In this document: positions 1 to 64,000 of the stretch, piece after piece | Layout: each line of letters opens with the position of its first letter | Numbering within the stretch: the stretch's first letter is position 1 | IMG/VR virus record: IMGVR_UViG_3300009788_000098 | Location: 1-64,000 of that record | From: a virus | Reading direction: 5' to 3' (one strand) | DNA length: 64,000 bases | The notes under the pieces: generated by a model | Database searches by the model: none | Told to the model about the DNA's origin: nothing | The model's input: only the letters and a program-made list of their open reading frames with translations | Made by a program: the position numbers and the translations under genes

Positions 1-120
1 AAACAAAAACTACAGCTTAAAATGAAACTCCAACGGAAACACATTACGATATTGCGATCCATGGACAAACGGATTAACAGCGCTGATAATCGACTTGTTA
101 GAATGTCAGGTGTACGCTAA
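1..120 (+). CDS. partial hypothetical protein (5' end outside window)
   Basis: Open frame KQKLQLK...SGVR* whose TAA overlaps the next ATG. Confidence 0.4.
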   Translation, partial: KQKLQLKMKLQRKHITILRSMDKRINSADNRLVRMSGVR

Positions 121-221
121 TGACAACCCGTATGCTTTGCGTTTCATGCTACAACGGCCACGCAGGCCCAGATAGACTCTGCAACCGCTGCAGAGACCGG
201 ATTGACGGAAAAGGAGACTAG
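120..221 (+). CDS. 33-aa zinc-finger microprotein
   Basis: Manual translation MTTRMLCVSCYNGHAGPDRLCNRCRDRIDGKGD, two CxxC pairs; not in the ORF track. Confidence 0.5.
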   Translation: MTTRMLCVSCYNGHAGPDRLCNRCRDRIDGKGD

Positions 222-225
222 AACG

Positions 226-435
226 ATGATAACAAAGAATCAATCAATACATGTCAGTAATTTAGGATCGAAAATCACAAAAGCTGCAGACGATATCGAC
301 ACATTGAAAAAGATTGAGAAACGATATAAAAACTGTGATGATTATAGAATAAGACTTGATGTTTCAATTCGTGAACTGAAATCATACAAGAATTCGATGG
401 TGTCAGAGCTGCGTGATATAATCGCCAATTGCTAA
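226..435 (+). CDS. hypothetical early protein
   Basis: AAAGGAG RBS before ATG at 226. Confidence 0.7.
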   Translation: MITKNQSIHVSNLGSKITKAADDIDTLKKIEKRYKNCDDYRIRLDVSIRELKSYKNSMVSELRDIIANC

Positions 436-496
436 ATTGTCAACTTACCAGAGCCCTATTCGTAGGGCTCACGTGAGTTTACAATCTGGTAGACTC
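436..496 (+). other. intergenic long hairpin with alternative pairing
   Basis: 436-448 pairs with 473-485; inner stem 451-458/463-470 with UUCG loop; 486-496 can pair with 446-451 and 475-479 instead. Confidence 0.5.
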
Positions 497-512
497 AATT
501 GAAAGGAGAGCG

Positions 513-629
513 ATGATAGCAAGCATACGCTACAATCAGAAAGTTGACGGGCGGATCACGCGCAAAGTGAACCGTGAGAGAAAACGGTTCCGGTCCTCAA
601 TTAGAAAACTGAAAGTTGACAAGGAATAG
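513..629 (+). CDS. 38-aa basic hypothetical protein
   Basis: GAAAGGAG RBS; MIASIRYNQKVDGRITRKVNRERKRFRSSIRKLKVDKE. Confidence 0.6.
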   Translation: MIASIRYNQKVDGRITRKVNRERKRFRSSIRKLKVDKE

Positions 630-704
630 TTCCCAGATATTCAGCCCGCGAATCCGTTCACGGGCTGCCTTCTGCGACCCATCGTAGAGAAAGGAAGTAA
701 AATT

Positions 705-911
705 ATGACAATCAGCAAGGAAGAATTCAATCAAGAATTTACAAATTTGATTAGTACAATCGGTAATTATCGCGGTGTGATAAACATGATAGACAGTCTC
801 AAAGTTTATCACAATTGCAATACCATTGATGAAATTATGGTAAAACTCAATTCGTTTGTTGAGTCCAAAGTTCACGAATTAAATCAACTTCAATCGTTGT
901 CAATTGAGTAA
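705..911 (+). CDS. hypothetical early protein
   Basis: GAAAGGAAG RBS; ORF track. Confidence 0.7.
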   Translation: MTISKEEFNQEFTNLISTIGNYRGVINMIDSLKVYHNCNTIDEIMVKLNSFVESKVHELNQLQSLSIE

Positions 912-1004
912 ACTTGACAACCAAACATCACGCGCAAGGGAAGAGTCGAAAGTGACTCGACCTTTGCGCGGTTCCGATTCTTCGCCTGGTCTCCAGCTTG
1001 CGAG

Positions 1005-1170
1005 GATTCCACAGATTCCAGATTCCCCGGTCTCAAGATTCCATGGATTCCGCTGTAGATTCCACAGATTCCACCCTTGCGAAGATTCCGCAGATTCCGA
1101 CCCTTCCCACAAAACCCTTGCAACCCTTTGCAGATTCCCCGAAACCCTTCGCGACCCTTCCCGAGATTCC
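1005..1170 (+). repeat. short-repeat array 1: GATTCC x11 and ACCCTT x6
   Basis: GATTCC at 1005,1014,1021,1037,1046,1058,1067,1084,1093,1133,1165; ACCCTT at 1073,1100,1114,1123,1144,1154; all on the same strand. Confidence 0.9.
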
Positions 1171-1504
1171 CCAGATCGTATTTTTGCGATGGTGAAACTT
1201 TCTGTATATAGGTCTTTAATGGATCGAGAAAACCCTTGCAACTTTCTGAAAACCATTCGCGGTTCCCTTCCAGTTTTTCATAATGCTATTATATTATATA
1301 TACAGAAAATTCCACGAACTATTTTCCCGTGTTTTGGGAGCTATCGGCATTCGGAAAAGTCTAGCCCTTTATGGGCTATGCGCAATTGTAGAACATTTGT
1401 ACTATTTAGACCCTTGGTGACTAGAACAAATATGCTAAACTCCGTAAGGCTAAACTCCACCGTAAAATCTGCGTAAAGAGACCTTACAGACCCTTGTCTA
1501 ACCC

Positions 1505-1532
1505 TTGACAAATACCCCTAAACGTGTATAAT
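1505..1532 (+). promoter_or_regulatory. strong sigma70-type early promoter
   Basis: TTGACA-16 nt-TATAAT; near-identical to the promoter at 6848. Confidence 0.85.
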
Positions 1533-1557
1533 GAGTATAGAGTGAAAGGAGTACAAA

Positions 1558-1881
1558 ATGAAAATAGTTCTAGTAAGAAAATCAAACCGGCATAAATGGC
1601 TAAATGCAGGAGCGGCCAGAGATAAGAAAAACTGGGTTAGAATTGTCTACCTTGCCCAACGTGATTATAAAGGTTACCAAACTGCTTACATAGAGGTAAA
1701 TGATAACACCAACCAATACGATATATTCAGACTTCCGCAAAATGCAGAGGTCAACCCGCTCCCTGATATTATCGGCAATCCCTCATTTGTGAAAGCCCTT
1801 GAGAATTTTTATACAACGGGCGCAATGCCGATAACCCCGCCGATAATTGGCAAAATGGTTCAGTTAGGTATTTTGCAGTAA
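1558..1881 (+). CDS. hypothetical early protein
   Basis: AGTGAAAGGAG RBS; first gene after the promoter. Confidence 0.75.
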   Translation: MKIVLVRKSNRHKWLNAGAARDKKNWVRIVYLAQRDYKGYQTAYIEVNDNTNQYDIFRLPQNAEVNPLPDIIGNPSFVKALENFYTTGAMPITPPIIGKMVQLGILQ

Positions 1882-1919
1882 AGTGAAACCCCTGTAAAGG
1901 GGAAAGGATAAGGTGATAA

Positions 1920-2132
1920 ATGCTGAACCACGTTGAGCTAATAAAGCCCGCAACCGATACACACCCCCAGACTGGAGAAACTCAGGAAATGACAATTCTT
2001 GACCTGTACAAATTCCAGAGCAATCCGAAAGAGGTTATAGTGTGGGGCTGGGGAACTTTCAGAACTTGCACAGAACCCCTTAACAAAATTGTAGAAATTC
2101 TGGTATCAGACGGATTCAAGGCTATAGAGTGA
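1920..2132 (+). CDS. hypothetical early protein
   Basis: RBS; operon packing. Confidence 0.7.
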   Translation: MLNHVELIKPATDTHPQTGETQEMTILDLYKFQSNPKEVIVWGWGTFRTCTEPLNKIVEILVSDGFKAIE

Positions 2133-2144
2133 AAGGAGTATAAA

Positions 2145-2519
2145 ATGAATCAATTGCTAGAAAAACGCAGAGACTTTGTAAAATCCCGCGGTGGATCGTG
2201 GGAAGTTTCGGAGTTTGACGGGGAACTAAACGATATCAACCGTGAGATTATAGCCGCTTACAAAGCTGAAAACCCCGCTTGCCATTTAGGGAATGTCAAC
2301 CTATACGAGTATAACAGACACCAAGTTATGACTCCCTGCGTTGGACAAATGGTATACAATTTTGAATATACTTTTGTCATCCCTGAATTTGACCAGGAAC
2401 TGCACACAATGATAATTGAGTATAACAAGCTCCCCTATTCAAGCGGATTAATGAAAGTCATTGATGCAATATTCAACCGCATAGAAAACACCGGCGGCGT
2501 TACTTTTCAATGGGTGTAA
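2145..2519 (+). CDS. hypothetical early protein
   Basis: AGTGAAAGGAG RBS. Confidence 0.75.
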   Translation: MNQLLEKRRDFVKSRGGSWEVSEFDGELNDINREIIAAYKAENPACHLGNVNLYEYNRHQVMTPCVGQMVYNFEYTFVIPEFDQELHTMIIEYNKLPYSSGLMKVIDAIFNRIENTGGVTFQWV

Positions 2520-2530
2520 AGGAGTTTACC

Positions 2531-2824
2531 ATGAGAGATATTAACGAGTGGCCCTACAGTGGCGAAGGCAGCATAACCGATAATTGGCAAAATGAAGTTG
2601 ACGCGTGGACTGAAACCAATGAAGAGAACTATTGGGATCAGCTAGAATGCCTGCCCCCTCGCAAGATGACCGGTTCAGTTTTCGCAGTCGGTGAACCTTT
2701 CAGCATGACAATACACGCCGTATTCGCAGAAATTGGGGGGCGATTCTTCGGCAAGAACTGCGATATAACCAAGTGGAATCCAGTCCGTTATAAGCTGGAC
2801 ATCATAAAGCAATTCAAGGTCTAA
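2531..2824 (+). CDS. hypothetical early protein
   Basis: AAAGGAG RBS before ATG at 2531. Confidence 0.7.
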   Translation: MRDINEWPYSGEGSITDNWQNEVDAWTETNEENYWDQLECLPPRKMTGSVFAVGEPFSMTIHAVFAEIGGRFFGKNCDITKWNPVRYKLDIIKQFKV

Positions 2825-2825
2825 T

Positions 2826-3059
2826 ATGACAATTGACAACGAAGTCCTTATTGACGTACTGGACTGCTCCCAGTGCCCGGAGTGGAGCGACCCCAGAGCG
2901 TGCTACAGGTGCGCCGATGGTGATATTCCTGTAAAGGTATGCGAACACGATAACACTGTATTAGACGTTCGGGGCGGCCACCACTACGCAGCTGGTGAGG
3001 TCTGGGACGATATCGAGGAGTCTGTATATTGTCTGGACTGCCAAACGGTTATAGGCTGA
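2826..3059 (+). CDS. small Cys-rich (Zn-binding) protein
   Basis: CSQC, CYRC, CEH, CLDC motifs. Confidence 0.65.
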   Translation: MTIDNEVLIDVLDCSQCPEWSDPRACYRCADGDIPVKVCEHDNTVLDVRGGHHYAAGEVWDDIEESVYCLDCQTVIG

Positions 3060-3071
3060 AAGGAGTCTACA

Positions 3072-3338
3072 ATGGATACAAAATGGATCGTTGGCTTTGT
3101 GGCAAATGAAAACACCCGTTGGATGCCCTACTTCGGCGCTGATGACCTCCAAGACGCGAAAAAAGCCTTTGAAATGGCTGTTGAAATAGGGGATTATCTA
3201 AAGGTCGGTATATTCAGAAATAAACCCCCATGGCGAGAACGTAAGCCACGTTACTTACACGATAATACTGACAAATCAAATGCCAAAATTAGAGGGCTTG
3301 AGGGACTTATAAACTCATTGCCCTCTGATTATTTCTAA
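3072..3338 (+). CDS. hypothetical early protein
   Basis: GAAAGGAG RBS. Confidence 0.7.
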   Translation: MDTKWIVGFVANENTRWMPYFGADDLQDAKKAFEMAVEIGDYLKVGIFRNKPPWRERKPRYLHDNTDKSNAKIRGLEGLINSLPSDYF

Positions 3339-3352
3339 CTTCCACCAGGGGG

Positions 3353-3404
3353 AGGGGTCGCCCGGTTCTACACCGGACTTGATAACGCAAAAGCAGAAAC
3401 CCTT
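3353..3404 (+). ncRNA. variant type III hammerhead ribozyme-like RNA, copy 1
   Basis: Stem III AGGGGU/ACCCUU, GUC triplet (C3359), stem I GCCCGGU-UCUAC-ACCGGAC, core UUGAUAA, stem II GC-AAAA-GC, GAAA. Confidence 0.65.
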
Positions 3405-3424
3405 ACAACGAAAGGATATAAACC

Positions 3425-3685
3425 ATGAATAAAATTAAAGAACTTCAATTTGACAAATACACAAAAATTATAGAAATAAACGACAGCCGGTTTATGGTTT
3501 ACAAGATCGATAGCGGCGAATGGGACGATAAAAACTGTCGCCCTATTATGCGCGATACTGTGAAAATCAGCCCTGATTATAACCCCTCTGCTAATTTCAC
3601 AATCTCGGCCCCCACTATCAAGACTCTTGTAAAGAAACTGGAGAAAATTGATTATCAGATTGTTAAGCCTCACAACGGGAGATAA
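3425..3685 (+). CDS. hypothetical early protein
   Basis: GAAAGGA RBS just downstream of the ribozyme-like motif. Confidence 0.7.
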   Translation: MNKIKELQFDKYTKIIEINDSRFMVYKIDSGEWDDKNCRPIMRDTVKISPDYNPSANFTISAPTIKTLVKKLEKIDYQIVKPHNGR

Positions 3686-3687
3686 AC

Positions 3688-4290
3688 ATGTGTACCAAAT
3701 GCCTAAATTACAATAACCAAGAAACAGTATATTCCACTCAAGAGGGCTCAATGTGTGCTGAGTGCGCCGGGATTATAATTGATGAACTTAGTGAAGAACT
3801 AGACAAAGAACACACAGAACAGATATACTTTTCCGAAGAACTATTTGAGAAATTAGCAAGTGTTCAGCATGATATCTGGGCGGACTGGATGAAACAAACG
3901 CTTGATGAATATGCTATGGCAGCTCCTTGCATGGAATGTATGAGTGGAGAATCAATCCTTTTAAGCATTGGATGTGAATATGAAGATACAGAATACTATG
4001 CCACCTGGAAACAACTGATTAACACTCAGTATAAAAACCTAACAAAAGAGGAAAAGGAAAGTAACCGAGAGCGTGTCCGCAAGTTCTGGCATTTGATAAA
4101 AACCGAGGATACACACACCAAAAAATCATATCAGGGATTAATAAAAATCCTAAAGAAACATTACCCGGAAGTTTGGGAGAAAGTAGCTATGGCAGAGAAT
4201 ACACTGCTAAAGTTTTTAGAGGAGCGTTACGACGACGAAACTGAACCATTTGGAAATGGCTATAACAAGGGATATATGGGAAGCGGATAA
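3688..4290 (+). CDS. hypothetical protein with N-terminal CxxC pairs
   Basis: ORF track; CTKC...CAEC; HDIWADW segment. Confidence 0.7.
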   Translation: MCTKCLNYNNQETVYSTQEGSMCAECAGIIIDELSEELDKEHTEQIYFSEELFEKLASVQHDIWADWMKQTLDEYAMAAPCMECMSGESILLSIGCEYEDTEYYATWKQLINTQYKNLTKEEKESNRERVRKFWHLIKTEDTHTKKSYQGLIKILKKHYPEVWEKVAMAENTLLKFLEERYDDETEPFGNGYNKGYMGSG

Positions 4291-4339
4291 TATATCAGAT
4301 TGACACAATTATTGAGAAGCACGGAAAGGAAAAATAATC

Positions 4340-4747
4340 ATGTACAAAAATAAATTATGCCCACTTTGCCAATCATCTGCAATCATAAAAACGGGCGGGT
4401 ACAACAAGCTGTATTATTGGGCTGAATGTACAGATCAAACTTGTGGATATGAGACAGGACATCATCCTACGAGGGCAGAAGCTGCCCGCGCCTGGATAGA
4501 GCGTGATATTAAAGATAATACTAAAATATTAGAAGATACGATAATAAATCTTCGTGATGAGATTAAGGAATTGAAAACCCGGATATCTATTGAGGAGAGA
4601 TTACCAGAGGTGCATAATCGGGTATTGGTATTTATGTCTCCCGATCATGTACACACAAGACTTTGTCTTTATAACAATGGTTATTGGGTAGATGATGAAG
4701 GCCAAAGTGTCAATGGTGTAACTCATTGGCAACCTATATTAGATTGA
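4340..4747 (+). CDS. Lar-like Zn-ribbon plus DUF551-like protein
   Basis: CPLC...CTDQTC...AARAW N-terminus (Lar-like); ISIEERLP...VTHWQP C-terminus (DUF551-like). Confidence 0.6.
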   Translation: MYKNKLCPLCQSSAIIKTGGYNKLYYWAECTDQTCGYETGHHPTRAEAARAWIERDIKDNTKILEDTIINLRDEIKELKTRISIEERLPEVHNRVLVFMSPDHVHTRLCLYNNGYWVDDEGQSVNGVTHWQPILD

Positions 4748-4759
4748 AAGGAGAATAGA

Positions 4760-4972
4760 ATGCCCACAAATAAAGAGATAGAGGATTATATGCTTCAAGA
4801 AGTTAAGTTTCACGCTGATTATAAAACTGGTATTGTTAACCTTACAACCATTGCTGAGGATGCGTATAACACCCTTGAGCCTTCCTCAACTACAGATATA
4901 CCTGAACGTTATTTTGAGATTGCACTTGAACTGTTCGAGTGTGATGAAGCTAGTGAAAGGAGAACACAATGA
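4760..4972 (+). CDS. hypothetical early protein
   Basis: GAAAGGAG RBS. Confidence 0.7.
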   Translation: MPTNKEIEDYMLQEVKFHADYKTGIVNLTTIAEDAYNTLEPSSTTDIPERYFEIALELFECDEASERRTQ

Positions 4973-5268
4973 ACAAATGCCCCCTGTGTGATAATACTGG
5001 AGTAATGGATACAAAGCGGAAACCCTCACGCTATCTTTACAACCGCAATCACAAACTCGTTAACGTTTACTGTGTCCTGTGTGCTGAAGATAAGAACGAG
5101 GTCAATCGTGCCGTGAAAGTAATTGAGAAGCGGATCAAGACCCTTGCAAAGTTCGCAGGTCTCAAAGGGCACACTGTAAAGGACGCGTATGCAATCCGGC
5201 AGCTCCCTGGTGTGATAGAACTCGTAACTGCTTATATGAGAATATTAACCCTTGTCTGGACTGTCTGA
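4969..5268 (+). CDS. Zn-finger hypothetical protein
   Basis: CPLC...CVLC; AGTGAAAGGAG RBS. Confidence 0.7.
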   Translation: MNKCPLCDNTGVMDTKRKPSRYLYNRNHKLVNVYCVLCAEDKNEVNRAVKVIEKRIKTLAKFAGLKGHTVKDAYAIRQLPGVIELVTAYMRILTLVWTV

Positions 5269-5285
5269 ATTCCACAGGGGGAATC

Positions 5286-5335
5286 GGGGTCGTCTGGTTC
5301 TACACCGGACTTGATAACGCAAAAGTAGAAACCCC
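5286..5335 (+). ncRNA. variant type III hammerhead ribozyme-like RNA, copy 2
   Basis: GGGGU/ACCCC stem III, GUC (C5291), fully paired stem I GUCUGGU/ACCGGAC, core UUGAUAA, stem II GC-AAAA-GU, GAAA. Confidence 0.65.
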
Positions 5336-5365
5336 TATAGCCGAAACCCCCGAAAGGAGTCCACT

Positions 5366-5665
5366 ATGAAAAGTCTATATAAACCAACTGATAAACTATG
5401 CCCAGAATACACCCCCCCTGAGACCTTCCCCTACGGCGAATATGTAAAGGTTGCAGAATTCCCCGCAACCGCCGAGGGCGGGCGACCTTGCACGCTTTGC
5501 GAAACCCGAACGCCTGCAAGGTTTTATAAACTGGCTGTTTACCCTTCGCCCGACAGTATAGGAGAACTACAACACGGCGTAACTATCTTCACAGGCTCAG
5601 GACAAGAGAAGCTGATTGTGTCAATTGCCCGTGGAGTCGCTGATGGTATGCTAGTAATCAGCTAG
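5366..5665 (+). CDS. hypothetical early protein
   Basis: GAAAGGAG RBS. Confidence 0.7.
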   Translation: MKSLYKPTDKLCPEYTPPETFPYGEYVKVAEFPATAEGGRPCTLCETRTPARFYKLAVYPSPDSIGELQHGVTIFTGSGQEKLIVSIARGVADGMLVIS

Positions 5666-5666
5666 A

Positions 5667-5820
5667 GATTCCAGTCTAGATTCCACACCAGATTCCACTA
5701 AAGATTCCAGCTAATCTGTGGAGATTCCCCCCCCCCGACCCTTCGCAGATTCCGGGTCAGATTCCAGTAACCCTTCCAAGATTCCAGAGCTTCCGGGCAA
5801 TAAAAACCCTTGCGACCCTT
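5667..5820 (+). repeat. short-repeat array 2: GATTCC x8 and ACCCTT x4
   Basis: GATTCC at 5667,5679,5691,5703,5723,5748,5760,5780; ACCCTT at 5738,5770,5806,5815; same strand as array 1. Confidence 0.9.
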
Positions 5821-5827
5821 AGCCCCC

Positions 5828-6139
5828 TCACGCACCTGGCAATAATCCTTCCCTCTTGACTTCCAAGTGCGTGATATACCTGTGGTACGTGTCTGGGTTG
5901 CAAATTGGGCATAATCGCTTCCCCCCACCCTTCTTCAACTTAGATTCCAGCTTCCGTGACCCTTCCCAAGTGCGGATAACTTGCCACTGGATTCCGGCTT
6001 TATTAACAGCCCTCAACAATCTCGCACCACGGTTAGACCGATGTTCCTTTAACCGTCTTGCGAAATTCTTGGTATAGCCGATGTAATGTTGCATGTGACC
6101 GAGCGGCTCTTCGAAGTGGATAAGGTACACAATTTCCAT
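5828..6139 (-). CDS. GIY-YIG nuclease family protein
   Basis: IVYLIH...HYIGYT..FARRLKEH...LESKLK signature. Confidence 0.8.
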   Translation of the reverse strand: MEIVYLIHFEEPLGHMQHYIGYTKNFARRLKEHRSNRGARLLRAVNKAGIQWQVIRTWEGSRKLESKLKKGGGKRLCPICNPDTYHRYITHLEVKREGLLPGA

Positions 6140-6221
6140 ACCCTAATTGTACCGCAAATTGCAGAAATATGGGTAACAAAAAGCCCCCTGATAAACCCCT
6201 TGTAAAAAGGTGACTAAAACC

Positions 6222-6728
6222 CTAACTATCGCCTAGTAAAGCCTCACTAGCTTCCGCTAAAAGGGCATTATCACCATGCTCAACTAAAAGGTCATCTGTC
6301 GGCAACTCTAACCACTCTGACAAATCCCCCGCAATAGTAATCTGTACAGTATCATCCATCTGTACAAAACTGATTGCGTTTCCGCCTTCGTCTAATGCCC
6401 GTGCTAGCTTCTCAAAACCCTTTGCGTCTAGCTTGAGCAGGTTATAAAACTCCTTCTGAATTGCCCAACCGATTGCTGCTAATGGGACATAATCAAATGT
6501 CACCTTCTTGCGGGTGTTCAGGGCGGGGTGTAATTCCTCGCCAGCCTGATGTGATCTAATCCCTTTGCTTCTAGCCAGAGACTCTAAAGCTGCTACATCG
6601 TTCTCGGCAGATTTCTTAGCCTTGACCGCATCAACGTAATGGGACTCTGCTTGCAACTCTGCAAGGCGTTCTTTTGCTGACTGTGCTTGTAAGCGACTCT
6701 GTGCTAATTGTGCTATAAGTTCGTTCAT
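6222..6728 (-). CDS. coiled-coil hypothetical protein
   Basis: AGTGAAAGGAG RBS and own promoter; N-terminal coiled coil. Confidence 0.7.
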   Translation of the reverse strand: MNELIAQLAQSRLQAQSAKERLAELQAESHYVDAVKAKKSAENDVAALESLARSKGIRSHQAGEELHPALNTRKKVTFDYVPLAAIGWAIQKEFYNLLKLDAKGFEKLARALDEGGNAISFVQMDDTVQITIAGDLSEWLELPTDDLLVEHGDNALLAEASEALLGDS

Positions 6729-6767
6729 GGTACTTCTCCTTTCACTAACTTGGATACTTCCTTATAT

Positions 6768-6796
6768 ATAGTACCACAAGTGCGCTCCCTTGTCAA
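6768..6796 (-). promoter_or_regulatory. leftward promoter (extended -10)
   Basis: TTGACA-17 nt-TACTAT with TG. Confidence 0.75.
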
Positions 6797-6847
6797 GCGT
6801 GTTACTAAGTATTTATACCTAATTGCCACAATACTGGTGTAATGCTC

Positions 6848-6875
6848 TTGACAAATACCGATAATCGTGTATAAT
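6848..6875 (+). promoter_or_regulatory. rightward strong promoter
   Basis: TTGACA-16 nt-TATAAT; shares CTTGACAAATACC...CGTGTATAAT with 1505. Confidence 0.85.
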
Positions 6876-6916
6876 AAGGATATAAGATTACATACGATTA
6901 GTGAAAGGAGAATACT

Positions 6917-7135
6917 ATGGAAGCAAATGAGATAATTGAAATGTACAAAAAGTTAGCAGAAGAAACAAAAGCACCAGTAACAACTTTTGTAGCTGGCATC
7001 AAATTCGTGTTTAGCAGCCGTTTCAAGTCAGGCACAAGAAGCATAATAGCACACTATGTTGCCAGCGAAATCAGACACGAAAAGGGCGCAGAAGAGCTCT
7101 TGACCACATGCCTAAAAATCCAGAGAGACCGATGA
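6917..7135 (+). CDS. hypothetical protein
   Basis: AGTGAAAGGAG RBS. Confidence 0.7.
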   Translation: MEANEIIEMYKKLAEETKAPVTTFVAGIKFVFSSRFKSGTRSIIAHYVASEIRHEKGAEELLTTCLKIQRDR

Positions 7136-7515
7136 ATAAATTCCACAAAGCACGCAACCTAGTGAACATGTCCATGGTCGCACCTGATGCTCGTGACAAA
7201 GAGGGTAGAATTCGCACTGCCAATGTGAGCGGATCAAAAGCCAAATCTTATCACGTAATTTTGCGACGGCATAACAGCAGGATAACAGCGGAGTGCAGAC
7301 TTTCTACAGGAGTTGGCTTTCTTCCATGTCCCTCCAATGAATACTTGTGCTGGCACTCACTAGCTGTTATTATGACTGCCATTGAAGAAACCGGCAAGAA
7401 AGTTTCGTTCTGCCACGAGAAAGACAAAGCTGAGAACTTATCTAACCTGGGAGGACAAATTTTTGCAGCAAGTAAATGGAAGTCGGATAAAGTAAACTGG
7501 TTGGTAGTGAAATGA
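7132..7515 (+). CDS. SWIM-type zinc-finger protein
   Basis: SGSKAKSYHV...AEC...CP...LCWHSLAV pattern; ATGA overlap. Confidence 0.55.
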   Translation: MNKFHKARNLVNMSMVAPDARDKEGRIRTANVSGSKAKSYHVILRRHNSRITAECRLSTGVGFLPCPSNEYLCWHSLAVIMTAIEETGKKVSFCHEKDKAENLSNLGGQIFAASKWKSDKVNWLVVK

Positions 7516-7654
7516 TACTGTTTGACCTCACCCTGCTCACCATCGCCGTTGTCGCTGCCCTAAAAGGCTCGTGGAATACCGTAGCGTTCTGTGCGGGGTT
7601 CTGGGCGACTATGACAATGAGATGCAAAACGTATAGAGAGATAAAGGAGACCTC

Positions 7655-7855
7655 ATGAAAAAAGACTTCATACTTAGAAAAGTGGACGATGAGAACGTTG
7701 TAGTCATCTGCAAAGAATACAACACCGCTTGGGCAATGCTATTTGCGGATTTCTTTTACACCTCTGCTGGCAATGAAATATACAGATTTGCTCGTGGCGA
7801 GAACGCTGACGGCAAGGAACTGCACGTTACAATCACGATAGAGAGAACCCCATGA
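7655..7855 (+). CDS. hypothetical protein
   Basis: AAAGGAG RBS. Confidence 0.65.
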   Translation: MKKDFILRKVDDENVVVICKEYNTAWAMLFADFFYTSAGNEIYRFARGENADGKELHVTITIERTP

Positions 7856-8067
7856 ACAAATTCTCAAAAGACATGGCTATGAGGCACCTGGAATCGTGGC
7901 TGGAATCATTCTTTTACGAGCTTGACGAAAACTATGATTACGCGAAAAGAAAGTGGTACAGTGGTGTATTCTTAGGCTTTGAAAGCATGGCTTGGGCTAT
8001 AGGAGAGAAACAGATTGAGAAACTAGCCCTGGCGTGCGTGGAACTCGTGCGGAGAACGTACCGATGA
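7852..8067 (+). CDS. hypothetical protein
   Basis: ATGA overlaps on both sides. Confidence 0.65.
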   Translation: MNKFSKDMAMRHLESWLESFFYELDENYDYAKRKWYSGVFLGFESMAWAIGEKQIEKLALACVELVRRTYR

Positions 8068-8636
8068 CAATCTGGCTGACTGCTGACCATCACGCAGGAC
8101 ATCACAATATCATTGAGTATACAAATCGCCCATTTGCTAATGTTGCAGAAATGGATAGCGAGCTTATCAGACGACACAATAAAGTAGTTGCCCAAAATGA
8201 AAGCGTATATATGCTAGGAGATGTAACTTTAGCTAACCTTGAGTACACATACAATTTCCTAAATCAACTTAATGGGACATTATACATTGTGCCAGGTGGA
8301 CATGACTACTGGATAGAGAAGCACAATAGACTTCCATCATCAGTAGAACTAGCATCAAAATTGCAACCCAACAAAGTAGTCATTCTGCCCTCACTATACA
8401 CACTTAAGCCAGTGTACACTCGATACCCTTCCTGCATCCTCTGCCACTTTGCTTTGCGCACTTGGCACAAATCCCACTATAACAGTTTTCACTTCCACGG
8501 ACACTCACATGGTCAGCTTCCGACAGCTTATAACTGCCTTGACGTAGGTGTCGATGTGCATAATTTCTATCCTATCAGCCTGGATAAAGCCTCAAAGAAA
8601 ATCGAGAAGAACAATGAAAACCTTGACAAAAACTAA
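8064..8636 (+). CDS. calcineurin-like metallophosphoesterase
   Basis: ADHHAGH, LGD, GGHD, HF, HGHSH, LDVGVD motifs. Confidence 0.88.
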   Translation: MTIWLTADHHAGHHNIIEYTNRPFANVAEMDSELIRRHNKVVAQNESVYMLGDVTLANLEYTYNFLNQLNGTLYIVPGGHDYWIEKHNRLPSSVELASKLQPNKVVILPSLYTLKPVYTRYPSCILCHFALRTWHKSHYNSFHFHGHSHGQLPTAYNCLDVGVDVHNFYPISLDKASKKIEKNNENLDKN

Positions 8637-8720
8637 CAACCAAACTACAATACATAAATACCCCCCAAGACAGGAAACTGTCTGCGTGCCGCCTGCTCAT
8701 TGTAGTGGGCGGTTGCGTGT
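8623..8720 (+). ncRNA. promoter plus small structured RNA (C-rich family member A)
   Basis: TTGACA-17-TACAAT, then ATAAATACCCCCC, AGACAG-GAAA-CTGTCT, GCCGCCTGCT-loop-AGTGGGCGGT. Confidence 0.6.
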
Positions 8721-8780
8721 ACTGAATAGCTGGCAGAGAGAAAGGGGCTGCTATAATCAGTCTTGCTACCTTGTCTGTTG

Positions 8781-10379
8781 TCACGTAATGTACCCCTGAC
8801 CTGCGAGCCAGACGCGCGCACGACCTTTCATGCACAACTTTGGCCCAACGAGAGCCTGCAAAACCGCGTCAGCTACATCAGTGGAACGTTTCAAGCGCTT
8901 GCGAATATCTTTCTTGCTCTCGACCTTGATAACCGCGTTACTCAGCACATCAAATTTGGGCGTAGTTAGTTCCCTCAATAATCTAGTATCTCGCGGTATC
9001 ATTACTTCTGTACCACCATTGGGATCAAACATCTCCCGACCAAGCCACCACATCGCGGCACGTTTATTTTGGAACTTGAACTCCTTGGTTTTGTCTTTGA
9101 GCGCAGTCTTTTCGGCAGCGTTGAAAGGAAGTGCTTTATCAGTATACCCTTGCTCTCTTAGTCTATCCAATACCCCTACGCCAATTCCAATTACGTCTAT
9201 AAAAGTGGGGGCGTGAAATGCGTCAATTATGCCTTTCAACCTTCCGGCAATTTCCATTGTTGCTGTCCCACTTCCCCCAGCTCCAAAAGACCTCGTTTCA
9301 AAAACCCTTGTATCGTCGTGACAAATTGCAATAACAGTATTGTCGCCACCCTCGCCGCCTAAGCCAATGTCGCACCCTACAGAAGTAACAGTTCCTCTGG
9401 GCGCACCATCGGCAATATCTCTTTGCCATTCATCCCACCTTGTCATGGCTTGCTCAACCCACTCCATCGGGATCAGAGTGTTAACATCAGCCTCTTTGAA
9501 CTCTCCGAGAACATGGTTGTGATATTGCTGACTGTCCTCTCCCCACTGCTTGCGTCTTTGTTCAGCCCACTCTTCAGTCATTCGACCTGATTTGATAGCA
9601 TCCTCACGCGTGATGTGAATTGTATGCCAGTCTTCGTATCCCAGTCTTCCCCGATGAATGTCAAAGAACCTTCCTGCTGGCTCTCCTGGCGTGCTGATTG
9701 CTAAGACTTTTGCAAATTGTTCGCCGCCACGACCTGACCCTGCAAAAGTCCCCTCAAATGAATCCCACACTTCAGTCGGGATGATTTTAGCTTCGTCAAA
9801 GACAAAAAACAGGTTATCACTATGCGCCCCCTCAAGTTTGGCAGGATCATCTGAACTAACCGCTAATGCCATTCCAGTACTCAATCGCAAACGCAACTTC
9901 TGCAATTCGTAACGATTGTCAAATGGCTCACGTCCAATTATGTCCCACCTTAACAAACGTGACCATTTGTGCAATTCCGGCCAGAGGTAATCCTCAAGCT
10001 GCGACCACGTAGACGCTGTGGTTAATGCTTTCCAGTCATTACCATCATTGGTAAGCGCAAAAGCCAAGACACACCACGCTGCGAGTGCGGTCTTGCCTAA
10101 AGTTCTTGGCCCACGTATAGCTTGGCGCTTATGGTCTGTCCAGTTCCCTAATATGTCTTCCTGATAAAAAGCTGGCCCATCGCCACCCGCTCTTTCCCAA
10201 TCTATGCAATCATGGACAAAAGCGACCCAATCATCTCGGTATGTGTTTTGGAACTGGCTATACTTGGCTCGTTCAATTTGGGCAACACCGCCAACCTTCT
10301 CAACTAGCTCTTTAGCTTTGCTTTCCTGAAGGGAGTGCCACTCCTGCTCGCTTAAAAAGTCCTTCAACGTCTTCTTCAT
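8781..10379 (-). CDS. terL: terminase large subunit
   Basis: Walker A GPRTLGKT, Walker B VFDEA, ISTP coupling motif, nuclease GCDIG...D, RSTDVADA. Confidence 0.93.
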   Translation of the reverse strand: MKKTLKDFLSEQEWHSLQESKAKELVEKVGGVAQIERAKYSQFQNTYRDDWVAFVHDCIDWERAGGDGPAFYQEDILGNWTDHKRQAIRGPRTLGKTALAAWCVLAFALTNDGNDWKALTTASTWSQLEDYLWPELHKWSRLLRWDIIGREPFDNRYELQKLRLRLSTGMALAVSSDDPAKLEGAHSDNLFFVFDEAKIIPTEVWDSFEGTFAGSGRGGEQFAKVLAISTPGEPAGRFFDIHRGRLGYEDWHTIHITREDAIKSGRMTEEWAEQRRKQWGEDSQQYHNHVLGEFKEADVNTLIPMEWVEQAMTRWDEWQRDIADGAPRGTVTSVGCDIGLGGEGGDNTVIAICHDDTRVFETRSFGAGGSGTATMEIAGRLKGIIDAFHAPTFIDVIGIGVGVLDRLREQGYTDKALPFNAAEKTALKDKTKEFKFQNKRAAMWWLGREMFDPNGGTEVMIPRDTRLLRELTTPKFDVLSNAVIKVESKKDIRKRLKRSTDVADAVLQALVGPKLCMKGRARVWLAGQGYIT

Positions 10380-10929
10380 TGAACTCTCCTTCTATCATCT
10401 CTTGCCCCTCGCGGTCACCCAGTGTCCCATCTCTAATAAGTTCAACAATTTTGCTACGGTAGTCGTCCACCTCAATGCGTGTTTTCCTGCCGAACTCACC
10501 GGGGTATTGTCGTTCTAGTAACCAGGCGTTTGCTTGCCACTGTTTTAGTCCAGCGTTCCTGATTTGTTCTAGCAGTAGCAGTTTGCGTAGAGGGCGTGCA
10601 CGCTCACTTTTGAGGAACAGGTCAAGGTACACTTTCTCATTTTCTAATACCTCTGCCATTTCCCCCGTATCCATCTCAAGTTTTGTTATGCGCTGGAACT
10701 CGTTATGCCCCCGCCGTCTCCATGAGCTGAGAGTGCCTGGCGAGATTTCCATTGCTCTAGCAGCATCGGCGTTGCTCAACCCAGCCCCTATAGCTTCGAT
10801 AATTGCCTTTACCATGTCGGGCGAGCATTTGCCTCGTCTACCGTAGAATGGGTCATATACCATGAGATCAGCAAACTTCTCATAGTAGTACTGTTGGTTT
10901 TCGTCACCATCGCTCATTCCATTATCCAT
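10312..10929 (-). CDS. terS: terminase small subunit
   Basis: HTH (AARAMEISPGTLSSW), WQANAWLLERQYP motif, directly upstream of terL. Confidence 0.8.
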   Translation of the reverse strand: MDNGMSDGDENQQYYYEKFADLMVYDPFYGRRGKCSPDMVKAIIEAIGAGLSNADAARAMEISPGTLSSWRRRGHNEFQRITKLEMDTGEMAEVLENEKVYLDLFLKSERARPLRKLLLLEQIRNAGLKQWQANAWLLERQYPGEFGRKTRIEVDDYRSKIVELIRDGTLGDREGQEMIEGEFNEEDVEGLFKRAGVALPSGKQS

Positions 10930-11023
10930 GACTTATCCTTGTTATAATCGTCAAAATGTGTTAGTATGATAATTGTAACACGGACGGTAAGAACTAACAA
11001 GAATGGAAATCTGAGGAGGAACG

Positions 11024-11881
11024 ATGCGAAAACTAGCTGTATTGGTATCAGACATGCACAGTGGGCATAAGTTAGGGCTTTGTAACCCTGATGCCAAAAT
11101 ACTGAACACTGCCGAGAACCCACCGAAAGAGCAAGGGGTGTGTCTTGTAGAATGGCAGGAGTACCTGTGGGATGTTGTTTACTCACCAGCAATAGAGAAA
11201 GTGGTGAAATTGGCAGGGAAAGATGAGATCATTGTGAACATCTTGGGGGATATAGTGCAGGGAAGTAAGTTTCCGAACCACCTTGTTGCGTTTGAGGAGA
11301 GCAACCATTGTAAGATTGCATACTATAACCTGCTGCCCTGGTTGAGTATTCCTAATGTACACACGATGCGCCTGACAACGGGAACGCCCACCCATGAGGG
11401 GGAGAACTTGAGTGCCGCGGTAACAGTTGCAGATGTGATACGCAATGAACGTGAGATTGACATAAAGGTAGCCCATCACTTTGAGTTGAACATTGACAAC
11501 TTTTTGCTTGATATTGCACATCACGGGGCGCACCCTGGTATTCGGCTACATACAAGAGGCAATATGTTGAGATATGAGATGGGGTCGGCGATTAGCGAGT
11601 ATATTGAGAATGGCGAAGTGCCGCCTGATTGTGTTGCGCGGGGTCATTTCCATATGCCCGTTGAGGAAACTATTACGCGGTTTCGCAACGACGAGATGAA
11701 GAAGTTTACCTATCTGTTGGTTCCATCGTTGACAGGGATGGTTCCCCATGCACGCAAAGTGACGAAATCAATTTCTAAGGTGACTAATGGTATTTGTGCG
11801 TTAGAGATCATTGATGGGAAGTTGGTCAATGTACATTGGTTCACGAAAACTATTGATACGCGGTACAAGGAGAAGGTATGA
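11024..11881 (+). CDS. metallophosphoesterase / Mre11-like nuclease
   Basis: SDMHSG, LGDIVQG, GTPTH, AHH, RGHFH motifs. Confidence 0.8.
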   Translation: MRKLAVLVSDMHSGHKLGLCNPDAKILNTAENPPKEQGVCLVEWQEYLWDVVYSPAIEKVVKLAGKDEIIVNILGDIVQGSKFPNHLVAFEESNHCKIAYYNLLPWLSIPNVHTMRLTTGTPTHEGENLSAAVTVADVIRNEREIDIKVAHHFELNIDNFLLDIAHHGAHPGIRLHTRGNMLRYEMGSAISEYIENGEVPPDCVARGHFHMPVEETITRFRNDEMKKFTYLLVPSLTGMVPHARKVTKSISKVTNGICALEIIDGKLVNVHWFTKTIDTRYKEKV

Positions 11882-12405
11882 CCTGCATTGTTGGAATTCA
11901 AAATGACAAAGGTTGTTGGATCGGAACAGATTCGTTTTCTGGAAGTGCTGATAGCAAAGGAATAATGAAAGAAGGGAAATTTGTTAGATGTGGAAAGTTT
12001 ACAATCGGATATACCACATCTTTCAGGATGGCGCAAATCATTGATAACTTGAACAAGAAACCAAAAACAATATATGAATTTTGTGAAGTTATACGTGACG
12101 CTCTCAAAGAAAAGGGATTTTCTGAAATAGATAACAATAAAGAGATTGGTGGCACAATGATTGTTAGTGACGGTATAGAAATGTGGCACGTTGGAAGTGA
12201 TTTTGCGTATACACAGGACAGTCGCAACTTATACGCTATTGGTTCTGGCTACGCCTATGCTCTTGGGGCTATGTTTGTTACTCGCAATGAATATCCTAAA
12301 CAGAGTGAAGATTGGATGTTGAGAGCAGGTCTTCAAGTTGCATCAGAGTGTATTCCAACAGTTATTTCCCCGTTTCATATCAGGAAAATTGAGGAGAAGG
12401 TGTAA
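11878..12405 (+). CDS. HslV/proteasome-like Ntn-hydrolase (Thr protease)
   Basis: N-terminal MTCIVG...IGTDS; AIGSGYAYALGAM. Confidence 0.75.
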   Translation: MTCIVGIQNDKGCWIGTDSFSGSADSKGIMKEGKFVRCGKFTIGYTTSFRMAQIIDNLNKKPKTIYEFCEVIRDALKEKGFSEIDNNKEIGGTMIVSDGIEMWHVGSDFAYTQDSRNLYAIGSGYAYALGAMFVTRNEYPKQSEDWMLRAGLQVASECIPTVISPFHIRKIEEKV

Positions 12406-12647
12406 TGGAAACAGACAAGCTGCTTGACCTGCTCAAGTACCAAGTGCCACCAACGCGCCCGCCCGGTATTGGCGTAACGGCAATTGAGTTCGCGGAAGTG
12501 CAGGGATGCGTTCCTAACACTGCCCGCCGCTTACTTATGAAAACCGATCTTGTTGGCGTAACGATGTTAGTTGACACGAAACATACCAAAGTATTCTTGC
12601 CAGCAGAAGATGTAGAGGCTAATGAACATTACAAAGCGTGGATATAA
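12405..12647 (+). CDS. small HTH-like protein
   Basis: TAIEFAEVQGCVPNTARRLL resembles an HTH. Confidence 0.5.
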   Translation: METDKLLDLLKYQVPPTRPPGIGVTAIEFAEVQGCVPNTARRLLMKTDLVGVTMLVDTKHTKVFLPAEDVEANEHYKAWI

Positions 12648-12656
12648 GGTTTACCC

Positions 12657-12685
12657 TTGACATTAGGTTTAGTTTGTGCTAATAT
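12657..12685 (+). promoter_or_regulatory. promoter of the recombination/replication operon
   Basis: TTGACA-17-TAATAT with TG. Confidence 0.65.
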
Positions 12686-12737
12686 ATAGATGTAAATGAC
12701 TTTTATCAATTATTGAATTCAAAAAGGAGAAAGTATA

Positions 12738-13541
12738 ATGGCAGATTTTTTAGATAACTGGACGGAGTGGGCAGATCAAGATGCAAGTGCAGCAGACAAG
12801 CGTGGAGTAAAGGTCAATTTTGGACAACTCACTATCAAGCCTTTTCGCTTTACCCACTGGCAAGATGACGGGAGTGGCAATCGAACACCTATTGAGGTTA
12901 AGCCAGAACAGTATGGCAACCTTCCTACAGGCAGTCGCAGTATGGACTTAGAATTCAGCATTAACGTGAAGGAATTCAATCCCTCATGGGAAAATCCATA
13001 TGAGCGCAGGTGCAGGATAGGCAGTAAAGATTGGTATGCCACGATCAGACCAAGTATTGAGGCTATACTTGGCAAAGGCTCAATGGCAGAAGGCAAGTAT
13101 AGCGGAACACTTGCTGACCTCAACGGGAAGTATGTTGAGACCAATGATGTGCCACAGAAAGAGAAAGACGGCACGGATAGCACTGAGTGGAACATGATAA
13201 AGCTAATAACGGTGTTCTCCAGTCGTAGCGAGTGCTTTGCCGCATGGCAGGAGCGTTTTGGTGGCAATGGTGAAGAGGCACCTACCGCTTCTGGTTTGGA
13301 CATGCCTGATATTTACGATGAGGCTTCATGGCGTGGTGCTCTTGTTGACATCAAGAAGGCACTAAATACTGGACAAACAGTTCAAGAAGTAGCTAAAGAT
13401 TATAGTGCCAGCAACAGACAAGTCTTGCAAGCGCTTACAGGCGAGATTAAGAAAGAACTTGATGCTGGCGTAACGGGCGTTGCTCTTGCACAACGTTATG
13501 ATGTTCACGTTTCTGACATCATGGCTATCAAGAGCGCGTAA
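12738..13541 (+). CDS. hypothetical protein, possibly ssDNA-binding, with C-terminal HTH-like repeats
   Basis: Own promoter and strong RBS; beta-rich N-domain, acidic linker; position before ERCC4/Sak4-like genes. Confidence 0.5.
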   Translation: MADFLDNWTEWADQDASAADKRGVKVNFGQLTIKPFRFTHWQDDGSGNRTPIEVKPEQYGNLPTGSRSMDLEFSINVKEFNPSWENPYERRCRIGSKDWYATIRPSIEAILGKGSMAEGKYSGTLADLNGKYVETNDVPQKEKDGTDSTEWNMIKLITVFSSRSECFAAWQERFGGNGEEAPTASGLDMPDIYDEASWRGALVDIKKALNTGQTVQEVAKDYSASNRQVLQALTGEIKKELDAGVTGVALAQRYDVHVSDIMAIKSA

Positions 13542-13594
13542 ACTCCTCCCTATAAAGGGCTACCTCAGAGATGGGGTAGCCCAAAGGAATCATT

Positions 13595-13798
13595 ATGATG
13601 AATGAAGAAAATGTTAGAATATTATGTGCCCTTTTTGTTTCTATCATTATAGGTCTTGTTATGCTAATAGCAATTACTCTTGTGCAGACCTTTGAAGGTA
13701 GTCTAGCAATGTATGTGGCTGGTGTCTTAACATGGCTAACATCATATGGCAGTTTGACATGGTATAAAAACTTTTTACAGAGGAAGCCACATGAGTGA
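13595..13798 (+). CDS. small membrane protein (2 TM)
   Basis: Two hydrophobic stretches. Confidence 0.6.
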   Translation: MMNEENVRILCALFVSIIIGLVMLIAITLVQTFEGSLAMYVAGVLTWLTSYGSLTWYKNFLQRKPHE

Positions 13799-13927
13799 AT
13801 TCTGGAAGTTTCTGAACAGAGTAATGAACCTGGTTGAGGGAATGATATCTCATCCAATTATGGTTCTGCTTCTCGTAGGGCCGACATGCTGGGTGACGCT
13901 TTGGATTGCGGTACAGGTGGCAAGCAA

Positions 13928-14248
13928 ATGATAAACGAAAAGTTACAAAAGAAGGTTGAATATATTATTGCAGGGATGGAAGACCATTCTTTCATTGAGA
14001 TTTTGGACGAACTTCTTGATGTCAAAGATGACGATGGCAAGCGAATTTTCTCAGTTGAGATTCGCACATTTTACAACACTGGAACTAGAAATCGTTATAT
14101 TGCAAAAGTTCGCAGACTTTATCCGTGTAATTGCGCAATAGAGACAGAATATCGCGGCACAGACTTGCCATTTGCTCTTTGGAGGGCTGTGACTGCAAAT
14201 ATTAACTTAATGGCCGCACAGAAGAATCATTTGAAGGAAAAGAAGTGA
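13928..14248 (+). CDS. hypothetical protein
   Basis: ATGA-coupled to an upstream 46-aa ORF at 13791-13931. Confidence 0.6.
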   Translation: MINEKLQKKVEYIIAGMEDHSFIEILDELLDVKDDDGKRIFSVEIRTFYNTGTRNRYIAKVRRLYPCNCAIETEYRGTDLPFALWRAVTANINLMAAQKNHLKEKK

Positions 14249-15078
14249 TATTCCTAGACGCATCTGAGACACGTACCAATACCACCATGCCCGACATTGA
14301 GGGTGTTGTCTCTATTCCCGACCTTGAAGCTCTTACAGGTGCAGACATGATGCTATCGTTGATGAAAGCACCTGCAATTACAGAGGTGCTGATAAAACGA
14401 CACGTTGCGAACGGTGCAATATTAGTACAACGTAAGCACGGACGAGACCTATCCTCAAGTGTCGGCGAGCGCATGAACAAAAGCCTTGCAAAGATGATTG
14501 AGGTTGGAACTAGATGTCCCTATCAGCGTGTCCTATTACATGTCGGTATAATGACTTGTAGTTCGGGCGATAAAGCGGTTATCAATAAGCAGCAGTCTCG
14601 CAAGCAATGGGTCTCGGTTCAAAGTGCAATTTCTAAGTGGCGTGGGCGCGGGGGAACATTCGAGTACATATCTCGTGCAACGTTATTGGAAAGATGGTGC
14701 AATATACAGCTACGTCAAATGCAAGAGTTCAAAGACAAACCGGTCAAGAAGTTCATGGCTGCTAAACCACTTGTGCAAGAGTTGGATGACTTCTTACAAG
14801 TGTTAGTGCCGGTGAACGATGGGCGAGTGCTACTTGCTTGTCTGCCTGGTATTGGGGCTAAGATGACATCTGTGTTACACAATGAGTTTGAACACGTGTA
14901 CGAGGCTCTGTGCTGGTTGACTGAGCCGACTAATGCAACCACTGGTAAGCGGATCAAGGGTGTGGGCGTAAAGACTATTGAGAATGTGCGTGGGTATCTT
15001 GAGCTGGATGATCCATTCCGGTTGAGTGTTGAGCCATCGCCGTTCTTGCTGGAACAATGGGAGAATAGAAATGAGTAA
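14245..15078 (+). CDS. ERCC4/XPF-type nuclease with HhH motifs (resolvase-like)
   Basis: IFLDASE, GADMM, VQRKHGRDLSSS; LPGIGAK and IKGVGVK HhH motifs. Confidence 0.75.
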   Translation: MIFLDASETRTNTTMPDIEGVVSIPDLEALTGADMMLSLMKAPAITEVLIKRHVANGAILVQRKHGRDLSSSVGERMNKSLAKMIEVGTRCPYQRVLLHVGIMTCSSGDKAVINKQQSRKQWVSVQSAISKWRGRGGTFEYISRATLLERWCNIQLRQMQEFKDKPVKKFMAAKPLVQELDDFLQVLVPVNDGRVLLACLPGIGAKMTSVLHNEFEHVYEALCWLTEPTNATTGKRIKGVGVKTIENVRGYLELDDPFRLSVEPSPFLLEQWENRNE

Positions 15079-15856
15079 AAGAGTAGAACTTGATAATGGG
15101 AAAATAGCATTACAACAAACAGGAACAAATAACGTTGATCTTGATGAGTATTTATATTATAAAATCAGATTACCACAGCTTCCTATTCGCGAAGAAGCCA
15201 TGAACAAAATAGACTTTGAGCAACTAGACAAGACAATAATGACAGATGATTTCTTCGTGGACGGCATAGAAGTACATGAACTCAAGGACTATAAGGCTTA
15301 TTTCAATCCAATTCCTGAAGAAATAGAGCCGAGTAAGTTCAAAATAGAAATAGTTGACTTGGGATCAGACTCAAGTTGCTCTTCCATGAGCAGGATATTA
15401 CGAAGCAATCTTTCTGTTGCTGATAAAGTTTGGTTAAATCTTGATTTTGAAGGTGCTATACGGTTTGCGCTGGAGAGACAATTGCGAAAATGGATAACGA
15501 AACATAGTGTCACTGATTTCTGGTGGTGTACACTTCCCGCACCCATTATCAATAAACCAACTTGTGGTTGTAGTGCTGAGTGTATTATGCAAAAAATCAT
15601 TAGGGTAAAAGAAACAAATACTTTCTTTACCTTTGCTCTGTATGGTAGTCATACTAGAAAAGAAAGAACATTAGTTAACTTTTGTTTCCAATTAGATATG
15701 CGTGTGTGTTTAGCAATCTATAAACAGGGAACAAAAACGCTTTATCAGGGAGACAAACTGTTTAAAAAGCGAACTGAATGTATTTGTTGCAAGTCTAAAA
15801 ATATTACAGAAGTCCATCGTCATCAGTGCATTGAATGTAAGGCAGAGTGGCTATGA
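15071..15856 (+). CDS. hypothetical protein with C-terminal Zn ribbon
   Basis: CICC...CIEC; AT-richer than neighbours. Confidence 0.55.
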   Translation: MSKRVELDNGKIALQQTGTNNVDLDEYLYYKIRLPQLPIREEAMNKIDFEQLDKTIMTDDFFVDGIEVHELKDYKAYFNPIPEEIEPSKFKIEIVDLGSDSSCSSMSRILRSNLSVADKVWLNLDFEGAIRFALERQLRKWITKHSVTDFWWCTLPAPIINKPTCGCSAECIMQKIIRVKETNTFFTFALYGSHTRKERTLVNFCFQLDMRVCLAIYKQGTKTLYQGDKLFKKRTECICCKSKNITEVHRHQCIECKAEWL

Positions 15857-16125
15857 ACTGGATAACCCAAAGCGGTAGTGCAATTAAGATAACCGATATT
15901 TCAGATGGGGAACTGAGTGCAATTATACTTCTATTAGAAAACAAGATGAACAGGTTGCAGACTGCGATGAACCCAGATGTGTATGCTATCTCGAAGGGAT
16001 GCAATGGACACCTGGTTTTGTGTGACTTGCGTTCTCGGAATGTCAGTATGGTCAGCAAGGTTGTGGAACGACACAATGGTTGGTTGCGGACTATGTTACA
16101 AGAGAAGCAGAGGAGAGACGCATGA
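15847..16125 (+). CDS. hypothetical protein
   Basis: ORF track; operon packing. Confidence 0.6.
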   Translation: MAMNWITQSGSAIKITDISDGELSAIILLLENKMNRLQTAMNPDVYAISKGCNGHLVLCDLRSRNVSMVSKVVERHNGWLRTMLQEKQRRDA

Positions 16126-16283
16126 AGGTACGCACATTCATCAAGTTGCTGAAAGAGAACTTTCATGCACGTCTGCAACAGAAAACAGGCTGGGGCAAGA
16201 ACGAAGTCTGGGAAGAATTCCTAGCTGCAATTGCAGTAGCGTTGGTGGACATGATAGATAGCGGTGAGGAAGATGCTGATTGA
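16122..16283 (+). CDS. hypothetical protein
   Basis: AGGAG RBS; ATGA overlap. Confidence 0.6.
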   Translation: MKVRTFIKLLKENFHARLQQKTGWGKNEVWEEFLAAIAVALVDMIDSGEEDAD

Positions 16284-16515
16284 CGATGAAACAAGACAAG
16301 CCATTCTGGATAATGATGAGACAGATCGACAGATGCTTGGGAATTTTATAGAAGGTCTGTGCAACATGAAAACCATGGCTATTATACTAGGAAGAGCGGT
16401 ACAAATATTGTCAATGCGTATGCTTATCATAGACCCTGAATTTGCTACTGCAATAACAGCAGAAGTGAATAAGGCTTTCAAAGAATATGGAATAACGGAA
16501 GGAGAAAGAGGATGA
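16273..16515 (+). CDS. hypothetical protein
   Basis: Operon packing. Confidence 0.6.
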   Translation: MLIDDETRQAILDNDETDRQMLGNFIEGLCNMKTMAIILGRAVQILSMRMLIIDPEFATAITAEVNKAFKEYGITEGERG

Positions 16516-17618
16516 ATACTATATTGCCACCCGAATTTACTGGAGTAATGTTTATATCTGGTTACAGCGGAAGTGGAAAGTCGTTTCTGGCATCTCAAGC
16601 TGACCTACCTGACAACATAATCTACCTTGATTTCGAAGATAAAGGCAAGGGCATTGATACACAACTGCGCTTTGGTTCTTACAAAGCGTTGGTTCAGGAT
16701 GCTGATGGTGATCCACAGACATTGCATAACCTATTTATCAATACCATTGAGGGGATACCACAGGACAGGTATACAGTTATGGTATTGGACAATTCAGCCC
16801 CGCTAGAGATTGCTATGCGCGTAGAAGGGGGGCGTGATGCAGATTTCTATGCTAAACGTTATGGGCTGAACGCTAAGAATATCAAGACAGGTGCTTTTGG
16901 TGGAGCGAAGGCAGTAGTCAATCCTATGATTGATGAACTATGTAGTCGCATATATGCCAGAGGGGTAAATCTCATTGTAGTTATTACTCATATCTCGGCT
17001 AAATGGGGTGTTGGCGGCAAGATACCTAACAAATACAACCCCAAAGGAGCTGCGCGGTGGGGCAATCTGAGTATTTGTACACTACTGCTTATCCCCGGTG
17101 ACAAACCGCCTGTGCCTGATGCAATTGTCTGGAAAGAACAATTAGGTACTATCTCAATTAGCGATAATCTGTCACCAGAGCAGTTAAGTTCCATGATGCG
17201 TGGCGAGAGTGGGCACACAGTTAGCCGACGGTTGCCAGCACGTATCCCGCAATGCACAATGCAGAAGATACGCTGGTATCTCACTCATCCTGTAGATTGG
17301 GACAATCCTAACGACGATGAGAAAATGCGTGAAGAAGAGATGGCTCCGTTCGATGATAAGCTGAGCAAGGAACAGTTGGGATATATTCTGATGGCAGCTA
17401 AGATAGAGGAACAGAAGAAACGAGAAGAGGAAGAGCTGTTGAATATGCTAGAACAGAATGACCAATTGGAAAAAGCCAATGGGTTGGTGAAACATCTGGA
17501 AGACTACGATGGCATATTAGCTCCTGTGCCGGTGAAGAAGTTTCTGGCAAGTAAGGGGGCTGAAGTTGAGTTGCCAGTTGCAGTGAAGGTTATTAGACAA
17601 TGGAAGGAGCAAAATTGA
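16512..17618 (+). CDS. P-loop ATPase, Sak4/AAA_24-like recombinase
   Basis: SGYSGSGKS Walker A, YLDFED, VLDNS, VVITH. Confidence 0.7.
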   Translation: MNTILPPEFTGVMFISGYSGSGKSFLASQADLPDNIIYLDFEDKGKGIDTQLRFGSYKALVQDADGDPQTLHNLFINTIEGIPQDRYTVMVLDNSAPLEIAMRVEGGRDADFYAKRYGLNAKNIKTGAFGGAKAVVNPMIDELCSRIYARGVNLIVVITHISAKWGVGGKIPNKYNPKGAARWGNLSICTLLLIPGDKPPVPDAIVWKEQLGTISISDNLSPEQLSSMMRGESGHTVSRRLPARIPQCTMQKIRWYLTHPVDWDNPNDDEKMREEEMAPFDDKLSKEQLGYILMAAKIEEQKKREEEELLNMLEQNDQLEKANGLVKHLEDYDGILAPVPVKKFLASKGAEVELPVAVKVIRQWKEQN

Positions 17619-17881
17619 TGGAACCGTTAAGCACACGAATGGAAGTACGCATCAAAAGAGTTATTGATCTCACCTACGATGCTGGTTATTATTCTGGCAG
17701 AGGATATGAGCTTTCTGATGATCTTAAAAAGAGAGCAATATCGGCAGACACTATCAAGGATCGCAACCTCGCAATCTCAATCCTGAAAGATGCGATTAGA
17801 GAACTTGAGAGTAGCAGTACGACTAATGTCAACATTAAAGCTGATGATGTTTCAGGAACTGTCATCGGTGTAAAGATATAA
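17618..17881 (+). CDS. hypothetical protein
   Basis: Coupled start; AAGGAG RBS. Confidence 0.6.
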   Translation: MEPLSTRMEVRIKRVIDLTYDAGYYSGRGYELSDDLKKRAISADTIKDRNLAISILKDAIRELESSSTTNVNIKADDVSGTVIGVKI

Positions 17882-17893
17882 AAGGAGAGTAAC

Positions 17894-18160
17894 ATGGAAA
17901 AAGATAGTGGATTCTTGGAAGTAACAGCAATTAGAGAGTACACCCCTGAAGGAGAACCTGTCCACAAAGGACGCGTGAATGAAGAGACTGGCGAAGAGGC
18001 AGAGATGTATGCCAGTGGTAAGCGACTGATGCTCATTGATATAGTTTTCATTCAGGAAATAAAGAAGAGTGATGAAGATTTCACTCGTATTGAAATGAAA
18101 AGTGGTGTAACGTTTCACGTTGAGGAACGCTACGAGAAATTGAAAGAGGTGATAGCATGA
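17894..18160 (+). CDS. hypothetical protein
   Basis: AAAGGAG RBS. Confidence 0.7.
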   Translation: MEKDSGFLEVTAIREYTPEGEPVHKGRVNEETGEEAEMYASGKRLMLIDIVFIQEIKKSDEDFTRIEMKSGVTFHVEERYEKLKEVIA

Positions 18161-19140
18161 AAGTTGGAATTGATTTAGGATATAATGCAGTAAAGGTGGT
18201 GTCTGACAGCGGGAATAAGACCTTCCCGTCTATGGTTGGCACCCCTGAACAGTCATCTTACGGCATGGGTGGGCGGACTACGTTCACTATCACCCATGAG
18301 GATAAGATGTATAACGTTGGCGAGGCTGCCATTGAGCAGTCCCGCTTTGCCGGACGACAGGAAGACCGTGAGTGGATAAACAGTACAGAGTACATGATAT
18401 TGTTCCTTGCTGCACTATCTACACAGAGGACTTCTGGGTCTGTGGATATGAGTATCGTAACCGGGTTGCCGTTGGCGTACTTCGAAGCTGACCGTGAGAG
18501 TGTACAGGAACGCTTTGAGAAGGTTCATCACGTGTACCGCGATGACCGCAAGGTGCTGACTGTCAATGTGAGACACTGTTGGGTAGCCCCTCAGCCGATG
18601 GGCACGTTGGCATCTATGGCGTTCACAAAGAAAGGTGATATTGCCAATGCTGATATTGCGCGTGGACGCGTGGGTATCATTGACATTGGCGGACATACTA
18701 CCAATATCTTGCACTCACTGAAGATGGAGGATATTAGAGCTGAAACAGAGTCCATAGTCATGGGTGGCTGGCATATTGCAAGGGCGATGCAACCCGTAAT
18801 TGAGGAACGTTGCCCTGGTGTAGATTGGAAATCCCACGAGATCGAACAAGCTATCAAGAACAAGTCCATCAATTACCGTGGCGATACTATCGATTTGTCT
18901 GATGACGTGAATACAGTCCTGAACCAGTTTGCTAACCCGATATTGGCGAAGGTGCGGGAACTATGGCCTGGTGATGGTGCGAGGTTGGACTGTATTTTGA
19001 TTACAGGTGGTGGGGCGCATCTAATTGGCAATCGTATCAAGAGTGACCTGAAACACAGCAAGGTCAGCATCATCGACGACCCAGTGTTTGCGAATGCGAT
19101 TGGGTATCATAGATTGGTATCTGTCGGAGAGAAGAAGTAG
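18157..19140 (+). CDS. parM: ParM/StbA actin-like partition ATPase
   Basis: GIDLGYNAVK, VTGLP, PQP, IIDIGGHTTN, ITGGGA, FANAIGY actin-fold motifs. Confidence 0.9.
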   Translation: MKVGIDLGYNAVKVVSDSGNKTFPSMVGTPEQSSYGMGGRTTFTITHEDKMYNVGEAAIEQSRFAGRQEDREWINSTEYMILFLAALSTQRTSGSVDMSIVTGLPLAYFEADRESVQERFEKVHHVYRDDRKVLTVNVRHCWVAPQPMGTLASMAFTKKGDIANADIARGRVGIIDIGGHTTNILHSLKMEDIRAETESIVMGGWHIARAMQPVIEERCPGVDWKSHEIEQAIKNKSINYRGDTIDLSDDVNTVLNQFANPILAKVRELWPGDGARLDCILITGGGAHLIGNRIKSDLKHSKVSIIDDPVFANAIGYHRLVSVGEKK

Positions 19141-19457
19141 TGCCCGACACCGCCTACAAGCTCACCTGCAACACGGTACGAGACCTAGATGTCATCACAT
19201 ACCTTGATAAGTTCACAGTTTCAGAACGCAACACGACAATCAAGTTGGCGTTGAGACAGCACATGGTGAGCCAAAAAAGTATGCTAGAGACAGTTGAGGA
19301 ACTCGTTGTGCAGATATTGCGCGAAATAACAGACTTGCGGAAGTCGGGGGTTGCGGTAGCTCACGGTGGCAACGGAAGCGAACAAGACACATTGACAGAT
19401 GCTGAGAGAGAAGAGATTATTGGTAATGTAAGGAGAATTATTGATTTTGGAGATTAG
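19140..19457 (+). CDS. ParR-like ribbon-helix-helix adaptor
   Basis: Coupled to parM; YKLTC..RDLDVITYL...RNTTIKLALR beta-helix-helix N-terminus plus C-terminal helix. Confidence 0.6.
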   Translation: MPDTAYKLTCNTVRDLDVITYLDKFTVSERNTTIKLALRQHMVSQKSMLETVEELVVQILREITDLRKSGVAVAHGGNGSEQDTLTDAEREEIIGNVRRIIDFGD

Positions 19458-19460
19458 GAT

Positions 19461-19808
19461 ATGGAAAAAATAGATTTCAAAGGATTAGTAGAGCAGATAT
19501 TGTTGGATTTCTGGGGTGTAAGAGAACAATACCGCGATGAGTGGGGCAGGCAGCAGCGCAGCTTTACAATTGGCAAGCATAATGATATAGCGTGGCGAGA
19601 CTTTGTAACCACGATTTCGGGTACTGAGATACGCCCTGGTAATGGTATCAACAGCGTAATGGTCGAGTTTGCTATGGCGTTGACCATGGCACTCGTTACT
19701 GGGTTCAAGATCGAAGAGTTAGCAGTGGCCATAAAGGAAATGATGCCGAGTGACTTTGCACAGGATAAAGTAAAGAAGCAGTTGGCTCAGTTATTGGAGT
19801 TGCTGTAG
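19461..19808 (+). CDS. hypothetical protein
   Basis: ORF track. Confidence 0.6.
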   Translation: MEKIDFKGLVEQILLDFWGVREQYRDEWGRQQRSFTIGKHNDIAWRDFVTTISGTEIRPGNGINSVMVEFAMALTMALVTGFKIEELAVAIKEMMPSDFAQDKVKKQLAQLLELL

Positions 19809-19874
19809 TGTATTGCCCTTGACTAGCGTTTCCGAAAGTGGTGTATATATGTATAGACCGAAAAGGAGAAAACC

Positions 19875-20072
19875 ATGAGTAAATCAAGCAGTAGCAGTAG
19901 TGGCGGTATCGGGTTTGTTGGTTTGTTAACTATAGTCTTTATTGTCCTGAAACTAACGGGTGTCATTGACTGGCATTGGGCATGGGTAGTGTCACCAATA
20001 TTGATTTCATTAACTTGTGTTCTTCCCATAGTGGGCTTGTTCATTATAGTTATGGCACTCATAAAGGACTAA
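19875..20072 (+). CDS. small phage membrane protein
   Basis: SSSGGIGFVGLLTIVFIVLKLTGVIDWHWAWVVSP, a common phage TM family. Confidence 0.8.
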   Translation: MSKSSSSSSGGIGFVGLLTIVFIVLKLTGVIDWHWAWVVSPILISLTCVLPIVGLFIIVMALIKD

Positions 20073-20350
20073 CATGTGGAACAAACCCCCTGTGAAATTA
20101 CCACCGCTAGGTAAAAAGTTAGAAGTCCTTGATGATGGCGTGCTGAAACGTGCCACATGGACTAGCAGAGGGTTCATGCTGTGGGGGTTCATGGTCTATT
20201 TGAGACATGTTAGTGCATGGAGAGAAACATGATACCACCGCAATCAGCAGAAGTAGTAATGCCTATCTACAGAATTACATTCTCGCTGACTATAGGATTG
20301 TTGGGAGGAGCTGCATTTCTGCTTGCAGCATGGCTACACGAGAGAACAAA

Positions 20351-20578
20351 ATGAAAACTAAAGAAGTCCTCTACAAAGGCAAGTCGTTTGAAGTAGTCGA
20401 TATAACATCGGTTGCTACCCTGTATGTGCATGGAGAACGTGTCAATGACGCTGATGTCACAACCTGTCTACTGAAACTCTTCAAAGAGAACATGTACATT
20501 ATGCCAAGAGCGGATGACAAGTATGAGTTCTGTATAAACGTGGTGGGGTCTTGGAGGATTAATGAGAGAACTGATTAG
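20351..20578 (+). CDS. hypothetical protein
   Basis: Likely start MKTKE. Confidence 0.5.
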   Translation: MKTKEVLYKGKSFEVVDITSVATLYVHGERVNDADVTTCLLKLFKENMYIMPRADDKYEFCINVVGSWRINERTD

Positions 20579-21053
20579 TAATATCAAGAACGTGTTCTAC
20601 TGGCTACCGATTTTGTGGAAAGACCGTTGGTTTAGTTGGGAGTATTTGTTAGATATCATCGTTCACAAACTCAACAGTATGGAAGCACGTTTCAGAACTG
20701 ACAGTATCAAGTACTATGATTATCAAATTGCCGATGAGATTGCACAGGTCGCACGTATACTAAACGATGTCCGCAAAGATGTGTACTTCAACGTGACATG
20801 GAGAAGGGCAATAGAACTGTACGGTCAAGGGAAGATCGTATGCCTTGAGATGCGCGATGATGAATGTCCAGATGATTGTTCTGAACAGTGCTATGCCAAT
20901 ACTGTATATCCTGATAAACCAGAGGGTATGACAGATGAAGAGGCTCTCAGTGGTTGCTGTAAACTCTACAGAGAGGGCGATGAGAGACGCTGGTCAGACC
21001 TGCGCAAGGCAATGCGGTTGATGGGGGAAAACGCCCCTGAATGGTGGGATTGA
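20562..21053 (+). CDS. hypothetical phage protein
   Basis: IKNVFYWLPILWKDRW...WWD pattern. Confidence 0.7.
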   Translation: MRELISNIKNVFYWLPILWKDRWFSWEYLLDIIVHKLNSMEARFRTDSIKYYDYQIADEIAQVARILNDVRKDVYFNVTWRRAIELYGQGKIVCLEMRDDECPDDCSEQCYANTVYPDKPEGMTDEEALSGCCKLYREGDERRWSDLRKAMRLMGENAPEWWD

Positions 21054-21054
21054 C

Positions 21055-21255
21055 ATGGACAAACTAATTGAAGACCTCAAAGCACTAGAACTGTACGATA
21101 GAAGCATCGTTGTAGTCAAGACACCCTACCCGCAAAGTATAGAGTTGGGTGGGCTTGCAGAGGCACTGAAGACCGCGTTTCCTGGCGTGAAGTTCTGTTT
21201 GGTTTCTATTGGTCTTGATGAGGACATATTTACAGTTGACTTGGGTGAGGCTTGA
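21055..21255 (+). CDS. hypothetical protein
   Basis: ORF track. Confidence 0.55.
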   Translation: MDKLIEDLKALELYDRSIVVVKTPYPQSIELGGLAEALKTAFPGVKFCLVSIGLDEDIFTVDLGEA

Positions 21256-21280
21256 CCCTGTAACATAAAGTTGGTACAAT
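21252..21280 (+). promoter_or_regulatory. promoter
   Basis: TTGACC-17-TACAAT with TG. Confidence 0.7.
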
Positions 21281-21308
21281 TTATATATTCTAAACCTCGG
21301 AGGTAACA

Positions 21309-21590
21309 ATGGAAAATCTTTTATTGTCAGTAAGTGGAATGAACGAATATGTAGTTTTGGGGATCGCAGCCTTTGTCGTATTCCTTGTTGTAAGGACACT
21401 CAATTTTTTTGGGTATCTCAGCACAGGAACAATGAAGCGCATTGGAGTACTCGTTGGTAGTGCAGTAACGTCTAACATGCTGTGCGAGGCTGAGAAGGTC
21501 TTGAGCGCGGTTGTTATCGGGTTGCTGTCAGTTGGCTTCAATGAGCTGGTGACATTTATCGGGAAGGTCAAGATAAGTAAAAAAGCGTAA
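21309..21590 (+). CDS. membrane protein, holin-like
   Basis: 2-3 hydrophobic segments, basic C-terminus, GGAGG RBS, own promoter and terminator. Confidence 0.5.
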   Translation: MENLLLSVSGMNEYVVLGIAAFVVFLVVRTLNFFGYLSTGTMKRIGVLVGSAVTSNMLCEAEKVLSAVVIGLLSVGFNELVTFIGKVKISKKA

Positions 21591-21614
21591 GAGTCGGCAG
21601 CAAGCTATTGGGTT

Positions 21615-21642
21615 TGCGGGTGTCCCTCAACACCCGCATTTT
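21615..21642 (+). terminator. intrinsic terminator
   Basis: TGCGGGTGT-loop-ACACCCGCA-TTTT. Confidence 0.65.
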
Positions 21643-21837
21643 GGCAAGAAGTTTAGGTAAGGAGAAGGCATGAAAGTCATCAAAGTCAACAATCTGCGTG
21701 AGATCAAGGGGAAAAGATTGCACGTTGTTACTTGCGATGATGTCAAGCGTGCAGTACGCAGGTTTGAGCATGTGTATGGAAAGAAGCCGAAGGTGGTGTA
21801 CGATACCCCTAATGGGTTCTGTATGGTGGTGGAGTAG

Positions 21838-22191
21838 ATGAAAATAAACAAATGTGACTTTTGTGAGAGACCTACCATGATTCATTTTGTGCCCGTAATT
21901 GACGGCAAAGATAAAATTATGTGTATGGACTGTACTATCAATACACTGAATGAGTTGCTGAAAGAAGCTGAGAGACTGAAAGAACAATGTCGCTGGATAC
22001 CTGTTAGCGAAAGAGTGCCTAAAAGTAGCACGACAATGGTTGCTCTTATAAATATTTATGAGTGTGATTGGAATACAATTGGCTGGCTTGATGAGGAAGA
22101 GGATGAAGGGTGGGCGACAGACGGTGGATTTGTTCCATTAGGCCATTTTACCCATTGGCAACCCCTACCACCGCCCCCGGAGGATGAGTAA
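21838..22191 (+). CDS. Zn-finger plus DUF551-like protein
   Basis: CDFC...CMDC; RWIPVSERVP...FTHWQPLPPPP. Confidence 0.75.
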   Translation: MKINKCDFCERPTMIHFVPVIDGKDKIMCMDCTINTLNELLKEAERLKEQCRWIPVSERVPKSSTTMVALINIYECDWNTIGWLDEEEDEGWATDGGFVPLGHFTHWQPLPPPPEDE

Positions 22192-22353
22192 TGGGCAAGT
22201 TTGGTAAAGGCACACCAGAACAATTGTTATGGAAAGCAGTAAAGCAAGTCCAATATGGATATTACTGTGATAATTACTCACCAAACTATTCATGGGGAAG
22301 AGTAGTGCGAGCACTGTTGGCAATTATAGCACGCATTCATAGTGAGCATATAG

Positions 22354-23217
22354 ATGATTGACATTCTCCTCTGTGCCCCGACCTATCGTTCTAGTACCGC
22401 TGCAATACGGATGATAGAGTCACTGCATCACATTGATGCTAACGTGCTGTGCTTCATAACGGGGTCGAGAGAGGATGAGGAATTGTTGGTCATTGCTGAC
22501 TACCTGGTTGGCAAAGATTTTCCTGTCATTCTAGCGTGCGCGGAGCGCAATTGTGCTGCCTTCAACCAGGCATGGGGGTTCGTGTGGGCAGTGAACAACG
22601 GATTACATGCCAAGTACGTATGCTGGATAGATGATGATGTAGAATTTGTGCACAATGATGTTGCCATAATGCAGGCAATTGAGGGTGCTGAACCGTTTTC
22701 GTTGTTGTCTCTAGCATTACCTTGTGAGCCGCGGGAAAAAAACAATCCAATTGGCGCTGGGTGGTTGGATGCGTGTGGTATCGTTGCAAAGTTCGAGGAT
22801 TGTGTGAAATATGGTGTGAGGGATTCACAACCTGAAGCACCATGGATATTCTACACTGAAGTAGAGTACATGCACCGTATGTGTTACTTTACAAACAGAC
22901 CTACAGCTTCAAGTGTGGGTTGTTATTACTTGCATTATCAGCGCACCGATGCAGACCTCATTGAGAAGCGGGCTGAGACTGAGGCGGAGGCTTTCCACTA
23001 TGCTGGTCGTTTCTGGAAGGACAAGTTTGACATTGATGTTCACATAGACCCGATTGGAGACCCTGATGTTTGGGGTGAGTTGTGGGCATTGTGTAATACT
23101 GGGTATAACTATAACTTTGAGAAACATCTGATATTTGATGGGCGGTGGGTTGATTGGGAAGACATTTATAACAGTTATAATGTAGAGATATTAAGAGGAG
23201 TACAACAAGATGAGTGA
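22354..23217 (+). CDS. glycosyltransferase, GT-A fold (GT2-like)
   Basis: ILLCAPTYR N-terminus, YVCWIDDD DxD motif, YYLHY. Confidence 0.65.
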   Translation: MIDILLCAPTYRSSTAAIRMIESLHHIDANVLCFITGSREDEELLVIADYLVGKDFPVILACAERNCAAFNQAWGFVWAVNNGLHAKYVCWIDDDVEFVHNDVAIMQAIEGAEPFSLLSLALPCEPREKNNPIGAGWLDACGIVAKFEDCVKYGVRDSQPEAPWIFYTEVEYMHRMCYFTNRPTASSVGCYYLHYQRTDADLIEKRAETEAEAFHYAGRFWKDKFDIDVHIDPIGDPDVWGELWALCNTGYNYNFEKHLIFDGRWVDWEDIYNSYNVEILRGVQQDE

Positions 23218-23413
23218 AAAAGTAAAATGTGTATCGGTTTATCTTGATGGTTGTTACGGATATACTGTGCCAGCAAATCCAAAGGATATAGCCTGTATGC
23301 TTGATGGCGAATTGGACGGCATAGACCTTGGTGATGATGTGGTCATAGAGCTAAAAGTTGTTGGATTTACACAAGATGAAATAGATAACTTTGGCGAATT
23401 CGCAGGCTGGTGA
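23210..23413 (+). CDS. hypothetical acidic protein
   Basis: ORF track; GAGGAG RBS. Confidence 0.65.
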   Translation: MSEKVKCVSVYLDGCYGYTVPANPKDIACMLDGELDGIDLGDDVVIELKVVGFTQDEIDNFGEFAGW

Positions 23414-23680
23414 ACAAGGGATTGGGCAGAGATATATGGTGGTGGATGATTGAATATATGTCCTGCACAAACTGCAACAAGAATACGATGAAAGTTACTA
23501 TAACAACTGGAACAAAAGTGTTAGATTGTGGCACACTAAACAAAATAACTATCTGTAAATTCTCTTGTGAAGAATGTGGATGTTTACACGGAACGACATC
23601 AGTAAGTATCCCAAACTCAATTCCAGAAGCAGATATAGTTTTTGACAACTACATTTGCCACGAGAATATTGAGATGTTGA

Positions 23681-23839
23681 GTGATTGAGCTTGAGAACGG
23701 TTTCCAGTTGCACTTGGGGGACTGCCTTGAGGTGATAAAGAACTTGCCTAACGAGAGTGTTGATTTAATTGTAACTGATCCTCCATATGGAGATAGTAAC
23801 AGGAGTGTAAAATGGCACAACCAAAGAGAATTATTATAG
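23681..23839 (+). pseudogene. N-terminal fragment of a beta-class DNA methyltransferase
   Basis: VIELENGFQLHLGDCLEVIKNLPNESVDLIVTDPPYGDS, then homology ends at ACAGGAGTGTAA. Confidence 0.8.
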
Positions 23840-24231
23840 AGTACGATAATGGGTGTGCGGATGTAATCGACCTTTTTGAGGGCTGCTATAGTATGGACTG
23901 GGGGTATGGAGAGATTGGAGGGTATCGGAACGTTGAAGGCATAATGAGGTTTGTCATAAGAGGCACTGGCAGATTTCTTCGCAAACAAAAAGGTGACAAG
24001 TATTCTTGTAATCGGAAGGAAGAAACTATGAACGAAAAATTAAACTTGAACAATTATTCAGAACTGTTTTTCAAAGTTCCAGTTGATAGCAAGATGACTT
24101 ATGACGAAGCCAAACGACTTGTTGGCTGTATTTTGTACATAGAGGGAGGCGACGCGCTTGAGGTCACTTCTATTAGCGATGATGACGATTTCGTTTATAT
24201 AAATGTGGAGAAAATAGATGAAGATAACTGA
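23812..24231 (+). CDS. hypothetical protein (possibly two fused ORFs)
   Basis: AGGAG RBS; internal purine-rich RBS-like site and ATG at 24028. Confidence 0.5.
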   Translation: MAQPKRIIIEYDNGCADVIDLFEGCYSMDWGYGEIGGYRNVEGIMRFVIRGTGRFLRKQKGDKYSCNRKEETMNEKLNLNNYSELFFKVPVDSKMTYDEAKRLVGCILYIEGGDALEVTSISDDDDFVYINVEKIDEDN

Positions 24232-24404
24232 CATCAAGGTCGTTGACATTGATATTCCGTTCTTGAGGTGGGTTGGGATACTTATAAAAGTGACACTTGC
24301 TTCATTAGTAGTGTCAGTCATTGTGTTTGGTGTGCTGACAGTGCTGTTAGTTGCTGGCACGGTGTTTCTTGCGATGCTGGTATGACTAGACTTCAGTAAA
24401 GTCC

Positions 24405-24433
24405 TTGACAAGAACACAGATTAATGGTATACT
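24405..24433 (+). promoter_or_regulatory. promoter
   Basis: TTGACA-17-TATACT with TG. Confidence 0.8.
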
Positions 24434-24470
24434 GTGTATAGAAATATCCAACTAGTGAAAGGAGAAAGTT

Positions 24471-24845
24471 GTGAAAATTAGCAATAAATCACAGACCATA
24501 CTCAAAGAAACGTTTGCTCAATACAAAGATGCAGACCCAGTAGATTTCGGCATAAGCAAAACCCTATATGACCGTGCGGTGTTCCACATCTACCCTGTTG
24601 GAGATACCCTAAACGATGAGAACGAGGAATCAGCGGGCTACACAACCTGTCTGCTGTTCGACCTCCATATTTATGACACTAAGAACATGCAAAAATACAT
24701 ACTATCCAACAGAGACGGTATAGACTTCATCGGTTTCGAGAACGTAAAAGTCCACGTATTCAAAGACCAAAGCACGATGATTGCGGTGGACGTAGAGGAA
24801 ATACAAATATGTAATCTCAAGCTAGTAACGGTAACTCACACATGA
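24471..24845 (+). CDS. hypothetical protein
   Basis: AGTGAAAGGAG RBS after the promoter. Confidence 0.7.
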   Translation: MKISNKSQTILKETFAQYKDADPVDFGISKTLYDRAVFHIYPVGDTLNDENEESAGYTTCLLFDLHIYDTKNMQKYILSNRDGIDFIGFENVKVHVFKDQSTMIAVDVEEIQICNLKLVTVTHT

Positions 24846-24873
24846 GTGCAATAATTATAAAACGGACAACAAT

Positions 24874-25614
24874 ATGATTGAACTTAAAAATGGCTTCCAT
24901 TTGCATCACGGGAATTGTCTTGAAACGACAACACGAATGCCAAATAAAAGCATTGATCTGATAATAACTGATCCTCCCTATGGAGACAGCTACAAAAGTT
25001 GTTATCAGAATTATGACAATAGGGGAACAATACCCGTGAGAATTGAGCGTGAAGATTATTTTCAAGAAATAGAAGGTGACGAAGAGGTTCCTACCGAGTA
25101 TTTAATTGAATGTTATAGATTACTAAAAGATGCTTCTGCCATCTACATTTTTTGCAAATGGAACAAATGGCATATTCTTTTCCCCGCTGTAGAACAAGCA
25201 GGTTTCAAGATAAAGAATATGATTGTGATGAACAAAAACAATCATGGAATGGGGGATTTGAAGGGTAGCTATGCCCCCAAGCATGAGCTTGTAATGTTTG
25301 CTACTAAAGGAAAGCATATTCTAAGGTACAAGATGCGACCTAAAGATGTAATAAGAGCAAAGGTTCTATACAGTGGCTCAAGAAGATTACATCCTAACCA
25401 AAAGCCTGTAGAGTGGATAATACCATTTATTTTACATTCATCAGATGAAAGCGACACGATACTAGATTTGTATATGGGTTCTGGGACAACTGGCGAAGCA
25501 TGTGTCAACACCGCCAGGAATTTCGTGGGTATTGAGAAAGAGAAGAAATACTTTGATATAGCGGTAAAGCGCATCCGAAAAGCGCAAATGCAACCGTTGC
25601 TATTCCAACCTTAA
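24874..25614 (+). CDS. DNA methyltransferase (N6-A/N4-C, beta class)
   Basis: TDPPY, HPNQKP, DLYMGSGTT, GIE motifs. Confidence 0.92.
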   Translation: MIELKNGFHLHHGNCLETTTRMPNKSIDLIITDPPYGDSYKSCYQNYDNRGTIPVRIEREDYFQEIEGDEEVPTEYLIECYRLLKDASAIYIFCKWNKWHILFPAVEQAGFKIKNMIVMNKNNHGMGDLKGSYAPKHELVMFATKGKHILRYKMRPKDVIRAKVLYSGSRRLHPNQKPVEWIIPFILHSSDESDTILDLYMGSGTTGEACVNTARNFVGIEKEKKYFDIAVKRIRKAQMQPLLFQP

Positions 25615-25705
25615 CAACTCCAACTCCTCTGGAATATTTAAGATTAGAAGTGCATTTTCACCCTGTGCAGATGGGCAAGAATGGGGTAGAATACGTGTAC
25701 TATGA

Positions 25706-25816
25706 AAAGCAGTAAGGCAATGTCGATAACTATTGAAAGTTCCCCGTGTCCGTGGTCTGGCAAGGTCGCCCCTTACCTTACTGCTTTGGCCTTCTGACCA
25801 CGAACAAGGGGAATTT
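25706..25816 (+). ncRNA. structured leader: long stem-loop whose loop is complementary to an upstream sequence
   Basis: 25737-25757 pairs with 25796-25816 (19/21); loop segment 25776-25787 is the exact reverse complement of 25706-25717. Confidence 0.6.
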
Positions 25817-25863
25817 GCTTATTGATTTTAGTCCCAACAGGAAGGAGATAGGGAGTATTTTTT

Positions 25864-26811
25864 ATGGAAATGGTAAAAGAAGAGTTCAATTTGGTGGAGT
25901 TGCTGGAGGGCAGCTACGGTGACTATCGGGAGGCGGAGCCAGAACCAGACAACTGGTTTGACTTATTGGATGACCGCGTCTTTGAGGTTACCAGTGATAT
26001 GGAAGACGCTCTCAGAGACATGGACAGACGGAAAGAGCTGGATGAACGGCGTTTATCTCGTATAGCTGACTGTGGGAACTGGGCTTATTGGTTTGATCCG
26101 CACGCCGGGTCAATGAAAACGTATAAGTTTCGTTGTGACCTGTTCCGTGAGTGTCCAAAGTGCTTGGAGCAGAGAGCTAAGGCTGAATTCAAGCAGTGGC
26201 GAAAGGTAATGTACGAGCCAGTTGCCCACTTCACAATGGATAGTGGTGAAACGGATAGTTGGCTACGTAAAGCTGGCGCAAAGAAGAGTGATTATGTCAG
26301 ATACCCACAGAAAGACGGGACTGATGTGTTACTCGTGCAAAGAGATTTAATTCCTGACGCATCACTCGTCGGCCCTGAATGGTATCACCAACAGGATTGG
26401 ACAAAGATTATGGACACGCCTGAAGGTCGTAACCGTTCTGGAACGCTGCACGCTGGCCCACCCCCAAGTGGTAAGGAAGAGTACACGGTTATCACGACCA
26501 TGCAATTCCTCACAACCGCTGATTGGGTAGTGACAGCAGAAGCTATGCGACAGGTCATTGAGGACACAGGACATTATCGCCCTACAGAACCTCAACATGT
26601 TGTATCTTGTCTCACAGATCGCACGAACAAGACTGTTGCGAAGCTTTTAGCTGCTGGCTATGAGATCACGATCTACAAGAAGAAGTTCAAGCTGATACAC
26701 AGTAAGATTTCGTGGGATAATATAGATATACATACGGAAAATCTTACCAAAGTTCCGCTTCATGTATTGCACAAAAGACGGCAAAAACGGCTCGTCGCAG
26801 GTCTAATCTAG
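25864..26811 (+). CDS. putative replication (Rep-like) protein with Zn-binding motif
   Basis: RIADCG...FRCDLFRECPKC resembles the Cys cluster at the N-terminus of rolling-circle Rep proteins; function inferred. Confidence 0.45.
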   Translation: MEMVKEEFNLVELLEGSYGDYREAEPEPDNWFDLLDDRVFEVTSDMEDALRDMDRRKELDERRLSRIADCGNWAYWFDPHAGSMKTYKFRCDLFRECPKCLEQRAKAEFKQWRKVMYEPVAHFTMDSGETDSWLRKAGAKKSDYVRYPQKDGTDVLLVQRDLIPDASLVGPEWYHQQDWTKIMDTPEGRNRSGTLHAGPPPSGKEEYTVITTMQFLTTADWVVTAEAMRQVIEDTGHYRPTEPQHVVSCLTDRTNKTVAKLLAAGYEITIYKKKFKLIHSKISWDNIDIHTENLTKVPLHVLHKRRQKRLVAGLI

Positions 26812-26894
26812 CAAATTAGCCTACTTAGTCCATAAGTAGCGATAGTTGAAGGTCAACCGATGGTGGAAAGTAACAGGGAGATAGGTAAACTGAC

Positions 26895-26923
26895 TTGCAT
26901 ATTTTGTCAAGATATGGTATTAT
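26895..26923 (+). promoter_or_regulatory. promoter, probably producing a leaderless mRNA
   Basis: TTGCAT-17-TATTAT with TG; ATG 7 nt after the -10 box; shares TGTCAAGAT.TGGTATTATAGTGTA with 28361. Confidence 0.6.
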
Positions 26924-26929
26924 AGTGTA

Positions 26930-27562
26930 ATGATTGAATTAGATAGTGGTTTCCAATTGCATTTGGGAGATTGTTTACAAATTATGAAGGGTATGCCTGG
27001 TGGTTCTGTGGATGCGGTGGTTACCGACCCGCCGTATGGAATAGGACGAGTATGGAAAGGCGGTGCTTCATGTGGTTGGGCATCCGCACAGAAACAGACA
27101 TCCAAAAGGAACGAATGGGATGATAAACCACCCTCAAAAGAAGTATTTGATACTATTCTGTCCACTGGCAACACGGTGATTATATGGGGCGGGAATTACT
27201 TTGAATTGCCTACATCTCGCGGGTGGCTTGTATGGGTAAAGCCAGAGAGGGGCTTCACATTATCCGAGGCTGAGTTAGCATGGACTAATATGGATATGCC
27301 AATGAGAGTATTTGAGCATCGGCGCTCTGATAGAGGGCGTGTCCATCCTACACAGAAACCGCTTGGTTTAATGAAGTGGTGTATAACAAAATACACAAAA
27401 GAGAGCGACACCGTCCTCGATCCCTTTATGGGCAGTGGAACAACGGGAGTAGCCTGTCACTTGACGGGACGTAACTTTATCGGCATTGAAATTGATCCTG
27501 ATTACTTTGCCATAGCAGAGAAACGCATTCGAGAAGTGCAGATGCAACCGTTATTATTTTGA
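26930..27562 (+). CDS. DNA methyltransferase (N6-A/N4-C, beta class)
   Basis: TDPPY, IIWGGNYF, HPTQKP, DPFMGSGTT. Confidence 0.92.
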   Translation: MIELDSGFQLHLGDCLQIMKGMPGGSVDAVVTDPPYGIGRVWKGGASCGWASAQKQTSKRNEWDDKPPSKEVFDTILSTGNTVIIWGGNYFELPTSRGWLVWVKPERGFTLSEAELAWTNMDMPMRVFEHRRSDRGRVHPTQKPLGLMKWCITKYTKESDTVLDPFMGSGTTGVACHLTGRNFIGIEIDPDYFAIAEKRIREVQMQPLLF

Positions 27563-27777
27563 AAGGAGAAGTTATGAACGTTATGAACGGAGGATACCCA
27601 ATGCCAGATGAATTTGACCCCGATAACCTAGATACTGATAGACAGTTGACAGAGGTACTGGAAGAACAGAACAAAGAATTGAAAGCCGAGGTTGAGAGGC
27701 TGAAGAAATTATTGAAAGAAGCAATTTATCGCACCGATGCGCCTGCTGGTGAAGATTGTCTAGGGTGGCAAGGCTAA
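27559..27777 (+). CDS. hypothetical coiled-coil protein
   Basis: AEVERLKKLLKE segment shared with the 27951 ORF. Confidence 0.6.
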   Translation: MKGEVMNVMNGGYPMPDEFDPDNLDTDRQLTEVLEEQNKELKAEVERLKKLLKEAIYRTDAPAGEDCLGWQG

Positions 27778-27906
27778 AGAGTGGCGGAAATGAATCCTAT
27801 ATTTGCCTACATAATTACAGTTGCCGTGTGTAGTATAATATTCACCGTGCTTCTCACCATCTTCATTTATTGCGGCCTTGAAGAAGACTGGGGAGATTGG
27901 GATTGA

Positions 27907-27954
27907 ATGGTTGAACTAGAGAACGGATTTCAGTTGTACAGGAGTGTAAGATGA
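27907..27954 (+). pseudogene. vestigial 5' end of a DNA methyltransferase
   Basis: MVELENGFQL then ACAGGAGTGTAA junction. Confidence 0.6.
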
Positions 27955-28316
27955 GGATACCGATAAAAGCGTTGAAGGAGATTGCAAAGAAATATAGCCT
28001 TTCTCACATTATTTTATTTGCTTATCACCCGAATAGTAAAGAACACCATATCGCCTCTTATGGCAAATCACTGGAGGGGTGTTCCCAAGCAGCAGATTTT
28101 AGCAATACGTTAAGGGAAGCGCTAGGATGGCCTGAAGCATTACTTGTACAACCATCACGAGTAAAGAAATTGCAAGTCGAGGTTGAGGGGTTGAAGGAAT
28201 TATTAAAACAAGTTGCTCAGCATGTTAGTACTGATAATATTGGAGCCGGGTCAGCTTTAGTTTGTGACACTCTTCAAAAATTGATGAGAGACAATTATTT
28301 TTATGAACAAAAATAG
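27951..28316 (+). CDS. hypothetical protein
   Basis: AGGAG RBS. Confidence 0.7.
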   Translation: MRIPIKALKEIAKKYSLSHIILFAYHPNSKEHHIASYGKSLEGCSQAADFSNTLREALGWPEALLVQPSRVKKLQVEVEGLKELLKQVAQHVSTDNIGAGSALVCDTLQKLMRDNYFYEQK

Positions 28317-28336
28317 CTTCTGATACCCGGAAGGAA
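28309..28336 (+). repeat. 28-bp direct repeat, copy 1
   Basis: AAAAATAGCTTCTGATACCCGGAAGGAA, identical at 30076. Confidence 0.9.
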
Positions 28337-28349
28337 GTGAGTGGCTTGC

Positions 28350-28378
28350 TTGACACAACTGTCAAGATGTGGTATTAT
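28350..28378 (+). promoter_or_regulatory. promoter with inverted repeat over -35
   Basis: TTGACA-17-TATTAT; TTGACA-CAAC-TGTCAA inverted repeat. Confidence 0.8.
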
Positions 28379-28398
28379 AGTGTAGCATATGATATAAA

Positions 28399-28510
28399 GC
28401 GGTAACCACACCGTCAAGTGGGTGGAAAGCCCACACCTCCCCCTTACCCTGTTGGGAATTGGATGGCAGTTATAGTAGCTTACTGAGTGCGAACCTCAAC
28501 CATCCAACTA
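28399..28510 (+). ncRNA. structured leader with T-loop-like hairpins / tRNA-like element
   Basis: TTGGATGG/CCATCCAA stem enclosing AGTTA-TAG-TAGCT and TGAG-TGCGAAC-CTCA; upstream GTGGG-TGGAAAG-CCCAC. Confidence 0.4.
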
Positions 28511-28539
28511 CAAGGACACCGTTGAACGAAGGAGAAACC

Positions 28540-28728
28540 ATGATTGACTTGCAATATGTACACAAATGTCCACGATGTAATAATCTTTACTCTGATGAAC
28601 GATTGTGGGAGCTTATTACAAATATGAAAACACCCGATGCTCTCATAAAAGAGTATAAGATTGACGCATGTCCTGTATGTGTTGTAACAAAAGGCATTAT
28701 AAAGGTAGTGAAATCATTTCAGGAATGA
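28540..28728 (+). CDS. Zn-finger hypothetical protein
   Basis: CPRC...CPVC; AAGGAG RBS. Confidence 0.65.
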   Translation: MIDLQYVHKCPRCNNLYSDERLWELITNMKTPDALIKEYKIDACPVCVVTKGIIKVVKSFQE

Positions 28729-28937
28729 AGGAGAAGATAATGGGAACAATGACTTTATTTATATGTGATTTGTGTGGCAAAAAGTGCGAGGGCAAACTTT
28801 CGGAATACCCACTTAAAGATGACTTCTGCTACATTGACTTTCGTTCACTTGGCGAAAAACGTAGAGTAGAAAATATTCTTGCGTGTGACAGATGTATGAA
28901 TGAATTTGATAAGCTGTTAGCTACACTAAGGACATAA
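28725..28937 (+). CDS. Zn-finger hypothetical protein
   Basis: CDLC...CDRC; similar pattern to 37444. Confidence 0.65.
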   Translation: MKEKIMGTMTLFICDLCGKKCEGKLSEYPLKDDFCYIDFRSLGEKRRVENILACDRCMNEFDKLLATLRT

Positions 28938-28939
28938 CC

Positions 28940-29305
28940 ATGATAACATTCCGAACGGGAGACGTAGTTGAGATCAACAATGTGCCAGGCAAAGTTGTAC
29001 GCACAAAGAGTAGGCAGCTCATTGTAGAGCCGTTACCGAAGTACACCTATGCCAATGGGGTCATGCAGTTTGACGAGGAGGACATAGAGCAAGCAGGGAA
29101 GTTCTTGGAAATCACATTCATGCGCTTGCACACCGAAATAACGAACCTGATATCGCTGGTTGAGCTTGCATTGCGAGCTGATGTGCAATATAAACAGCAC
29201 TACATATATCTGTTAGCGCAAGCAATTGGGGTTGAGATGGGCGGTATTGATAGAGGTGAGATACCGCACTATGAGGAGGAAGAAGACAATGGCGAGGACA
29301 GTTAG
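28940..29305 (+). CDS. hypothetical protein
   Basis: ORF track. Confidence 0.6.
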   Translation: MITFRTGDVVEINNVPGKVVRTKSRQLIVEPLPKYTYANGVMQFDEEDIEQAGKFLEITFMRLHTEITNLISLVELALRADVQYKQHYIYLLAQAIGVEMGGIDRGEIPHYEEEEDNGEDS

Positions 29306-29511
29306 TTCTATGAGATGTTTGACGCTCATGTCAACTTCAGACCGATATTATCCTAAGTTTGCCCAGTTCTCGTTTTACGAAGTGCGTTCTGGGCTACCTA
29401 GAGATAACTGGCCTGCTGGGACTATATTTCGGGATGGGCGTGGGCATTTGCGACATGTTCGGAGAGGTAAGAAAGGCGGGTTGATACTGGTGAAGGGGGG
29501 CGGGAGGTCGG

Positions 29512-29958
29512 ATGGACATAAGAGGACACTTGATGATGGTGGTCATAGCTTGCTTATTAGTGGGACTGGCGGGATGTGCTGACCCAGTGGTATTTGAAGC
29601 AGTTCGAGACACAGTCGGGCTGCAAGAAGCAACATTGGGTATGTGGTCAACTGAGTTGTTTTACGATGGGGCACATTACTTTGGAGTAACCCCGCTCTCT
29701 CAACAGACGTATTGGATACGGTCTACAATTGAGGGCGTGATTACAGACTGCGGGGTGAACGGGAATATCTGCAACATTGCCGATGTGCCAATGACCGGTG
29801 TTGAATGGCATATGTTGCCGGAAACAGTCAAGGCGGGAATGGTGAATTTTGTTCTGACTGTGATTGACAATGCACAGTACGTGAACGCCTGGTTGATGAT
29901 TATACCAGTAGGCGAGTTTGATATCTTTGATGTAATAGCACCGAGAGAGAAGACGTGA
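29512..29958 (+). CDS. putative lipoprotein
   Basis: Hydrophobic signal with LAGC lipobox. Confidence 0.6.
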   Translation: MDIRGHLMMVVIACLLVGLAGCADPVVFEAVRDTVGLQEATLGMWSTELFYDGAHYFGVTPLSQQTYWIRSTIEGVITDCGVNGNICNIADVPMTGVEWHMLPETVKAGMVNFVLTVIDNAQYVNAWLMIIPVGEFDIFDVIAPREKT

Positions 29959-30075
29959 TGGTTATTAATAAGTGAATGATGAGCAAAACAATTACGTGTA
30001 AAAAATGCAGATGGATTTTTGATGGTCGATGGTGTCCAAAGTGTGGTTGGGATAGAGCGTCAAAATATGAGGAAG

Positions 30076-30103
30076 AAAAATAGCTTCTGATACCCGGAAG
30101 GAA
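30076..30103 (+). repeat. 28-bp direct repeat, copy 2
   Basis: Identical to 28309-28336. Confidence 0.9.
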
Positions 30104-30109
30104 AGGAGA

Positions 30110-30310
30110 ATGATGATGACTGATATGTATATTGTTGAAATTGATGACAGGAGATATGAGATAGCTCTTGAGGTTGCGGAATTGATAAAAGGTCAAGGGG
30201 AAGAGCTCGAGGAGTTGAAGACTGAGAATGAAAGTTATAAACTTCAATGTGATATGCTGCAAAAATTAGTAAGGGCAACTTCAAAGGAATTGAAGGAAAG
30301 CGAGGACTAA
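30110..30310 (+). CDS. coiled-coil hypothetical protein
   Basis: GAAAGGAG RBS. Confidence 0.65.
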   Translation: MMMTDMYIVEIDDRRYEIALEVAELIKGQGEELEELKTENESYKLQCDMLQKLVRATSKELKESED

Positions 30311-30311
30311 A

Positions 30312-31067
30312 ATGACTGATAGAGTAATAGGACTGGATGTGTCCCGTTGGCAGGACAATCCCTACACCCCACAGGAGATTGACTTTGTAAAAGCGCGCGA
30401 GAATGGAACTGATTTTGTGTTCATCCGTGCCGGATTGGATAACACGGTAGACATAAACTTTGCCGATGCGTGGAGGGATGCGAAGAAGGCAGGGCTGTTG
30501 CGGGGGAGCTATTGGTATTATGATTACCGGTTCAATGCCTGGGCACAGTCCCAGAAGTATATTGGCACACTAGACGGTGATTATGGCGAGTTACCCCTGG
30601 TCGTTGATTTAGAAAAGAAGCGGGGCACAAAATATCCGAATCGCATGGCTTATCTTGTTGGCATCAAGGATTTCTTAGAAGGGCTAGAATTGCACATATC
30701 TGATAACCACTCAATAATGATTTATCTCAACCGCGGACTGATAAACTATCTCAAGCCCATACCTGAATGGCTGTTGGCATATGACCTTTGGATAGCCTGG
30801 TACCCGAACGCCTGGGCAAGGTTGCGGAATAGACAGCCCAAGGTATCACCATGGAAAAGGTACACGCTATGGCAGCACACAGATAGAGCGGATGGTCACG
30901 CATATGGCATGGAAAGTCGCCAGGTAGACGAGAACTACTTCAACGGTTCATGGGAAGAGTTGCAGAACTACGCCACACATATCTCAATTGAGCCACCTAC
31001 ACCGCAACCGCCTACAGAGCTAACTAACCAGGAGAAGTTAGACAGGCTATGGGAGATGCACCAGTAA
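30312..31067 (+). CDS. GH25 muramidase (endolysin)
   Basis: GLDVSRWQ, FVFIRA, LVVDLE, LWIAWY, LWQHT, VDENYF. Confidence 0.88.
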   Translation: MTDRVIGLDVSRWQDNPYTPQEIDFVKARENGTDFVFIRAGLDNTVDINFADAWRDAKKAGLLRGSYWYYDYRFNAWAQSQKYIGTLDGDYGELPLVVDLEKKRGTKYPNRMAYLVGIKDFLEGLELHISDNHSIMIYLNRGLINYLKPIPEWLLAYDLWIAWYPNAWARLRNRQPKVSPWKRYTLWQHTDRADGHAYGMESRQVDENYFNGSWEELQNYATHISIEPPTPQPPTELTNQEKLDRLWEMHQ

Positions 31068-31177
31068 TGTGTTATAATGGTACACTATGGACACAAAATT
31101 ATGGGACACAATACTATGCGTGATATTCGTGATTGCGGTTGTGGTGATAATTGTGCTTGCGGTGCTGGTGACATAGC

Positions 31178-32113
31178 ATGAAGATACTAATCACCGGCGG
31201 CGCAGGGTTCATTGGATCACACGTTGCAGACGTACTTGTCAGGCGTGGCGATAGAGTATTCACCATTGACAATTATACTACTGGGCGCTTTGAGAATACT
31301 AATGAAAGAACATTCGTCTTCGATGATAATATTGCCAATGGGCTTGCTGTCAGGGAGATATTTGAGAGCATTCGCCCCGATGTAGTTGTCCATGCTGCTG
31401 CGTCTTATGATGATCCTGATAATTGGTTCAGGGATGCAACAACCAACGTGTGCGGGACTATCAATGCGGTCAAGATAAGTGATACATTTGATGTAAAGCG
31501 GTTTGTATATCTACAGACCGCACTGTGCTATGGGCTAAAACCAGAGACGCAACCCATCCCGATTGACCATGTCCTAAACCCAGTTGGCAGTTTCGCAATT
31601 TCCAAAGTGGCAGGCGAGAGATACGTGATGGAGAGCGACCTTGATTGGGTATCGTTAAGGTTAGCTAACGTCTACGGGCCGAGAAGCGTGAGTGGGCCTG
31701 TACCGGCGTTCTGGAAGCGATTGAGCGAAGGCAAAGAGTGTTTTGTAGCGGATAGTCGTAGGGACTTCATCTATGTTGATGACGTGATACGTGTGATTGT
31801 GAAAGCTATCGACGGAAAGGGGGAAAGTGGTGTGTACCACGTGGCAACTGGACAAGATTGTCCGATACTAACATTGTATCAAGAGATAGTAGCTGCAATG
31901 GGATTGGATATGCCCGACCCTGAAGTGCAGAAACGAAGCCCTGATGACGCGGCCACTATACTGCTAGATGCAACTGAAACAAGGGTGGACTTTGACTGGG
32001 ATGCCGTGACACCACTGGACTTCGGTGTGCGGAAGGCAATTGCTTGGTACGAGGAGTGGGGTGTTGAGAAGACGTTTACGCATCTGGGCGACAAGGATAA
32101 TGGGAACCACTGA
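31178..32113 (+). CDS. NAD-dependent epimerase/dehydratase (GalE-like SDR)
   Basis: ITGGAGFIG, RLANVYGP, RDFIYVDD; FAISK in place of YxxxK. Confidence 0.88.
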   Translation: MKILITGGAGFIGSHVADVLVRRGDRVFTIDNYTTGRFENTNERTFVFDDNIANGLAVREIFESIRPDVVVHAAASYDDPDNWFRDATTNVCGTINAVKISDTFDVKRFVYLQTALCYGLKPETQPIPIDHVLNPVGSFAISKVAGERYVMESDLDWVSLRLANVYGPRSVSGPVPAFWKRLSEGKECFVADSRRDFIYVDDVIRVIVKAIDGKGESGVYHVATGQDCPILTLYQEIVAAMGLDMPDPEVQKRSPDDAATILLDATETRVDFDWDAVTPLDFGVRKAIAWYEEWGVEKTFTHLGDKDNGNH

Positions 32114-32124
32114 GGGAGAATAGT

Positions 32125-32388
32125 ATGACAGAAGAAGCACTAATAAGTATTCTTATGGGTACGCCAATCATAACGGAAGATTGTACTATCAAGCGTATTG
32201 ATATACAGAAACACCCCTGCCCCTACTGCCACGGCATCACGTATGACGACAGTCGAGGGCATTGTTGCGGGTGCGGTGCGCCACGAGAACAAGAGAAACC
32301 ACCGCGAGGGCTTACGTTGATGAAGGGCGTTGAGAGTGCCACGCTCAAAGACGCGATGCTATCAGCTTGGTGGGAAGTTGCCAAGTAA
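32125..32388 (+). CDS. Zn-ribbon hypothetical protein
   Basis: CPYC...CCGCGAP. Confidence 0.65.
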   Translation: MTEEALISILMGTPIITEDCTIKRIDIQKHPCPYCHGITYDDSRGHCCGCGAPREQEKPPRGLTLMKGVESATLKDAMLSAWWEVAK

Positions 32389-32484
32389 CACACAAACCGC
32401 CCCACATGAGCGGGGCAGCTTGCGCCAAAGTTTCCTTTGGGTGGGGGATTATAGGATTTTAACACACAAGTAGAAATTTGTCAA
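32389..32484 (-). ncRNA. promoter plus small structured RNA (C-rich family member B)
   Basis: TTGACA-17-TAAAAT, then CCTATAATCCCCCAC, CCAAAG-GAAA-CTTTGG, GCTGCCCCGC-TCAT-GTGGGGCGGT. Confidence 0.6.
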
Positions 32485-32777
32485 GGAGAGATATGGTAGA
32501 CGAATTGTCAGATGTAATGGGAAAGAAGTTGGTTGATGCTGAAGGATATGTGCCTGAAGGTGACGATTTACATTTTGAGATTACCAAGTTTATTTTTGAG
32601 GATGGAACAGAAGCATTTGCTGAGGGTAGCCACGATACTGTATCGTTGTCATCATATTCTAAAAACAATGAGTATGAATTATCCAATGAAAATCTTGAGA
32701 AATGGCAAATATGTAATAATTGCGGAAATAGAATGATGTACGATGGCAATAAATGGATATGTAGTGCATGGGTATAG
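32478..32777 (+). CDS. hypothetical protein with C-terminal Zn ribbon
   Basis: AAGGAG RBS (likely start MVDELS); CNNC...CSA. Confidence 0.6.
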   Translation: MSRRDMVDELSDVMGKKLVDAEGYVPEGDDLHFEITKFIFEDGTEAFAEGSHDTVSLSSYSKNNEYELSNENLEKWQICNNCGNRMMYDGNKWICSAWV

Positions 32778-34345
32778 CAATACCAGACAACCCCAGCGAC
32801 ATAGGCGTTCCCCACAATGAGTGGCGACGAGGACAGCGTTCTCTATTGGAGTCCTTTATACATAGCAAGGCAGAGTACGTCTTTACAGAAATTCCAACGG
32901 GCACGGGCAAGAGCGGGGTTGCGTGTGCTCTAGGTCACTACAACAACGTCACGGTCTGCGTACACACATTGGCACTACTCACCCAATACGAGAACCAGTA
33001 CGGGTTTTCAGTCGTGCGTGGCAAGCAAGAATACAATTGTGCTAATGTTGAGAAGGTTGATGCTTGGAGAGGGTTGCACAAGATAGTCCCGACTGTTGCT
33101 GATTGCACTTATAGTCCTATGAACAATTGTGAGTATTATTCTTATTGCCCTTATCCACGTGCTAAACACCGTGCAACGCTTGCGGAACGATCCGCTTGTA
33201 CCTATCGCTACATGGCATTGTCTGAGAGGATGCAAAATCGTAACGGGTTTTTAGTATTTGATGAAGCTCACGATGCAGCAGAGGAGCTTATTGCTTTCAA
33301 TCAGTTTGAGCTTGTCAACCGCAGATTGCAGAAGCATAAATTGCCATTGTTTCCTATACAAGAGTTTGGGGAAGATAACAAAGGGGATGTTGTGACACCT
33401 GTAGAACGAGGGGCGTTGCACAGATGGTTGCGTGAGTGTATCGGTCTGCTCAAAGTTGAAGCAGGTGACGAGAGCCGTGAAGCTGCTACAAGGAAACGCA
33501 TGGAGAGCAGATTCATACGTATCGGTGGCGAGATAGCATCTGATGATTGGTTCTTGCATATCACGGACAAAGGCTTCACTGTTTAGGCATTGAGTGCGCG
33601 CAGGATTGCGACCATAGTATCTGAGAAGAAAAGGCGTAAGTTGCTGATGAGTGCTACAATTGGCAAGCCGGCTCCCCTTGCGGGGGCATTAGGGATTAAG
33701 AACTATCAATCATATTCGCTTCCCCATCCTGTACCAGCTAAATACCGCCCTGTAGATGATTTAGGTGTGCCACGCATGACGCATCGTAATCTTGTACAGC
33801 AAGGTGATGGTCTGTTTGATGTGCAGGCAGGGTGCATCTGGGAGTGGGTTAGTATGTTTCCGAAACACTGGCGTGGTGTTATACTGACAACCAGTTACTA
33901 TAAGATAGAACAAATAGCTAAACGATCACAGGGCAGAGGTCGCAGGTTGCTTGTCCAAGAACGGGGGGTGAAGGTCGGTGACGTAGTGAAACAGTTCATC
34001 AGCGATATGCGAGACGGCGATGTTATGATTGGCACAATACAAGGCATGGGAACGGGCATTGATTTGTTTGGCGACATTGCTCGGTGGTTGGTCATTGCTG
34101 GTGTTCCGCATGTAAACCCGACTGATAGGTATATGAAAGCTAGACGTGACAAGGACGGGGGAGCGCACTATCAACGTTGGTTGACGTACAATGCGGTTGT
34201 ACAGGCAGCAGGGCGTATCAGCAGGGGCGAACTGTTAGATGACGGCTCGTTTATGACGAACTATGTTGCGATTGCTGATGGGTCTGCGATGACGGCTACT
34301 GCGTTGAGGTTCTATCCTGAGTGGTTCAAGGAAGCAATACAATAA
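32768..34345 (+). pseudogene. DinG/XPD-like Fe-S helicase interrupted by one in-frame TAG (33584-33586)
   Basis: WRRGQ Q motif, PTGTGKS, Cys cluster, DEAH; after GTT TAG GCA the frame continues with MSAT, GIDL, QAAGRISR. Confidence 0.8.
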
Positions 34346-34420
34346 TTGACATTCAAACCAAAACATGCTATACTCCTATAATCACCCCCCCCACTAGCCC
34401 TGCCCGTTGGCGGGGTTTTT
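34346..34420 (+). ncRNA. promoter plus ~45-nt C-rich small RNA with terminator (family member C)
   Basis: TTGACA-17-TATACT, CCTATAATCACCCCCCCC, AGCCCTGCC-CGTT-GGCGGGGTT-TTT. Confidence 0.55.
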
Positions 34421-34445
34421 GGGTGTGCAGTCATTGACTTATTCA

Positions 34446-34474
34446 TTGACTTATCGCATAGCATGTGGTATACT
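34446..34474 (+). promoter_or_regulatory. promoter of the sugar-biosynthesis operon
   Basis: TTGACT-17-TATACT with TG. Confidence 0.75.
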
Positions 34475-34512
34475 GAAATAGTAGCCCAATACTGTTGGGC
34501 AAGGAGAATTCT

Positions 34513-35139
34513 ATGAAAGACACATCAGTCATAATTTTGTGTGCAGGTCATCAAGAACGATGGGGCGATATATCTTGTAAGCATCTTGTGCCGATTGACA
34601 AAGAACCGTTGCTGTTTCGGACTGTGAAGCAATGCAAGAAGATATTTGGGGTTGAGCCTGTAGTTGCTACGCAGAATCCTTTGCTTGATAAGTTGTCTCG
34701 GCATAAGGGGTATGAATCTCATATACCGTTTATGTGCAGGTGGACAGTTGAGACGCTTTCAAGCACTCTTGACCAGATTATATATTATCCAGGCGGAAAT
34801 CCATTACCGATAATGATTGTGTTATTAGGTGATGTTTATTATACTGATGTCACATTGAGGGTTATCAAGAAGGGCAATACATTAGTCTATGGCGATTCGT
34901 ATGAAATATATGGGTTGAAACTTTGCAATCATAATAGGGCTAGAGTTGCCTTAAAGAAAGCAATTGCACATGCTGAAGAAGGGGGCACAGGTAAGCTGTG
35001 GGAGTTCTACCGTGCTTATATTGATATTCCCATGATGCCTCATGTTGAGTGGTTGGATGTAGAGTTCACGTTTATTGATGATGAGACACAGGACTTTGAT
35101 ACTTATGAAGAATATAAACAGTTTATTGCAAATAGGTAG
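34513..35139 (+). CDS. nucleotidyltransferase-like protein (GT-A/MobA-like fold)
   Basis: IILCAGHQERWG...KHL...EPLLFRT, LLGDVYY, DFDT. Confidence 0.7.
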   Translation: MKDTSVIILCAGHQERWGDISCKHLVPIDKEPLLFRTVKQCKKIFGVEPVVATQNPLLDKLSRHKGYESHIPFMCRWTVETLSSTLDQIIYYPGGNPLPIMIVLLGDVYYTDVTLRVIKKGNTLVYGDSYEIYGLKLCNHNRARVALKKAIAHAEEGGTGKLWEFYRAYIDIPMMPHVEWLDVEFTFIDDETQDFDTYEEYKQFIANR

Positions 35140-35367
35140 ATTTAGATGTTGGTTGCGCTATGTTCCGAACAGGATTATTGGATTTATTCTTTGGAACACT
35201 TCTCATAGTTTCATTTATCGTATTGCCAAACATGTAATGTGGCTTAAGACAGGTCATTATTGTGTGCTCTACAAGGACATAGCAGGAAGTACTGGAAAAG
35301 TTAGATGGTATCGGTGGGAGAAAGCCAGCAAACAATGTTCACTTCTTATCCCAGAAAGGTACAGGAC

Positions 35368-36093
35368 ATGAAAGTCATTATCCTTGCAGGCGGACGTGGT
35401 ACAAGGTTAGGGCATGAGACAGATCGTATCCCTAAGCCGATGGTTGAGATTGGGGGGAAACCAATACTATGGCATATTATGAAGCACTATGCTCACTATG
35501 GGTTTAGTGAGTTTGTGGTTGCGGGGGGCTATCAAGTTGATATAATCAAGCATTATATTTGGGACAGAGGGTGGAATAGCGATAGTGGTGTTTACCAAGT
35601 TGATGAGAATTTTGATGTACAGGTTATTGATACTGGCTTAGATACGCAAACAGGTGAGCGCATCAAGAGGTTGCAGCCCCTTATAGATGATACATTCATG
35701 GTTACATACGGTGACGGGGTAAGCAATGTCAAATTGGATAATCTCATCGCGTATCATGGCACTCACCCCTATACAGCAACCATGACAGCGGTACGCCCTC
35801 CATCTAAGTTTGGTGTGCCGAAAATCAACGAGCTTGGTTTCGTGGAAGAGTTTGCCGAGAAGCCGCGCGGGTGGATAAATGGCGGGTTCTTTGTATTTGA
35901 GCCAAGCCTGTTTGAGTATTTAGAAGACGGGGCATCTCTGGAACAGCACACGTTATCAACACTTGCGCGCGAAGGTCAGTTGCTTGCATACAATCATTAC
36001 GACTTCTGGCAATGTATGGATACGCCACATGATCGTGATAAGTTGCGTGAACTTTGGGATAGCGGTAATGCGCCGTGGAGGATATGGGAATGA
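35368..36093 (+). CDS. rfbF: glucose-1-phosphate cytidylyltransferase
   Basis: ILAGGRGTRL...PKPMVEIGGKPILWHIMK, TYGDG, WINGGFF, FWQCMDT. Confidence 0.88.
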   Translation: MKVIILAGGRGTRLGHETDRIPKPMVEIGGKPILWHIMKHYAHYGFSEFVVAGGYQVDIIKHYIWDRGWNSDSGVYQVDENFDVQVIDTGLDTQTGERIKRLQPLIDDTFMVTYGDGVSNVKLDNLIAYHGTHPYTATMTAVRPPSKFGVPKINELGFVEEFAEKPRGWINGGFFVFEPSLFEYLEDGASLEQHTLSTLAREGQLLAYNHYDFWQCMDTPHDRDKLRELWDSGNAPWRIWE

Positions 36094-36296
36094 AGCGCGG
36101 TGATGCTCTCGACTACATCGTTGACATGCTCAATAGGGAAATCAAGAAACTCATTCCCAGAGCTGACATGGAGAAGAACCATGGTTGGTTTAGCGAAGCA
36201 GGGCGTATGGCATATAAGAAGCGTGGAAAATTGCAGGAAGTACGTAAAGCAATGCTTGCAATACCGCGCATAAAACAGATGGAGTTATTTGAATGA
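36090..36296 (+). CDS. small basic protein ending QMELFE
   Basis: ATGA-coupled; similar to the 49184 ORF. Confidence 0.65.
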   Translation: MKRGDALDYIVDMLNREIKKLIPRADMEKNHGWFSEAGRMAYKKRGKLQEVRKAMLAIPRIKQMELFE

Positions 36297-36399
36297 ATAG
36301 TCCTATATATTGTATTCCCGAGCATGTCTTGTTTTTTACATTGCTTATAGGATTTGTTATAGTTTTCGTTGTTGGGTACGGGTTAGGAGTTTCTAGGAA

Positions 36400-37440
36400 A
36401 TGAAAGTTTTAGTTACAGGACATAACGGTTACATAGGATCAGTCCTCGTTCCGATGTTACAGGAACATGGACACACAGTTGTCGGCATGGATGCTGATTG
36501 GTTCAAGGATTGCCTATTCACAGTTCCTCAATACAAATTGCAGGAAACAAAGCGTGACATTCGTACAGTCCATGATGAGAACGAACTCAAAGGTTACGAT
36601 GCTATCATCTACCTTGCTAATTTGTGTAATGACCCGCTTGGCTGGCTCAATCCAACGCTCACCTACAAAATCAATCACGCCTGGTCAATGCGGTTTGCAT
36701 ACCGTGCCATGCTTGCAGGAGTTGAGAGATTTGTGTTTGCTTCCTCGTGTAGCGTGTATGGCAACGCAGATGGAGTTGTGGATGAGAGTTCTGAACTCAA
36801 TCCGCTCACGCCTTACGCAGGTGCTAAATTTCGCATGGAGGACAGTTTAGATGAATTCGGTGCAAGAGCACAAATGCTAAACCTTCCCTTCACGCCAGTA
36901 TCATTACGCAACGCAACTGTCTATGGTGTTTCCCCTAGACTTCGCACAGACATTGTGGTCAATGATCTTGTGAAATCAGCATACGTAACAGGCAAGGTGA
37001 CATTGTTGAGTGACGGCACGGCTATGCGTCCATTGGTGCATGTGCGGGATGTGTGCAGAGTCTTCGTCCTTGCGTTAGAAGCCCCGAAAGATGTTGTCCA
37101 TAGACAGAAGTTCAATATCGGTTCTGAGAACCTTGCTGTACTGGAAATTGCCAAGATTGTTGCGAACATTACGGAAGCCGAGGTAGAGATTGGAACTAGC
37201 GGTGCAGACACACGTAGTTATGAAGTTGATTTTAGCAAGGCGAAACGCCAATTGAACTTCAAGCCTAATTGGGAGGCATGGGATGGTGTTGAAGAACTGT
37301 GGGATGCGTTTGAGGCAACATGCGTTGATGGGGTTCTTGCAGGACATCCTATTGAGTGGTACAAGTTCAACCGCCTAAAGCGTATTCAATATCTGCAAGA
37401 ATCTGAACAGATTGATTATAAGTTGTTTTGGAAGGAGTAA
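36400..37440 (+). CDS. NAD-dependent epimerase/dehydratase (SDR)
   Basis: VTGHNGYIG, ASSCSVYG, YAGAK, RNATVYG. Confidence 0.9.
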   Translation: MKVLVTGHNGYIGSVLVPMLQEHGHTVVGMDADWFKDCLFTVPQYKLQETKRDIRTVHDENELKGYDAIIYLANLCNDPLGWLNPTLTYKINHAWSMRFAYRAMLAGVERFVFASSCSVYGNADGVVDESSELNPLTPYAGAKFRMEDSLDEFGARAQMLNLPFTPVSLRNATVYGVSPRLRTDIVVNDLVKSAYVTGKVTLLSDGTAMRPLVHVRDVCRVFVLALEAPKDVVHRQKFNIGSENLAVLEIAKIVANITEAEVEIGTSGADTRSYEVDFSKAKRQLNFKPNWEAWDGVEELWDAFEATCVDGVLAGHPIEWYKFNRLKRIQYLQESEQIDYKLFWKE

Positions 37441-37443
37441 GAA

Positions 37444-37683
37444 GTGACAAAAGTATTGCATAATGTGTGTGATATATGTGGAAAAGACAGATTATGGAAT
37501 GGTATTGCGGGATGGGCAGTTTTGAAACTGAAACCCAAAACTGAAGATGATAAAAAGACTTTGCTGTTTCAAGAATATTACAAGAATTACAGACAGTACT
37601 CTAGCAAAATGGATATATGTTATGTATGTACAAAAGAGTTTATTGCTTGGTTAGCAAATCGAAAGCGGAAGGAACTGCAATGA
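37444..37683 (+). CDS. Zn-finger hypothetical phage protein
   Basis: CDIC...CYVC; AAGGAG RBS. Confidence 0.65.
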   Translation: MTKVLHNVCDICGKDRLWNGIAGWAVLKLKPKTEDDKKTLLFQEYYKNYRQYSSKMDICYVCTKEFIAWLANRKRKELQ

Positions 37684-38834
37684 ACTGTCGCTCATGTAAC
37701 AGCACCGATTTACAACTCATCCTGGACTTGGGCGAGATGCCATTGGCAAACGCCCTGCTAGAAACCCCCGATCAACTCTGCAAAAAATATCCACTAGACG
37801 TGTGGTTCTGCAACGATTGCACATTGGTACAAATTAGCGAGACTGTTGCACCTGAGATACTGTTCAGTGACTATGCGTACTTTAGCTCGTACTCGGATAC
37901 GGTTGTGCAGAATGCGGCAGAGTTAGTAGAACACGTGATGTGGAAATATGAACCCCAAACTGTAGTTGAGATTGGGAGCAACGATGGGTACTTGTTGCAA
38001 CACTATCCAGAGGATATAAAGATACTTGGCTTTGAGCCAGCAGAGAACATTGCGAAGGTCGCTAATGCAAAAGGTATTAGCACAGATGCCTCGTTTTTTA
38101 CCAAGCGGGTAGCACAAATCTTGTGTGTTATGCCAGCGGATATTATCCATGCCAACAATGTCCTCGCTCATGTAGCAGACCTGAATGACTTCGTTGAGGG
38201 TATTGCAATACTTCTCGCAGACAATGGGACAGTCATTATCGAAGTCCCTCACGTCAAGGAATTAGTAACGCATTGCGAATTCGACACCATCTACCACGAA
38301 CATCTATGCTACTTCTCAATATCGGCTATCCACAACTTGTTGCAACGACACGGGCTACACATTCATGCTGTTGAACCAATTCCCATTCACGGTGGGTCAA
38401 TACGCATATTTGCCATGAAACGACCAAGTAGCTTCAAGATAGTACACGATGAGACCTCATTGCCCAGTTATTACAAGGGGTTTGCAGAGGCGGTTGTTTG
38501 GTACAGAAATCACTTCAAGAAGTTCCTTGATGATTTGAGACATGTCTGTGGCCCGATTGTTGCTTATGGTGCTGCCGCCAAGGGTGCGGTATTGCTGAAC
38601 TATTGTGGCGTTGGTGCAGAGATACTGGATTATATAGTTGACCGAAGTCCACACAAGCAGGGGAAGTACATGCCGGGGGTACGATTGCCAATCTTTCCTG
38701 TGGAGATGCTGCTAGAAGATCAGCCTAACTATTGCCTTATCCTTGCGTGGAACCATGCTGATGAGATAATGAAGCAACTGTCAGAATATAAGGGGAAGTT
38801 CATTATTCCAATACCGAATGTGAGGGTTGTATGA
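37680..38834 (+). CDS. NDP-hexose C-methyltransferase
   Basis: CRSC...CNDC Zn site, EIGSNDG, NVLAHV, IYHEH, HGGS, YGAAAKG, LAWNH. Confidence 0.9.
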   Translation: MNCRSCNSTDLQLILDLGEMPLANALLETPDQLCKKYPLDVWFCNDCTLVQISETVAPEILFSDYAYFSSYSDTVVQNAAELVEHVMWKYEPQTVVEIGSNDGYLLQHYPEDIKILGFEPAENIAKVANAKGISTDASFFTKRVAQILCVMPADIIHANNVLAHVADLNDFVEGIAILLADNGTVIIEVPHVKELVTHCEFDTIYHEHLCYFSISAIHNLLQRHGLHIHAVEPIPIHGGSIRIFAMKRPSSFKIVHDETSLPSYYKGFAEAVVWYRNHFKKFLDDLRHVCGPIVAYGAAAKGAVLLNYCGVGAEILDYIVDRSPHKQGKYMPGVRLPIFPVEMLLEDQPNYCLILAWNHADEIMKQLSEYKGKFIIPIPNVRVV

Positions 38835-39352
38835 AGTTCATTGAGACCGAATTTGATGGCGTGTGGCTTATCAAGGCTGAACAACACTGGGACTTGCGTG
38901 GTGGCTTTGCTCGTGGCTTCTGCGCGAGAGAGTTTGAAGAACACAACTTGCCTACTAAAATTGTCCAGACTAATTGGGCGTATGACCACAGAGAAGGAAC
39001 TTGGCGTGGGCTACATTATCAAGTTGCCCCTCATAAAGAAGCCAAACTTATTGTGCCGGTGAACAGAATACACGATATTATTATTGACCTGCGCCCCAAG
39101 TCGGATACTTACATGGAGTGGGGTTCATTCGTGCTTACAGGGCGTACTATGCTCTACGTTCCAGAAGGGTTTGCGCATGGTCATCAGGCAATGGAAGATA
39201 ATGTGCGTATCTTCTACCACATGTTCAACTATTATAATCCTGAACATAAGAGGGGAATACGGCATGATGATTCAGCATTCAGAATGTGGTTGCCACTAGA
39301 GATTACAGCAATGTCTTTGCAAGACAAGCATTGGCCTAACTATGAAGCGTAG
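38831..39352 (+). CDS. rmlC: NDP-4-keto-6-deoxyhexose 3,5-epimerase (RmlC family)
   Basis: DLRGGFAR, RGLHYQ, IDLR, YVPEGFAHG. Confidence 0.88.
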   Translation: MKFIETEFDGVWLIKAEQHWDLRGGFARGFCAREFEEHNLPTKIVQTNWAYDHREGTWRGLHYQVAPHKEAKLIVPVNRIHDIIIDLRPKSDTYMEWGSFVLTGRTMLYVPEGFAHGHQAMEDNVRIFYHMFNYYNPEHKRGIRHDDSAFRMWLPLEITAMSLQDKHWPNYEA

Positions 39353-40478
39353 CATACCTATCGCTGGCCCGTGGATTACCCAGAAGGAAATAGACTATGT
39401 TGCCGATGCTGTTGCAAATGCGTGGTATCAAGATGCCGGTATTTACCATGTGCGCTTTGAGAATGCGTTTGCAGAGTACGTTGGGCGCAAACATGCAATA
39501 GCACTCCCGACATGCACATCTGCAATTCACCTTGCACTATTAGCATTGGGAGTTGGCAAGGGCGATGAGGTTATTGTTCCTGAACTAACGTGGATTGCAA
39601 CAGCAGCTCCCATTACTTATGTCGGTGCGACACCTGTGTTCTGCGATGTGGACAAAGATACGTGGTGCATGGACGTTGAGGCTTTGAAGATAGCAATAAC
39701 ACCAAGGACCAAGGCTATTATCCCTGTTGATCTCTACGGTGGGATGCCCGACTATGATGAGATATTGAAGATTGCCAAGAAGCATAACATTGCTGTCATT
39801 GAAGACGCAGCCCAAGCTATCGGGTCTGAGTACAAGAAGCACAAAGCAGGCTCGTTTGGAACAGTTAGTTGCTTCTCGTTTCATGGTAGCAAGACGATGA
39901 CTACGGGCGAGGGTGGAATGTTGGTTACTGACATGGACGAGGTATATAACCGCGCATTACATTATCGTGACCATTGCCGTGAGGGTATATCATATCGAAG
40001 CGATGCAATCGGATACAAATATAAGATGTCATCCATGCAAGCGGCATTGGGGTTGGCACAGTTGGAGCGCATTGATGAGTTAGTTGAGAAGAAACTTAAA
40101 TTGGCTGAATGGTATACTGATAGATTATGGAAGTGCAAAAAGATAATTTGTTGGAACTTGGAAGCTTCTCACACGAAGAACTCGTATTGGATGACTTCAA
40201 TCGTTATAGACTCTGATGAATATAATAATCCTGAGATATATCGAAACGAAGTGATGGAAGCATTAAAGGAAAGAAACATAGGTGTTCGTCCCGTGTTTTA
40301 TCCACTGAGTCGCTTAGCAGCCTATGGTGCTTATTCTAAAGGTGAATACGTTAGTTATCGCAGTCCAAATGCCGACTATATAGGTCGGCGTGGTATCAGC
40401 CTTCCCTCAGCACTATGTCTGACAGAAGAAGATGTTGATTACGTGTGCAAGAACCTGCTGGAGATATTAGATGCGTAA
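39342..40478 (+). CDS. DegT/DnrJ/EryC1/StrS sugar aminotransferase (perosamine synthase-like)
   Basis: CTSAIHLAL, EDAAQAIG, SFHGSKTMTTGEGG (PLP lysine). Confidence 0.92.
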   Translation: MKRSIPIAGPWITQKEIDYVADAVANAWYQDAGIYHVRFENAFAEYVGRKHAIALPTCTSAIHLALLALGVGKGDEVIVPELTWIATAAPITYVGATPVFCDVDKDTWCMDVEALKIAITPRTKAIIPVDLYGGMPDYDEILKIAKKHNIAVIEDAAQAIGSEYKKHKAGSFGTVSCFSFHGSKTMTTGEGGMLVTDMDEVYNRALHYRDHCREGISYRSDAIGYKYKMSSMQAALGLAQLERIDELVEKKLKLAEWYTDRLWKCKKIICWNLEASHTKNSYWMTSIVIDSDEYNNPEIYRNEVMEALKERNIGVRPVFYPLSRLAAYGAYSKGEYVSYRSPNADYIGRRGISLPSALCLTEEDVDYVCKNLLEILDA

Positions 40479-41319
40479 GATACTCGTTACAGGTGCAACT
40501 GGCTTCATCGGGAGGCAATGTTTGCAGTATCTAAACGACTATGAGGTTCATGCAACTTACTTGAGTGGTTGGAAATCAGAACGGTGGTTGACAACAGATG
40601 TTGTTTGGTATTGGGCAGATTTGCTAAATGATGCAAAATCTATTATAGAGACAGTACGCCCAACTCACCTCTTGCACTTCGCATGGTTTATGGAACACGG
40701 GAAGTACTGGACTTCTGAAAAGAACTTGATATGGTTGCAGGCAAGTACAAACTTGCTACGTGCCTTTGCAGATAATGGTGGTCAACGTGTCGTGATAGCA
40801 GGTAGTTGTGCGGAGTTCGGTAAGTCCCTATACGGTATCTGCAAACATTCGCTTCAATTAGTCACAAGTGCATATTGCAAAGCGAGAGGTATTAGCAGTG
40901 CTTGGGGACGAATATTCTTTCCATACGGCGCTTATGAGAGACCTCAGCGGTTAGTACCTTACGTTATAAATAATCTACTACAAAACAAGGAAGCACTTTG
41001 CACAAGTGGCACTCAGGTTCGGGATTTGGTGTATGTATCTGATGTCGCCAAGGCATTTGTAGACATTCTCAACTCGGACGTTCAGGGTGTTGTAAATATA
41101 GGTTCGGGAACAGGGACACCAATAAAGGAAGTTGTGACCACGATTGGCAAATTGTTGCAACGGGAGGAGCTTATCAAACTATGTGCAGTTCCTGACCGAC
41201 CTGATGAGACTGGAATTATCATTGCGAACAATAGTTGCTTGCAGGATATTGGCTGGTCACCTGAGTTTGATTTAGAGATTGGCATACAGAAAGCGATAGA
41301 CTACTGGACATCAAAATGA
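40471..41319 (+). CDS. NAD-dependent sugar reductase/epimerase (SDR)
   Basis: VTGATGFIG, AGSCAE, YGICK, RDLVYVSD. Confidence 0.88.
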   Translation: MRKILVTGATGFIGRQCLQYLNDYEVHATYLSGWKSERWLTTDVVWYWADLLNDAKSIIETVRPTHLLHFAWFMEHGKYWTSEKNLIWLQASTNLLRAFADNGGQRVVIAGSCAEFGKSLYGICKHSLQLVTSAYCKARGISSAWGRIFFPYGAYERPQRLVPYVINNLLQNKEALCTSGTQVRDLVYVSDVAKAFVDILNSDVQGVVNIGSGTGTPIKEVVTTIGKLLQREELIKLCAVPDRPDETGIIIANNSCLQDIGWSPEFDLEIGIQKAIDYWTSK

Positions 41320-42419
41320 ATTGTCCTGTTTGCCAATCCAATCAAACAACTCTTTTTATTCAACGAGAGTCTGTTCCTGTTCATCAGAACGTTGTGATAA
41401 GGAGTTTGCAAGAAGCACGGAACGCCCCTGTAGGGACATTGGAACTCGTTGTTTGCGAGAGGTGTGGCTTTATCTTCAACCGTGCATTTGACCCTGCGGC
41501 AATGAACTATGAAGAACACTATGACAATAATCAAAATTACTCTTGCGTATTTCAGGAGCATGTTGCAGATCGAGCACGTTATCTGAACGAGAATATCAAG
41601 AACAGTGTGATAATCGAGATTGGGTGCGGGAATGGGGAGTTCTTGAGACAGTTAGTTTCAGATAGCAACATAGGATATGGCATTGACCCCGCTTACACTG
41701 GCTTGATGTCTGAGAAACGGGCGACGTTCAAGAGAAGCTATTTCAGCCCAGATGTAGTTGATGTTCTCGCAGATGTGGTTATATGTCGCCATGTCATTGA
41801 GCATATTCAAGACCCACTGCGTTTACTCAATGACATTAAACAGGTGGCAAAGGACTCAGCTAGAATATTTATTGAGACTCCCAACGCTTCGTGGATTCTT
41901 CGCAATCAGGCTTCTTGGGACTTTTTCTATGAGCATTGTTCGTATTTCTCGGCAGAGTCATTGACGTGTGCGCTCAACAGTGCGGGCATTAAGGCAGACC
42001 GATTGCACAACGTGTTTGATGGTCAATACTTATGGCTAGAAGCATCGTTGCCTGGCGACAGCAAACAGGGCATTCCCGAAACTGCTATACCTGTGCTTGC
42101 TCACGAATATGTCAGCAATAAAGATAGGCTAATAGATAACCACACTGCCATCTGGGGAGCTGGGGCGAAAGGTGTGACTTTTGCAAACTTGATTGATCCA
42201 GAGATGAAGCGGATAAGTTGCGTAGTTGATATAAATCCTAATAAGCAAGGTTGTTTTATTCCTTGTTCTGGTCATCCGATAATCAGCTATGCCGAGTTGG
42301 GGGATTACCATGTGGAAACGATAATAAATATGAATCCGAATTACTTTGACGAGAACGAAGCTATACTGCACGACATGAAATTTGATATTGATTTGATAGG
42401 GGTTGAGGAGTTGCTATGA
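41316..42419 (+). CDS. second NDP-hexose C-methyltransferase-like protein
   Basis: CPVC...CERC, EIGCGNG, RHVIEH, FFYEH, WGAGAKG. Confidence 0.85.
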   Translation: MNCPVCQSNQTTLFIQRESVPVHQNVVIRSLQEARNAPVGTLELVVCERCGFIFNRAFDPAAMNYEEHYDNNQNYSCVFQEHVADRARYLNENIKNSVIIEIGCGNGEFLRQLVSDSNIGYGIDPAYTGLMSEKRATFKRSYFSPDVVDVLADVVICRHVIEHIQDPLRLLNDIKQVAKDSARIFIETPNASWILRNQASWDFFYEHCSYFSAESLTCALNSAGIKADRLHNVFDGQYLWLEASLPGDSKQGIPETAIPVLAHEYVSNKDRLIDNHTAIWGAGAKGVTFANLIDPEMKRISCVVDINPNKQGCFIPCSGHPIISYAELGDYHVETIINMNPNYFDENEAILHDMKFDIDLIGVEELL

Positions 42420-43144
42420 GCGAATTTGAGAAAGAAGTGCAGGACAATATCGCGCGACTGGGTGCAGATAATGTTGCTAAGAAGATGGGATATGAGTGGA
42501 TAGAACGTGTTGCTCCCAATGGCTACATGCACAACTTCACCTGGTTGGGGTTGCCGATTATTCAATTACCACAAGACATTATCGCATTGCAGGAAATCAT
42601 CTGGCGCACATACCCCGATGTGATAGTTGAGCTAGGGATAGCGCGTGGGGGCGGATTAGCATTCTACGCATCTATGCTAGAATTGAACGGTGGTGGCAGG
42701 GTTATTGGAGTTGACATTGACATCAGGGAACCCAATAGGATAGCCATTGAAGACCACGCAATGTGGGGGGCAATAGAGATGATAGAGGGATCATCGACAG
42801 ACATACGTGTCGTGAAAGAGGTGAAAGAACTCATCGACACTTACGATAGAGTTATGGTGTGCTTGGACAGCCACCACACACACGAACACGTCTTGCGAGA
42901 ACTAGAATTGTACTCTCCGTTGGTAACAAGAGGATGCTACCTTGTGGTATTCGACACCTGGTTAGAGGATTTGGCGACAGGAACGTTCCCAGACCGTCCG
43001 TGGGGAAAGGGGAACAATCCCAAGACTGCTGTGTGGGAATTTTTTGGAACTGGTGCAGGAAAACGGTTTGAGTTTGACAAGCGCATACAGAACAAGTTGG
43101 TGATGACCAGTAACCCTGATGGATATTTGAGGTGTGTGAAATGA
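42416..43144 (+). CDS. CmcI/cephalosporin-hydroxylase family SAM methyltransferase (sugar O-methyltransferase-like)
   Basis: WLGLPIIQLPQD, ELGIARGG, LDSHHTHEHVLREL, NNPKTAV. Confidence 0.88.
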   Translation: MSEFEKEVQDNIARLGADNVAKKMGYEWIERVAPNGYMHNFTWLGLPIIQLPQDIIALQEIIWRTYPDVIVELGIARGGGLAFYASMLELNGGGRVIGVDIDIREPNRIAIEDHAMWGAIEMIEGSSTDIRVVKEVKELIDTYDRVMVCLDSHHTHEHVLRELELYSPLVTRGCYLVVFDTWLEDLATGTFPDRPWGKGNNPKTAVWEFFGTGAGKRFEFDKRIQNKLVMTSNPDGYLRCVK

Positions 43145-44133
43145 GATTTAGCATCGTAATCCCCAACCGCAACCGCGAAGATACGCTCCACTACACGTTG
43201 CAGACCTGCATTGAACAAGCCAACTTTGACGACTATGAAATTGTAGTCTACGACAATGCAAGTGATCCTCCAGCAGAAGTCAGACCTAGATGCACTCTCT
43301 ACCGTGGCGAGGAACCACTCTCAATGACACGAAGTTGGGAAGCTGCTGTAGGATACGCTAAGGGTGACTACATTATCGTTGTTGGCAGTGATGATGGGAT
43401 GATACCCCATGCTCTGCATGATATTGATGAAGTGCTAACCGCATTACACAACCCCCCTCTCTTGCGCTGGAATAGATGTTACTACACGTGGGCTAATGCT
43501 ACCCAAATAGCACTGCCTCCTCAACTGGGGGTGTTGCAGTTAGTCAAGGATGGTAGTTCGCGTATGCTCGATGCTAAGAAGCTGATTGATGCTGTAGCGC
43601 GCGGCAAGATGGATTATACGTTCCTGCCCATGCTTTACACAGCGGCCATTAGGAGAGATTTGCTAGACACAATGAGAGAACGAACAGGGAGTGTGTTTCA
43701 TTCGGTGTGTCCTGACATATTTTCGGGGTTTGCTTTTGCGTCTCTAGTAGACACAGTTCCGTGTATCAACAAGGCAATGACTATCAGCGGTGGAGGCAAT
43801 AGGTCAACGGGCTTTCATGTCATGGCTATTCCTTACGGCGAGATTAGCAAGGAATTTCTTGCCCTGAACAGACAGGATGGGCTTGTGTTGAATCACCGTA
43901 TCCCAGAGGGGTATTATGACCGCTTGGATGGGGGTTTGCAAGGTAGTTATTACACAGTTTATGATTTGGGTCTGATTGATTGGGATATAGCAGATACGCC
44001 AGAGAAGTTTACAGATATGCCTGCCTTTGATGGTCGGCGCGCAAATATGCGTGCTACTGACGTGTACCATGCTTCGATAATATGTGGGCGTGAGTTACAG
44101 TTTGAGCCTGATTTGAATTTTGTGGAGTGGTGA
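43141..44133 (+). CDS. glycosyltransferase family 2, paralog 1
   Basis: FSIVIPNRNR, YDNAS, GSDDG. Confidence 0.88.
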   Translation: MRFSIVIPNRNREDTLHYTLQTCIEQANFDDYEIVVYDNASDPPAEVRPRCTLYRGEEPLSMTRSWEAAVGYAKGDYIIVVGSDDGMIPHALHDIDEVLTALHNPPLLRWNRCYYTWANATQIALPPQLGVLQLVKDGSSRMLDAKKLIDAVARGKMDYTFLPMLYTAAIRRDLLDTMRERTGSVFHSVCPDIFSGFAFASLVDTVPCINKAMTISGGGNRSTGFHVMAIPYGEISKEFLALNRQDGLVLNHRIPEGYYDRLDGGLQGSYYTVYDLGLIDWDIADTPEKFTDMPAFDGRRANMRATDVYHASIICGRELQFEPDLNFVEW

Positions 44134-44134
44134 A

Positions 44135-45124
44135 ATGCCTAGATTTAGCATCGTAATCCCCGCCCGTAATCGGCACCATACGTTAGCATACACACTCAAA
44201 ACGTGTCTTGCGTGTGAGTACGACAACTACGAAATAATCGTATACGACAATGCAAGCATACCTCCGCTTGAAGTCCCAAGTGGCGTTACCCTCTACCGTG
44301 GCGAGAAGGCACTTTCCGTAACACGAAGCTGGAACGAGGCTGTCCTGCGCGCTACAGGAGAATACATCATTCTCTTTGGTAACGACGATGGCATTATTCC
44401 TTACGCTCTGCGCGACTTGGATACTATCCTAACGACAATGGGTAATCCGCCACTGCTCCGCTGGCGTAGGTGCTATTACACATGGGCTAATGCCGATATG
44501 ATAGGATTGCCACACCAGCGGGGAATTTTGCAACTGTCTATAGGCGGCACTCCACGCATACTAAACTCTAAGAAACTGATAAGCGCCGCAGTGCAACTCA
44601 AGATAGATTACACCTATTTGCCAATGCTGTACACGGCGACTATCAGGCGTGACCTAGTAGAAGAGCTATATGAGCGCACAGGATATGTATTTCACTCTCT
44701 CGCACCAGACCTGTTCTCAGGGTTTGCTTTTGCGGCAATGGTGGACAAAGTGCCATCAATTACTAAGCCCATGACCATCAATGCCGGAAGCAACGAATCA
44801 ACAGGTGTTAACGTGTTGGCTTTTGGCAAAACGGGGAAAGAGTCAGAGCTTCATAAGGAATTTATAAGGTTGAATTACCAGGATGGATTGATACCTGCTA
44901 ATCACATGACAAAACAAGAGCTGACACGACAAGCAGAATTTGAGAGGTGCTTTCGTATCATAGGAGAGTTGGGGTTGATAGACCATGACCCTGTGCCGTT
45001 CTCCGATGTGCCGGAGTTTGATGGAACAATTGAAGAAGTGTATGCAAACGATGTGTTTGAGGCATCGCAGATATGTGGGGAGAGATTAGATACGCCGTAT
45101 AGTTTGGAATTTGTGGAGTGGTAA
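44135..45124 (+). CDS. glycosyltransferase family 2, paralog 2
   Basis: FSIVIPARNR, YDNAS, GNDDG; colinear with paralog 1 through to FVEW. Confidence 0.88.
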   Translation: MPRFSIVIPARNRHHTLAYTLKTCLACEYDNYEIIVYDNASIPPLEVPSGVTLYRGEKALSVTRSWNEAVLRATGEYIILFGNDDGIIPYALRDLDTILTTMGNPPLLRWRRCYYTWANADMIGLPHQRGILQLSIGGTPRILNSKKLISAAVQLKIDYTYLPMLYTATIRRDLVEELYERTGYVFHSLAPDLFSGFAFAAMVDKVPSITKPMTINAGSNESTGVNVLAFGKTGKESELHKEFIRLNYQDGLIPANHMTKQELTRQAEFERCFRIIGELGLIDHDPVPFSDVPEFDGTIEEVYANDVFEASQICGERLDTPYSLEFVEW

Positions 45125-46684
45125 ATGAACATCGTATTCGTTGAGTTGCTGAAAACACCACTGGACAATATCCTCGCACATTTTGAAGGTAAGCATGTGA
45201 TAGCTGAGACTGTCTGTGTCCCATTGGGCATTATGTATCTGTCAGCTTACATTAAAGAAAACAACGATGTAGAACAAGTAGGGCTTATTGATTATCCGTT
45301 GATACCGCTCAGTGACTACAACGACTTAGACGAGTACATACTTGCTGGCATAAAGTCTATAGATTTCAGGCCAGATTTCATTGCTATCTCGCTCAATTAC
45401 ACTACCGCACATCACTTCTTTCTTGCCGTTTTGGAACAACTCAAGGCTTGTTGGCCTGATGCTACAACTGTGGTCGGTGGCACGCACGCTACATTCTACA
45501 CAGAGGGCATTGCCAAGAAGGTTGACTTCGTAATTGGGGGCGAGGGGGAACTTAGCTTCTCAGAGTTCATACGAGAATATCCCTATGTTGAGGACATACC
45601 AGGTGTTACACAACTCACAATGTCAGAAGCGGTATCAGACCTTGACACCATTCCAGACTGGGACTTGATAGATGTGGAAGCATATCGCAAGAGTGCTGGT
45701 ATCCACCCGCGAGATGGTAGAAGGCGAGAGTACGAAGCTATGATCCTGACTTCGCGCGGCTGTCCAATCGGGTGTAAGTTTTGTGCTAATTACATCATAC
45801 ACGGGCGCAAGATGCGTTTGCGTTCAACAGAAAGCGTACTAGCAGAAATGAAGGAACTGCGTACTCGGTATGGGTTCAACCGTTTTGTCATATTCGATGA
45901 CTACTTCGGTGGCAAGAAGAGGATACTAGAACTGCTGAACAGGGTTGTGGAAGAAGGGTTTGTTGTTACTGGTTACCCTAATGGTCTACACGTCAACTCC
46001 TTGGATAAGCAGATGCTCAATGCTATGATAGAAGCTGGCATGGAAGTAGCGACAATTGCTATTGAGTCCGGTTCACAGCACATACAGGACTATCTGAACA
46101 ACAAGGTAGACTTGGACAAAGCCAAGGAATTGGTAAGCTACCTGTATCGCAGAGGCATCATTGTTCGCATCTATATGATGTTAGGCTTCCCTGGTGAGAC
46201 TAAGGAACGGATGTTCGAGACTATAGATTATGCGAAGCAACTAGACGCAGACTGGGTTCACTTCGCGATAGCGACACCGCTCTTGGGTACTGAGATGCAC
46301 AGGGAGTTTACAGAGATGGGATGTCTGCGAGATAATCCTGACAGATGGCGTGTAGCGTCGCGTATGCACAGGGACTTTGATACGCTTGAGATATCTGCGA
46401 CTGAACTCAATGATTTGATGTATCTGGCTAATCTGGAAGTCAATTTCGTTTACAATACCAATATAGAAAAGGGCAATTGGCAGAGAGCGAGAGACTTGTT
46501 TGAAGGCATTCTGAAACTCTATCCGCATCATATAATTGCACTAGATGGCATAATGCGCTGTAATACGAAATTGGGCTATAATAGTATGGGAGAGTTTTGG
46601 CAAATAGCAAATTTGGTTGCTAATGATGAGAGAGCAGGGGAAATGAGACAGAAATATAGTTATCTTATGAGATATTTCCCATGA
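45125..46684 (+). CDS. B12-binding radical SAM protein
   Basis: PLGIMYLSAY, VGGTHAT, TSRGCPIGCKFC, IESG, GFPGET. Confidence 0.9.
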   Translation: MNIVFVELLKTPLDNILAHFEGKHVIAETVCVPLGIMYLSAYIKENNDVEQVGLIDYPLIPLSDYNDLDEYILAGIKSIDFRPDFIAISLNYTTAHHFFLAVLEQLKACWPDATTVVGGTHATFYTEGIAKKVDFVIGGEGELSFSEFIREYPYVEDIPGVTQLTMSEAVSDLDTIPDWDLIDVEAYRKSAGIHPRDGRRREYEAMILTSRGCPIGCKFCANYIIHGRKMRLRSTESVLAEMKELRTRYGFNRFVIFDDYFGGKKRILELLNRVVEEGFVVTGYPNGLHVNSLDKQMLNAMIEAGMEVATIAIESGSQHIQDYLNNKVDLDKAKELVSYLYRRGIIVRIYMMLGFPGETKERMFETIDYAKQLDADWVHFAIATPLLGTEMHREFTEMGCLRDNPDRWRVASRMHRDFDTLEISATELNDLMYLANLEVNFVYNTNIEKGNWQRARDLFEGILKLYPHHIIALDGIMRCNTKLGYNSMGEFWQIANLVANDERAGEMRQKYSYLMRYFP

Positions 46685-48216
46685 AAGTTTTATTGGGTGA
46701 CCTGCGCCACAAGACCATAGGCGCACACTCCATGCTTGTGCCGCTAGGAATTGGGTACGTTGCTGCGTATGCTAAGGACAGAAACGCAATAGAAATCCGT
46801 ATGCGTACTGACCCAGAACTTGCACTACAAGACATCACAGATTGGCAGCCAGACGTTATCGGGTTGGCGAACTTTGTCTGGAACGCGGGACTCAACGAAA
46901 TGGTTTACACATATGCCAAGGAACTCAACCCGAAAGTGGTAACCGTTGGCGGGGGGCCAGAGTTTTCTACAGGTTGTGACTTCTACGCCTATTACGAGGG
47001 GGAGGTGGCATTTACAGAGCTAATTAGAAACCTCATTGCAGGCATGGATGCACCGCACCGAGGGTTTGCCCCTGGGGGTGTGCCATTGCCACGCATCAAA
47101 AATCTTGACACTATCCCATCCCCCTACCTTGCTGGACTTTTAGATCAATGGCTTGATGGCACTCATATTCCTATAATACAAACAACTCGTGGATGTCCAT
47201 ACAGTTGTGGTTTTTGCAAGGAGGGTGCGGATGACCATCGCACGGTTGCTCGTTTTAGTTTAGAGCGTGTCAAAGAAGAACTCAACTATATCGCAGATAA
47301 GTTGCCAGAACTGCCCGAGCTTCAGATTGCAGATAGTAATTTCGGTCTATCGAGGCACGATGAGGATGTAGCAATGCACTTGCGTTGGTTGCAGGACAAT
47401 CGCAACTGGTGGCCTGTTATCAAGGCAGGAACTCACCGTGTCAACGATAGAGTTGTACGCATTGCGTCAATAGTGCGGAACAAGCTAGTGGCAGCAGGAT
47501 CATTACAGTCGCTCAACGAGGAAACCTTACATATCATCAGCCGCGAGAATGTTCCCTTTGAGGAATATTGCAAGCACGCTGAGACATTCAAGAAGCAGCA
47601 CAATCCGCTCATTGCAGAGCTGATTGTGCCATTGCCAGCAGAGACAAAGAAGTCGTTCTTTACGGGAGTAAGGAAGATGATGGGTGCGTCCATAAACAAC
47701 TTCTATCCGTACACACTCATGTTTCTGAAAGGGACGGCTATTTGCGAGATGCGCGAGAAGTACAGTATGGTGTCACGGTTTAGACTGTTGCCCAACCAAT
47801 TTGGGGAATACAACGGGAAGAAAGTCTTTGAACTAGAAGAAGTGTGCGTTGCCACAAATACAATGTCATTTGAAGATTACTTGGACTGTCGTGGGTTCAT
47901 GTTTGTTTGTCTCCTGTTGATGGACGCACGATTAGGTTGGTTCAGGCAGGACATTGATGATTATTTCAGCTTTGCAGTTCAGTTCTGGGAAGAGTTGCCG
48001 AACACAGATACTACTTTTGCTAGAATATATAAGGACTTTATGCTAGAAGCTAAGACAGAACTGTGGGATACGCGAGAAGCGTTTGTTGAACATTTCTCAA
48101 AGGATGAGAATTACGAACTATTGCTACAGGGCAATCTTGGGGATAACCTCTTCCGCAAGTACAGGGCAATAGGATTTATCTCTCTTATAGATACGCTTTA
48201 TGAGGCAGCAAAATGA
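46681..48216 (+). CDS. B12-binding radical SAM protein
   Basis: PLGIGYVAAY, VGGGPE, TTRGCPYSCGFC, ADSNFG. Confidence 0.9.
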   Translation: MKVLLGDLRHKTIGAHSMLVPLGIGYVAAYAKDRNAIEIRMRTDPELALQDITDWQPDVIGLANFVWNAGLNEMVYTYAKELNPKVVTVGGGPEFSTGCDFYAYYEGEVAFTELIRNLIAGMDAPHRGFAPGGVPLPRIKNLDTIPSPYLAGLLDQWLDGTHIPIIQTTRGCPYSCGFCKEGADDHRTVARFSLERVKEELNYIADKLPELPELQIADSNFGLSRHDEDVAMHLRWLQDNRNWWPVIKAGTHRVNDRVVRIASIVRNKLVAAGSLQSLNEETLHIISRENVPFEEYCKHAETFKKQHNPLIAELIVPLPAETKKSFFTGVRKMMGASINNFYPYTLMFLKGTAICEMREKYSMVSRFRLLPNQFGEYNGKKVFELEEVCVATNTMSFEDYLDCRGFMFVCLLLMDARLGWFRQDIDDYFSFAVQFWEELPNTDTTFARIYKDFMLEAKTELWDTREAFVEHFSKDENYELLLQGNLGDNLFRKYRAIGFISLIDTLYEAAK

Positions 48217-49187
48217 ATATCTTGGTAGCTGGAATTGGCGGGGCTTCTTTAGGGACTGAGATTATAAAGAGCTTGCAACACGCTGGCAAGTACACTGTGT
48301 ACGGTTGTGACATTTCCGAGTACGCCTATGGGCATTTTCAGGGGATACAGACCTTCAATGTGTCCAAGGAAAGGTATATCGAAGACGTGAAAGCAATATG
48401 CAAGCGTTATGATATTGATGCGATTATACCAGGCGCAGAGGGGTCGTTGAAGTTGCTGATAGAAGCAACAATCAATGCGCATATAGCATCTAACTCATTG
48501 GAAGTAGTTGACATTTGTTCAAACAAAGATATGTTATTTAGGCGGCTCAAACGATTGAAATTGCCAACACCATTTACAACTGTTATCACTAATCCTATTC
48601 AAGTGTTAGACGTTCCATATCCGTGTGTTATAAAACCTGCTACAGGGACAGGAGGCAGTCACCTTGTATTCTTGGCATCTGCCACAGAGGAAGCTGTCTT
48701 GTATACTAGTTATGTTCTGAAACACACAGAAATAGTTATGTTGCAAGAGTACATCCCACTGGACGAAGGTGAATTCACAGTTGGTGTTCTAACGCTGGGC
48801 AACAAGACACATTCTATTGCAATGCAACGTCTATTCCACTCTAAATTATCTATCAGAAGCGAGACAGAACATGGTCTAATCTCCAGTGGGTATAGCCAGG
48901 GTGTCATTGACGACTTCCCCGAAATAAGAAAGCAGGCAGAGGTCTACGCACAAGCACTAGGGAGTACAGGGCCGATGAACATCCAGGGGCGTGTCAAAGA
49001 TGGTGTTCTATACCCGTTTGAAATCAACCCACGGTTCTCGGCATCGACTTACTTGCGTACTCTAGCGGGATTCAACGAGATTGACATGTATTTGCAGTTC
49101 GTGCTGAATGAGGTTAGTCCACCTGAAACACCTATCAAGCGTGGTCTTTATTTGCGTAGTTTTACAGAAGTAGTGACGGAAAAATGA
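48213..49187 (+). CDS. ATP-grasp ligase
   Basis: VIKPATGTGG, QEYIP, FEINPRFS. Confidence 0.85.
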   Translation: MNILVAGIGGASLGTEIIKSLQHAGKYTVYGCDISEYAYGHFQGIQTFNVSKERYIEDVKAICKRYDIDAIIPGAEGSLKLLIEATINAHIASNSLEVVDICSNKDMLFRRLKRLKLPTPFTTVITNPIQVLDVPYPCVIKPATGTGGSHLVFLASATEEAVLYTSYVLKHTEIVMLQEYIPLDEGEFTVGVLTLGNKTHSIAMQRLFHSKLSIRSETEHGLISSGYSQGVIDDFPEIRKQAEVYAQALGSTGPMNIQGRVKDGVLYPFEINPRFSASTYLRTLAGFNEIDMYLQFVLNEVSPPETPIKRGLYLRSFTEVVTEK

Positions 49188-49378
49188 AATACTCAAGAGC
49201 AGTCAAGTTGGCAGTTGAGTGCATTGACAAAGAAATCCAACGCGGGGCTGTTGAAGCCAACTTGCATGATATATACAAAGCAACGTATTCTGCCGCTGTT
49301 AGATTGTCCAAGCGCCGTAAGGCACTGAAAGAGGCGAAAGAATGCTTGCTTGGTCAACTACCGCTATCAAGGTCTTGA
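49184..49378 (+). CDS. small basic protein, paralog of the 36090 ORF
   Basis: Aligns by eye with the 36090 ORF; ends GQLPLSRS. Confidence 0.6.
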   Translation: MKYSRAVKLAVECIDKEIQRGAVEANLHDIYKATYSAAVRLSKRRKALKEAKECLLGQLPLSRS

Positions 49379-49403
49379 CAATTTGCATACAATAGTGTAT
49401 AAT
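49375..49403 (+). promoter_or_regulatory. consensus promoter
   Basis: TTGACA-17-TATAAT. Confidence 0.85.
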
Positions 49404-49423
49404 AGGGGAAAGGAGAACAAACT

Positions 49424-49735
49424 ATGATTGAACCGAAACAAACCAGGAGACCGCTCCGAGATCGTGACGAGAAGTGTACAGAGGTAAAAAAGATAGTCCG
49501 TGTGTACATGACAGAACAGGGTGGCGTACAGGTATCGTTGCGCATGTTCGCTGAGATGCTGAACGAGCCGTTTACAGAGCAAGGGCTGACAGGGTGTTCG
49601 CATCAGACTATCCATAACTGGATACATCAGAAGCACCTCCCGTTACCCCGCTGGATGGAACAGTTGAAATACTTTGCACAGCCCGAAGATTGGCAGTACA
49701 AGTTTGCTTGCGATCTTGAGATGGCAGCAATCTAA
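49424..49735 (+). CDS. XRE-like HTH DNA-binding protein
   Basis: SLRMFAEML...SHQTIHNW...HLP. Confidence 0.6.
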   Translation: MIEPKQTRRPLRDRDEKCTEVKKIVRVYMTEQGGVQVSLRMFAEMLNEPFTEQGLTGCSHQTIHNWIHQKHLPLPRWMEQLKYFAQPEDWQYKFACDLEMAAI

Positions 49736-49893
49736 TGGCTACAGCAATCTTCAAGTGTACGTGTACCAATCCCTATCAAGACCGTATATACGGTATTGGC
49801 AAACGCGTCTACAACAGCAAGAAAGAGGGCGGTCAATGGCGTTGCACAGTGTGCAAGAAAGAGTACACGGGCAAGGTAGAACAGTTGTCCTAA
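49735..49893 (+). CDS. 52-aa Zn-ribbon protein
   Basis: MATAIFKCTC...WRCTVCKK; not in the ORF track. Confidence 0.6.
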   Translation: MATAIFKCTCTNPYQDRIYGIGKRVYNSKKEGGQWRCTVCKKEYTGKVEQLS

Positions 49894-49925
49894 AAACATT
49901 GTCCTAATGGAAATAGTATGTTACA

Positions 49926-50168
49926 ATGGGGGTCATGCCGAAGTATTTTATCAGATATATCAACCTAGTACATAAACTCCCCCCGTTGAATGACCAGCGC
50001 CATAGGCAGATACTACACGATACTTACCAAGCTATTGACAAGCCAGATGAGGTGCTGGAACTTGATGAGTTGATTGGGGAGTTACAAGGGTTGGGGGATG
50101 TGAGCGTTGCAGAACTGCTAACGAAACTGTCTATCTTCGTTTACATGTCGATGGACAAAACCAACTAA
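49926..50168 (+). CDS. hypothetical protein
   Basis: ORF track; last plus-strand gene before the strand switch. Confidence 0.55.
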   Translation: MGVMPKYFIRYINLVHKLPPLNDQRHRQILHDTYQAIDKPDEVLELDELIGELQGLGDVSVAELLTKLSIFVYMSMDKTN

Positions 50169-50557
50169 CCATCTAATTCTTCAGGACGCGGGTGAGGCTC
50201 AATGTCGTGTGAGCGCAATTGTTCAATAAGCTCGTCAATGTATTCTTCATAGTGACGTTGCCTAGTCTGCAATCGTTTGACACGAGCATCTAGTTTAGCA
50301 GTCTTGGCCTGTTCAACCTTGAAGTTGATATTCAGTTCATTAGTCGTGGTTATGAGGTGCGTTACTTGCTCTTGTAGCTCATCTATGATGCCGCGGTAGG
50401 TATCCCCCTGTATCTGTGTTACCTCAGCCTCAATCTTCTTGATGTCAACAGGTTGTTTTCGCACATTGATGAATATTTGTACTGCCTGTGCGATAAGTGC
50501 CACTACCCCCGATATACCACCAATTATTATTGCTAACATGCTCGTTTCATTGTTCAT
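50165..50557 (-). CDS. membrane-anchored coiled-coil protein (holin/lysis accessory-like)
   Basis: One N-terminal TM plus coiled coil, at the end of the tail operon. Confidence 0.6.
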   Translation of the reverse strand: MNNETSMLAIIIGGISGVVALIAQAVQIFINVRKQPVDIKKIEAEVTQIQGDTYRGIIDELQEQVTHLITTTNELNINFKVEQAKTAKLDARVKRLQTRQRHYEEYIDELIEQLRSHDIEPHPRPEELDG

Positions 50558-50589
50558 AGTGTCCTCTATTATAGCACTCATTTGTGTAG

Positions 50590-50835
50590 TTATGTACCCT
50601 TTAAAATTGCCACATCTACTTCTAGCACAGTAACGCGTTCTGACAAAGTTGGAACATATGGCAATGGCTCTGGCGGGAAATCAGTTAATTTTCCATCAAC
50701 AATAGTGTGTGTTTTAAAGTCTGGGATATATTCTAGTTGAATAATTGCTTCATTTTCTCCGCATTCTCCGACTTCTCCAAAATTGCCTTCTAAAAGTTTG
50801 CCTGAAACTGTGTTGTATCTAATATTAGCTTTCAT
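50590..50835 (-). CDS. tail fibre chaperone-like small protein
   Basis: Follows fibre genes; PTLSERVTVLE C-terminus. Confidence 0.55.
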   Translation of the reverse strand: MKANIRYNTVSGKLLEGNFGEVGECGENEAIIQLEYIPDFKTHTIVDGKLTDFPPEPLPYVPTLSERVTVLEVDVAILKGT

Positions 50836-50837
50836 AA

Positions 50838-51839
50838 CTATAATTCCTCTATATAGCCAATTGCATAAAGATAAGCATCACAAGAAGCATTTAATACTTT
50901 ATACATTAGTGCTTGGTTTGGGCTAAGAGGCAAAAAACCACTTGAAGTAGTTTGGAAACCTCCTACAGCAAATAGCAATCCTGTGAGATCAGGTGATTCG
51001 ATGGGTTTTACATAAACTAAAGCTTGGTTAACTGCTGCGGCAGGAGGAAAATCAGCAAATAGCAACAAAAACGAGCGCAAACTATATGGAGGAATATAGT
51101 TAGAAGCAGCTACTCTTGTCCAAGCAACAGAACTTCCTGCTGCAAGTATTATAACGGGGTCTCTGGCATCGTGAGAGACGAATCCACACATATTTCTTTG
51201 AAATTTCATTATCTGCGTACTTGCATTTAATCTAATTGCACCTACGCATCTATACCATGTGCCGTTTACTTTTCTATATCTTGGCACTCCGTGAACAATT
51301 GTAAGATAATCATTGTCCGCTGCATCTACATCGTTGACCTCAACTGTAATATTGTTTCCCACGGTATCTATGGAAATGACTGTCCACCCCCCTCTAACAG
51401 TAGAGAATGTGATATCTGTCCATCCTCGGAGTATGTCGCCCGGCTCAACATCGTTTTCGCCTGTATCATTATCATAGCTTAATATCACGGCATTAGCAGC
51501 AGGGTTTGCATCTAGTTGAGCATCAAATACAGTTGTCTCAATAGTCGTGGGATACAGAGGTGGTTCATCGTACAGCAATGCTGCCCATCTGTTATCGCTA
51601 TCATTGTATACATATACATACAGCCATGTATCAGCAGCACTTAAATCAGCCCCGCCAATATAACTCGCTCCTACGCCAATATCTAATTCATCTGTATCAT
51701 TAGCTTCTGTTAGCGGAAAGCCCGACATGCTTATTTCCCCTTTCATCACACGAATTTTATCTGTGTCCGTATAGTAAGGTAACACCCCATCTCGGTAGTG
51801 CAAGTTGATATTATTTACTGCATTTTGGTACACTGTCAT
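50838..51839 (-). CDS. tail fibre / receptor-binding-like protein
   Basis: Beta-rich; YRCVGAIR; AIGYIEEL ending; position. Confidence 0.6.
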   Translation of the reverse strand: MTVYQNAVNNINLHYRDGVLPYYTDTDKIRVMKGEISMSGFPLTEANDTDELDIGVGASYIGGADLSAADTWLYVYVYNDSDNRWAALLYDEPPLYPTTIETTVFDAQLDANPAANAVILSYDNDTGENDVEPGDILRGWTDITFSTVRGGWTVISIDTVGNNITVEVNDVDAADNDYLTIVHGVPRYRKVNGTWYRCVGAIRLNASTQIMKFQRNMCGFVSHDARDPVIILAAGSSVAWTRVAASNYIPPYSLRSFLLLFADFPPAAAVNQALVYVKPIESPDLTGLLFAVGGFQTTSSGFLPLSPNQALMYKVLNASCDAYLYAIGYIEEL

Positions 51840-52918
51840 TATATTACCTGTAGATTTCCAATCGAACTAAGAACGACCCAAGTTGTGTCCGCGGTAATAC
51901 ATAGAAGTTCTACTGCATCATATTGTAGAGAAGAGTCCAGACTTCCTCCCGCGCCCGCAGTTGTACTCAAACTTCCATAATGTATTGTTTCACCTGCGTT
52001 CTGAGCAACTCGCCATCCGCCAGCACCTTTGCCTGCAATTCTTACTATTGATCCTAGAGCGGCGACATTGGGCAATGTTACAGTTACCAACGCGGCGTTG
52101 TTGCAAATATAACCATTGTCAACGGCAGCGGCTTGTGCTACGCCCACAACTTCGTTCCAGGTTATGCCACCACCAGTACCCAAGTTTTGACTCATTGCAC
52201 GCCATCTGCTTGACGTAGTATCGTACTGCAATATGGTCATGCCGTCATCTTCTAGCGTTATATCGTCAGTAAGTGCAAATCTGTTAGCCGCCGCTGATGC
52301 TACATCCTCGTCTGTCAGTGTAAGGTCATTTGCACCGATATTGTGGATAATCAGTATCCTGCCATCAGAGCCACCTTGCAAACCAGTAATACTCCATGCG
52401 GCGTTAGTTGACAACCTTAGCGTAGATGCACTTGCTAAGTTAGCAGGGTTGTAGTCATCTTCATCAGCAACTATCTGCGCAGGTGTAATGTCCCCACTGA
52501 ACTGCCATCCATCAGTAGCGTCTACTGTCGTATTCGTGTCGCTTGAGAGCGAGTCTAGGCTAATATCGCCCACATTTGTAATGTCGAAGTCTCCGTGTGA
52601 CTGGTTAGCAACCCATGTTACAGTTCCATCATCTAGTATTGCATTGGCAGGCCCAACTGAAAGACTGTGCCATGCTCCGTTATAGAATATCTTATACGTG
52701 AAGTCGTTGCTATTGTATACCCTGCGCCCATCCCAACTATTGCCAGCCCCATAGTCGCCAGCAGTAGTCTTAATTTCTATGTCATCACGAGCGATCATGC
52801 CTTCAACCAGTACAAGGCGCTTCTTCAAATCGACCACCTGTTGAACAAGTGACTTCGCGACGTTAGTTTGATCCTCACGTCGCCTTTCAGTTGCAAAATC
52901 TGAGAACTGGTCTGTCAT
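51839..52918 (-). CDS. tail fibre / minor tail protein
   Basis: N-terminal coiled coil, Gly/Ala/Thr-rich beta modules, YDAVELLC...WVVLSS. Confidence 0.65.
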   Translation of the reverse strand: MTDQFSDFATERRREDQTNVAKSLVQQVVDLKKRLVLVEGMIARDDIEIKTTAGDYGAGNSWDGRRVYNSNDFTYKIFYNGAWHSLSVGPANAILDDGTVTWVANQSHGDFDITNVGDISLDSLSSDTNTTVDATDGWQFSGDITPAQIVADEDDYNPANLASASTLRLSTNAAWSITGLQGGSDGRILIIHNIGANDLTLTDEDVASAAANRFALTDDITLEDDGMTILQYDTTSSRWRAMSQNLGTGGGITWNEVVGVAQAAAVDNGYICNNAALVTVTLPNVAALGSIVRIAGKGAGGWRVAQNAGETIHYGSLSTTAGAGGSLDSSLQYDAVELLCITADTTWVVLSSIGNLQVI

Positions 52919-52919
52919 A

Positions 52920-54071
52920 TTATTTGTCCATGAACTCTGTGCGAATAATCTCGCCTTCGGCATTTTGCGAGACTGTGGCTTGCAAACTTACCAACTTCTT
53001 TGAAGCTGAGTAATCCTTGTAGCGAACTGTTACCAAATCTCCCCAAGTGTAGTGTTTGCCATAGTAAGTAGCTTCCGTTTGCAATACATCAAAAGTCAGC
53101 ATCTCGTCAAACTTGCCTTCTTCTAATCTAGCTTCTGCTGCCGAGGTTAGTTGTCCTGACTGATCGTCACCCGAAGTTGCCGTGTTGACAATCATCTCAA
53201 TTCTGTTCCAAGGCGAATCGTTTATATCAACACTTGTTGCAAGTTCAATTTGCTGTGCCGCGTCTGTTCCCCTTCCTAGTGCGTAAACAGCAGTTATCTC
53301 GTTTGTTCTGTCCTGTTTCAACATAGGAGTGTCCATGTTGGCAAAATCAGTAGAGAATATTACAGGGTCATTGCTGTCAGGGTTTCCCTGTGTGCGATCT
53401 GTTCCTCTCTGTCCCGCGTAGGTGCGAAACTCAAACACTGCATTTCCAGCACTTACGATATCAAAATCAATCACATTGCTGTTCTCAACAGTAAACAGAC
53501 CAATACGTTGCAACGTCGCAAGAAGATTATCGTTCTCCATGCTATCTTCCCACGTTGGGCCGCCAGCACCATCTGCTTGGACTATCAGCCCTGGGTATAC
53601 ATTGCTTGCTATCCTGCCAGCTCCCACCAAGGCATCAGCCCCGATGTTCTCAATAACTAACTCTTTCATCACAGTTTCGGCAACAGCGTTCTTGGTCGCC
53701 TCTGCTGTGCCTGCGCGCCACATGATATATGCCCGTCTAGCAAGGTCGAGATAGCTAAATCCATATGCAACAAACGAGTCCTTATCGTTTACAGGTTGCA
53801 AGAGATCATTGGTTGACCGATGGAGACCTTCCCATTCTTTATACCACGGGAGGTCAACTTTTAGATTTTGTCTCCATATCTCAATTTGCCCGTCCAGCTC
53901 AAACAAATCAACACGGCTATCGTTGCCGTCAATCTCAAGGCGCATGTTCCCCCTGTTATTTACTTTGTGCGCAAATGCTAACGAGCGCCAAGCATCAAAC
54001 TCTGCAACCAGAAGCCCCCCTTGGTCTTTGAGGCGCACCTTATACTCAGCTTGACCGGGCGAACTTGGCAT
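52920..54071 (-). CDS. siphovirus minor tail protein (ReqiPepy6 Gp37-like)
   Basis: GTDRT...VIFS, AVYALGRG, YGKHYTWGDLVTV. Confidence 0.75.
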   Translation of the reverse strand: MPSSPGQAEYKVRLKDQGGLLVAEFDAWRSLAFAHKVNNRGNMRLEIDGNDSRVDLFELDGQIEIWRQNLKVDLPWYKEWEGLHRSTNDLLQPVNDKDSFVAYGFSYLDLARRAYIMWRAGTAEATKNAVAETVMKELVIENIGADALVGAGRIASNVYPGLIVQADGAGGPTWEDSMENDNLLATLQRIGLFTVENSNVIDFDIVSAGNAVFEFRTYAGQRGTDRTQGNPDSNDPVIFSTDFANMDTPMLKQDRTNEITAVYALGRGTDAAQQIELATSVDINDSPWNRIEMIVNTATSGDDQSGQLTSAAEARLEEGKFDEMLTFDVLQTEATYYGKHYTWGDLVTVRYKDYSASKKLVSLQATVSQNAEGEIIRTEFMDK

Positions 54072-54074
54072 GTT

Positions 54075-55364
54075 TTAGTGTTCGCCTGTTAGTGTCCATC
54101 CTGCCTGTTCGGAAGTTCCACCGTTATCACCATAGAATGTTGAGTTACCTGCACCACTGTTCTGTGTGATAACTTGTGCATAGTGATATCCAATTCCAGT
54201 AAATTGAACCCAACTTGCACTCATATGTTCCATTGAACCAGCAACATTGATAACACCTGTGCTAGATTCGGTTGGCACAAAAGCTACTCCATCTGATGTA
54301 ACAGAACATTTTGGATTTTCGTCTTCAGCAAGCATATGAACAACCGCATTTTTAGAAACTGCACCAACTATTCCACCTATCAAGAAATGGAACTGCCATG
54401 CAGTCGCACCACCATTAGCAGCAACCCACGCAGCATTGTTGAGTAACCAATTATCAGTTGCGTCACGCCTGTAGTCGGTGTACCCAATGCGATTGTACAT
54501 ATTCCACAAGAATCTTCCTTGTACAGTTGGATGGTCATTGAATTCTACAGAAGCATCCGTTCTAACAGTTCCAAGATATAATCGTGTAATGTCAGCAGTT
54601 TCGACAAGTGCACCATCGCTCCACGAGATTGCATCAGCACGCGCTACATCACTTGCCCAAGCAGCACTAAATTCTAATGCTAAATTCTCGTTAGCATCTA
54701 AATATCCAAACACATCATAGTTTGTATTAATTGCCAATGCGCCATTTCCAATGCTCGGTTCAGTGAAATTGATTGTTCTCCATCCGCCACGCGCATCAGG
54801 AAGCGTAATCAGATTCCCTGAATAGGGTGTGAAGTATAAAGTTGTTTGCGCCGTTCTGGTCGGCTGATTAGGAACACCTGTTAGAAGTGACAATCTTCCT
54901 TGTACATGTCGCGGGAAAGGAGCAAATTTACGCGTATCAACTAGATTAGTAACATTTCCAGCAGCGTCCAAGTCAAATTGTGCTAGTGGTATCTCCCACA
55001 ACACTCCATCATCGTGTGTCAATGCACCTATGCGCGTATCTACTCTTACAGTCTGAGTAGCCCAGTCTTTTGCCAGCACAGTGAGATATGCTCCCGCCGC
55101 GGCAGCAGGCATCACTTCATCTACACTGGCAGTGTTGATATAATATGTCCCATCTACCCATGCGGCACCAGAATTTACATGAATGCTATCAGGCGGCACA
55201 GCAGTAGTGGTAACTTCTAAACTGTTCAATACGCCACTCAGCACGCCAGTATTGCTCAAGTTTTGTGCCTGTGAATGGCTATATAATGTGCCCCATTCTT
55301 GGAACGTGTAAGGGCCAGCGTCGCCTAGTGCGTCGTCAAACCAAGGGTATGAATTCTCTGCCAT
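54075..55364 (-). CDS. baseplate / minor tail protein
   Basis: VNSGAAWVDG, WEIPLA, DTRKF, RFLWNMYNR. Confidence 0.7.
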   Translation of the reverse strand: MAENSYPWFDDALGDAGPYTFQEWGTLYSHSQAQNLSNTGVLSGVLNSLEVTTTAVPPDSIHVNSGAAWVDGTYYINTASVDEVMPAAAAGAYLTVLAKDWATQTVRVDTRIGALTHDDGVLWEIPLAQFDLDAAGNVTNLVDTRKFAPFPRHVQGRLSLLTGVPNQPTRTAQTTLYFTPYSGNLITLPDARGGWRTINFTEPSIGNGALAINTNYDVFGYLDANENLALEFSAAWASDVARADAISWSDGALVETADITRLYLGTVRTDASVEFNDHPTVQGRFLWNMYNRIGYTDYRRDATDNWLLNNAAWVAANGGATAWQFHFLIGGIVGAVSKNAVVHMLAEDENPKCSVTSDGVAFVPTESSTGVINVAGSMEHMSASWVQFTGIGYHYAQVITQNSGAGNSTFYGDNGGTSEQAGWTLTGEH

Positions 55365-55374
55365 AATCTATCTC

Positions 55375-56310
55375 CTAGATACCTATGTATCTGTCAAACC
55401 AGCTCATTGTAATTGCAGTATTCTCATTAATATTAGACCCGCTTACGTTAATTGTATTCAGCCCATCGGTGGCAGTGGGGTCAACCTCCAACCTGAAATT
55501 GGCTAAATCGCTATCAGTTGATAGAAAACCTATCAAGTTGTCTCCATTGTTGTCTACAACGGTTTTGTTTCCGAACTCCAAACTTATTGTTGCTATTACA
55601 CCGGCATTAATTGTTGTGTTCAATTCTATTTTGGTGTTGATAGTGGCATTGGTAATAGATGGGTTCGTAATTGGCCCCGTGATGACAATAAGCGGAAATG
55701 TTTTGTACGTCCCAACTGTGGTAACACTTGTGCTCAATTGAATATCATCACTGTTAAACACAATTCCATCAGCGTCAAATGTTATCGGAAATACCAATTC
55801 GCCAAGTGCGACAAAGTTGACAAAACTTGCCGATTCCTGAATGGGGTTGAACAATACAGGATCGTGTGCAATAAACTGCACGACTGGCTGAACACTAAAT
55901 TCATCCCATTTTGCCGGGTTGTCATTGAACTGTAGTCCACTGCTGATAAGAACATTCAAGTCGCGTTGCGAGTTATCGGGCAATCTTTTCCGCAATATTC
56001 CAGTAGCGAATTCTGTAAGTGATTGCCTGTTAGGGCGCGTGACATTCAGTAATTCGGCACGCATGTCCCAATACTCTTGCCGAGAACATCCGTTGTGTCT
56101 ATGAATAAGCGTCAAAGTGCGTGGCTCAAGTACAAAGCCCAGTACAGTTTCGCCATCTTGGAAAGGGCCACGTTGTGTTCTGTAATTGATGCGTGGTAGA
56201 CCTAGCCCATTCGTTCCTGAGATAACGAATTTCTCCACACCATCGCGAAACTTGTACATCTCGCCGTCTGGTGCAATATACTCATCAAATTCTACTAGGG
56301 GTTGTCTCAT
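55375..56310 (-). CDS. distal tail protein (Dit)
   Basis: Immediately after the TMP; QDG...PRTLTL, FIAHDP, FPLIVITGPITNP. Confidence 0.75.
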   Translation of the reverse strand: MRQPLVEFDEYIAPDGEMYKFRDGVEKFVISGTNGLGLPRINYRTQRGPFQDGETVLGFVLEPRTLTLIHRHNGCSRQEYWDMRAELLNVTRPNRQSLTEFATGILRKRLPDNSQRDLNVLISSGLQFNDNPAKWDEFSVQPVVQFIAHDPVLFNPIQESASFVNFVALGELVFPITFDADGIVFNSDDIQLSTSVTTVGTYKTFPLIVITGPITNPSITNATINTKIELNTTINAGVIATISLEFGNKTVVDNNGDNLIGFLSTDSDLANFRLEVDPTATDGLNTINVSGSNINENTAITMSWFDRYIGI

Positions 56311-58691
56311 AGTGCTGCCACCAATGCCATATCATCTACAATTTGTTGTGGCGATTGAAGCTTGAAATAGTTAGCGTTGATAGTGAAGGATGAACTTTTA
56401 TCAACTGCGCCACCTGACGCGCCAGATGCAGGCATTACAGCTCCAGTTGCTTGTATAGTCTGCCCAGCCATGTTTACAATCGCATCATTAGCCATTGTTG
56501 TTGCATCCATTATGCCTTTAGCAAAACCTTTTACTATGTTTTGCCCGATTTCAGCAAACACTTTGGATGGAGAAGCTATGCCAAGTATATTTTTTATCCA
56601 TTGTAATGAACCTAAAAACACAGACACAATTGAGTTCCAAAGTCCATGCAATTTGTCGAGTACTTTTATTTTGATAACATCCCACCAAAAAGCGGCATCA
56701 TTTCGTATGGACGACCATATGCCGACCAAAAAACTTATTACCCCTGAGAGTACATTAACAGCATCGTTTCTAGCCTTTGCAGCCCATTGCACAACAGATG
56801 CGTGAATGCCTCTCCACCAATTATCTGCTCCTGTAATGACTTTACTCCATATTGCAGCAAAAGAAGCGGGAAGAGTACTAAACAATGTTAGTAATTCTCT
56901 AATTGCAAATACTGAATTGTTAAATATTCCAATCCAAAACTGCTTGAATGATTCTTTTATAGCATCTTCTATTGCTTGCAATTGTACAAGAGTATTGAAC
57001 ACTTCTAGTATGACAGTGACGACATCTATTGCTGATGCAATTGCTCCAGTAATATCAGCGAACAAGTTAAATTCCGGGTTTACTATTCTTAATGTTTCTC
57101 CCAAGTTGCTAATTGCAGTAGTTAGACCAAGTAGCGAGGAAGCCATTGTATCAAATACTTGTGCAACTTCTTCATCACTTAACCCGAACATTTCTCCTAT
57201 TTCGGCAAAAATGCGCGCAATACCCATTTCAGGGCCGAATTCATCAAAAGTTGCTGTTATATTTGAAATAGCGTCTGATATTTCTCCTATTCCAAATGCA
57301 ATACTAGCCGCAATATTAGCCATGACGAGTTGTATTCTAGCAGGTGTAAGTTCCCCAAATCCCAGTGCTACTGACACCTCGCTCAGAGCGGGAAGCAAAT
57401 CGTCTCTGATAGAGTCTTTGATTGTAGTGATAAAGCGCGGAACTTCTTGTGTCATTGCATCCAAAAAGCCAAATGAACTCTCAACGTCAATGCCAGACAA
57501 GTCCATGAACGCCTCAACCATGTTCAGGCCAACCTCTATTGCGAGGTCGCGGAACTGATTTTTGACAATCTGAATTTTGGATTGCATTGTATCAAAGCGA
57601 ATATTAGCCTCACGTGTACGAGCCACATTATCAGCAACCGCTTGCTCCACGCCGATGAGGGCATCGGTAAGAATATCAGCATTGCCGGCCAATCCCAAGA
57701 AAGTTCTCAACTGCCTGATACTTGCTATCTGCAATTCGCCAAGAGTTATGGCAGCCCTAGAACCTTCTAATGAAACTCCTTGGATAAACTTGTCAAATGC
57801 CTGAACCGGGTCTGCTCTCCAGGCTGTAGCGAATTCATTTGCACTCATACCTGCAACCTCGGCAAATGCTTGCATCATCTCCCCGCCTTCTGCCACAGCG
57901 GTATTTATCTTGATTAATGCTATAGCAATAGCAGAACCACCAGCTTCAGTTTGAATACCAGCACGCAACATAGCTGCGGAAAGAGCAAGCGCATCGGCTT
58001 CAGTTCCACCAACAATCGCCATTGCGCCTGCAATGTTTTTTGAACCGAGCAGAATTCTATCTTCGGCTACACCAAAGTTATTGCCCAAGAATATCAACCC
58101 AGATGATGTTCTATCTATAGAATCGACTAATTCATCCCCTGTGGCCCCAAACACAGTAGCCAACTGTGCCAATCCTACAGCGGCTTCCTCTGCAGTCAAC
58201 TTAGTAGCTACGCCGACTTCAGCGATGATTTTTGTAAATTTGGGAATGTCTTTGGCAACAACGTTAAACTGCCCACCTATCGCCGCAATATCGGCAAGTT
58301 CTTCAACTGTGAGCGGCACTTGCTTAGACAGATCACGAAGTCCTTGAAACACTTCCTCGCCCAACCCAGTAAGGGCAAATATGCCAGTACCCAAATCTTG
58401 TGTTGTTTTCAGAACACCAGCAAACGCACTCTCAACACTAATGGCAGATGCAACTGACAACTTTCCAAGGTTGAGAATTGCTTTGCCCATAAGTTCAACT
58501 GCGTCTGTAACTACTTGCGCTGCAAACTCAATAGGTGCAAGAGCAAGATCAAACGCTTTGAAAGCGACAGCAGCAGTAAGACCGGCAATACCACCGCTGG
58601 CAAGTGCTCTGTTCATACTGCCCATGCCAGAAATGAACTTGCCAAGTCCTCTTATCTCTGCTATTGCGCCTACTGGGGTGAAGTTTGCCAT
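56307..58691 (-). CDS. tail tape measure protein
   Basis: Ala-rich helical; ESAFAGV, EAGGSA TP901-type core; GIASPSKVFAEIG. Confidence 0.9.
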   Translation of the reverse strand: MANFTPVGAIAEIRGLGKFISGMGSMNRALASGGIAGLTAAVAFKAFDLALAPIEFAAQVVTDAVELMGKAILNLGKLSVASAISVESAFAGVLKTTQDLGTGIFALTGLGEEVFQGLRDLSKQVPLTVEELADIAAIGGQFNVVAKDIPKFTKIIAEVGVATKLTAEEAAVGLAQLATVFGATGDELVDSIDRTSSGLIFLGNNFGVAEDRILLGSKNIAGAMAIVGGTEADALALSAAMLRAGIQTEAGGSAIAIALIKINTAVAEGGEMMQAFAEVAGMSANEFATAWRADPVQAFDKFIQGVSLEGSRAAITLGELQIASIRQLRTFLGLAGNADILTDALIGVEQAVADNVARTREANIRFDTMQSKIQIVKNQFRDLAIEVGLNMVEAFMDLSGIDVESSFGFLDAMTQEVPRFITTIKDSIRDDLLPALSEVSVALGFGELTPARIQLVMANIAASIAFGIGEISDAISNITATFDEFGPEMGIARIFAEIGEMFGLSDEEVAQVFDTMASSLLGLTTAISNLGETLRIVNPEFNLFADITGAIASAIDVVTVILEVFNTLVQLQAIEDAIKESFKQFWIGIFNNSVFAIRELLTLFSTLPASFAAIWSKVITGADNWWRGIHASVVQWAAKARNDAVNVLSGVISFLVGIWSSIRNDAAFWWDVIKIKVLDKLHGLWNSIVSVFLGSLQWIKNILGIASPSKVFAEIGQNIVKGFAKGIMDATTMANDAIVNMAGQTIQATGAVMPASGASGGAVDKSSSFTINANYFKLQSPQQIVDDMALVAAL

Positions 58692-58692
58692 A

Positions 58693-58962
58693 CTATCTCT
58701 TCTTGCGCTTGCTGTCTGCTTTCATCTTTTTATTTTGTGCGTCTTGAGCATGGTTTTCAATTAGCCCATGCAAGCGATATCGTGCTATTACATTCGCTTT
58801 GAGCCATATCGGATAATCGCCCGCTTCCCATCTCTCTATGTCTAGTCTAGCACTGATGCAGGCTTCGTATTCCTCAAAGTACATTGAATAAGTAATACCT
58901 GTATTGACTCTGCCGAGAATATGAGCATCTTCAATCGGGTCGCCATGTCTACGAACGTTGAA
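58693..58962 (-). CDS. tail assembly chaperone T-frame (frameshift extension)
   Basis: Frame open from TTC at 58962 to the stop at 58693, overlapping the end of the G ORF. Confidence 0.65.
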   Translation of the reverse strand, partial: FNVRRHGDPIEDAHILGRVNTGITYSMYFEEYEACISARLDIERWEAGDYPIWLKANVIARYRLHGLIENHAQDAQNKKMKADSKRKKR

Positions 58963-59488
58963 AGGATTCTATTGCGTTATCTACATCCTCCTGTTTCAGT
59001 GCGGCCATTGCGCTGAGGCGGAGAATAATATCGGCATTGGCTATTACGTACTTCTTATACCAGAACTCTCGTTCGTACTCATCCTCTGGATCGCGGTCAA
59101 CCAACTTTATAAGTTTCAGATTGTGCAACCATCCATCATCTTCTGAAATGTCAGATAGCAACTCAATCCCGAACAGTACTACCGCGTCCAAGCCAACTTG
59201 CTCCAGTTTTACCTCATAGTCTTTCATTGCTTGTGCGTAGTCGGGACACATTGGGTTTTCCATGTACTTTGTTGGATCATCGGGCGCGTCTGGGTGTGGA
59301 ACGAGAGGTATTTGCGGTTCTGGTATTCGCAACTGTGCCTCTCGCACTACGTAAGAAGCAACAGGATGCAACTTCACCTGTACCCCGCTGGAAAGCGTGA
59401 TAATAGCATCCTGTGCTTGGTCATGTTCTTTCTTGACTGCTACAACCGGATTGGTTGTTGGTTTATTATTCAATTGTTTGTCGTTCAT
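58949..59488 (-). CDS. tail assembly chaperone (gpG-like)
   Basis: Between major tail gene and TMP; GAGGAG RBS. Confidence 0.7.
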   Translation of the reverse strand: MNDKQLNNKPTTNPVVAVKKEHDQAQDAIITLSSGVQVKLHPVASYVVREAQLRIPEPQIPLVPHPDAPDDPTKYMENPMCPDYAQAMKDYEVKLEQVGLDAVVLFGIELLSDISEDDGWLHNLKLIKLVDRDPEDEYEREFWYKKYVIANADIILRLSAMAALKQEDVDNAIESFQRS

Positions 59489-59556
59489 TTGTTATACTCC
59501 TCTCGGTGTGAGATTAGCCCCTTGCTAGGGGATTATTGTTGTTTGGTCAGTAATGG

Positions 59557-61065
59557 TTAGTCGCCACCAATTACGATGAACCCATCCGTTGCATCAAATC
59601 CCAGACCGAAGCCTGCGACGAAATCAACATCAAACGGGCACACAACCAGGGCGTTAATCCTGTCGTTATTGGGCATAGCATTGGCTGCTCCACGAGGGGT
59701 CAGCGTCCAGCTGTTTCCGCCATCAATACTAACGTAGATTTCACCTTTGGTATCAACTGTTGCAGCGACCCACATAACGCTATCAGATGACATAGCAATG
59801 TCAGTGATTGCAGTCGGGGCTACGCCAGGCAACGTGATTGCTACCCAAGGTGATATGCCTGCGTCCAGTGTGTAAGCAAACGTGCCATCATCTGCACCTG
59901 CAAACCACTCGACTTCAGACTTGACTAAGATAGCAAGTAGGTCAGTACCCCAACCAACAGGTGATTGCAATACTTGGCCGACTATATCATTGTCAATGGT
60001 TACAATCGTGCCATCTTCACCAACAGCGACTGCGAACTCGTCAGAGAGCAGGTCAACGTCTAGTAACCTGCCAGTTGTCGCTATGCCAGCATCAACAACT
60101 ACTACACCGGCTGGGGGATTGGTGATTTTGTACACATAACCACTGTTACCAACAATGTAGCCAACATTGCCCACGCTGTCAATAGCCTCAGGTGCTCCAC
60201 CGACTACGTAGCCAGCAGTTGATTGCACCCAATCAGGGTCTTGGATACCGTCTAACTCATCGGCATCCACAATGTGCATCTCGTCAGCGGCAATAGCTAC
60301 TATCACTACTGCATATCCGGCAACGCACGCTATACCTACAGGGCTGTTTGCGACCTCAACGGTATCTATGTCTTCCATATACCATGTCGATCCACCATCA
60401 AGAGTGTAGATAATCTGAGATGGTGTTCCGGCAGAGCCGCCTTCTGTCAACGTAATACCCATGAACTTCTGGCAACCGTCTGATAGTTCTGCACACTCGC
60501 CGCAAGACGGATTGTCACACCGCGCAGCATCTACTACCTCATTGATTATGCCACCGGGGGTGCGGTCTGCATACTTGACTGGAACGTACTCATACGCTCT
60601 AATTCCTGAGATATCAATGGTTTCGTCAACTTTGGAATTCTCACCTGGTTCAAGTGTACCCAATGGGTCTGTAGAATAAGACTCAAAGGTTACTGCTTCC
60701 CAAATCAGGGCCTTCTCAAAATCATTGAAGACGCCAGGAGCAGCACAATTGCCAAGGTGTAGCTGAACGTCGTGAGCACATTTGCGCATAGCAAGCGTCA
60801 ATACTCTGCTCTTGACATCACGGGGGTAGCGACCCATCAAACTGGTTGACGGACGCTCTTCCTCATCACGAACTGAGCCTGTTTCAATGAAGTCTCCATA
60901 GCGGTCTTTGCTCGGTTCATAAATCGGGGTTGTGCCACCAAAGTTCTTTTCCATCCCTTCCATTTTCAGGTAGTACAGGAATTCAGGTTCACGATCTGCG
61001 CGCGCACGACCTTCTATGATCCAAACTCTAGTGAATGCACTTGCGAGGGGGTTTCTTTTACCCAT
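59557..61065 (-). CDS. putative major tail (tube) protein with C-terminal Asp-box/BNR propeller
   Basis: Position before chaperone/TMP; YTLDGGSTW, YTLDAGISPW, VSIDGGNSW repeats. Confidence 0.6.
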   Translation of the reverse strand: MGKRNPLASAFTRVWIIEGRARADREPEFLYYLKMEGMEKNFGGTTPIYEPSKDRYGDFIETGSVRDEEERPSTSLMGRYPRDVKSRVLTLAMRKCAHDVQLHLGNCAAPGVFNDFEKALIWEAVTFESYSTDPLGTLEPGENSKVDETIDISGIRAYEYVPVKYADRTPGGIINEVVDAARCDNPSCGECAELSDGCQKFMGITLTEGGSAGTPSQIIYTLDGGSTWYMEDIDTVEVANSPVGIACVAGYAVVIVAIAADEMHIVDADELDGIQDPDWVQSTAGYVVGGAPEAIDSVGNVGYIVGNSGYVYKITNPPAGVVVVDAGIATTGRLLDVDLLSDEFAVAVGEDGTIVTIDNDIVGQVLQSPVGWGTDLLAILVKSEVEWFAGADDGTFAYTLDAGISPWVAITLPGVAPTAITDIAMSSDSVMWVAATVDTKGEIYVSIDGGNSWTLTPRGAANAMPNNDRINALVVCPFDVDFVAGFGLGFDATDGFIVIGGD

Positions 61066-61073
61066 TAGTCCTC

Positions 61074-61355
61074 CTATTTATTCTCTTTGTACATATTGGA
61101 TATCCTGCGGGTGACGATCTGTTGGACAGCACTCCGTAACAGATTATAGCCACCGGCTTGCAGGTCATCGAGGCTAATGAGACCTCGTTGAACAAGTAGA
61201 TTGTTCAGTTCTTTCATCATTTCAACACAATCAATCTCGGCAAGGTCAGGCGGGTTGCATGGCACTCCCTTATGTGCGTCTAACGATGACATCCCGTCCT
61301 TAACCCAAGACTGTCGTAACCAACCATTTTCATCTTCGTAAATTGTCAATCTCAT
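61074..61355 (-). CDS. hypothetical virion-module protein
   Basis: GGAAGGA RBS; position. Confidence 0.65.
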   Translation of the reverse strand: MRLTIYEDENGWLRQSWVKDGMSSLDAHKGVPCNPPDLAEIDCVEMMKELNNLLVQRGLISLDDLQAGGYNLLRSAVQQIVTRRISNMYKENK

Positions 61356-61367
61356 CTCGCATCCTTC

Positions 61368-62729
61368 CTACGCCGCAACTGCACTCACTCGCAGTAGTCT
61401 AGGGCGCATATTGTGCAAACTTCGATACACCTCTACCTCTCCTTGGCGCGTGCCAAAGGGGTTGTTCAGTATTTCAGGGGGCGTAAATATAACGTTTACA
61501 TCGCCGCCCGACTCGGCAAGGTTGCGTGAGTAATAGGTAACTGCCTGTGCTATAGGCTGAATTGGTCTTGCTTCTCCGCCACACGGCATACGGGCTGTTG
61601 CTAGGTGAGCGATGTTGCGTGCTAGTGCTCTATCTAGTTCTGTACAGTTTCTCTCGTTCAGCCAGTTCTGGTTCAGTTCGCCACATTTGTACCATATTTT
61701 GACAGCATCAGGTTCGCGACACTCAGTCCAGTTTACTTTCTCCCACTGGGAGTTGGTTGTGCTGTAATCCGCAGGCGAGAGTGACACAAAGCCACCCTCG
61801 GCATCGCGAACTGTCAGACAACCGTCTTGAGCAATGAGTGAACAGGATGTGCAACCTATGCCCCCACAAGCCGTGCAACATATCGGGCTAACGCCACCAC
61901 CTTCGTGTTCCCAGAGGAACTGAGCACTGTTCTCTGTGCTATCTGTGTACTCTCGGCGTACTTCAACCTCATCAACGTAGCTTGCTGCTGGGGTTGCGTC
62001 TATGGCTGTTACTTGCCCCTTGGGAATAGCGTCCCACAGAGAGGGGAGGATCATCTTCCAGCTCTCAACTGTGATTGTTGCAATGCCACCTGTGATTGCC
62101 ACTGAGCGCAACGGGCGTATCTCCCATGCTGGGTCGCCGCTGTGGTTTGCAAAGTACAATCGTAGTTCACAGGGGTCTGTTGCAGTTACCGTCTGGGTGA
62201 TAGTTGCTAACGAGTTCCATCCATCAGTAGCCGTAGCCATTGAGTATACGAGTACAGAAGTTGCTGGGCCGAGGAGTACGGGTGTGCCTTCCAAGTCCGC
62301 ATTACGTCTGCCACCAGCAATTATCTTGCCCCAGTTGGTCTTTACGCCTTTCATCTGTCCATGAGCACCGACACCCCCACCGTAGAGTTCTACACGGTTC
62401 TCACGGGGATATTTGTGATATTCTTGTGAAATCCACACAGGAGAAGGCCAGTAGCCCAGAAATTCTGCAATGTCGTACTCAGCTTGTTGAATTATGCGTG
62501 CTAAGTCCTCTCGACTTATATTGCCAGGATTTTGGTAGCCGAACTGTTTCCAGATAGGTCGTCCATCTACCATGTCCCCTGCGCCAGCGGCGATGTTGAC
62601 ACCGTAACTCGTGAACGGTTCTGGGGAGACCTGAGGAAGTCGCGCACCGTTGAAATGCAACGGGTTCAGCCCCATAATCTGCGCGTATGTGTCTAGCGGT
62701 AAGAGTGTGTATATATCTGCTCGCGCCAT
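61368..62729 (-). CDS. putative head-tail connector/adaptor
   Basis: IQQAEYDIAEFLGY N-terminal helix; position upstream of tail genes. Confidence 0.5.
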   Translation of the reverse strand: MARADIYTLLPLDTYAQIMGLNPLHFNGARLPQVSPEPFTSYGVNIAAGAGDMVDGRPIWKQFGYQNPGNISREDLARIIQQAEYDIAEFLGYWPSPVWISQEYHKYPRENRVELYGGGVGAHGQMKGVKTNWGKIIAGGRRNADLEGTPVLLGPATSVLVYSMATATDGWNSLATITQTVTATDPCELRLYFANHSGDPAWEIRPLRSVAITGGIATITVESWKMILPSLWDAIPKGQVTAIDATPAASYVDEVEVRREYTDSTENSAQFLWEHEGGGVSPICCTACGGIGCTSCSLIAQDGCLTVRDAEGGFVSLSPADYSTTNSQWEKVNWTECREPDAVKIWYKCGELNQNWLNERNCTELDRALARNIAHLATARMPCGGEARPIQPIAQAVTYYSRNLAESGGDVNVIFTPPEILNNPFGTRQGEVEVYRSLHNMRPRLLRVSAVAA

Positions 62730-62731
62730 TG

Positions 62732-63043
62732 TTACTCCACAATTGATTCAACTATAATTGCGACTGTGCTGAGTGCAAACGGTATACAGAACAAAACTGT
62801 TGCTTCAGGAAAACGAGCGTAAGCAATGGTAACTATAACTCCAAACCATATACTGTTGCACCAAATACATGTCAATCCTTTAGCAAACTGGTTTCTACCA
62901 TACGGTTTACTTTCTTCATCGTACTCAACACCAACAAGATGCCGAAACTTCTCAAATACCTCATAAGGGCCATCCTCGTGAGCTACCAGAGAAGAAATTC
63001 GCCATACAGCCAGTGCAATTAGAATAAACATGACAAATTTCAT
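62732..63043 (-). CDS. DUF1360-like membrane protein
   Basis: LAVWRISSLVAHEDGP...CIWCNSIW. Confidence 0.7.
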   Translation of the reverse strand: MKFVMFILIALAVWRISSLVAHEDGPYEVFEKFRHLVGVEYDEESKPYGRNQFAKGLTCIWCNSIWFGVIVTIAYARFPEATVLFCIPFALSTVAIIVESIVE

Positions 63044-63065
63044 CTTAATAGTCCAAATTACAATC

Positions 63066-63099
63066 AAAAAAAACCGAGTGTGCTTCCTGCACGCTCGGT
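63066..63099 (-). terminator. intrinsic terminator in the leader of the tail operon
   Basis: ACCGAGCGTGC-AGGAA-GCACACTCGGT plus T-tract. Confidence 0.8.
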
Positions 63100-63142
63100 G
63101 TGAACGTTATATTTCTATTCAGTTGTCTGTTCAACTGTCTGT

Positions 63143-63171
63143 ATTATAGCACCATTGGTGCAAATATTCAA
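63143..63171 (-). promoter_or_regulatory. promoter upstream of the tail operon
   Basis: TTGAAT-17-TATAAT with TG. Confidence 0.75.
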
Positions 63172-63179
63172 GGATGAAA

Positions 63180-63863
63180 TCAGAATAAGAGTGGTTGCAT
63201 CTGCGCTTCTGCTATGCGTTTTTGGGCTATGTCAAAGTAGTCGGGGTCAATTTCGATGCCAATAAACTTACGATTATGCTTAACTGAGGCCACACCTGCT
63301 GAGCATGAACCCATTGTGAAATCTAATACCGTATCGCCAATTTCTGTGCTGTCAAGTATCAGCTTTTCTATCAGCGGAACGGGTTTCTCGTTTGGATGTA
63401 GCAAGTCATTAGGCATAACCCGTCGCTGATTTATAATTGTTCTTGGTCTCTTTCGGGGAAAGACAAATCCATCTTTAATGGCAAACAGTATGCTTTCATG
63501 TTGCGGGGCATATTCACTATTTAAGTCGCCCATGCCATGAACAATCTTATTCCATATAATTTGTGATTTTACATCAAATCCCGATGAAACAATCTCATTT
63601 AGAAATGCTTGTTGCTTATCCCATCTGTAAAATACATAGATAGCTTTTCTTGTTATTCTATAAGCATCTTTTCCCCACCCCAAAAACGGTTCTTTATCAT
63701 TCCTTATCTTGGGTTTCCACTGCGTTTTGTCAGAGCGCCTGGCGCTCTGATAGTCTATTCCGTAAGGAGGGTCTACGATTGTCACGTCTGCGGAATTATC
63801 AGACATGTTTTGCATAATATCTAAACAGTCACCCAAATGCAGCTGACAGCTGTTTTCTATCAC
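63180..63863 (-). CDS. DNA methyltransferase (N6-A/N4-C, beta class)
   Basis: VDPPY, HPNEKP, DFTMGS, GIEID. Confidence 0.92.
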   Translation of the reverse strand: MIENSCQLHLGDCLDIMQNMSDNSADVTIVDPPYGIDYQSARRSDKTQWKPKIRNDKEPFLGWGKDAYRITRKAIYVFYRWDKQQAFLNEIVSSGFDVKSQIIWNKIVHGMGDLNSEYAPQHESILFAIKDGFVFPRKRPRTIINQRRVMPNDLLHPNEKPVPLIEKLILDSTEIGDTVLDFTMGSCSAGVASVKHNRKFIGIEIDPDYFDIAQKRIAEAQMQPLLF

Positions 63864-64000
63864 GACAGATTCGTTCTATCCAGCGGATTAGGGGGAGGGA
63901 CTTCAAACTTGAACCCCAGAGCGTCAATAATCCGTTGTGCCTTTATTGCTCCAATGCCGTGTAGTTGCTGCAATCCATCTGCGCCCAATGCCAACACGCC
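63860..64000 (-). CDS. partial HhH-containing protein
   Basis: LQQLHGIGAIKAQRII HhH motif; 5' end outside the window. Confidence 0.55.
   Translation of the reverse strand, partial: GVLALGADGLQQLHGIGAIKAQRIIDALGFKFEVPPPNPLDRTNLS

Follow-up and report, generated by a model that had tools for sequence, protein, structure and literature searches.

A short cassette, in which a consensus promoter is followed by a C-rich run and one or two hairpins, is present three times (units A, B and C) in the 85-kb genome of an uncultivated phage, together with one decayed copy (D). Units A, B and C lie in the window, that is, the whole 64-kb stretch of DNA analysed here, and their features are listed in Table 1. 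The cassettes are a real but orphan feature. The explanation preferred here, tentatively and with less than even confidence, is that A, B and C are self-contained phage small-RNA genes, the products of which would begin with a single-stranded C-rich 5′ tail.

Promoters and C-rich leaders

The first-pass annotation had described three non-coding units, each with a TTGACA-17-TAnnnT promoter, a following ATAA(A)T box and a run of C. Inspection of the sequence bore out the coordinates and strands of all three, and the promoter, the box and a run of C5 to C8 were seen in this order in each unit. Their promoters (P1) each score 11/12, and coding potential is absent from all three. Transcription is predicted to start inside the ATAA(A)T box, at the A located 7 nt past the −10 element (8658 in A, 32449 in B and 34381 in C), which would place the beginning of the C-run at about +3/+5 and give RNAs opening with AUA-C6 (A), AU-C5-A-C3 (B) and AUCA-C8 (C). 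A run of at least five C within 22 nt of a promoter-like site occurs at 3 of the 27 such sites genome-wide (binomial P 0.003). The units are paralogous, with local alignment scores above the shuffle maximum for A and B (40 against 33) and for B and C (33 against 31), while that of A and C was not significant (31, shuffle 40).

Table 1. Positions of promoters, predicted RNAs and hairpins of units A, B and C in the window
Feature	Position	Strand	Description
A promoter P1	8623..8651	+	TTGACA-17-TACAAT, 11/12; spacer contains the stop codon (8634-8636) of the upstream phosphoesterase gene
A predicted RNA	8658..8720	+	~63 nt; predicted start
A unpaired leader	8658-8667	+	AUA-C6-A
A hairpin 1	8668-8683	+	6 bp, GAAA loop
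A hairpin 2	8684-8718	+	14 bp, 5 G.U, one bulged U
A P2	8730..8757	+	CTGGCA-16-TATAAT with TG; points into the 3′ end of terL on the opposite strand
B promoter P1	32456..32484	-	TTGACA-17-TAAAAT with TG, 11/12; −35 overlaps the ribosome site of plus-strand gene 32493-32777
B predicted RNA	32387..32449	-	~63 nt; tail UGUU
B leader	32449-32441	-	AU-C5-AC
B hairpin 1	32440-32425	-	6 bp, GAAA loop
B hairpin 2	32424-32391	-	15 bp, 4 G.U
B P2	32356..32384	-	TTGGCA-17-TAGCAT with TG; within the 3′ end of plus-strand gene 32125-32388
C promoter P1	34346..34374	+	TTGACA-17-TATACT with TG, 11/12; directly 3′ of the helicase gene stop (34343-34345)
C predicted RNA	34381..34422	+	~42 nt; leader, GC-rich hairpin (core 34398-34415), U5
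C 20-nt C-rich box	34379..34398	+	exact repeat at genome 80936-80955 (copy D)
C P2	34446..34474	+	TTGACT-17-TATACT with TG; would drive gene 34513 and the sugar-gene cluster

Strand-specific folding

Stable folding is confined to the predicted RNA strand of each unit: A folds at -27.9 kcal/mol (z -4.1; opposite strand z -0.6), B at -35.2 kcal/mol (z -6.9, MFE frequency 0.72; opposite strand z -0.9) and C at -23.1 kcal/mol (z -2.6; opposite strand z -0.1). This follows from the G.U pairs of hairpin 2, which make up 5 of its 14 pairs in A and 4 of 15 in B, and stems of this kind argue for selection on RNA rather than on DNA; they would also leave transcription of the plus-strand operon across B unimpeded. 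In A and B the two hairpins abut and the leaders are unpaired in the minimum-energy folds. Unit C consists of a single GC hairpin and U5, without the two-hairpin part; when 50 nt are folded, its last three C and an A pair with a UGGG beyond the U-tract, which lies outside the predicted 42-nt RNA.

As first described, hairpin 1 differs between A and B at three of its six pairs, all three changes are compensatory and the GAAA loop is kept. This pattern was equalled in 45 of 500 shuffles, a weak control with two sequences, and as the two-hairpin part occurs in these two sequences only, the covariation is anecdotal. Searched with a model built from B alone, the genome yields A (25.8 bits, E 9e-05) and none of the other units. 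Hairpin 2 is likewise present in both units, although the length first given for it was too short, the stems being of 14 and 15 bp.

Hairpin 2 consumes most of the U-rich tail and is thus not a textbook terminator. The terminator scan lists the core hairpin of B, with UUUGUGUGUU, as terminator-like; that of A has a poor U tail (UUGCGUGU after a 9-bp core) and is absent from the list. Unit C has a GC stem and U5 by folding, yet it is also unlisted, presumably because the fold takes two U into the stem. The hairpin of C would also terminate the upstream plus-strand operon. Of the 151 Chloroflexota genomes with hits of the model, 2 have gene-end hairpins with an extended stem like that of hairpin 2.

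Copy D and the second promoter-like site

Copy D, which the first-pass annotation missed, is partial and lies outside the 64-kb window. The 20-mer that it shares with C comprises the whole unpaired leader of the latter, beginning 2 nt ahead of the predicted start and reaching the base of the hairpin, and is identical at 20 of 20 positions, with flanks at near-random identity. The alignment of C and D scores 70 against a shuffle maximum of 36. Read by eye, the promoter of D is decayed (TTGAGC, 19-nt spacer, TAAAAG); no terminator was found in it and its fold is not significant (z +0.4). The C-run is common to all four copies. Retention of the 20-mer in D without a good promoter or hairpin weakens the idea that the leader serves only as a promoter-made 5′ end; the box may act as DNA or within a longer RNA.

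Also overlooked at first was a TG-extended promoter-like site (P2), which lies on the same strand no more than 45 nt past the unit in all four copies. The genome has 38 such sites on both strands, and the chance of finding one behind both A and B is ~1e-4. The −35 of P2 starts 3-10 nt beyond hairpin 2 in A and B, and the homology of C and D extends through P2. These observations, together with the survival of the 20-mer in D without a working P1 or terminator, favour a cis-regulatory reading, unlikely though deserving of serious consideration, in which the repeated entity is the tandem arrangement of P1, C-box, hairpin and P2, and any short RNA is a by-product. The C-box could then be bound, as DNA, by a regulator of the phage or the host; it overlaps the start of P1 and, in C and D, is located ~90-100 bp upstream of that of P2. 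In another variant, polymerase from P1 stopping at the hairpin would occlude P2, forming a NOT gate. Against this, the 20-mer is neither palindromic nor repeated, unlike most operators, and its ends match those of the unpaired RNA leader. From the predicted P2 start, its centre is ~92 bp upstream in C and ~97 bp in D, so that helical phase is not kept. Moreover, any transcripts from P2 in A and B would be antisense to real genes only, the G.U-rich stems and compensatory changes speak for selection on RNA, and no regulator was identified among the 40 of ~125 predicted proteins scanned (Pfam).

Genomic setting

Unit B sits between two real plus-strand genes and is oriented against both (codon score 0.25 for gene 32493-32777 against -0.11 for the overlapping minus frame). 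Unit A converges on terL, encoded on the other strand, the stop of which lies 61 nt past hairpin 2. Units A and C and copy D each directly follow the stop of a plus-strand gene. Given their orientation, neither A nor B can lead an operon, and roles as antitermination gates are unlikely. A Q-like promoter-terminator gate was considered and rejected, as the block downstream of C has its own promoter (34446) and A and B are without a co-oriented block.

The proposal of small RNAs in the first-pass annotation is favoured by the strand-specific fold, the compensatory stems, the consensus promoters, the lack of coding potential and the orientation of A and B, features which discrete short RNAs (~42 to 63 nt) fit better than operon leaders do. 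The accompanying suggestions of decoys and antitoxins found no support; the units have no CRISPR-repeat-like match and no adjoining toxin gene.

The placement of A and B also bears on an improbable alternative, namely that their RNAs act only on the messages they overlap (before gene 32493 and at the 3′ end of terL), either by forming duplexes that are then cleaved or through interference from convergent transcription, with no seed role for the C-run. Over its full length, unit B is complementary to plus-strand RNA, from 59 nt ahead of the gene 32493 start codon; folding and the terminator scan found no plus-strand terminator at B, and A faces terL. This reading leaves unexplained the C-rich start common to all four copies and the abutting two-hairpin design of A and B, and C has no converging transcript.

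Rather improbable as well is that the cassettes are functionless relics, copies of a duplicated promoter-terminator segment at operon ends in which the C-run is an accident of descent. The position of A, C and D behind gene stops would agree with this, as would the need for the hairpin of C in any case to end the upstream operon and the restriction of the family to one genome; the conservation of the 20-mer between near-random flanks, the compensatory nature of the stem changes and promoters that still score 11/12 do not.

Searches for homologues and targets

An Rfam gathering scan of the window gave no matches, and E-value scans of the units (E up to 10) gave chance-level matches only; homologues were not found in Rfam, in IMG/VR pattern scans, at terL-linked loci or in 156 MAG genomes. 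These searches bear on the possibility, considered very unlikely, that the units mimic a host RNA (a Racr-like CRISPR repeat or the site of a GGA- or C-binding protein) and titrate a host factor. Such a sponge would suit the layout, in which a small hairpin RNA comes immediately after its promoter, in several copies and without cas genes nearby, and an AGGA is present at the stem-loop junction of hairpin 1. At E up to 10, however, the units match neither a CRISPR-DR family nor any other family in Rfam, the sole CRISPR-DR57 match (E 2.4) being inside the helicase gene, and the stems of A and B differ, so they cannot both copy one CRISPR repeat.

Among 125 phage start regions, no ribosome-site target for the C-rich tail beats shuffled seeds: for the best duplexes (-16.8, -15.6 and -22.7 kcal/mol), 47, 82 and 37 of 100 shuffled seeds, respectively, gave equal or stronger pairing. 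A pure C-run pairs poorly with the GTGAAAGGAG-type sites of this phage, and the only good complements to the units in the genome are their own opposite strands.

It is highly unlikely that A and B, with their ~63-nt double hairpin, encode a put-like antiterminator that stays on its polymerase and passes terminators, producing long antisense transcripts which silence terS-terL and middle genes, as no co-oriented gene lies downstream of A or B, the hairpin of B with its UUUGUGUGUU is terminator-like and C has no double hairpin, even though A and B share the size and two-abutting-hairpin form of put, are two covarying copies and, in A, have a hairpin 2 that is a poor terminator. Equally unlikely is its extension, an antisense timing switch in which A and B would be protein-independent put-like RNAs, and long antisense transcripts over the terminase genes and the middle-gene block would issue from two early promoters. 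The C-box would then mark where every licensed transcript of this kind starts, with C and D as simplified derivatives.

Proposed mode of action

Under the preferred reading, that of small-RNA genes, the host RNA polymerase with a sigma-70/sigma-A-type factor would initiate at the A that is conserved in the ATAAT box. The first 9 to 17 nt of the RNA would be an unpaired C-rich tail (AU, then C5-C8), followed in A and B by the GAAA-capped 6-bp hairpin, stacked on the long G.U-rich hairpin that ends the transcript, and in C by the GC hairpin and U5 only, the products being of ~63 (A), ~63 (B) and ~42 nt (C). The hairpins may provide stability and strand-specific termination. The tail would be the working part, pairing with G-rich single-stranded RNA such as host or phage ribosome-binding regions, an action modelled on the C-rich-box sRNAs of Gram-positive bacteria; alternatively, it may be bound by a protein. 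In addition, the RNA of B would be perfectly antisense to the intercistronic leader of gene 32493 and that of A antisense to any 3′ tail of the terL message.

If the RNAs exist, they form a phage small-RNA family that has not been described before and is unusual in design, combining a nearly homopolymeric C tail, placed at the very 5′ end, with strand-specific hairpins rich in G.U pairs; one member (B) sits in reverse orientation within an operon. An anti-Shine-Dalgarno hairpin RNA and promoter-leader-terminator units ahead of the late operons seem to be present in this genome as well. Were such RNA elements real, the phage would depend to a large extent on regulation at the RNA level, in a subsurface host group about which little is known; an orphan family in one genome is of limited practical value at present.

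Comparison with known systems

At the lambdoid PR′-tR′ site, the Q gate, a strong promoter is followed by an immediate terminator, giving a short RNA, and a −10-like box lies near the start. The units share this promoter-then-terminator layout and have a −10-like box beside the start, at about -4 to +2, whereas that of PR′-tR′ is in the transcribed region. Only C has a co-oriented operon, which has its own P2, and the orientation of A and B does not suit such a gate; of the 40 proteins scanned, none was seen to be Q-like.

The putL and putR elements of phage HK022 lie directly behind early-type promoters, as two diverged copies per phage. A and B match these in position and copy number but, unlike put, have no co-oriented genes to antiterminate, and hairpin 2 of B looks like a terminator. 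The put elements are ~65-nt double-hairpin RNAs that function in early gene expression and modify RNA polymerase, leading to terminator read-through (PMC8632103); A and B resemble them in having two abutting hairpins within a predicted RNA of 63 nt. RNA anti-CRISPRs, or solitary repeat units, are also phage-borne, promoter-proximal small hairpin RNAs without an ORF (PMC10651486). Unlike them, the units resemble no Rfam CRISPR repeat family, and the stems of A and B differ from each other.

The form of the putative family, an undescribed one, is perhaps closest to that of the C-rich-box sRNAs, an analogy offered with the same reserve as the small-RNA reading itself. The signature of the Rsa RNAs, one of which (RsaE of B. 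subtilis) has 114 nt, is a C-rich motif that is unpaired and binds to G-rich Shine-Dalgarno regions (PMC2790875), and the 6C sRNA of Actinobacteria has C-rich loops (PMC6486639). Such motifs are UCCC in loops or internal linkers, whereas the C-run of the units is near-pure C5-C8 at the extreme 5′ end, and the units differ further in being phage-encoded, much shorter and without an Rfam match. Like RsaE/RoxS, other Rsa RNAs, the loops of RNAIII and 6C, the RNAs of the units would be short, with a predicted promoter and 3′ hairpin of their own, and in both groups the most conserved part is an unpaired C-rich motif.

Organisation of the phage genome and its relatives

The phage genome is an IMG/VR virus record of 85,243 bp (the window being its first 64 kb) that is rated complete, with a G+C content of 45% and ends overlapping by 123 bp, and it is present in one subsurface-metagenome DNA run, which may have been its source. 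The identity of its TerL was at most 43% to isolated phages, 50% to IMG/VR contigs and 58% to metagenome contigs, and on the basis of these sequences the phage appears to be without a close relative. A TerL-anchored search yielded six IMG/VR loci (43-50%), thirteen metagenome loci (up to 58%) and 44 genome loci, the last scattered among Chloroflexota, Actinomycetota and other MAGs. Megablast of region 8000-12000 gave no phage match.

A gene map based on codon usage holds 125 genes, with plus-strand genes from approximately 0.2 to 50 kb and minus-strand structural genes between 50 and 79 kb; terS-terL forms a small minus-strand island (PHROGs). Promoters of the phage are near-consensus and sigma-70-type, and its ribosome sites are GTGAAAGGAG-like. 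Several other features were observed (Table). The divergent control region of terS-terL possesses a promoter-like site and, by eye, a TGnTATAAT motif for gene 11024. An XPD/DinG-like helicase is divided by a TAG stop into two ORFs of the same frame; this codon is CAG in a contig of 85,150 nt from the one DNA run holding the phage, and either sequence variation or assembly may account for the split. Short repeats of the AGATTCC type form a cluster in an ORF-poor stretch that also holds a C10 run. A further consensus promoter is followed by a leader of approximately 190 nt with a C-rich stretch and then by a 62-aa gene, the fold of this leader not being significant (z -0.5). Two units consisting of a promoter, a shared leader and a T7-8 terminator precede structural operons. 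Their leader is unlike that of units A, B and C, and only the 9-mer ACTGAATAG is common to them and the flank of A, which could be chance.

Features of the phage genome (window positions unless marked otherwise)
Feature	Position	Strand	Predicted RNA 5' end	Predicted RNA length
Unit A	8623-8720	+	AUA-C6	about 63 nt
Unit B	32389-32484	-	AU-C5-A-C3	about 63 nt
Unit C	34346-34420	+	AUCA-C8	about 42 nt
20-mer in C	34379-34398			
20-mer in copy D	genome 80936-80955			
Region of D and hairpin RNA	genome 80936-81110 (L031 2936-3110)			
40 nt shared with 32,388-nt contig	32456-32495			
terS-terL island	10929-8781	-		
terS-terL divergent control region	10930-11023			
Promoter-like site in control region	11000-10972	-		
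TGnTATAAT motif	~10941-10949	+		
Helicase ORF, first part	32768-33586			
Helicase TAG stop	33584-33586			
Helicase ORF, second part	33590-34345			
AGATTCC-type repeat cluster	5680-5960			
C10 run	5727			
Promoter and ~190-nt leader	28350-28540			
Promoter-leader-terminator unit	63066-63171	-		
Promoter-leader-terminator unit	genome 73281-73383	-		

Structure of units A, B and C

The first-pass annotation described three non-coding units, each with a promoter, an ATAA(A)T box, a C-run and one or two hairpins, and this arrangement was confirmed at each place. The promoter opening each unit (P1) consists of TTGACA, a 17-bp spacer and a TAnnnT -10 (11/12 in each), with a TG extension in B and C. 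The A of the conserved box sits 7 nt past the -10 in all three units and is probably the transcription start. Folding of A and B gives a 6-bp hairpin with a GAAA loop (hairpin 1) that directly abuts, with zero spacer, a longer hairpin of 14 or 15 bp (hairpin 2); C folds into a GC-rich hairpin followed by U5. The compensatory differences reported between hairpin 1 of A and B occur at three of its six pairs, both sides being changed, but as covariation they are suggestive only, with two sequences compared and 45 of 500 shuffles equalling the result. Hairpin 2 of A and B takes up most of the U-rich tail and is therefore not a textbook terminator; a terminator scan listed the core hairpin of B (tail UUUGUGUGUU) and neither that of A nor that of C. 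By eye, no small ORF in the units has a start with a ribosome site, and A and B have no reading frame in common. The C-runs of B and C showed no length variants among contigs of the one DNA run, contigs being assemblies that drop rare variants.

A run of five or more C occurs within 22 nt of three of the 27 promoter-like sites genome-wide (binomial P 0.003). Local alignment of A and B scored 40 (shuffle maximum 33, 200 shuffles) and that of B and C scored 33 (shuffle maximum 31), while that of A and C was not significant. Fold z-scores on the strands described were -4.1 (A), -6.9 (B) and -2.6 (C), against -0.6, -0.9 and -0.1 on the opposite strands. This asymmetry arises because of G.U pairs in hairpin 2 (5/14 in A and 4/15 in B) and points to selection acting on that strand's RNA. 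Since MAFFT misaligned A and B, a covariance model was seeded from B alone; its matches were A (25.8 bits, E 9e-05) and, apart from that, just B's own hairpin in mirror image. Overall, the feature is real, departs from chance expectation and bears RNA-level signatures.

Units A and C directly adjoin stop codons of plus-strand genes, and A converges on terL. According to codon scores, B is set backwards between two plus-strand genes, the -35 of its promoter overlapping gene 32493's ribosome site. The same DNA run also contains a contig of 32,388 nt and similar depth (17.6 versus 18.5), which may be a co-occurring related phage. This contig shares 40 nt with the window, with six differences; the shared stretch holds the promoter of B and gene 32493's ribosome site, and the flanking sequences are unlike.

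Copy D and second promoters

Outside the window, a partial fourth copy (D) shares an exact 20-mer with C, the flanks having drifted (alignment score 70, shuffle maximum 36). The position of this 20-mer matches that of the unpaired leader in the predicted C RNA. The promoter of D is decayed, and neither a terminator nor a significant fold was found in it. D is located 54 nt past a C5-cytosine methylase gene, which follows a gene for an HNH endonuclease, and approximately 50 nt before the consensus promoter of a predicted hairpin RNA, the 12-nt loop of which complements GTGAAAGGAG-type ribosome sites of the phage. The region is paralogous to that of C and its second promoter. Indeed, a same-strand TG-extended promoter-like site (P2) lies behind every copy, A to D; as the two strands of the genome together hold only 38 such sites, the chance of this for both A and B is approximately 1e-4. 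P2 of C and D drives real products.

Searches for homologues

Rfam gave no family in the window at gathering thresholds, two stretches (3353-3404 and 5286-5335) were not recognised as hammerhead ribozymes by its models at those thresholds, and E-value scans of the units returned chance-level matches only. In IMG/VR, a hairpin-derived pattern matched seven stretches, none with a promoter or C-run; the exact 20-mer matched none; promoter plus CCTATAATC matched one unrelated stretch; and promoter, box and C5 matched two, both without hairpins. The C-terminal part of the helicase identified no syntenic relatives, and a phosphoesterase-anchored search found one locus (27%). No comparable unit was present in five terL-downstream regions (L017, L022, L002, L018 and L020), and a scan of 29 loci for a C-run plus GNRA hairpin returned just A itself (L001) and a chance match in L012.

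The covariance model built from A and B (R2) was run over 520,236 bases of collected loci and returned A, B and five weak matches (E 0.0077-0.25; two in L062 and one each in L008, L077 and L073), of which the three in L062 and L008 were inspected. The two in L062 are apparently coding sequence with many broken pairs. L008 and the identical L009 were rejected as a two-hairpin homologue, the pattern having matched the tag reading frame of a permuted tmRNA gene. This alpha-type gene (L008 3171-3493, tag GEGNFALAA; ARAGORN, Rfam 80-82 bits) is carried on unrelated AT-rich viral contigs. R2 matched none of five MAGs and 2/151 Chloroflexota genomes, both matches being ordinary terminators at gene ends that lack the leader and hairpin 1; their hairpins have the same extended form as hairpin 2 of A and B. 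These searches beyond the genome cover samples only and do not prove that homologues are absent. The family was not found described in the literature searched or in Rfam.

Possible roles of the units

The simplest unifying reading, put forward tentatively, is that A, B and C are three small-RNA genes whose predicted products share an unpaired C-rich 5' tail as their working part. Judged from sequence, it is plausible but unproven. The G.U-rich hairpins of B would halt its own transcript and leave the opposite-strand operon RNA unstructured. It had been suggested that the tail pairs with ribosome sites; no start region of the phage beats shuffled seeds, leaving the target idea so far unsupported. 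This result counts against the small-RNA reading, as do the lack of a good promoter in D and the finding that the only good complements of the units in the genome are their own opposite strands.

The regularity of P2 across the copies also counts against the small-RNA reading, suggesting a cis-regulatory cassette or a regulator's binding site in the DNA, a rival that is considered less likely. There is nothing co-oriented to express at A and B, so that operon leaders, attenuators and Q- or put-type gates are ruled out as a common function. Cis-antisense action of A and B is a further, unlikely rival, as is a decoy RNA, for example an RNA anti-CRISPR, against which E-value scans with Rfam found no CRISPR-repeat match in the units. 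A put-like antiterminator (PMC8632103) is likewise an unlikely rival, subject to the same absence of co-oriented genes. The units might also be relics without function, which is unlikely; reiterative transcription at the C-run, or a promoter limited there in its escape, was a further idea. Mimicry of the 16S 3' end by C is unlikely, as the A of GGAGG finds no partner in a C-run; AUCACC is presumably the sole stretch common to the two.

The units are an orphan family, which the small-RNA reading places among phage small RNAs. In form, A, B and C are similar to C-rich-box sRNAs known from Gram-positive bacteria, which bind Shine-Dalgarno regions through an unpaired UCCC motif (PMC2790875).
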